From assembly GCA_002269645.1 (NCBI GenBank), contig NIVC01002510.1, positions 1 through 36,268 on the forward strand: a stretch of 36,268 nt of DNA, in the 5' to 3' direction. The position numbers and the translations under genes are program-made. Below are positions 1 to 36,268 of the stretch, piece after piece (position 1 is the first letter of the stretch; every line of letters begins with the position of its first letter). A model generated the notes under the pieces. The model did not search any database. It was not told the DNA's origin and saw only the letters and a program-made list of their open reading frames with translations. The DNA is from Macrostomum lignano. Lineage: Eukaryota.

Positions 1-513
1 TCACCTCCCTGGTAGCTAATTAATGTTCAATATTCTCACCTTGCACCTTGCCTGTACCCATCTCCTATCGATAATAAAAAATGTTTTATCTGTCGCGCTG
101 GATATTTTACCCCTAGCAAAGTGAATGATGCTCCGTCTTCAATCAATCTCCAATCTTAAATCTTCAATCTTCAACTCGTTTTCCTATCTCGCCGTGCCTA
201 AAATACTCTCGTATAGTATGCTATCGATGCTAAAGTGGTGATCAGCCAGACTCCACTGCCAGTGTCAGTGGAAATTTCTTAACGCAACTCTGCATTCGGA
301 ATCGGCATTCTGCTAGTGCTCCTACCGTAGTGCTCTGCCTGTTTACCTTTATCGCCTTTCCTGTTCATTCAACATCGCTAATTTCTAAAATCTTTCAGAT
401 TGTGTGTCCGACCAATAATCGCTACTAGGCGCGTGTGCGTGTGTATATGCAGTGTATGCCAAATAAGGAGCTTTCCGATAATAAATCTGCTTATCGCATC
501 CGGACTGATTTTC

Positions 514-542
514 TATATAGCCTTGCATGGGCATTTGGCAGT
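514..542 (+). promoter_or_regulatory. TATA box and Inr-like site of the peptide gene (repeated in every unit, e.g. TATA at 9041)
   Basis: TATATAG at 514-520. CAGT (539-542) follows, with its A 26 nt downstream of the first T of the TATA box, which is canonical Pol II core-promoter spacing. The start site is inferred, not observed. Confidence 0.6.
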
Positions 543-610
543 ATTGCTGATTGAAATCACTAAGAGACAGCAAGTTTTGTCCCTTTTTTATCGCAACAAG
601 CGCCGTTCAA

Positions 611-796
611 ATGCAGAGACTAGCTTTCCTCTCTCTTCTGGTGTTGCTTCTTGCGTTTGCAGCATATTCAGCCAATGGACAAGGCTGTTACTGCTTGCAA
701 GAAGTCTGCTACATCAGCTATCCTGAATTATGTAATAGCGGTTTGGGTTGCGCTGGCGCAGGGGATTTTGTACCTTGCGAAGGATATGGCGGATAA
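611..796 (+). CDS. Secreted cysteine-rich peptide precursor, 61 aa (copy 1)
   Basis: ATG at 611 in context TTCAAATGC. MQRLAFLSLLVLLLAFAAYSANG is a classic signal peptide (basic n-region, Leu-rich h-region, A-N-G cleavage site). Mature part QGCYCLQEVCYISYPELCNSGLGCAGAGDFVPCEGYGG has 6 Cys. TATATAG lies 97 bp upstream and AATAAA ~105 bp downstream of the stop. The ORF-track start at 551 is a TTG and is not used. Confidence 0.85.
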   Translation: MQRLAFLSLLVLLLAFAAYSANGQGCYCLQEVCYISYPELCNSGLGCAGAGDFVPCEGYGG

Positions 797-899
797 ATCT
801 GTTTTAATTAAGGTAACGATGGAAGCATGACCGTCGATTGTCCTAGAATAGGAGGAGTGCGTTTTGACAACCTGCGATTCAGTTGATTCAAAACTGAAA

Positions 900-905
900 A
901 ATAAA
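900..905 (+). terminator. Polyadenylation signal AATAAA of the peptide gene (repeated in every unit)
   Basis: AATAAA ~105 nt after the stop codon, followed by a T-rich downstream tract (ttgtcttttttattatttcctttttggg, ~956-983). Confidence 0.6.
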
Positions 906-1063
906 CCGATTGAAAGGAAGTATGCGTTATTATTTCCGTTGAAGCTGTTCGTTCATTGTCTTTTTTATTATTTCCTTTTTGGGTATTAGATGAGTGTCGA
1001 ATGGCTCCAAACGACAGACAACAACAACAACAAAATACGCTGTCATGATGGTAAAAGTCAGCG

Positions 1064-4000
1064 TCACAGGGCGCGCTTCATGGCGTGGGCGCGAACAAAG
1101 GCCGCGCCACCGGCAGTGTCCGGGGCGCCGGCGTCAGCCAGCAGACAGTCGACATAACGCCGAGTTCGCGCTTGACCTCGCCGGTAGGGTGCCTGCAGCG
1201 TGAGCAGCAGCACCTCCTGCACCGGCTGTGGCAGTACGACTCGGCGCGGATGAGATGGCCTGCGAGCTGGAGTCGCCGACGGCGCAGTAGATCACTTGGA
1301 CGTGGCAGGCCAGCGCGGCGATAGAGTGCCGCGTTGGTGACTCGCTCGACGCCGATGTTGAAGCGCGCGCGCAGCAGACCAGCGTGCGCCGCATCGACTT
1401 GCTGTTCGAGTGAGTCCGTCAGCGTCCAGGTCTCGGCGTTGTACAGCAGGACGGTCTCGATTACCGCCTGGAACAGCGCCGCCCTCTGGCGGTCCGGTAG
1501 GGCCTCGACTGCAGGACTGCCCTCACAGAACGAAAGGCAGCCAGGCAAGCCCGCGGCGGCGTCGCAGGTCCTCGCGAGCGTCTGGAACCAGACCGCCGAG
1601 GTAGACGAACTGCTGACATCGCGGGAGTTCGGTCGCCTGCCCGTCAGCGCCTCGGCAAAATATTGCAGCCTCGATGTCGTCCGGCACGCAGAGCACAACG
1701 GTCTTCTGCGTGTTGACCACCAGGCCGACACTCGCCGCAACGGCAACCAGCCTGTCCAGCTGCCGTTGGGCGCCCTCGACGGTCGAGGACAGCAGGGCGA
1801 GGTCGTCGGCGTAGCCAAGCACGCTGAGCCGCTTCTCCGGTTGACGTCGACCCACGCGTCGCTGCAGCAGAAAACCGTCGTCGTCGGTAGGAAGAGCAGT
1901 CCGCAGCACCCAGTCAAGCACCAGGACGAACAGAAACGGCGCCAGCGTATCTCCCTGAAGCACTCCGGAGGATGTCTCAAAGGAGTCCGATAGGCCGTCC
2001 GGTGTTGTCACAGCAGCTGTCGTATCACGGTACATCGCCATGACGGCGCGGAGATCAGCTGCTCAGGCACGTTGTACGCGCGGAGCACCATTGGAAGCAC
2101 GGCTCTGACAACCGAGTCGAATGCCTTCTTGAAATCAATAAAGATTAAAATCAGTATCGACTGACGAATCCGCGCCTCCTCGATGACTCGGCGAAGAGCC
2201 AGGATCTGCGCCACTGTGCCGCGATGGGGCCGGAACCCGTTCTGCTCTGGGCGCAGGTACGGATCCAGCACGGGCTGCAACCGCGAAAGCAGCATCCGGT
2301 TGAACAGCTTCGCTGCACAGACTGAAGGCAGATGCCTCGATGGTCTTCAAGCCTAGTGGTGCCCGGCTTCTTTGGAACAGCGACGATGTGCGCCGTGGTC
2401 CATTCGTTGGGCGCCGCCTCACCGAAGAGCACGCGGTTCATCACTCTGGCGACCTCAGCGGCCACACAGGGGATGCGCAGCGCCTCGATGGGCACCTCGT
2501 CCGGACCCAGCGCTTTCCCGCCCGGTGACTGCTGGCGAGCTTGACAACGTCGGCTGCGTTGACTGGGGCTACGCTGAAACTCTCCTCTGCCGGCAGCGGC
2601 GTCTCCGGCGGCAGCGTCAGACTGTCTGGCAGCGGGGGTGGCGGCGCGTTGACGATGGCGGCGAAGAACTCGCGCAGCTCGTTCCTACGCTCGTCCGGCG
2701 TGTCACCAGCCAGGTTCAGCGGATTGCGCCGCTTTCGTCCCGTCAGAGCGTTGATGGCGGACCAGGCCACGCGCCCTCTGGCATCGGGCCCAGCGGCAGA
2801 GACAGCCTGAATGGCGTCATCGACAGCCGCTTGTTGGCGCTGCAGGTAGACAGCTGCCAGAGCTGCCTCTGCCTCGCGGGTTGGTCGCCTGCTCAAGCGG
2901 AGCTTCTCCAGATCTTCCCTCGCTGCCTGAATCGCGGGGTCGTCCTGCCAGACCGGCTGCCCACGTTGAGCCGGCTGCATCATCGGGACTGCTTGCTCCG
3001 CGGCGGTTCTGATTGCAGCGCACACTTCCGCATACTCGGCACTTCCACGCTTGTCGCCCAGCGCGTGTTAAAGGCGCTAGCAAAGCGACGCTGCGTATCG
3101 GTGGCTCTGAGCGCGCGGTAGTAGCGCCGCGGTGGCCGCTTCGCGGACGGTAGAGCGGATCGCGAAGGTTGAGGTCGCAGATGAGGAGCCGGTGATCGGA
3201 CCGCAGAGCCAGCGGCGTGATGGTGCGGCAGTTGACGGCGCGACGACGCTCACGGAAACGCACGAGCACGTGGTCGAGCTGTGCTTGTCTCCGGGTTGCG
3301 TTCCTGCCACGCGCGTTCCGTCGCCTCCGCTTGCAGCCCACGAAGGTTGCGAGACCGCTCAGTGGCTTGCGGAAGCGGGTGTTGGCCGACACCATGTCCT
3401 GCCTCTCCAGGAAGTCCTCTAGTGCCTCGGTGTTTGTTCCCGCGTGGCGTCACGAACAGCGACCTCTCGGACCTACGCAGGACTGCGTTCAGGTCTCGAG
3501 GGCGACCGCTGTGTCACGCTGCGCCGTCGCCTCTACCTGCACTGAGAGCTGCTCGAAAAACTCTTGAGCCTCGTCAGGGCGTGTGGCAGGGGGCGCGTAC
3601 GCGCAGAACAGGCGAGCATTCCGACCGCGTAGCCGGACGTCGATCCGAAGCAACCGGGGGACAGGGAGATGCAGCGACAGCTCTGCTGCAGCCTCGGCCC
3701 GATCAGCGCTCCAACTCCTCCACGGCCTCGCTGGTCCGCAGAAGTATAGTAGAGGGTCCACCCGGCGCCCAAGTCCTCACAATGAAGTCCCGGGTCGGCC
3801 TTGATAGACACCTCCTGCAGCGAGATGATGTCGCAGCTCAGGTCGTACGCCAGCTTCGCCAGCACCCCTCTACGCCAAGCAGCCTTGAGAGTGCGGCAGT
3901 TCAGCGTCCCGACCCGAAGCATGCCCTGTGGTACGGCTGGGGCTCGATGCAGTTGAGCCTCACGGTCCCCGGCGCCACCCGGAGGATCCGAGTGGACCCG

Positions 4001-4167
4001 CGCGGCAGCTCGACGGGCGGCGCCACGCAGCCGGCCTCGTCGGTTCCGCTCACGCCGGCGCTCAACACGCCGACGGGCGCTCCGCTGCCCTCGCTTGGTC
4101 CTGCCGCATTTGGCCGCCGCAGCAGTTAAGCGCGGCTCTCCGCTCTGACACGAGGAGGTAGCGGCAT
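1064..4167 (-). pseudogene. APE endonuclease-reverse transcriptase ORF of LINE copy 1, frameshifted in this sequence
   Basis: Pieces of the 1037-aa protein appear in several frames (GTLNCRT, LQEV, QLDHVLV/SDH, EQNGFR, IDFKKAFDSV, QGDTLAP, YADD). The breaks are small deletions mostly in runs or short repeats, so they may be sequencing errors and not real inactivation. Confidence 0.75.
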
Positions 4168-4193
4168 TTATCTGCACCGTGGTGCAAATAAAT
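4166..4193 (-). other. 12-bp stem / 4-nt loop hairpin abutting the LINE ATG (copy 1)
   Basis: + strand atttatctgcac-cgtg-gtgcaaataaat. 11/12 Watson-Crick pairs, and the mismatch is a G:U pair in the element's sense RNA. Confidence 0.75.
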
Positions 4194-4726
4194 TAAGACT
4201 GCAAATAAATTAAGACTGCAAATAAATTAAGACTGCAAATAAATTAAGACTGCAAATAAATTAAGACTGCAAATAAATTAAGACTGCAAATAAATTAAGA
4301 CTGCAAATAAATTAAGACTGCAAATAAATTAAGACTGCAAATAAATTAAGACTGCAAATAAATTAAGACTGCAAATAAATTAAGACTGCAAATAAATTAA
4401 GACTGCAAATAAATTAAGACTGCAAATAAATTAAGACTGCAAATAAATTAAGACTGCAAATAAATTAAGACTGCAAATAAATTAAGACTGCAAATAAATT
4501 AAGACTGCAAATAAATTAAGACTGCAAATAAATTAAGACTGCAAATAAATTAAGACTGCAAATAAATTAAGACTGCAAATAAATTAAGACTGCAAATAAA
4601 TTAAGACTGCAAATAAATTAAGACTGCAAATAAATTAAGACTGCAAATAAATTAAGACTGCAAATAAATTAAGACTGCAAATAAATTAAGACTGCAAATA
4701 AATTAAGACTGCAAATAAATTAAGAC
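4183..4726. repeat. Perfect minisatellite (TGCAAATAAATTAAGAC)x32 at the LINE 5' end (copy 1)
   Basis: 544 bp = 32 x 17, with no variant units seen. Confidence 0.97.
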
Positions 4727-5190
4727 AGAGAAAGAGAGCAAGAGAGAGCGAGAGAGAGAGAGAACCGGTTAATTGCATTGTTGCTATTTTAATCCCAACG
4801 AAAATGACAATATCATTGTCGGTGCGAAGTGCAGAGATGCCCAGAATCAACCCTATCAAGGCAACAACTAGAGTTGAACGTATATCCGACATAACGTAGA
4901 GGTCAGAATGCATCAGAAGCTTTGTTGAGCTAAAAGTAGCTCGCCTTGAGTAAGCACAGAAATATAAATAACAAAACCAACATAGATTGCTTTAATTAAA
5001 TCCAGTCAGCCAACGCGTTTGGTTTAGTCAGCGGCCATGTTCAGCGTCTGAGATATATTTTATTTTTCACGTATGCATCAAATTATATAAGAAAACGTTT
5101 CTGTACAGTCCAAAGGGGGGCAGATTGTCCAATTATGAAGTACATTGGATGGAAGTTTTAAACAGGCGGGCGCACTACAATGCTTCGTGC

Positions 5191-5720
5191 CTACACTAAG
5201 AATACCTTGAACAAATGACCCGCACCACTGTGAATAAGCTGGACATTGAGACTTGTTTTTTTATTCTTGATGTACATTGATTCCGGTATGCTAAGTCTGG
5301 ATGTTTTTATGAGTGGAGTTCAGAGCGGTAAGAAACCGTTCATGATACGAGTTCGCTTTGAAAATGGCAAAAGTGTCGTCAACATAGTGTTTGTAGAATC
5401 TAGGCGCACAATTTAGGGTGTCATCCACTGCTTCCCCCGCCGGTAGGGTGCTTGCAGCGTCAGCAGCAGCACCTCCTGCACCGGCTGTGGGCAGTACGAC
5501 TCGCTCGGGATAAAATATGGCCTGCCAGCTGGAGTCGCGACGGCACAACAGCTCGCTTGGACGGAGCAGGCCGGTGCAGCAATAGAGTGCCGCATTGGTG
5601 ACTCGCTCGTAACCGATCTTGAAGGCGGCGCGCAGCAGGCCAGCGTGCGCCGCATCGACCCTGCTGTTCGAGCGATTCCGTCAGCGTCCAGGTCTCGGCG
5701 TTCCTTAACAGCATCTCGAT
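5191..5720 (-). pseudogene. PLE + RTE composite relic (unit copy)
   Basis: Same sequence as 10009-10539, with small indels. Confidence 0.8.
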
Positions 5721-6726
5721 ATCCGTATGCTATCGGCCTGGGCTTAAAAAGCTTTGGCTTCAGCGTTATCATCCAGGGATAGTGCACGCGCGCAATTGCA
5801 CCTGCACCAGACAGCAGCCAGCACGTAATTACGGCCTCCCAAACCGAAAATGTGCACCAGCCCCAGGCTGGATAAACCAGAAACGGGATTGTCTGTGGAG
5901 AGGTGCTAAGCGTCATTCTTCGTCCACAGCTTAGCATCTCTTTTCTGGATTTACTCTCTTTAGCTTAATTATGCAAACCTAAAAATAAGCAAATGCCGCA
6001 CAGCCTACCGCTTTTCATTAAGCTGCAAGGCAGTGCTGTCTTGATGGTTTTGTCGGCCAGTCAAAGCAGCTTTTTATGTACACTTGTACACTACGTAGCT
6101 TGCGGTCAGTCATTTTACCGTCACCTCCCTGGGCTAGCTAATTAATGTTCAATATTCTCACCTTGCACCTTGCCTGTACCCATCTCCTATCGATAATAAA
6201 AAATGTTTTATCTGTCGCGCTGGATATTTTACCCCTAGCAAAGTCAATGATGCTCCGTCTTCAATCAATCTCCAATCTTAAATCTTCAATCTTCAACTCG
6301 TTTTCCTATCTCGCCGTGCCTAAATACTCTCGTATAGTATGCTATCGATGCTAAAGTGGTGATCAGCCAGACTCCACCTGCCAGTGTCAGTGGAATTTCT
6401 TAAACGCAACTCTGCATTCGGAATCGGCATTCTGCTAGTGCTCCTACCGTAGTGCTCTGCTGTTTACCTTTATCGCCTTCCTGTTCATTCAACATCGCTA
6501 ATTTCTAAAATCTTTCAGATTGTGTGTCCGACCAATAATCGCTACTAGGCGTGTGCGTGTGTATATGCAGTGTATACCAAATAAGGAGCTTTCGATAATA
6601 AAATCTGCTTATCGCATCCGGACTGATTTTCTATATAGCCTTGCATGGGCATTTGGCAGTATGCTGATTAACTCACTAAGAGACAGCAAGTTTTGTCCCT
6701 TTTTTATCGCAACAAGCGCCGTTCAA

Positions 6727-6912
6727 ATGCAGAGACTAGCTTTCCTCTCTCTTCTGGTGTTGCTTCTTGCGTTTGCAGCATATTCAGCCAATGGACAAGG
6801 CTGTTACTGCTTGCAAGAAGTCTGCTACATCAGCTATCCTGAATTATGTAATAGCGGTTTGGGTTGCGCTGGCGCAGGGGATTTTGTACCTTGCGAAGGA
6901 TATGGCGGATAA
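6727..6912 (+). CDS. Secreted cysteine-rich peptide precursor (copy 2)
   Basis: Same 61-aa translation as copy 1. Confidence 0.85.
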   Translation: MQRLAFLSLLVLLLAFAAYSANGQGCYCLQEVCYISYPELCNSGLGCAGAGDFVPCEGYGG

Positions 6913-7595
6913 ATCTGTTTTAATTAAGGTAACGATGGAAGCATGACCGTCGATTGTCCTAGAATAGGAGGAGTGCGTTTTGACAACCTGCGATTCAGTT
7001 GATTCAAAACTGAAAAATAAACCGATTGAAAGGAAGTATGCGTTATTATTTCCGTTGAAGCTGTTCGTTCATTGTCTTTTTTATTATTTCCTTTTTGGGT
7101 ATTAGATGAGTGTCGAATGGCTCAAACGACAGAGAAAGAGAGCAAGAGAGAGCGAGAGAGAGAGAGAACCGGTTAATTGCATTGTTGCTATTTTAATCCC
7201 AACGAAAATGACAATATCATTGTCGGTGCGAAGTGCAGAGATGCCCAGAATCAACCCTATCAAGGCAACAACTAGAGTTGAACGTATATCCGACATAACG
7301 TAGAGGTCAGAATGCATCAGAAGCTTTTGTTGAGCTAAAAAGTAGCTCGCTTGAGTAAGCACAGAAATATAAATAACAAAACCAACATAGATTGCTTTAA
7401 TTAAATCAGTCAGCCAACGCGTTTGGTTTAGTCAGCGGCCATGTTCAGCGTCTGAGATATATTTTATTTTTCACGTATGCATCAAATTATATAAGAAAAC
7501 GTTTCTGTACAGTCCAAAGGGGGGCAGATTGTCCAATTATGAAGGTACATTGGATGGAAGTTTTAAACAGGCGGGCGCACTACAATGCTTCGTGC

Positions 7596-8126
7596 CTACA
7601 CTAAGAATACCTTGAACAAATGACCCGCACCACTGTGAATAAGCTGGACATTGAGACTTGTTTTTTTATTCTTGATGTACATTGATTCCGGTATGCTAAG
7701 TCTGGATGTTTTTATGAGTGGAGTTCAGAGCGGTAAGAAACCGTTCATGATACGAGTTCGCTTTGAAAATGGCAAAAGTGTCGTCAACATAGTGTTTGTA
7801 GAATCTAGGCGCACAATTTAGGGTGTCATCCACTGCTTCCCCCGCCGGTAGGGTGCTTGCAGCGTCAGCAGCAGCACCTCCTGCACCGGCTGTGGGCAGT
7901 ACGACTCGGCTCGGATAAAATATGGCCTGCCAGCTGGAGTCGCCGACGGCACAACAGCTCGCTTGGACGGAGCAGGCCGGTGCAGCAATAGAGTGCCGCA
8001 TTGGTGACTCGCTCGTAACCGATCTTGAAGGCGGCGCGCAGCAGGCCAGCGTGCGCCGCATCGACCCTGCTGTTCGAGCGATTCCGTCAGCGTCCAGGTC
8101 TCGGCGTTCCTTAACAGCATCTCGAT
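7596..8126 (-). pseudogene. PLE + RTE composite relic (unit copy)
   Basis: Same sequence as 10009-10539. Confidence 0.8.
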
Positions 8127-9137
8127 ATCCGTATGCTATCGGCCTGGGCTTAAAAAGCTTTGGCTTCAGCGTTATCATCCAGGGATAGTGCACGCGCGCA
8201 ATTGCACCTGCACCAGACAGCAGCCAGCACGTAATTACGGCCTCCCAAACCGAAAATGTGCACCAGCCCCAGGCTGGATAAACCAGAAACGGGATTGTCT
8301 GTGGAGAGGTGCTAAGCGTCATTCTTGTCCACAGCTTAGCATCTCTTTTCTGGATTTACTCTCTTTAGCTTAATTATGCAAACCTAAAAATAAGCAAAAT
8401 GCCGCACAGCCTACCGCTTTTCATTAAGCTGCAAGGCAGTGCTGTCTTGATGGTTTTGTCGGCCAGTCAAAGCAGCTTTTTATGTACACTTGTACACTAC
8501 GTAGCTTGCGGTCAGTCATTTTACCGTCACCTCCCTGGGCTAGCTAATTAATGTTCAATATTCTCACCTTGCACCTTGCCTGTACCCATCTCCTATCGAT
8601 AATAAAAAATGTTTTATCTGTCGCGCTGGATATTTTACCCCTAGCAAAGTCAATGATGCTCCGTCTTCAATCAATCTCCAATCTTAAATCTTCAATCTTC
8701 AACTCGTTTTCCTATCTCGCCGTGCCTAAAATACTCTCGTATAGTATGCTATCGATGCTAAAGTGGTGATCAGCCAGACTCCACCTGCCAGTGTCAGTGG
8801 AAATTTCTTAACGCAACTCTGCATTCGGAATCGGCATTCTGCTAGTGCTCCTACCGTAGTGCTCTGCCTGTTTACCTTTATCGCCTTTCCTGTTCATTCA
8901 ACATCGCTAATTTCTAAAATCTTTCAGATTGTGTGTCCGACCAATAATCGCTACTAGGCGTGTGCGTGTGTATATGCAGTGTATACCAAATAAGGAGCTT
9001 TCCGATAATAAATCTGCTTATCGCATCCGGACTGATTTTCTATATAGCCTTGCATGGGCATTTGGCAGTATTGCTGATTGAAATCACTAAGAGACAGCAA
9101 GTTTTGTCCCTTTTTTATCGCAACAAGCGCCGTTCAA

Positions 9138-9323
9138 ATGCAGAGACTAGCTTTCCTCTCTCTTCTGGTGTTGCTTCTTGCGTTTGCAGCATATTCAGCC
9201 AATGGACAAGGCTGTTACTGCTTGCAAGAAGTCTGCTACATCAGCTATCCTGAATTATGTAATAGCGGTTTGGGTTGCGCTGGCGCAGGGGATTTTGTAC
9301 CTTGCGAAGGATATGGCGGATAA
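9138..9323 (+). CDS. Secreted cysteine-rich peptide precursor (copy 3)
   Basis: Same 61-aa translation as copy 1. Confidence 0.85.
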   Translation: MQRLAFLSLLVLLLAFAAYSANGQGCYCLQEVCYISYPELCNSGLGCAGAGDFVPCEGYGG

Positions 9324-9542
9324 ATCTGTTTTAATTAAGGTAACGATGGAAGCATGACCGTCGATTGTCCTAGAATAGGAGGAGTGCGTTTTGACAACCT
9401 GCGATTCAGTTGATTCAAAACTGAAAAATAAACCGATTGAAAGGAAGTATGCGTTATTATTTCCGTTGAAGCTGTTCGTTCATTGTCTTTTTTATTATTT
9501 CCTTTTTGGGTATTAGATGAGTGTCGAATGGCTCCAAACGAC

Positions 9543-9579
9543 AGAGAAAGAGAGCAAGAGAGAGCGAGAGAGAGAGAGA
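9543..9579. repeat. GA-rich microsatellite, one per unit; (GA)7 core, expanded to (GA)9 at ~24042-24059 and ~26460-26477
   Basis: agagaaagagagcaagagagagcgagagagagagaga begins at the LINE target site. Confidence 0.85.
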
Positions 9580-10008
9580 ACCGGTTAATTGCATTGTTGC
9601 TATTTTAATCCCAACGAAAATGACAATATCATTGTCGGTGCGAAGTGCAGAGATGCCCAGAATCAACCCTATCAAGGCAACAACTAGAGTTGAACGTATA
9701 TCCGACATAACGTAGAGGTCAGAATGCATCAGAAGCTTTTGTTGAGCTAAAAAGTAGCTCGCTTGAGTAAGCACAGAAATATAAATAACAAAACCAACAT
9801 AGATTGCTTTAATTAAATCAGTCAGCCAACGCGTTTGGTTTAGTCAGCGGCCATGTTCAGCGTCTGAGATATATTTTATTTTTCACGTATGCATCAAATT
9901 ATATAAGAAAACGTTTCTGTACAGTCCAAAGGGGGGGCAGATTGTCCAATTATGAAGGTACATTGGATGGAAGTTTTAAACAGGCGGGCGCACTACAATG
10001 CTTCGTGC

Positions 10009-10255
10009 CTACACTAAGAATACCTTGAACAAATGACCCGCACCACTGTGAATAAGCTGGACATTGAGACTTGTTTTTTTATTCTTGATGTACATTGATT
10101 CCGGTATGCTAAGTCTGGATGTTTTTATGAGTGGAGTTCAGAGCGGTAAGAAACCGTTCATGATACGAGTTCGCTTTGAAAATGGCAAAAGTGTCGTCAA
10201 CATAGTGTTTGTAGAATCTAGGCGCACAATTTAGGGTGTCATCCACTGCTTCCCC
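10009..10255 (-). pseudogene. Internally deleted Penelope-like element relic (RT YVDD segment joined to a GIY-YIG C-terminal segment); one per unit
   Basis: The - strand reads EAVDDTLNCAPRFYKHYVDDTFAIFKANSYHERFLTALNSTHKNI, resembling the PLE RT motif ..RYVDDxF....FLxxLNxxHxxIxFT. It is followed immediately, in another frame, by RLSIPESMYIKNKKTSLNVQLIHSGAGHLFKVFLV*, resembling the PLE C-terminal ..ESxYIKxxKPSLN.. motif. Family assignment is from motif recall. Confidence 0.7.
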
Positions 10256-10539
10256 CGCCGGTAGGGTGCTTGCAGCGTCAGCAGCAGCACCTCCTGCACC
10301 GGCTGTGGGCAGTACGACTCGGCTCGGATAAAATATGGCCTGCCAGCTGGAGTCGCCGACGGCACAACAGCTCGCTTGGACGGAGCAGGCCGGTGCAGCA
10401 ATAGAGTGCCGCATTGGTGACTCGCTCGTAACCGATCTTGAAGGCGGCGCGCAGCAGGCCAGCGTGCGCCGCATCGACCCTGCTGTTCGAGCGATTCCGT
10501 CAGCGTCCAGGTCTCGGCGTTCCTTAACAGCATCTCGAT
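10256..10539 (-). pseudogene. Degenerate internal fragment of a close relative of the RTE-like LINE (C-terminal coding region); one per unit
   Basis: Aligns by eye to ~29015-29300 of LINE copy 2 (NAETWTLTESLEQQ...RRRLQLAGH...ESYCPQPVQEVLLLTLQAPYRRG). Manual count gives ~26 substitutions and 2 small indels over ~265 bp. Confidence 0.9.
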
Positions 10540-11550
10540 ATCCGTATGCTATCGGCCTGGGCTTAAAAAGCTTTGGCTTCAGCGTTATCATCCAGGGATA
10601 GTGCACGCGCGCAATTGCACCTGCACCAGACAGCAGCCAGCACGTAATTACGGCCTCCCAAACCGAAAATGTGCACCAGCCCCAGGCTGGATAAACCAGA
10701 AACGGGATTGTCTGTGGAGAGGTGCTAAGCGTCATTCTTGTCCACAGCTTAGCATCTCTTTTCTGGATTTACTCTCTTTAGCTTAATTATGCAAACCTAA
10801 AAATAAGCAAAATGCCGCACAGCCTACCGCTTTTCATTAAGCTGCAAGGCAGTGCTGTCTTGATGGTTTTGTCGGCCAGTCAAAGCAGCTTTTTATGTAC
10901 ACTTGTACACTACGTAGCTTGCGGTCAGTCATTTTACCGTCACCTCCCTGGGCTAGCTAATTAATGTTCAATATTCTCACCTTGCACCTTGCCTGTACCC
11001 ATCTCCTATCGATAATAAAAAATGTTTTATCTGTCGCGCTGGATATTTTACCCCTAGCAAAGTCAATGATGCTCCGTCTTCAATCAATCTCCAATCTTAA
11101 ATCTTCAATCTTCAACTCGTTTTCCTATCTCGCCGTGCCTAAAATACTCTCGTATAGTATGCTATCGATGCTAAAGTGGTGATCAGCCAGACTCCACCTG
11201 CCAGTGTCAGTGGAAATTTCTTAACGCAACTCTGCATTCGGAATCGGCATTCTGCTAGTGCTCCTACCGTAGTGCTCTGCCTGTTTACCTTTATCGCCTT
11301 TCCTGTTCATTCAACATCGCTAATTTCTAAAATCTTTCAGATTGTGTGTCCGACCAATAATCGCTACTAGGCGTGTGCGTGTGTATATGCAGTGTATACC
11401 AAATAAGGAGCTTTCCGATAATAAATCTGCTTATCGCATCCGGACTGATTTTCTATATAGCCTTGCATGGGCATTTGGCAGTATTGCTGATTGAAATCAC
11501 TAAGAGACAGCAAGTTTTGTCCCTTTTTTATCGCAACAAGCGCCGTTCAA

Positions 11551-11736
11551 ATGCAGAGACTAGCTTTCCTCTCTCTTCTGGTGTTGCTTCTTGCGTTTGC
11601 AGCATATTCAGCCAATGGACAAGGCTGTTACTGCTTGCAAGAAGTCTGCTACATCAGCTATCCTGAATTATGTAATAGCGGTTTGGGTTGCGCTGGCGCA
11701 GGGGATTTTGTACCTTGCGAAGGATATGGCGGATAA
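11551..11736 (+). CDS. Secreted cysteine-rich peptide precursor (copy 4)
   Basis: Same 61-aa translation as copy 1. Confidence 0.85.
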   Translation: MQRLAFLSLLVLLLAFAAYSANGQGCYCLQEVCYISYPELCNSGLGCAGAGDFVPCEGYGG

Positions 11737-12421
11737 ATCTGTTTTAATTAAGGTAACGATGGAAGCATGACCGTCGATTGTCCTAGAATAGGAGGAGTGC
11801 GTTTTGACAACCTGCGATTCAGTTGATTCAAAACTGAAAAATAAACCGATTGAAAGGAAGTATGCGTTATTATTTCCGTTGAAGCTGTTCGTTCATTGTC
11901 TTTTTTATTATTTCCTTTTTGGGTATTAGATGAGTGTCGAATGGCTCCAAACGACAGAGAAAGAGAGCAAGAGAGAGCGAGAGAGAGAGAGAACCGGTTA
12001 ATTGCATTGTTGCTATTTTAATCCCAACGAAAATGACAATATCATTGTCGGTGCGAAGTGCAGAGATGCCCAGAATCAACCCTATCAAGGCAACAACTAG
12101 AGTTGAACGTATATCCGACATAACGTAGAGGTCAGAATGCATCAGAAGCTTTTGTTGAGCTAAAAAGTAGCTCGCTTGAGTAAGCACAGAAATATAAATA
12201 ACAAAACCAACATAGATTGCTTTAATTAAATCAGTCAGCCAACGCGTTTGGTTTAGTCAGCGGCCATGTTCAGCGTCTGAGATATATTTTATTTTTCACG
12301 TATGCATCAAATTATATAAGAAAACGTTTCTGTACAGTCCAAAGGGGGGGCAGATTGTCCAATTATGAAGGTACATTGGATGGAAGTTTTAAACAGGCGG
12401 GCGCACTACAATGCTTCGTGC

Positions 12422-12952
12422 CTACACTAAGAATACCTTGAACAAATGACCCGCACCACTGTGAATAAGCTGGACATTGAGACTTGTTTTTTTATTCTTG
12501 ATGTACATTGATTCCGGTATGCTAAGTCTGGATGTTTTTATGAGTGGAGTTCAGAGCGGTAAGAAACCGTTCATGATACGAGTTCGCTTTGAAAATGGCA
12601 AAAGTGTCGTCAACATAGTGTTTGTAGAATCTAGGCGCACAATTTAGGGTGTCATCCACTGCTTCCCCCGCCGGTAGGGTGCTTGCAGCGTCAGCAGCAG
12701 CACCTCCTGCACCGGCTGTGGGCAGTACGACTCGGCTCGGATAAAATATGGCCTGCCAGCTGGAGTCGCCGACGGCACAACAGCTCGCTTGGACGGAGCA
12801 GGCCGGTGCAGCAATAGAGTGCCGCATTGGTGACTCGCTCGTAACCGATCTTGAAGGCGGCGCGCAGCAGGCCAGCGTGCGCCGCATCGACCCTGCTGTT
12901 CGAGCGATTCCGTCAGCGTCCAGGTCTCGGCGTTCCTTAACAGCATCTCGAT
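12422..12952 (-). pseudogene. PLE + RTE composite relic (unit copy)
   Basis: Same sequence as 10009-10539. Confidence 0.8.
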
Positions 12953-13963
12953 ATCCGTATGCTATCGGCCTGGGCTTAAAAAGCTTTGGCTTCAGCGTTA
13001 TCATCCAGGGATAGTGCACGCGCGCAATTGCACCTGCACCAGACAGCAGCCAGCACGTAATTACGGCCTCCCAAACCGAAAATGTGCACCAGCCCCAGGC
13101 TGGATAAACCAGAAACGGGATTGTCTGTGGAGAGGTGCTAAGCGTCATTCTTGTCCACAGCTTAGCATCTCTTTTCTGGATTTACTCTCTTTAGCTTAAT
13201 TATGCAAACCTAAAAATAAGCAAAATGCCGCACAGCCTACCGCTTTTCATTAAGCTGCAAGGCAGTGCTGTCTTGATGGTTTTGTCGGCCAGTCAAAGCA
13301 GCTTTTTATGTACACTTGTACACTACGTAGCTTGCGGTCAGTCATTTTACCGTCACCTCCCTGGGCTAGCTAATTAATGTTCAATATTCTCACCTTGCAC
13401 CTTGCCTGTACCCATCTCCTATCGATAATAAAAAATGTTTTATCTGTCGCGCTGGATATTTTACCCCTAGCAAAGTCAATGATGCTCCGTCTTCAATCAA
13501 TCTCCAATCTTAAATCTTCAATCTTCAACTCGTTTTCCTATCTCGCCGTGCCTAAAATACTCTCGTATAGTATGCTATCGATGCTAAAGTGGTGATCAGC
13601 CAGACTCCACCTGCCAGTGTCAGTGGAAATTTCTTAACGCAACTCTGCATTCGGAATCGGCATTCTGCTAGTGCTCCTACCGTAGTGCTCTGCCTGTTTA
13701 CCTTTATCGCCTTTCCTGTTCATTCAACATCGCTAATTTCTAAAATCTTTCAGATTGTGTGTCCGACCAATAATCGCTACTAGGCGTGTGCGTGTGTATA
13801 TGCAGTGTATACCAAATAAGGAGCTTTCCGATAATAAATCTGCTTATCGCATCCGGACTGATTTTCTATATAGCCTTGCATGGGCATTTGGCAGTATTGC
13901 TGATTGAAATCACTAAGAGACAGCAAGTTTTGTCCCTTTTTTATCGCAACAAGCGCCGTTCAA

Positions 13964-14149
13964 ATGCAGAGACTAGCTTTCCTCTCTCTTCTGGTGTTGC
14001 TTCTTGCGTTTGCAGCATATTCAGCCAATGGACAAGGCTGTTACTGCTTGCAAGAAGTCTGCTACATCAGCTATCCTGAATTATGTAATAGCGGTTTGGG
14101 TTGCGCTGGCGCAGGGGATTTTGTACCTTGCGAAGGATATGGCGGATAA
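13964..14149 (+). CDS. Secreted cysteine-rich peptide precursor (copy 5)
   Basis: Same 61-aa translation as copy 1. Confidence 0.85.
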   Translation: MQRLAFLSLLVLLLAFAAYSANGQGCYCLQEVCYISYPELCNSGLGCAGAGDFVPCEGYGG

Positions 14150-14834
14150 ATCTGTTTTAATTAAGGTAACGATGGAAGCATGACCGTCGATTGTCCTAGA
14201 ATAGGAGGAGTGCGTTTTGACAACCTGCGATTCAGTTGATTCAAAACTGAAAAATAAACCGATTGAAAGGAAGTATGCGTTATTATTTCCGTTGAAGCTG
14301 TTCGTTCATTGTCTTTTTTATTATTTCCTTTTTGGGTATTAGATGAGTGTCGAATGGCTCCAAACGACAGAGAAAGAGAGCAAGAGAGAGCGAGAGAGAG
14401 AGAGAACCGGTTAATTGCATTGTTGCTATTTTAATCCCAACGAAAATGACAATATCATTGTCGGTGCGAAGTGCAGAGATGCCCAGAATCAACCCTATCA
14501 AGGCAACAACTAGAGTTGAACGTATATCCGACATAACGTAGAGGTCAGAATGCATCAGAAGCTTTTGTTGAGCTAAAAAGTAGCTCGCTTGAGTAAGCAC
14601 AGAAATATAAATAACAAAACCAACATAGATTGCTTTAATTAAATCAGTCAGCCAACGCGTTTGGTTTAGTCAGCGGCCATGTTCAGCGTCTGAGATATAT
14701 TTTATTTTTCACGTATGCATCAAATTATATAAGAAAACGTTTCTGTACAGTCCAAAGGGGGGGCAGATTGTCCAATTATGAAGGTACATTGGATGGAAGT
14801 TTTAAACAGGCGGGCGCACTACAATGCTTCGTGC

Positions 14835-15364
14835 CTACACTAAGAATACCTTGAACAAATGACCCGCACCACTGTGAATAAGCTGGACATTGAGACTTGT
14901 TTTTTTATTCTTGATGTACATTGATTCCGGTATGCTAAGTCTGGATGTTTTTATGAGTGGAGTTCAGAGCGGTAAGAAACCGTTCATGATACGAGTTCGC
15001 TTTGAAAATGGCAAAAGTGTCGTCAACATAGTGTTTGTAGAATCTAGGCGCACAATTTAGGGTGTCATCCACTGCTTCCCCGCCGGTAGGGTGCTTGCAG
15101 CGTCAGCAGCAGCACCTCCTGCACCGGCTGTGGGCAGTACGACTCGGCTCGGATAAAATATGGCCTGCCAGCTGGAGTCGCCGACGGCACAACAGCTCGC
15201 TTGGACGGAGCAGGCCGGTGCAGCAATAGAGTGCCGCATTGGTGACTCGCTCGTAACCGATCTTGAAGGCGGCGCGCAGCAGGCCAGCGTGCGCCGCATC
15301 GACCCTGCTGTTCGAGCGATTCCGTCAGCGTCCAGGTCTCGGCGTTCCTTAACAGCATCTCGAT
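14835..15364 (-). pseudogene. PLE + RTE composite relic (unit copy, 4-C junction variant)
   Basis: Same as 10009-10539 with one C fewer at the junction. Confidence 0.8.
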
Positions 15365-16375
15365 ATCCGTATGCTATCGGCCTGGGCTTAAAAAGCTTTG
15401 GCTTCAGCGTTATCATCCAGGGATAGTGCACGCGCGCAATTGCACCTGCACCAGACAGCAGCCAGCACGTAATTACGGCCTCCCAAACCGAAAATGTGCA
15501 CCAGCCCCAGGCTGGATAAACCAGAAACGGGATTGTCTGTGGAGAGGTGCTAAGCGTCATTCTTGTCCACAGCTTAGCATCTCTTTTCTGGATTTACTCT
15601 CTTTAGCTTAATTATGCAAACCTAAAAATAAGCAAAATGCCGCACAGCCTACCGCTTTTCATTAAGCTGCAAGGCAGTGCTGTCTTGATGGTTTTGTCGG
15701 CCAGTCAAAGCAGCTTTTTATGTACACTTGTACACTACGTAGCTTGCGGTCAGTCATTTTACCGTCACCTCCCTGGGCTAGCTAATTAATGTTCAATATT
15801 CTCACCTTGCACCTTGCCTGTACCCATCTCCTATCGATAATAAAAAATGTTTTATCTGTCGCGCTGGATATTTTACCCCTAGCAAAGTCAATGATGCTCC
15901 GTCTTCAATCAATCTCCAATCTTAAATCTTCAATCTTCAACTCGTTTTCCTATCTCGCCGTGCCTAAAATACTCTCGTATAGTATGCTATCGATGCTAAA
16001 GTGGTGATCAGCCAGACTCCACCTGCCAGTGTCAGTGGAAATTTCTTAACGCAACTCTGCATTCGGAATCGGCATTCTGCTAGTGCTCCTACCGTAGTGC
16101 TCTGCCTGTTTACCTTTATCGCCTTTCCTGTTCATTCAACATCGCTAATTTCTAAAATCTTTCAGATTGTGTGTCCGACCAATAATCGCTACTAGGCGTG
16201 TGCGTGTGTATATGCAGTGTATACCAAATAAGGAGCTTTCCGATAATAAATCTGCTTATCGCATCCGGACTGATTTTCTATATAGCCTTGCATGGGCATT
16301 TGGCAGTATTGCTGATTGAAATCACTAAGAGACAGCAAGTTTTGTCCCTTTTTTATCGCAACAAGCGCCGTTCAA

Positions 16376-16561
16376 ATGCAGAGACTAGCTTTCCTCTCTC
16401 TTCTGGTGTTGCTTCTTGCGTTTGCAGCATATTCAGCCAATGGACAAGGCTGTTACTGCTTGCAAGAAGTCTGCTACATCAGCTATCCTGAATTATGTAA
16501 TAGCGGTTTGGGTTGCGCTGGCGCAGGGGATTTTGTACCTTGCGAAGGATATGGCGGATAA
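16376..16561 (+). CDS. Secreted cysteine-rich peptide precursor (copy 6)
   Basis: Same 61-aa translation as copy 1. Confidence 0.85.
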   Translation: MQRLAFLSLLVLLLAFAAYSANGQGCYCLQEVCYISYPELCNSGLGCAGAGDFVPCEGYGG

Positions 16562-17246
16562 ATCTGTTTTAATTAAGGTAACGATGGAAGCATGACCGTC
16601 GATTGTCCTAGAATAGGAGGAGTGCGTTTTGACAACCTGCGATTCAGTTGATTCAAAACTGAAAAATAAACCGATTGAAAGGAAGTATGCGTTATTATTT
16701 CCGTTGAAGCTGTTCGTTCATTGTCTTTTTTATTATTTCCTTTTTGGGTATTAGATGAGTGTCGAATGGCTCCAAACGACAGAGAAAGAGAGCAAGAGAG
16801 AGCGAGAGAGAGAGAGAACCGGTTAATTGCATTGTTGCTATTTTAATCCCAACGAAAATGACAATATCATTGTCGGTGCGAAGTGCAGAGATGCCCAGAA
16901 TCAACCCTATCAAGGCAACAACTAGAGTTGAACGTATATCCGACATAACGTAGAGGTCAGAATGCATCAGAAGCTTTTGTTGAGCTAAAAAGTAGCTCGC
17001 TTGAGTAAGCACAGAAATATAAATAACAAAACCAACATAGATTGCTTTAATTAAATCAGTCAGCCAACGCGTTTGGTTTAGTCAGCGGCCATGTTCAGCG
17101 TCTGAGATATATTTTATTTTTCACGTATGCATCAAATTATATAAGAAAACGTTTCTGTACAGTCCAAAGGGGGGGCAGATTGTCCAATTATGAAGGTACA
17201 TTGGATGGAAGTTTTAAACAGGCGGGCGCACTACAATGCTTCGTGC

Positions 17247-17776
17247 CTACACTAAGAATACCTTGAACAAATGACCCGCACCACTGTGAATAAGCTGGAC
17301 ATTGAGACTTGTTTTTTTATTCTTGATGTACATTGATTCCGGTATGCTAAGTCTGGATGTTTTTATGAGTGGAGTTCAGAGCGGTAAGAAACCGTTCATG
17401 ATACGAGTTCGCTTTGAAAATGGCAAAAGTGTCGTCAACATAGTGTTTGTAGAATCTAGGCGCACAATTTAGGGTGTCATCCACTGCTTCCCCGCCGGTA
17501 GGGTGCTTGCAGCGTCAGCAGCAGCACCTCCTGCACCGGCTGTGGGCAGTACGACTCGGCTCGGATAAAATATGGCCTGCCAGCTGGAGTCGCCGACGGC
17601 ACAACAGCTCGCTTGGACGGAGCAGGCCGGTGCAGCAATAGAGTGCCGCATTGGTGACTCGCTCGTAACCGATCTTGAAGGCGGCGCGCAGCAGGCCAGC
17701 GTGCGCCGCATCGACCCTGCTGTTCGAGCGATTCCGTCAGCGTCCAGGTCTCGGCGTTCCTTAACAGCATCTCGAT
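17247..17776 (-). pseudogene. PLE + RTE composite relic (unit copy, 4-C junction variant)
   Basis: Same as 10009-10539 with one C fewer at the junction. Confidence 0.8.
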
Positions 17777-18787
17777 ATCCGTATGCTATCGGCCTGGGCT
17801 TAAAAAGCTTTGGCTTCAGCGTTATCATCCAGGGATAGTGCACGCGCGCAATTGCACCTGCACCAGACAGCAGCCAGCACGTAATTACGGCCTCCCAAAC
17901 CGAAAATGTGCACCAGCCCCAGGCTGGATAAACCAGAAACGGGATTGTCTGTGGAGAGGTGCTAAGCGTCATTCTTGTCCACAGCTTAGCATCTCTTTTC
18001 TGGATTTACTCTCTTTAGCTTAATTATGCAAACCTAAAAATAAGCAAAATGCCGCACAGCCTACCGCTTTTCATTAAGCTGCAAGGCAGTGCTGTCTTGA
18101 TGGTTTTGTCGGCCAGTCAAAGCAGCTTTTTATGTACACTTGTACACTACGTAGCTTGCGGTCAGTCATTTTACCGTCACCTCCCTGGGCTAGCTAATTA
18201 ATGTTCAATATTCTCACCTTGCACCTTGCCTGTACCCATCTCCTATCGATAATAAAAAATGTTTTATCTGTCGCGCTGGATATTTTACCCCTAGCAAAGT
18301 CAATGATGCTCCGTCTTCAATCAATCTCCAATCTTAAATCTTCAATCTTCAACTCGTTTTCCTATCTCGCCGTGCCTAAAATACTCTCGTATAGTATGCT
18401 ATCGATGCTAAAGTGGTGATCAGCCAGACTCCACCTGCCAGTGTCAGTGGAAATTTCTTAACGCAACTCTGCATTCGGAATCGGCATTCTGCTAGTGCTC
18501 CTACCGTAGTGCTCTGCCTGTTTACCTTTATCGCCTTTCCTGTTCATTCAACATCGCTAATTTCTAAAATCTTTCAGATTGTGTGTCCGACCAATAATCG
18601 CTACTAGGCGTGTGCGTGTGTATATGCAGTGTATACCAAATAAGGAGCTTTCCGATAATAAATCTGCTTATCGCATCCGGACTGATTTTCTATATAGCCT
18701 TGCATGGGCATTTGGCAGTATTGCTGATTGAAATCACTAAGAGACAGCAAGTTTTGTCCCTTTTTTATCGCAACAAGCGCCGTTCAA

Positions 18788-18973
18788 ATGCAGAGACTAG
18801 CTTTCCTCTCTCTTCTGGTGTTGCTTCTTGCGTTTGCAGCATATTCAGCCAATGGACAAGGCTGTTACTGCTTGCAAGAAGTCTGCTACATCAGCTATCC
18901 TGAATTATGTAATAGCGGTTTGGGTTGCGCTGGCGCAGGGGATTTTGTACCTTGCGAAGGATATGGCGGATAA
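18788..18973 (+). CDS. Secreted cysteine-rich peptide precursor (copy 7)
   Basis: Same 61-aa translation as copy 1. Confidence 0.85.
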   Translation: MQRLAFLSLLVLLLAFAAYSANGQGCYCLQEVCYISYPELCNSGLGCAGAGDFVPCEGYGG

Positions 18974-19658
18974 ATCTGTTTTAATTAAGGTAACGATGGA
19001 AGCATGACCGTCGATTGTCCTAGAATAGGAGGAGTGCGTTTTGACAACCTGCGATTCAGTTGATTCAAAACTGAAAAATAAACCGATTGAAAGGAAGTAT
19101 GCGTTATTATTTCCGTTGAAGCTGTTCGTTCATTGTCTTTTTTATTATTTCCTTTTTGGGTATTAGATGAGTGTCGAATGGCTCCAAACGACAGAGAAAG
19201 AGAGCAAGAGAGAGCGAGAGAGAGAGAGAACCGGTTAATTGCATTGTTGCTATTTTAATCCCAACGAAAATGACAATATCATTGTCGGTGCGAAGTGCAG
19301 AGATGCCCAGAATCAACCCTATCAAGGCAACAACTAGAGTTGAACGTATATCCGACATAACGTAGAGGTCAGAATGCATCAGAAGCTTTTGTTGAGCTAA
19401 AAAGTAGCTCGCTTGAGTAAGCACAGAAATATAAATAACAAAACCAACATAGATTGCTTTAATTAAATCAGTCAGCCAACGCGTTTGGTTTAGTCAGCGG
19501 CCATGTTCAGCGTCTGAGATATATTTTATTTTTCACGTATGCATCAAATTATATAAGAAAACGTTTCTGTACAGTCCAAAGGGGGGGCAGATTGTCCAAT
19601 TATGAAGGTACATTGGATGGAAGTTTTAAACAGGCGGGCGCACTACAATGCTTCGTGC

Positions 19659-20189
19659 CTACACTAAGAATACCTTGAACAAATGACCCGCACCACTGTG
19701 AATAAGCTGGACATTGAGACTTGTTTTTTTATTCTTGATGTACATTGATTCCGGTATGCTAAGTCTGGATGTTTTTATGAGTGGAGTTCAGAGCGGTAAG
19801 AAACCGTTCATGATACGAGTTCGCTTTGAAAATGGCAAAAGTGTCGTCAACATAGTGTTTGTAGAATCTAGGCGCACAATTTAGGGTGTCATCCACTGCT
19901 TCCCCCGCCGGTAGGGTGCTTGCAGCGTCAGCAGCAGCACCTCCTGCACCGGCTGTGGGCAGTACGACTCGGCTCGGATAAAATATGGCCTGCCAGCTGG
20001 AGTCGCCGACGGCACAACAGCTCGCTTGGACGGAGCAGGCCGGTGCAGCAATAGAGTGCCGCATTGGTGACTCGCTCGTAACCGATCTTGAAGGCGGCGC
20101 GCAGCAGGCCAGCGTGCGCCGCATCGACCCTGCTGTTCGAGCGATTCCGTCAGCGTCCAGGTCTCGGCGTTCCTTAACAGCATCTCGAT
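19659..20189 (-). pseudogene. PLE + RTE composite relic (unit copy)
   Basis: Same sequence as 10009-10539. Confidence 0.8.
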
Positions 20190-21200
20190 ATCCGTATGCT
20201 ATCGGCCTGGGCTTAAAAAGCTTTGGCTTCAGCGTTATCATCCAGGGATAGTGCACGCGCGCAATTGCACCTGCACCAGACAGCAGCCAGCACGTAATTA
20301 CGGCCTCCCAAACCGAAAATGTGCACCAGCCCCAGGCTGGATAAACCAGAAACGGGATTGTCTGTGGAGAGGTGCTAAGCGTCATTCTTGTCCACAGCTT
20401 AGCATCTCTTTTCTGGATTTACTCTCTTTAGCTTAATTATGCAAACCTAAAAATAAGCAAAATGCCGCACAGCCTACCGCTTTTCATTAAGCTGCAAGGC
20501 AGTGCTGTCTTGATGGTTTTGTCGGCCAGTCAAAGCAGCTTTTTATGTACACTTGTACACTACGTAGCTTGCGGTCAGTCATTTTACCGTCACCTCCCTG
20601 GGCTAGCTAATTAATGTTCAATATTCTCACCTTGCACCTTGCCTGTACCCATCTCCTATCGATAATAAAAAATGTTTTATCTGTCGCGCTGGATATTTTA
20701 CCCCTAGCAAAGTCAATGATGCTCCGTCTTCAATCAATCTCCAATCTTAAATCTTCAATCTTCAACTCGTTTTCCTATCTCGCCGTGCCTAAAATACTCT
20801 CGTATAGTATGCTATCGATGCTAAAGTGGTGATCAGCCAGACTCCACCTGCCAGTGTCAGTGGAAATTTCTTAACGCAACTCTGCATTCGGAATCGGCAT
20901 TCTGCTAGTGCTCCTACCGTAGTGCTCTGCCTGTTTACCTTTATCGCCTTTCCTGTTCATTCAACATCGCTAATTTCTAAAATCTTTCAGATTGTGTGTC
21001 CGACCAATAATCGCTACTAGGCGTGTGCGTGTGTATATGCAGTGTATACCAAATAAGGAGCTTTCCGATAATAAATCTGCTTATCGCATCCGGACTGATT
21101 TTCTATATAGCCTTGCATGGGCATTTGGCAGTATTGCTGATTGAAATCACTAAGAGACAGCAAGTTTTGTCCCTTTTTTATCGCAACAAGCGCCGTTCAA

Positions 21201-21386
21201 ATGCAGAGACTAGCTTTCCTCTCTCTTCTGGTGTTGCTTCTTGCGTTTGCAGCATATTCAGCCAATGGACAAGGCTGTTACTGCTTGCAAGAAGTCTGCT
21301 ACATCAGCTATCCTGAATTATGTAATAGCGGTTTGGGTTGCGCTGGCGCAGGGGATTTTGTACCTTGCGAAGGATATGGCGGATAA
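21201..21386 (+). CDS. Secreted cysteine-rich peptide precursor (copy 8)
   Basis: Same 61-aa translation as copy 1. Confidence 0.85.
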   Translation: MQRLAFLSLLVLLLAFAAYSANGQGCYCLQEVCYISYPELCNSGLGCAGAGDFVPCEGYGG

Positions 21387-22071
21387 ATCTGTTTTAATTA
21401 AGGTAACGATGGAAGCATGACCGTCGATTGTCCTAGAATAGGAGGAGTGCGTTTTGACAACCTGCGATTCAGTTGATTCAAAACTGAAAAATAAACCGAT
21501 TGAAAGGAAGTATGCGTTATTATTTCCGTTGAAGCTGTTCGTTCATTGTCTTTTTTATTATTTCCTTTTTGGGTATTAGATGAGTGTCGAATGGCTCCAA
21601 ACGACAGAGAAAGAGAGCAAGAGAGAGCGAGAGAGAGAGAGAACCGGTTAATTGCATTGTTGCTATTTTAATCCCAACGAAAATGACAATATCATTGTCG
21701 GTGCGAAGTGCAGAGATGCCCAGAATCAACCCTATCAAGGCAACAACTAGAGTTGAACGTATATCCGACATAACGTAGAGGTCAGAATGCATCAGAAGCT
21801 TTTGTTGAGCTAAAAAGTAGCTCGCTTGAGTAAGCACAGAAATATAAATAACAAAACCAACATAGATTGCTTTAATTAAATCAGTCAGCCAACGCGTTTG
21901 GTTTAGTCAGCGGCCATGTTCAGCGTCTGAGATATATTTTATTTTTCACGTATGCATCAAATTATATAAGAAAACGTTTCTGTACAGTCCAAAGGGGGGG
22001 CAGATTGTCCAATTATGAAGGTACATTGGATGGAAGTTTTAAACAGGCGGGCGCACTACAATGCTTCGTGC

Positions 22072-22602
22072 CTACACTAAGAATACCTTGAACAAATGAC
22101 CCGCACCACTGTGAATAAGCTGGACATTGAGACTTGTTTTTTTATTCTTGATGTACATTGATTCCGGTATGCTAAGTCTGGATGTTTTTATGAGTGGAGT
22201 TCAGAGCGGTAAGAAACCGTTCATGATACGAGTTCGCTTTGAAAATGGCAAAAGTGTCGTCAACATAGTGTTTGTAGAATCTAGGCGCACAATTTAGGGT
22301 GTCATCCACTGCTTCCCCCGCCGGTAGGGTGCTTGCAGCGTCAGCAGCAGCACCTCCTGCACCGGCTGTGGGCAGTACGACTCGGCTCGGATAAAATATG
22401 GCCTGCCAGCTGGAGTCGCCGACGGCACAACAGCTCGCTTGGACGGAGCAGGCCGGTGCAGCAATAGAGTGCCGCATTGGTGACTCGCTCGTAACCGATC
22501 TTGAAGGCGGCGCGCAGCAGGCCAGCGTGCGCCGCATCGACCCTGCTGTTCGAGCGATTCCGTCAGCGTCCAGGTCTCGGCGTTCCTTAACAGCATCTCG
22601 AT
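22072..22602 (-). pseudogene. PLE + RTE composite relic (unit copy)
   Basis: Same sequence as 10009-10539. Confidence 0.8.
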
Positions 22603-23613
22603 ATCCGTATGCTATCGGCCTGGGCTTAAAAAGCTTTGGCTTCAGCGTTATCATCCAGGGATAGTGCACGCGCGCAATTGCACCTGCACCAGACAGCAGC
22701 CAGCACGTAATTACGGCCTCCCAAACCGAAAATGTGCACCAGCCCCAGGCTGGATAAACCAGAAACGGGATTGTCTGTGGAGAGGTGCTAAGCGTCATTC
22801 TTGTCCACAGCTTAGCATCTCTTTTCTGGATTTACTCTCTTTAGCTTAATTATGCAAACCTAAAAATAAGCAAAATGCCGCACAGCCTACCGCTTTTCAT
22901 TAAGCTGCAAGGCAGTGCTGTCTTGATGGTTTTGTCGGCCAGTCAAAGCAGCTTTTTATGTACACTTGTACACTACGTAGCTTGCGGTCAGTCATTTTAC
23001 CGTCACCTCCCTGGGCTAGCTAATTAATGTTCAATATTCTCACCTTGCACCTTGCCTGTACCCATCTCCTATCGATAATAAAAAATGTTTTATCTGTCGC
23101 GCTGGATATTTTACCCCTAGCAAAGTCAATGATGCTCCGTCTTCAATCAATCTCCAATCTTAAATCTTCAATCTTCAACTCGTTTTCCTATCTCGCCGTG
23201 CCTAAAATACTCTCGTATAGTATGCTATCGATGCTAAAGTGGTGATCAGCCAGACTCCACCTGCCAGTGTCAGTGGAAATTTCTTAACGCAACTCTGCAT
23301 TCGGAATCGGCATTCTGCTAGTGCTCCTACCGTAGTGCTCTGCCTGTTTACCTTTATCGCCTTTCCTGTTCATTCAACATCGCTAATTTCTAAAATCTTT
23401 CAGATTGTGTGTCCGACCAATAATCGCTACTAGGCGTGTGCGTGTGTATATGCAGTGTATACCAAATAAGGAGCTTTCCGATAATAAATCTGCTTATCGC
23501 ATCCGGACTGATTTTCTATATAGCCTTGCATGGGCATTTGGCAGTATTGCTGATTGAAATCACTAAGAGACAGCAAGTTTTGTCCCTTTTTTATCGCAAC
23601 AAGCGCCGTTCAA

Positions 23614-23799
23614 ATGCAGAGACTAGCTTTCCTCTCTCTTCTGGTGTTGCTTCTTGCGTTTGCAGCATATTCAGCCAATGGACAAGGCTGTTACTGCTTG
23701 CAAGAAGTCTGCTACATCAGCTATCCTGAATTATGTAATAGCGGTTTGGGTTGCGCTGGCGCAGGGGATTTTGTACCTTGCGAAGGATATGGCGGATAA
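23614..23799 (+). CDS. Secreted cysteine-rich peptide precursor (copy 9)
   Basis: Same 61-aa translation as copy 1. Confidence 0.85.
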   Translation: MQRLAFLSLLVLLLAFAAYSANGQGCYCLQEVCYISYPELCNSGLGCAGAGDFVPCEGYGG

Positions 23800-24488
23800 A
23801 TCTGTTTTAATTAAGGTAACGATGGAAGCATGACCGTCGATTGTCCTAGAATAGGAGGAGTGCGTTTTGACAACCTGCGATTCAGTTGATTCAAAACTGA
23901 AAAATAAACCGATTGAAAGGAAGTATGCGTTATTATTTCCGTTGAAGCTGTTCGTTCATTGTCTTTTTTATTATTTCCTTTTTGGGTATTAGATGAGTGT
24001 CGAATGGCTCCAAACGACAGAGAAAGAGAGCAAGAGAGAGCGAGAGAGAGAGAGAGAGAACCGGTTAATTGCATTGTTGCTATTTTAATCCCAACGAAAA
24101 TGACAATATCATTGTCGGTGCGAAGTGCAGAGATGCCCAGAATCAACCCTATCAAGGCAACAACTAGAGTTGAACGTATATCCGACATAACGTAGAGGTC
24201 AGAATGCATCAGAAGCTTTTGTTGAGCTAAAAAGTAGCTCGCTTGAGTAAGCACAGAAATATAAATAACAAAACCAACATAGATTGCTTTAATTAAATCA
24301 GTCAGCCAACGCGTTTGGTTTAGTCAGCGGCCATGTTCAGCGTCTGAGATATATTTTATTTTTCACGTATGCATCAAATTATATAAGAAAACGTTTCTGT
24401 ACAGTCCAAAGGGGGGGCAGATTGTCCAATTATGAAGGTACATTGGATGGAAGTTTTAAACAGGCGGGCGCACTACAATGCTTCGTGC

Positions 24489-25019
24489 CTACACTAAGAA
24501 TACCTTGAACAAATGACCCGCACCACTGTGAATAAGCTGGACATTGAGACTTGTTTTTTTATTCTTGATGTACATTGATTCCGGTATGCTAAGTCTGGAT
24601 GTTTTTATGAGTGGAGTTCAGAGCGGTAAGAAACCGTTCATGATACGAGTTCGCTTTGAAAATGGCAAAAGTGTCGTCAACATAGTGTTTGTAGAATCTA
24701 GGCGCACAATTTAGGGTGTCATCCACTGCTTCCCCCGCCGGTAGGGTGCTTGCAGCGTCAGCAGCAGCACCTCCTGCACCGGCTGTGGGCAGTACGACTC
24801 GGCTCGGATAAAATATGGCCTGCCAGCTGGAGTCGCCGACGGCACAACAGCTCGCTTGGACGGAGCAGGCCGGTGCAGCAATAGAGTGCCGCATTGGTGA
24901 CTCGCTCGTAACCGATCTTGAAGGCGGCGCGCAGCAGGCCAGCGTGCGCCGCATCGACCCTGCTGTTCGAGCGATTCCGTCAGCGTCCAGGTCTCGGCGT
25001 TCCTTAACAGCATCTCGAT
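24489..25019 (-). pseudogene. PLE + RTE composite relic (unit copy)
   Basis: Same sequence as 10009-10539. Confidence 0.8.
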
Positions 25020-26030
25020 ATCCGTATGCTATCGGCCTGGGCTTAAAAAGCTTTGGCTTCAGCGTTATCATCCAGGGATAGTGCACGCGCGCAATTGCAC
25101 CTGCACCAGACAGCAGCCAGCACGTAATTACGGCCTCCCAAACCGAAAATGTGCACCAGCCCCAGGCTGGATAAACCAGAAACGGGATTGTCTGTGGAGA
25201 GGTGCTAAGCGTCATTCTTGTCCACAGCTTAGCATCTCTTTTCTGGATTTACTCTCTTTAGCTTAATTATGCAAACCTAAAAATAAGCAAAATGCCGCAC
25301 AGCCTACCGCTTTTCATTAAGCTGCAAGGCAGTGCTGTCTTGATGGTTTTGTCGGCCAGTCAAAGCAGCTTTTTATGTACACTTGTACACTACGTAGCTT
25401 GCGGTCAGTCATTTTACCGTCACCTCCCTGGGCTAGCTAATTAATGTTCAATATTCTCACCTTGCACCTTGCCTGTACCCATCTCCTATCGATAATAAAA
25501 AATGTTTTATCTGTCGCGCTGGATATTTTACCCCTAGCAAAGTCAATGATGCTCCGTCTTCAATCAATCTCCAATCTTAAATCTTCAATCTTCAACTCGT
25601 TTTCCTATCTCGCCGTGCCTAAAATACTCTCGTATAGTATGCTATCGATGCTAAAGTGGTGATCAGCCAGACTCCACCTGCCAGTGTCAGTGGAAATTTC
25701 TTAACGCAACTCTGCATTCGGAATCGGCATTCTGCTAGTGCTCCTACCGTAGTGCTCTGCCTGTTTACCTTTATCGCCTTTCCTGTTCATTCAACATCGC
25801 TAATTTCTAAAATCTTTCAGATTGTGTGTCCGACCAATAATCGCTACTAGGCGTGTGCGTGTGTATATGCAGTGTATACCAAATAAGGAGCTTTCCGATA
25901 ATAAATCTGCTTATCGCATCCGGACTGATTTTCTATATAGCCTTGCATGGGCATTTGGCAGTATTGCTGATTGAAATCACTAAGAGACAGCAAGTTTTGT
26001 CCCTTTTTTATCGCAACAAGCGCCGTTCAA

Positions 26031-26216
26031 ATGCAGAGACTAGCTTTCCTCTCTCTTCTGGTGTTGCTTCTTGCGTTTGCAGCATATTCAGCCAATGGAC
26101 AAGGCTGTTACTGCTTGCAAGAAGTCTGCTACATCAGCTATCCTGAATTATGTAATAGCGGTTTGGGTTGCGCTGGCGCAGGGGATTTTGTACCTTGCGA
26201 AGGATATGGCGGATAA
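26031..26216 (+). CDS. Secreted cysteine-rich peptide precursor (copy 10)
   Basis: Same 61-aa translation as copy 1. Confidence 0.85.
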   Translation: MQRLAFLSLLVLLLAFAAYSANGQGCYCLQEVCYISYPELCNSGLGCAGAGDFVPCEGYGG

Positions 26217-26905
26217 ATCTGTTTTAATTAAGGTAACGATGGAAGCATGACCGTCGATTGTCCTAGAATAGGAGGAGTGCGTTTTGACAACCTGCGATTC
26301 AGTTGATTCAAAACTGAAAAATAAACCGATTGAAAGGAAGTATGCGTTATTATTTCCGTTGAAGCTGTTCGTTCATTGTCTTTTTTATTATTTCCTTTTT
26401 GGGTATTAGATGAGTGTCGAATGGCTCCAAACGACAGAGAAAGAGAGCAAGAGAGAGCGAGAGAGAGAGAGAGAGAACCGGTTAATTGCATTGTTGCTAT
26501 TTTAATCCCAACGAAAATGACAATATCATTGTCGGTGCGAAGTGCAGAGATGCCCAGAATCAACCCTATCAAGGCAACAACTAGAGTTGAACGTATATCC
26601 GACATAACGTAGAGGTCAGAATGCATCAGAAGCTTTTGTTGAGCTAAAAAGTAGCTCGCTTGAGTAAGCACAGAAATATAAATAACAAAACCAACATAGA
26701 TTGCTTTAATTAAATCAGTCAGCCAACGCGTTTGGTTTAGTCAGCGGCCATGTTCAGCGTCTGAGATATATTTTATTTTTCACGTATGCATCAAATTATA
26801 TAAGAAAACGTTTCTGTACAGTCCAAAGGGGGGGCAGATTGTCCAATTATGAAGGTACATTGGATGGAAGTTTTAAACAGGCGGGCGCACTACAATGCTT
26901 CGTGC

Positions 26906-27436
26906 CTACACTAAGAATACCTTGAACAAATGACCCGCACCACTGTGAATAAGCTGGACATTGAGACTTGTTTTTTTATTCTTGATGTACATTGATTCCG
27001 GTATGCTAAGTCTGGATGTTTTTATGAGTGGAGTTCAGAGCGGTAAGAAACCGTTCATGATACGAGTTCGCTTTGAAAATGGCAAAAGTGTCGTCAACAT
27101 AGTGTTTGTAGAATCTAGGCGCACAATTTAGGGTGTCATCCACTGCTTCCCCCGCCGGTAGGGTGCTTGCAGCGTCAGCAGCAGCACCTCCTGCACCGGC
27201 TGTGGGCAGTACGACTCGGCTCGGATAAAATATGGCCTGCCAGCTGGAGTCGCCGACGGCACAACAGCTCGCTTGGACGGAGCAGGCCGGTGCAGCAATA
27301 GAGTGCCGCATTGGTGACTCGCTCGTAACCGATCTTGAAGGCGGCGCGCAGCAGGCCAGCGTGCGCCGCATCGACCCTGCTGTTCGAGCGATTCCGTCAG
27401 CGTCCAGGTCTCGGCGTTCCTTAACAGCATCTCGAT
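26906..27436 (-). pseudogene. PLE + RTE composite relic (unit copy)
   Basis: Same sequence as 10009-10539. Confidence 0.8.
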
Positions 27437-28447
27437 ATCCGTATGCTATCGGCCTGGGCTTAAAAAGCTTTGGCTTCAGCGTTATCATCCAGGGATAGTG
27501 CACGCGCGCAATTGCACCTGCACCAGACAGCAGCCAGCACGTAATTACGGCCTCCCAAACCGAAAATGTGCACCAGCCCCAGGCTGGATAAACCAGAAAC
27601 GGGATTGTCTGTGGAGAGGTGCTAAGCGTCATTCTTGTCCACAGCTTAGCATCTCTTTTCTGGATTTACTCTCTTTAGCTTAATTATGCAAACCTAAAAA
27701 TAAGCAAAATGCCGCACAGCCTACCGCTTTTCATTAAGCTGCAAGGCAGTGCTGTCTTGATGGTTTTGTCGGCCAGTCAAAGCAGCTTTTTATGTACACT
27801 TGTACACTACGTAGCTTGCGGTCAGTCATTTTACCGTCACCTCCCTGGGCTAGCTAATTAATGTTCAATATTCTCACCTTGCACCTTGCCTGTACCCATC
27901 TCCTATCGATAATAAAAAATGTTTTATCTGTCGCGCTGGATATTTTACCCCTAGCAAAGTCAATGATGCTCCGTCTTCAATCAATCTCCAATCTTAAATC
28001 TTCAATCTTCAACTCGTTTTCCTATCTCGCCGTGCCTAAAATACTCTCGTATAGTATGCTATCGATGCTAAAGTGGTGATCAGCCAGACTCCACCTGCCA
28101 GTGTCAGTGGAAATTTCTTAACGCAACTCTGCATTCGGAATCGGCATTCTGCTAGTGCTCCTACCGTAGTGCTCTGCCTGTTTACCTTTATCGCCTTTCC
28201 TGTTCATTCAACATCGCTAATTTCTAAAATCTTTCAGATTGTGTGTCCGACCAATAATCGCTACTAGGCGTGTGCGTGTGTATATGCAGTGTATACCAAA
28301 TAAGGAGCTTTCCGATAATAAATCTGCTTATCGCATCCGGACTGATTTTCTATATAGCCTTGCATGGGCATTTGGCAGTATTGCTGATTGAAATCACTAA
28401 GAGACAGCAAGTTTTGTCCCTTTTTTATCGCAACAAGCGCCGTTCAA

Positions 28448-28633
28448 ATGCAGAGACTAGCTTTCCTCTCTCTTCTGGTGTTGCTTCTTGCGTTTGCAGC
28501 ATATTCAGCCAATGGACAAGGCTGTTACTGCTTGCAAGAAGTCTGCTACATCAGCTATCCTGAATTATGTAATAGCGGTTTGGGTTGCGCTGGCGCAGGG
28601 GATTTTGTACCTTGCGAAGGATATGGCGGATAA
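28448..28633 (+). CDS. Secreted cysteine-rich peptide precursor (copy 11)
   Basis: Same 61-aa translation as copy 1; lies immediately upstream of LINE copy 2. Confidence 0.85.
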   Translation: MQRLAFLSLLVLLLAFAAYSANGQGCYCLQEVCYISYPELCNSGLGCAGAGDFVPCEGYGG

Positions 28634-28900
28634 ATCTGTTTTAATTAAGGTAACGATGGAAGCATGACCGTCGATTGTCCTAGAATAGGAGGAGTGCGTT
28701 TTGACAACCTGCGATTCAGTTGATTCAAAACTGAAAAATAAACCGATTGAAAGGAAGTATGCGTTATTATTTCCGTTGAAGCTGTTCGTTCATTGTCTTT
28801 TTTATTATTTCCTTTTTGGGTATTAGATGAGTGTCGAATGGCTCCAAACGACAGACAACAACAACAACAAAATACGCTGTCATGATGGTAAAAGTCAGCG

Positions 28901-31900
28901 TCACAGGGCGCGCTTCATGGCGTGGGCGCGAACAAAGGCCGCGCCACCGGCAGTGTCCGGGGCGCCGGCGTCAGCCAGCAGACAGTCGACATAACGCCGA
29001 GTTCGCGCTTGACCTCGCCGGTAGGGTGCCTGCAGCGTGAGCAGCAGCACCTCCTGCACCGGCTGTGGGCAGTACGACTCGGCGCGGATGAGATGGCCTG
29101 CGAGCTGGAGTCGCCGACGGCGCAGTAGATCACTTGGACGTGGCAGGCCAGCGCGGCGATAGAGTGCCGCGTTGGTGACTCGCTCGACGCCGATGTTGAA
29201 GGCGGCGCGCAGCAGACCAGCGTGCGCCGCATCGACTTGCTGTTCGAGTGAGTCCGTCAGCGTCCAGGTCTCGGCGTTGTACAGCAGGACGGTCTCGATT
29301 ACCGCCTGGAACAGCGCCGCCCTCTGGCGGTCCGGTAGGGCCTCGGACTGCAGGACTGCCCTCACAGAACGAAAGGCAGCCCAGGCAAGCCCGCGGCGGC
29401 GTCGCAGGTCCTCGCGAGCGTCTGGAACCAGACCGCCGAGGTAGACGAACTGCTGACATCGCGGGAGTTCGGTCGCCTGCCCGTCAGCGCCTCGGCAAAA
29501 TATTGCAGCCTCGATGTCGTCCGGCACGCAGAGCACAACGGTCTTCTGCGTGTTGACCACCAGGCCGACACTCGCCGCAACGGCAACCAGCCTGTCCAGC
29601 TGCCGTTGGGCGCCCTCGACGGTCGAGGACAGCAGGGCGAGGTCGTCGGCGTAGCCAAGCACGCTGAGCCGCTTCTCCGGTTGACGTCGACCCACGCGTC
29701 GCTGCAGCAGAAAACCGTCGTCGTCGGTAGGAAGAGCAGTCCGCAGCACCCAGTCAAGCACCAGGACGAACAGAAACGGCGCCAGCGTATCTCCCTGAAG
29801 CACTCCGGAGGATGTCTCAAAGGAGTCCGATAGGCCGTCCGGTGTTGTCACAGCAGCTGTCGTATCACGGTACATCGCCATGACGGCGGAGATCAGCTGC
29901 TCAGGCACGTTGTACGCGCGGAGCACCATTGGAAGCACGGCTCTGACAACCGAGTCGAATGCCTTCTTGAAATCAATAAAGATTAAAATCAGTATCGACT
30001 GACGAATCCGCGCCTCCTCGATGACTCGGCGAAGAGCCAGGATCTGCGCCACTGTGCCGCGATGGGGCCGGAACCCGTTCTGCTCTGGGCGCAGGTACGG
30101 ATCCAGCACGGGCTGCAACCGCGAAAGCAGCATCCGGTTGAACAGCTTCGCTGCACAGGACTGAAGGCAGATGCCTCGATGGTCTTCAAGCCTAGTGGTG
30201 CCCGGCTTCTTTGGAACAGCGACGATGTGCGCCGTGGTCCATTCGTTGGGCGCCGCCTCACCGAAGAGCACGCGGTTCATCACTCTGGCGACCTCAGCGG
30301 CCACACAGGGGATGCGCAGCGCCTCGATGGGCACCTCGTCCGGACCCAGCGCTTTCCCGCCCGGTGACTGCTGGGCGAGCTTGACAACGTCGGCTGCGTT
30401 GACTGGGGCTACGCTGAAACTCTCCTCTGCCGGCAGCGGCGTCTCCGGCGGCAGCGTCAGACTGTCTGGCAGCGGGGGTGGCGGCGCGTTGACGATGGCG
30501 GCGAAGAACTCGCGCAGCTCGTTCCTACGCTCGTCCGGCGTGTCACCAGCCAGGTTCAGCGGATTGCGCCGCTTTCGTCCCGTCAGAGCGTTGATGGCGG
30601 ACCAGGCCACGCGCCCTCTGGCATCGGGCCCAGCGGCAGAGACAGCCTGAATGGCGTCATCGACAGCCGCTTGTTGGCGCTGCAGGTAGACAGCTGCCAG
30701 AGCTGCCTCTGCCTCGCGGGTTGGTCGCCTGCTCAAGCGGAGCTTCTCCAGATCTTCCCTCGCTGCCTGAATCGCGGGGTCGTCCTGCCAGACCGGCTGC
30801 CCACGTTGAGCCGGCTGCATCATCGGGACTGCTTGCTCCGCGGCGGTTCTGATTGCAGCGCACACTTCCGCATACTCGGCACTTCCACGCTTGTCGCCCA
30901 GCGCGGTGTTAAAGGCGCTAGCAAAGCGACGCTGCGTATCGGTGGCTCTGAGCGCGCGGTAGTAGCGCCGCGGTGGCCGCTTCGGCGGACGGTAGAGCGG
31001 ATCGCGAAGGTTGAGGTCGCAGATGAGGAGCCGGTGATCGGACCGCAGAGCCAGCGGCGTGATGGTGCGGCAGTTGACGGCGCGACGACGCTCACGGAAA
31101 CGCACGAGCACGTGGTCGAGCTGTGCTTGTCTCCGGGTTGCGTTCCTGCCACGCGCGTTCCGTCGCCTCCGCTTGCAGCCCACGAAGGTTGCGAGACCGC
31201 TCAGTGGCTTGCGGAAGCGGGTGTTGGCCGACACCATGTCCTGCCTCTCCAGGAAGTCCTCTAGTGCCTCGGTGTTGTTGTTCCCGCGTGGCGTCACGAA
31301 CAGCGACCTCTCGGACCTACGCAGGACTGCGTTCAGGTCTCCGAGGGCGACCGCTGTGTCACGCTGCGCCGTCGCCTCTACCTGCACTGAGAGCTGCTCG
31401 AAAAACTCTTGAGCCTCGTCAGGGCGTGTGGCAGGGGGCGCGTACGCGCAGAACAGGCGAGCATTCCGACCGCGTAGCCGGACGTCGATCCGAAGCAACC
31501 GGGGGGACAGGGAGATGCAGCGACAGCTCTGCTGCAGCCTCGGCCCGATCAGCGCTCCAACTCCTCCACGGCCTCGCTGGTCCGCAGAAGTATAGTAGAG
31601 GGTCCACCCGGCGCCCAAGTCCTCACAATGAAGTCCCGGGTCGGCCTTGATAGACACCTCCTGCAGCGAGATGATGTCGCAGCTCAGGTCGTACGCCAGC
31701 TTCGCCAGCACCCCTCTACGCCAAGCAGCCTTGAGAGTGCGGCAGTTCAGCGTCCCGACCCGAAGCATGCCCTGTGGTACGGCTGGGGCTCGATGCAGTT
31801 GAGCCTCACGGTCCCCGGCGCCACCCGGAGGATCCGAGTGGACCCGCGCGGCAGCTCGACGGGCGGCGCCACGCAGCCGGCCTCGTCGGTTCCGCTCACG

Positions 31901-32014
31901 CCGGCGCTCAACACGCCGACGGGCGCTCCGCTGCCCTCGCTTGGTCCTGCCGCATTTGGCCGCCGCAGCAGTTAAGCGCGGCTCTCCGCTCTGACCACGA
32001 GGAGGTAGCGGCAT
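28901..32014 (-). CDS. LINE polyprotein, 1037 aa: Arg-rich N-terminus, APE (exo/endo/phos) endonuclease, reverse transcriptase
   Basis: ATG at 32014. APE motifs GTLNCRT, DIISLQEV, YAP, LGDLNA, QLDHVLV, SDH. RT motifs HRGICL, EQNGFR, FIDFKKAFDSV, GVLQGDTLAPFLF, YADD, VNTQKT, YLG. The C-terminal RRRLQLAGH is RTE-like. No CCHC finger or RNase H seen. Confidence 0.95.
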   Translation of the reverse strand: MPLPPRGQSGEPRLTAAAAKCGRTKRGQRSARRRVERRRERNRRGRLRGAARRAAARVHSDPPGGAGDREAQLHRAPAVPQGMLRVGTLNCRTLKAAWRRGVLAKLAYDLSCDIISLQEVSIKADPGLHCEDLGAGWTLYYTSADQRGRGGVGALIGPRLQQSCRCISLSPRLLRIDVRLRGRNARLFCAYAPPATRPDEAQEFFEQLSVQVEATAQRDTAVALGDLNAVLRRSERSLFVTPRGNNNTEALEDFLERQDMVSANTRFRKPLSGLATFVGCKRRRRNARGRNATRRQAQLDHVLVRFRERRRAVNCRTITPLALRSDHRLLICDLNLRDPLYRPPKRPPRRYYRALRATDTQRRFASAFNTALGDKRGSAEYAEVCAAIRTAAEQAVPMMQPAQRGQPVWQDDPAIQAAREDLEKLRLSRRPTREAEAALAAVYLQRQQAAVDDAIQAVSAAGPDARGRVAWSAINALTGRKRRNPLNLAGDTPDERRNELREFFAAIVNAPPPPLPDSLTLPPETPLPAEESFSVAPVNAADVVKLAQQSPGGKALGPDEVPIEALRIPCVAAEVARVMNRVLFGEAAPNEWTTAHIVAVPKKPGTTRLEDHRGICLQSCAAKLFNRMLLSRLQPVLDPYLRPEQNGFRPHRGTVAQILALRRVIEEARIRQSILILIFIDFKKAFDSVVRAVLPMVLRAYNVPEQLISAVMAMYRDTTAAVTTPDGLSDSFETSSGVLQGDTLAPFLFVLVLDWVLRTALPTDDDGFLLQRRVGRRQPEKRLSVLGYADDLALLSSTVEGAQRQLDRLVAVAASVGLVVNTQKTVVLCVPDDIEAAIFCRGADGQATELPRCQQFVYLGGLVPDAREDLRRRRGLAWAAFRSVRAVLQSEALPDRQRAALFQAVIETVLLYNAETWTLTDSLEQQVDAAHAGLLRAAFNIGVERVTNAALYRRAGLPRPSDLLRRRRLQLAGHLIRAESYCPQPVQEVLLLTLQAPYRRGQARTRRYVDCLLADAGAPDTAGGAAFVRAHAMKRAL

Positions 32015-32040
32015 TTATCTGCACCGTGGTGCAAATAAAT
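32013..32040 (-). other. 12-bp stem / 4-nt loop hairpin abutting the LINE ATG (copy 2)
   Basis: Arms at 32013-32024 and 32029-32040; the ATG occupies 32014-32012. Confidence 0.75.
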
Positions 32041-32573
32041 TAAGACTGCAAATAAATTAAGACTGCAAATAAATTAAGACTGCAAATAAATTAAGACTGC
32101 AAATAAATTAAGACTGCAAATAAATTAAGACTGCAAATAAATTAAGACTGCAAATAAATTAAGACTGCAAATAAATTAAGACTGCAAATAAATTAAGACT
32201 GCAAATAAATTAAGACTGCAAATAAATTAAGACTGCAAATAAATTAAGACTGCAAATAAATTAAGACTGCAAATAAATTAAGACTGCAAATAAATTAAGA
32301 CTGCAAATAAATTAAGACTGCAAATAAATTAAGACTGCAAATAAATTAAGACTGCAAATAAATTAAGACTGCAAATAAATTAAGACTGCAAATAAATTAA
32401 GACTGCAAATAAATTAAGACTGCAAATAAATTAAGACTGCAAATAAATTAAGACTGCAAATAAATTAAGACTGCAAATAAATTAAGACTGCAAATAAATT
32501 AAGACTGCAAATAAATTAAGACTGCAAATAAATTAAGACTGCAAATAAATTAAGACTGCAAATAAATTAAGAC
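32030..32573. repeat. Perfect minisatellite (TGCAAATAAATTAAGAC)x32 at the LINE 5' end (copy 2)
   Basis: 544 bp = 32 x 17, the same count as copy 1. Confidence 0.97.
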
Positions 32574-33038
32574 AGAGAAAGAGAGCAAGAGAGAGCGAGA
32601 GAGAGAGAGAACCGGTTAATTGCATTGTTGCTATTTTAATCCCAACGAAAATGACAATATCATTGTCGGTGCGAAGTGCAGAGATGCCCAGAATCAACCC
32701 TATCAAGGCAACAACTAGAGTTGAACGTATATCCGACATAACGTAGAGGTCAGAATGCATCAGAAGCTTTTGTTGAGCTAAAAAGTAGCTCGCTTGAGTA
32801 AGCACAGAAATATAAATAACAAAACCAACATAGATTGCTTTAATTAAATCAGTCAGCCAACGCGTTTGGTTTAGTCAGCGGCCATGTTCAGCGTCTGAGA
32901 TATATTTTATTTTTCACGTATGCATCAAATTATATAAGAAAACGTTTCTGTACAGTCCAAAGGGGGGCAGATTGTCCAATTATGAAGGTACATTGGATGG
33001 AAGTTTTAAACAGGCGGGCGCACTACAATGCTTCGTGC

Positions 33039-33568
33039 CTACACTAAGAATACCTTGAACAAATGACCCGCACCACTGTGAATAAGCTGGACATTGAGAC
33101 TTGTTTTTTTATTCTTGATGTACATTGATTCCGGTATGCTAAGTCTGGATGTTTTTATGAGTGGAGTTCAGAGCGGTAAGAAACCGTTCATGATACGAGT
33201 TCGCTTTGAAAATGGCAAAAGTGTCGTCAACATAGTGTTTGTAGAATCTAGGCGCACAATTTAGGGTGTCATCCACTGCTTCCCCGCCGGTAGGGTGCTT
33301 GCAGCGTCAGCAGCAGCACCTCCTGCACCGGCTGTGGGCAGTACGACTCGGCTCGGATAAAATATGGCCTGCCAGCTGGAGTCGCCGACGGCACAACAGC
33401 TCGCTTGGACGGAGCAGGCCGGTGCAGCAATAGAGTGCCGCATTGGTGACTCGCTCGTAACCGATCTTGAAGGCGGCGCGCAGCAGGCCAGCGTGCGCCG
33501 CATCGACCCTGCTGTTCGAGCGATTCCGTCAGCGTCCAGGTCTCGGCGTTCCTTAACAGCATCTCGAT
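33039..33568 (-). pseudogene. PLE + RTE composite relic (unit copy)
   Basis: Same as 10009-10539 with the 4-C junction. Confidence 0.8.
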
Positions 33569-34577
33569 ATCCGTATGCTATCGGCCTGGGCTTAAAAGCT
33601 TTGGCTTCAGCGTTATCATCCAGGGATAGTGCACGCGCGCAATTGCACCTGCACCAGACAGCAGCCAGCACGTAATTACGGCCTCCCAAACCGAAAATGT
33701 GCACCAGCCCCAGGCTGGATAAACCAGAAACGGGATTGTCTGTGGAGAGGTGCTAAGCGTCATTCTTGTCCACAGCTTAGCATCTCTTTTCTGGATTTAC
33801 TCTCTTTAGCTTAATTATGCAAACCTAAAAATAAGCAAAATGCCGCACAGCCTACCGCTTTTCATTAAGCTGCAAGGCAGTGCTGTCTTGATGGTTTTGT
33901 CGGCCAGTCAAAGCAGCTTTTTATGTACACTTGTACACTACGTAGCTTGCGGTCAGTCATTTTACCGTCACCTCCCTGGGCTAGCTAATTAATGTTCAAT
34001 ATTCTCACCTTGCACCTTGCCTGTACCCATCTCCTATCGATAAAAAAAATGTTTTATCTGTCGCGCTGGATATTTTACCCCTAGCAAAGTCAATGATGCT
34101 CCGTCTTCAATCAATCTCCAATCTTAAATCTTCAATCTTCAACTCGTTTTCCTATCTCGCCGTGCCTAAAATACTCTCGTATAGTATGCTATCGATGCTA
34201 AAGTGGTGATCAGCCAGACTCCACCTGCCAGTGTCAGTGGAAATTTCTTAACGCAACTCTGCATTCGGAATCGGCATTCTGCTAGTGCTCCTACCGTAGT
34301 GCTCTGCCTGTTTACCTTTATCGCCTTTCCTGTTCATTCAACATCGCTAATTTCTAAAATCTTTCAGATTGTGTGTCCGACCAATAATCGCTACTAGGCG
34401 TGTGCGTGTGTATATGCAGTGTATACCAAATAAGGAGCTTTCCGATAATAAATCTGCTTATCGCATCCGGACTGATTTTCTATATAGCCTTGCATGGGCA
34501 TTTGGCAGTATTGCTGATTGAAATCACTAAGAGACAGCAAGTTTTGTCCCTTTTTTATCGCAACAAGCGCCGTTCAA

Positions 34578-34763
34578 ATGCAGAGACTAGCTTTCCTCTC
34601 TCTTCTGGTGTTGCTTCTTGCGTTTGCAGCATATTCAGCCAATGGACAAGGCTGTTACTGCTTGCAAGAAGTCTGCTACATCAGCTATCCTGAATTATGT
34701 AATAGCGGTTTGGGTTGCGCTGGCGCAGGGGATTTTGTACCTTGCGAAGGATATGGCGGATAA
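34578..34763 (+). CDS. Secreted cysteine-rich peptide precursor (copy 12)
   Basis: Same 61-aa translation as copy 1. Confidence 0.85.
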   Translation: MQRLAFLSLLVLLLAFAAYSANGQGCYCLQEVCYISYPELCNSGLGCAGAGDFVPCEGYGG

Positions 34764-35448
34764 ATCTGTTTTAATTAAGGTAACGATGGAAGCATGACCG
34801 TCGATTGTCCTAGAATAGGAGGAGTGCGTTTTGACAACCTGCGATTCAGTTGATTCAAAACTGAAAAATAAACCGATTGAAAGGAAGTATGCGTTATTAT
34901 TTCCGTTGAAGCTGTTCGTTCATTGTCTTTTTTATTATTTCCTTTTTGGGTATTAGATGAGTGTCGAATGGCTCCAAACGACAGAGAAAGAGAGCAAGAG
35001 AGAGCGAGAGAGAGAGAGAACCGGTTAATTGCATTGTTGCTATTTTAATCCCAACGAAAATGACAATATCATTGTCGTGGCGAAGTGCAGAGATGCCCAG
35101 AATCAACCCTATCAAGGCAACAACTAGAGTTGAACGTATATCCGACATAACGTAGAGGTCAGAATGCATCAGAAGCTTTTGTTGAGCTAAAAAGTAGCTC
35201 GCTTGAGTAAGCACAGAAATATAAATAACAAAACCAACATAGATTGCTTTAATTAAATCAGTCAGCCAACGCGTTTGGTTTAGTCAGCGGCCATGTTCAG
35301 CGTCTGAGATATATTTTATTTTTCACGTATGCATCAAATTATATAAGAAAACGTTTCTGTACAGTCCAAAGGGGGGGCAGATTGTCCAATTATGAAGGTA
35401 CATTGGATGGAAGTTTTAAACAGGCGGGCGCACTACAATGCTTCGTGC

Positions 35449-35977
35449 CTACACTAAGAATACCTTGAACAAATGACCCGCACCACTGTGAATAAGCTGG
35501 ACATTGAGACTTGTTTTTTTATTCTTGATGTACATTGATTCCGGTATGCTAAGTCTGGATGTTTTTATGAGTGGAGTTCAGAGCGGTAAGAAACCGTTCA
35601 TGATACGAGTTCGCTTTGAAAATGGCAAAAGTGTCGTCAACATAGTGTTTGTAGAATCTAGGCGCACAATTTAGGGTGTCATCCACTGCTTCCCCGCCGT
35701 AGGGTGCTTGCAGCGTCAGCAGCAGCACCTCCTGCACCGGCTGTGGGCAGTACGACTCGGCTCGGATAAAATATGGCCTGCCAGCTGGAGTCGCCGACGG
35801 CACAACAGCTCGCTTGGACGGAGCAGGCCGGTGCAGCAATAGAGTGCCGCATTGGTGACTCGCTCGTAACCGATCTTGAAGGCGGCGCGCAGCAGGCCAG
35901 CGTGCGCCGCATCGACCCTGCTGTTCGAGCGATTCCGTCAGCGTCCAGGTCTCGGCGTTCCTTAACAGCATCTCGAT
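35449..35977 (-). pseudogene. PLE + RTE composite relic (unit copy)
   Basis: Same as 10009-10539 with small indels. Confidence 0.78.
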
Positions 35978-36268
35978 ATCCGTATGCTATCGGCTGGGCT
36001 TAAAAAGCTTTGGCTTCAGCGTTATCATCCAGGATAGTGCACGCGCGGCAATTGCACCTGCACCAGACAGCAGCCAGCACGTAATTACGGCCTCCCAAAC
36101 CGAAAATGTGCAGCAGCCCCAGGCTGGATAAACGCAGAAAACGGGATTGTCTGTGGAGAGGTGCTAAGCGTCATTCTTGTCCACAGCTTAGCATCTCTTT
36201 TCTGGATTTACTCTCTTAGCTTAATTATGCAAACCTAAAAATAAGCAAAATGCCGCACAGCCTACCGC

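Follow-up and report, generated by a model that had tools for sequence, protein, structure and literature searches.

Head-to-tail arrays of near-identical small genes are an already known type of genomic arrangement. Fish antifreeze-protein arrays and histone repeats consist of units a few kb long, arranged head to tail, each with a complete small gene and each very highly identical to its neighbors. The Nv1 toxin cluster of Nematostella vectensis is likewise made of nearly identical genes, a similarity that has been attributed to concerted evolution or to recent tandem duplication combined with replication slippage (PMC9842752). In the same cluster, a large number of copies has been associated with high output, and populations differ in copy number (PMC9842752).

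The window, by which we mean the whole stretch of 36,268 nt that was analyzed, is one head-to-tail array equivalent to ~11.95 copies of a 2411-2417-bp unit, with two inserts of 3.7 kb in addition; the repeat is far beyond chance. Its first nucleotide corresponds to unit position 1803 and its last to about 1693. Both edges therefore fall inside a unit, and the array extends beyond them, as the sequence-only reading of this DNA had claimed. A 186-nt open reading frame (ORF) occurs in 12 copies (Table 1) with zero DNA differences and a single common 61-aa translation; the same reading had counted at least 12 identical copies, and all 12 are indeed identical at both the DNA and the protein level. 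Spacing between ORF copies is 2411-2417 bp, save for two longer intervals, of 6116 and 6130 bp. These belong to units 1 and 11, each 6.1 kb long because a 3.7-kb retrotransposon interrupts it at unit position 408, an insertion that the earlier reading leaves unmentioned in this finding. The earlier description of an expression cassette in "every 2.41-kb unit" is thus right that a gene-like cassette is there, with motifs at equal offsets in 12/12 units, and wrong about the unit length in these two cases.

Like the antifreeze and histone arrays, this locus has few-kb head-to-tail units of very high identity with a putative small gene in each. The genes of those arrays are conserved and known to be expressed, whereas here the ORF is an orphan and most of the unit around it is non-coding and carries transposon debris. 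The locus also resembles Nv1, with head-to-tail copies and a near-identity that reaches into the non-coding parts. The two differ in that here the whole intergenic sequence is also identical and two units carry a LINE; the peptide sequences are unrelated; and Nv1 has documented expression, function and copy-number variation, whereas the window cassette is predicted from sequence features. It had also been stated that toxin clusters normally diverge between copies, to which the cluster of nearly identical Nv1 genes is a documented counter-example (PMC9842752). With that precedent, the pattern of identical copies is not unprecedented. We lean, if modestly, toward reading the window array as a real amplification of an orphan secreted-peptide gene, recent or still turning over, and comparable to the Nv1 array.

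Table 1. Features of the array, numbered from the first nucleotide of the window.
Feature	Position	Strand	Remarks
Tandem array	1-36268	+	Runs off both window edges
Unit 1, with LINE copy 1	611-6726
Reference unit	9138-11550
Unit 11, with LINE copy 2	28448-34577
Putative core promoter, reference unit	9041-9071	+	TATATAG at 9041, GGCAGTAT at 9064; putative function
AATAAA, reference unit	9427-9432	+	Putative function
CDS copy 1	611-796	+	61 aa; in unit 1
CDS copy 2	6727-6912	+
CDS copy 3	9138-9323	+	Reference unit
CDS copy 4	11551-11736	+
CDS copy 5	13964-14149	+
CDS copy 6	16376-16561	+
CDS copy 7	18788-18973	+
CDS copy 8	21201-21386	+
CDS copy 9	23614-23799	+	Unit 9, with extra GAGA
CDS copy 10	26031-26216	+	Unit 10, with extra GAGA
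CDS copy 11	28448-28633	+	In unit 11
CDS copy 12	34578-34763	+	Unit truncated by window end
Imperfect (GA)n run, reference unit	9546-9581	+	Directly 3' of LINE insertion site
Old related-LINE fragment, in every unit (unit positions 1112-1396)	10249-10533 (reference unit)	-
LINE copy 1	1019-4726	-	ORF broken by small indels
3' tail of LINE copy 1	1019-1035		Same (TTG)n as copy 2
17-mer array of LINE copy 1	4183-4726		Same as copy 2
Target-site duplication, LINE copy 1	1013-1018 and 4724-4729
LINE copy 2	28856-32573	-	Full-length non-LTR retrotransposon
3' tail of LINE copy 2	28856-28872	-	(TTG)n on element strand
Intact 1037-aa ORF, LINE copy 2	28901-32014	-	Exo_endo_phos aa 88-305, RVT_1 aa 601-860, YADD motif
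5' end of LINE copy 2	32030-32573	-	32 copies of a 17-mer (TGCAAATAAATTAAGAC on + strand)
Target-site duplication, LINE copy 2	28850-28855 and 32571-32576		3-6 bp (AGA up to GACAGA)

Sequence identity in the array is not a property of the coding region. The entire 2.4-kb unit is ~100% identical between copies, and the identity of the CDS is nothing special within it. Across the nine complete plain units, differences occur at 7 alignment columns only, each an indel within a homopolymer or a GA run; the (GA)n run varies in length between units, with an extra GAGA in adjacent units 9 and 10. Because the entire unit is identical, transposon debris included, the shared translation gives no evidence that the peptide is under selection. 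The variant-free CDS of the end units was considered as a sign of purifying selection and rejected, since the variant-free stretch spans the 3' UTR as well and the numbers are small.

Consensus polishing of a long-read assembly could account for part of this homogeneity. The differences are almost all 1-nt indels, with 46 gap openings against 6 mismatches, and they cluster toward the two ends of the window, in its first 6.7 kb and its last 1.7 kb. The two LINE copies differ by 14 gap openings (16 gapped bases) and by no BLAST-scored substitutions over 3.7 kb; 13 of the 14 openings are bases missing from copy 1, nearly all of them 1-nt and in short G/C runs, and such small indels are all that breaks copy 1, copy 2 being intact. 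The indels that break the ORF of copy 1 are probably consensus errors. This is the pattern of an incompletely polished long-read consensus, and multi-mapping reads can erase real variants. It nevertheless seems to us improbable that assembly or polishing created the copy number or the perfect identity, and that the true locus has fewer or differing copies. The usual assembly error in tandem repeats is collapse, not expansion, and two inserts 27,837 bp apart, together with the unit-length variants (2411-2417 bp, with the added GAGA in two adjacent units), would be hard to obtain without multi-unit reads. Landmarks of both kinds indicate that long reads really spanned the array. As for the proposal that the amplification is recent or actively homogenized, near-identical units and a copied LINE insertion both fit it, with the reservation that polishing may inflate the homogeneity.

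Each copy of the ORF is surrounded by motifs suggestive of a compact expression cassette. The same distances recur in 12/12 units: upstream of the ATG, TATATAG at 97 nt and the Inr-like CAGT element GGCAGTAT at 74 nt; past the stop codon, an AATAAA that starts at 103 nt and is followed by T/GT-rich sequence. The start codon stands in the context CAAATGC, with A at -3, and 11/12 putative 5' UTRs are free of any upstream ATG. A small intronless gene of this layout would yield an mRNA of ~380 nt, from the TATA/Inr promoter to the AATAAA site.

The predicted 61-aa product has an N-terminus resembling a signal peptide, followed by an anionic part with six Cys residues, an even number. A signal peptide of ~23 aa, most likely cleaved after Gly23, would leave a mature, secreted peptide of 38 aa with the cysteine pattern CxC-x4-C-x7-C-x5-C-x8-C, a net charge of -4, no basic residues, an N-terminal Gln and a C-terminal Gly. 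In a single-sequence AlphaFold model, residues 3-21 are helical, with mean pLDDT of 83 and 73 in the first two ten-residue blocks; pLDDT is 63.8 overall, only the signal helix is confident, and the fold is too uncertain for a fold search. A signal peptide is a credible prediction for this ORF.

The peptide was sought widely. A word-index search for homologues returned nothing, and an exhaustive phmmer search against 1.84 billion representatives gave 0 hits. By exact look-up, the peptide is absent from public collections. Relatives were found neither in metagenome contigs, by a protein-pattern scan and an exact DNA scan, nor in viral contigs. The PDB gave nothing at E <= 10, and Pfam no significant match, only a sub-threshold alignment of the signal peptide to DIM (E = 0.07). 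Known Cys-rich families represented in Pfam or the PDB, including defensins, knottins and EGF-like domains, thus gave no significant sequence or profile match. With no homologue in the libraries searched, conservation cannot back the ORF as a gene. Structured-RNA genes (rDNA, 5S, snRNA, SL RNA, tRNA) were considered as the content of the array and rejected: at gathering thresholds Rfam matches nothing in the window, a search of one unit at E <= 1 is likewise empty, and ARAGORN finds no tRNA genes.

An orphan ORF in a unit that is identical throughout, with LINE debris inside it, is also what would be seen if non-coding DNA and transposon remnants had been amplified neutrally by unequal crossing-over, as in a satellite, with the 61-aa ORF a product of chance, non-functional or young and de novo without a function. 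Length of the ORF alone means little here, since six ATG-ORFs of 55 aa or more occur per unit, where 3.4 are expected in shuffles. Moreover, a CT-rich tract encodes part of the hydrophobic N-terminus, and such tracts can yield Leu/Phe-rich stretches by chance. The composition of the ORF points the other way. An ORF with a signal-like N-terminus and at least six Cys residues arises in 0.05-0.1% of dinucleotide shuffles of the unit under strict thresholds and in up to 1.8% under loose ones, the thresholds having been picked after the ORF had been seen; its secretory, Cys-rich look appears moderately to exceed chance. TATA, Inr-like and AATAAA motifs also flank it in the right order and at plausible distances, and they have few competitors on the + strand of the unit, where TATAWAW and AATAAA each occur at two other places only. 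On balance we regard neutral amplification as unlikely, if still a serious contender. Should the cassette not be expressed, the locus would amount to a further 2.4-kb satellite and would caution against taking the identity of ORFs within a repeat as evidence of selection.

If the array is instead an amplified secreted-peptide gene, its history may be pictured as follows. A 2.41-kb piece of ordinary eukaryotic genome, comprising one small intronless gene and old transposon debris, would have been amplified head to tail, and recent duplication with unequal crossing-over or replication slippage may have made the copies identical or kept them so. A full-length RTE-like LINE would have inserted once, in antisense, 222 bp downstream of the stop codon and outside the cassette, and the unit bearing it would later have been copied within the array. 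Many identical cassettes could increase the output of one secreted, disulfide-rich peptide, a possible dosage benefit. If expressed, the cassette would add a further clear example of a secreted peptide, restricted to one lineage, that is mass-produced from many identical gene copies. A peptide of 38 aa with three possible disulfides would then be a candidate for a gland, adhesive, eggshell, defense or reproductive secretion in a poorly annotated animal lineage, and the LINE insertion would provide a built-in marker for timing the turnover of the array.

Elements of the RTE clade are ~3.7 kb long, lack ORF1 and encode, in a single ORF of ~1000 aa, a reverse transcriptase and, at the N-terminus, an apurinic-type endonuclease. 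Their 3' UTR is very short, they end in a short microsatellite, and a short target-site duplication flanks them. The antisense non-LTR element found at the same site in units 1 and 11, 222 bp past the stop codon, resembles them in that its one 1037-aa ORF combines a reverse transcriptase with an APE endonuclease at the N-terminus; it likewise lacks ORF1, is 3.7 kb long, and has a very short 3' UTR, a 3' end of short tandem repeats rather than poly(A), and a short target-site duplication. It differs at its 5' end, where 32 17-mers and then a hairpin ending at the start codon are all that lies upstream of the ORF. By these features of layout the element appears RTE-like. Against the PDB, it matches non-LTR reverse transcriptases in general (R2 and L1 ORF2p), at E values around 1e-18 to 1e-20.

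The LINE ORF has no exact record in public collections. Its best relatives, 53-79% identical, come from Macrostomum lignano, a Tara Oceans marine metagenome, JGI metagenomes and one Logan run, the closest named ones being in M. lignano, a flatworm; literature searches found nothing on that run and nothing usable on Macrostomum repeats and LINEs. Judged by these relatives of the transposon, the host is probably a flatworm or some other marine invertebrate. The 5' layout of 17-mers and hairpin recurs in relatives. Four relatives (L001, L002, L003 and L007) share the (TTG)n 3' end of the window element, and L004-L006 have (ATT)n-like tails.

Two full-length copies, at least one of them intact, with the same unit position, orientation and target-site duplication, might suggest a LINE that is site-specific for the array, inserting independently at a preferred target by the (GA)n run and finding in the array the kind of safe haven that rDNA offers R1 and R2. 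An older related fragment in every unit, in the same orientation and ~700 bp away, would fit such a preference. Like R1 and R2, the window LINE is present in only a minority of the units of a homogenized tandem array, each time at the same position. Its endonuclease, however, is of the APE type and not restriction-like as in R2, and its host array is a putative protein gene rather than rDNA. Relatives in other contigs also have different flanks: those on the 3' side of L002, L003 and L007 are related neither to one another nor to the target of the window LINE. Only 2/12 units are occupied, the 17-mers and TTG repeats are equal in number in both copies, as for a duplicated insertion, and turnover of the array is already required by the identity of its units. 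Site specificity is, in our estimate, very improbable. Slimmer still is the chance of a combined scenario in which an orphan, possibly de novo, anionic six-Cys peptide gene was amplified under dosage selection while an active RTE-like LINE specialized on the site downstream, with the array as its safe haven in the manner of rDNA for R1/R2.

The presence of the same LINE in units 1 and 11, 10 units apart, is most simply explained as one insertion copied by array turnover, since both copies have a common site, orientation, target-site duplication, set of 32 17-mers and (TTG)n tail. A search for private variants common to the two insert-bearing units, as in a higher-order repeat, found none but homopolymer-length variants, which are uninformative.

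The older LINE fragment present in every unit corresponds to aa 909-1002 of the ORF of the intact insert, and its DNA shows 88-89% identity with the 3' coding part of that insert. Such a decayed fragment would be expected in a unit amplified from ordinary genomic DNA rather than in an ancient satellite. The other ORFs of the unit match no Pfam families. A short "YVDD" stretch adjoining the fragment resembles what may be another reverse-transcriptase remnant.

The window consists of homogenised tandem copies of a small putative gene for a secreted peptide, apparently an orphan, with a LINE as passenger, copy number and identity being taken as assembled. The 12 copies of the 186-nt ORF show no nucleotide differences and all translate to the same 61 residues, MQRLAFLSLLVLLLAFAAYSANGQGCYCLQEVCYISYPELCNSGLGCAGAGDFVPCEGYGG. 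Start codons are spaced 2411-2417 bp apart, with two exceptions (6116 and 6130 bp). Flanking motifs keep constant offsets in 12 of 12 units: TATATAG lies 97 nt and GGCAGTAT 74 nt upstream of the ATG, the start-codon context is CAAATGC, and AATAAA, with T-rich sequence after it, begins 103 nt past the stop codon. An earlier sequence-only reading had described this array of compact cassettes correctly, including its continuation past both window edges; a BLAST alignment of a single unit to the window places the window start at unit position 1803 and its end near 1693, and the array therefore extends beyond both. Searches of the window with Rfam and ARAGORN ruled out an array of RNA genes. A (TCAATCT)4.6 minisatellite (143-174) recurs once per unit, about 470 bp upstream of every ATG (e.g. 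8671-8702).

Features of the tandem array and its LINE, with coordinates in the window unless a contig is named
Feature	Position	Strand	Remarks
186-nt ORF	611-796	+	first of 12 copies in window
11 further ORF copies (starts)	6727, 9138, 11551, 13964, 16376, 18788, 21201, 23614, 26031, 28448, 34578	+	
Insert 1 (LINE copy 1)	1019-4726	-	sequence as insert 2, apart from 14 gap openings (16 gapped bases)
Insert 2 (LINE copy 2)	28856-32573	-	one intact 1037-aa ORF at 28901-32014
Conserved LINE 5' layout	32576 to 31990; also 4729 to 4140	-	tandem 17-mers, then hairpin
LINE 5' layout in relatives	L004 1-160; L006 1-150; L007 180-215; L001 1-60		
Old fragment of related LINE, 285 bp	10249-10533, same offset in every unit	-	orientation of the full-length inserts

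Uniformity is a property of the whole unit. Among the nine complete, uninterrupted units, only seven alignment columns differ, and each of these is an indel within a run of C, G or GA. Identity is thus not specific to the CDS, and the identical translations are uninformative about selection on the peptide. Such differences as are present are nearly all 1-nt indels, concentrated towards the two window ends (first 6.7 kb, last 1.7 kb), and BLAST comparisons count 46 gap openings versus 6 mismatches. Genuine neutral divergence consists mainly of substitutions, so this pattern bears the mark of a long-read consensus that was not fully polished; the window may be a short contig in its entirety, with low coverage at its ends. 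Only two variants are common to neighbouring interior units, a C-run indel in units 5 and 6 and, in units 9 and 10 (24019-24059 and 26436-26476), a GAGA expansion of the (GA)n run that borders the LINE target site. The latter may mark a recent two-unit duplication.

The N-terminus of the ORF reads as a textbook signal peptide, with Met-Gln-Arg, an uncharged hydrophobic run, and small residues A21-N22-G23, and the -3/-1 rule predicts cleavage after G23. The remaining 38 residues comprise six Cys, eight Gly, four Tyr and no Lys, Arg or His, for a net charge of -4. In dinucleotide-preserving shuffles of the whole unit, an ATG-initiated ORF with a signal-like N-terminus and at least six Cys appeared in 0.05-0.1% of shuffles, and in at most 1.8% at looser thresholds, all thresholds having been picked after the ORF had been seen. 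TATA, Inr-like and AATAAA motifs surround the ORF in the correct order and are uncommon elsewhere in the unit. We counted the signal peptide, the Cys-rich remainder, the rarity among shuffles and the flanking motifs in favour of a gene. Counted against it were the post hoc thresholds; the homologue searches, which found none in 5.8 billion clustered proteins or 1.84 billion representatives (exhaustive scoring), nor in Pfam, PDB, metagenome contigs or viral contigs; AlphaFold, which predicted only the signal helix confidently; and the window copies, none of which has diverged to allow a constraint comparison. Taken together, these points make it slightly better than an even chance that the ORF is an expressed secreted-peptide gene. 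Judged by its sequence, the peptide is outside all known families.

Units 1 and 11 each hold a 3.7-kb insert of 65% G+C, both exactly at unit position 408, which is 222 bp beyond the stop codon and some 115 bp beyond AATAAA. The intact ORF of insert 2 matches Pfam models Exo_endo_phos (aa 88-305) and RVT_1 (aa 601-860), and its nearest solved structures are the reverse transcriptases of R2 and LINE-1 ORF2. Read along its own strand, the element opens with a 17-mer repeated 32 times and ends in (TTG)n, flanked by a target-site duplication of 3-6 bp (AGA up to GACAGA). Members of the RTE clade have one ORF, lack ORF1 and end in a microsatellite, and from this architecture we take the insert to be an RTE-like non-LTR retrotransposon. 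BLAST scored no substitutions between the two inserts, and 13 of the 14 gaps are bases absent from insert 1, almost all of them single bases in short G/C runs. Because only gaps separate it from the intact copy, the frameshifts of insert 1 are probably consensus errors, and the opening 6.7 kb of the window has the look of lower-quality consensus, not of a decayed element. On the peptide-gene strand, every 17-mer contains AATAAA (4183-4726 and 32030-32573, plus strand), so that in units 1 and 11 the cassette is followed by 32 poly(A)-signal hexamers.

Relatives of this LINE, 53-79% identical, occur in Macrostomum lignano (UniRef), a Tara Oceans marine metagenome, JGI metagenomes and a Logan run. 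They are the sole pointer to the host, which would probably be a flatworm or some other invertebrate from the sea. Contigs L001-L007, which carry such relatives, are 3-5 kb long; their sources are marine and other metagenomes plus one Logan run. In L001, L002, L003 and L007 the 3' tail is (TTG)n, and in L004-L006 it is (ATT)n-like; the elements have unrelated 3' flanks. The 5' layout is conserved, with related 17-mers in at least eight copies in L004 and at least seven in L006. After the 17-mers comes a hairpin of about 10 bp whose 5' arm is the sequence repeated by the 17-mer and whose 3' arm reaches into the ORF start codon. RNAalifold on five elements gives a 10-pair stem, with compensatory changes in two of the ten pairs.

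The two insertions lie 27,837 bp, or ten units, apart. That they are identical suggests that an occupied unit was copied after a single insertion, and the duplicated LINE-bearing unit is direct, if circumstantial, evidence of turnover within the array. The alternative, that a site-specific element struck the same unit position twice independently, is not favoured because relatives of the LINE lie in unrelated flanks and because the two copies match even in repeat numbers. Copying of one occupied unit agrees with the earlier proposal of a recent or actively homogenised array. A single-copy locus would have been amplified head to tail, and the array would owe its uniformity either to a very recent origin or to unequal crossing-over or replication slippage. 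The LINE would have entered a single time, in antisense orientation and a short way outside the cassette, and its unit would later have been copied within the array.

Among documented systems the Nv1 cluster of Nematostella comes closest: 11 or more tandem genes, nearly identical to each other, encode a single secreted Cys-rich peptide (PMC9842752). Concerted evolution, or recent tandem duplication with slippage, has been proposed as its cause, and its output is linked to copy number (PMC9842752). As far as sequence goes, the window array is alike. The same cluster shows that divergence, which the sequence-only reading took to be normal for toxin clusters, is no general rule (PMC9842752). The overall interpretation of that reading is supported in part. 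Putative dosage selection for bulk secretion by the array is a reasonable inference. Arrays of this kind are already known, and the orphan peptide and the LINE passenger are the particulars of the window.

The old LINE fragment spans aa 909-1002 of the LINE ORF, at 88-89% DNA identity. Because every unit contains it, the unit resembles an amplified piece of ordinary genome, a gene with transposon debris, rather than an old satellite. An adjoining stretch (10109-10250, minus strand, same offset in every unit) translates to ...FYKHYVDDTFAIFK...FLTALNSTHKNIQ; this translation had no match in Pfam, and with its YVDD motif it resembles a remnant of another reverse transcriptase.
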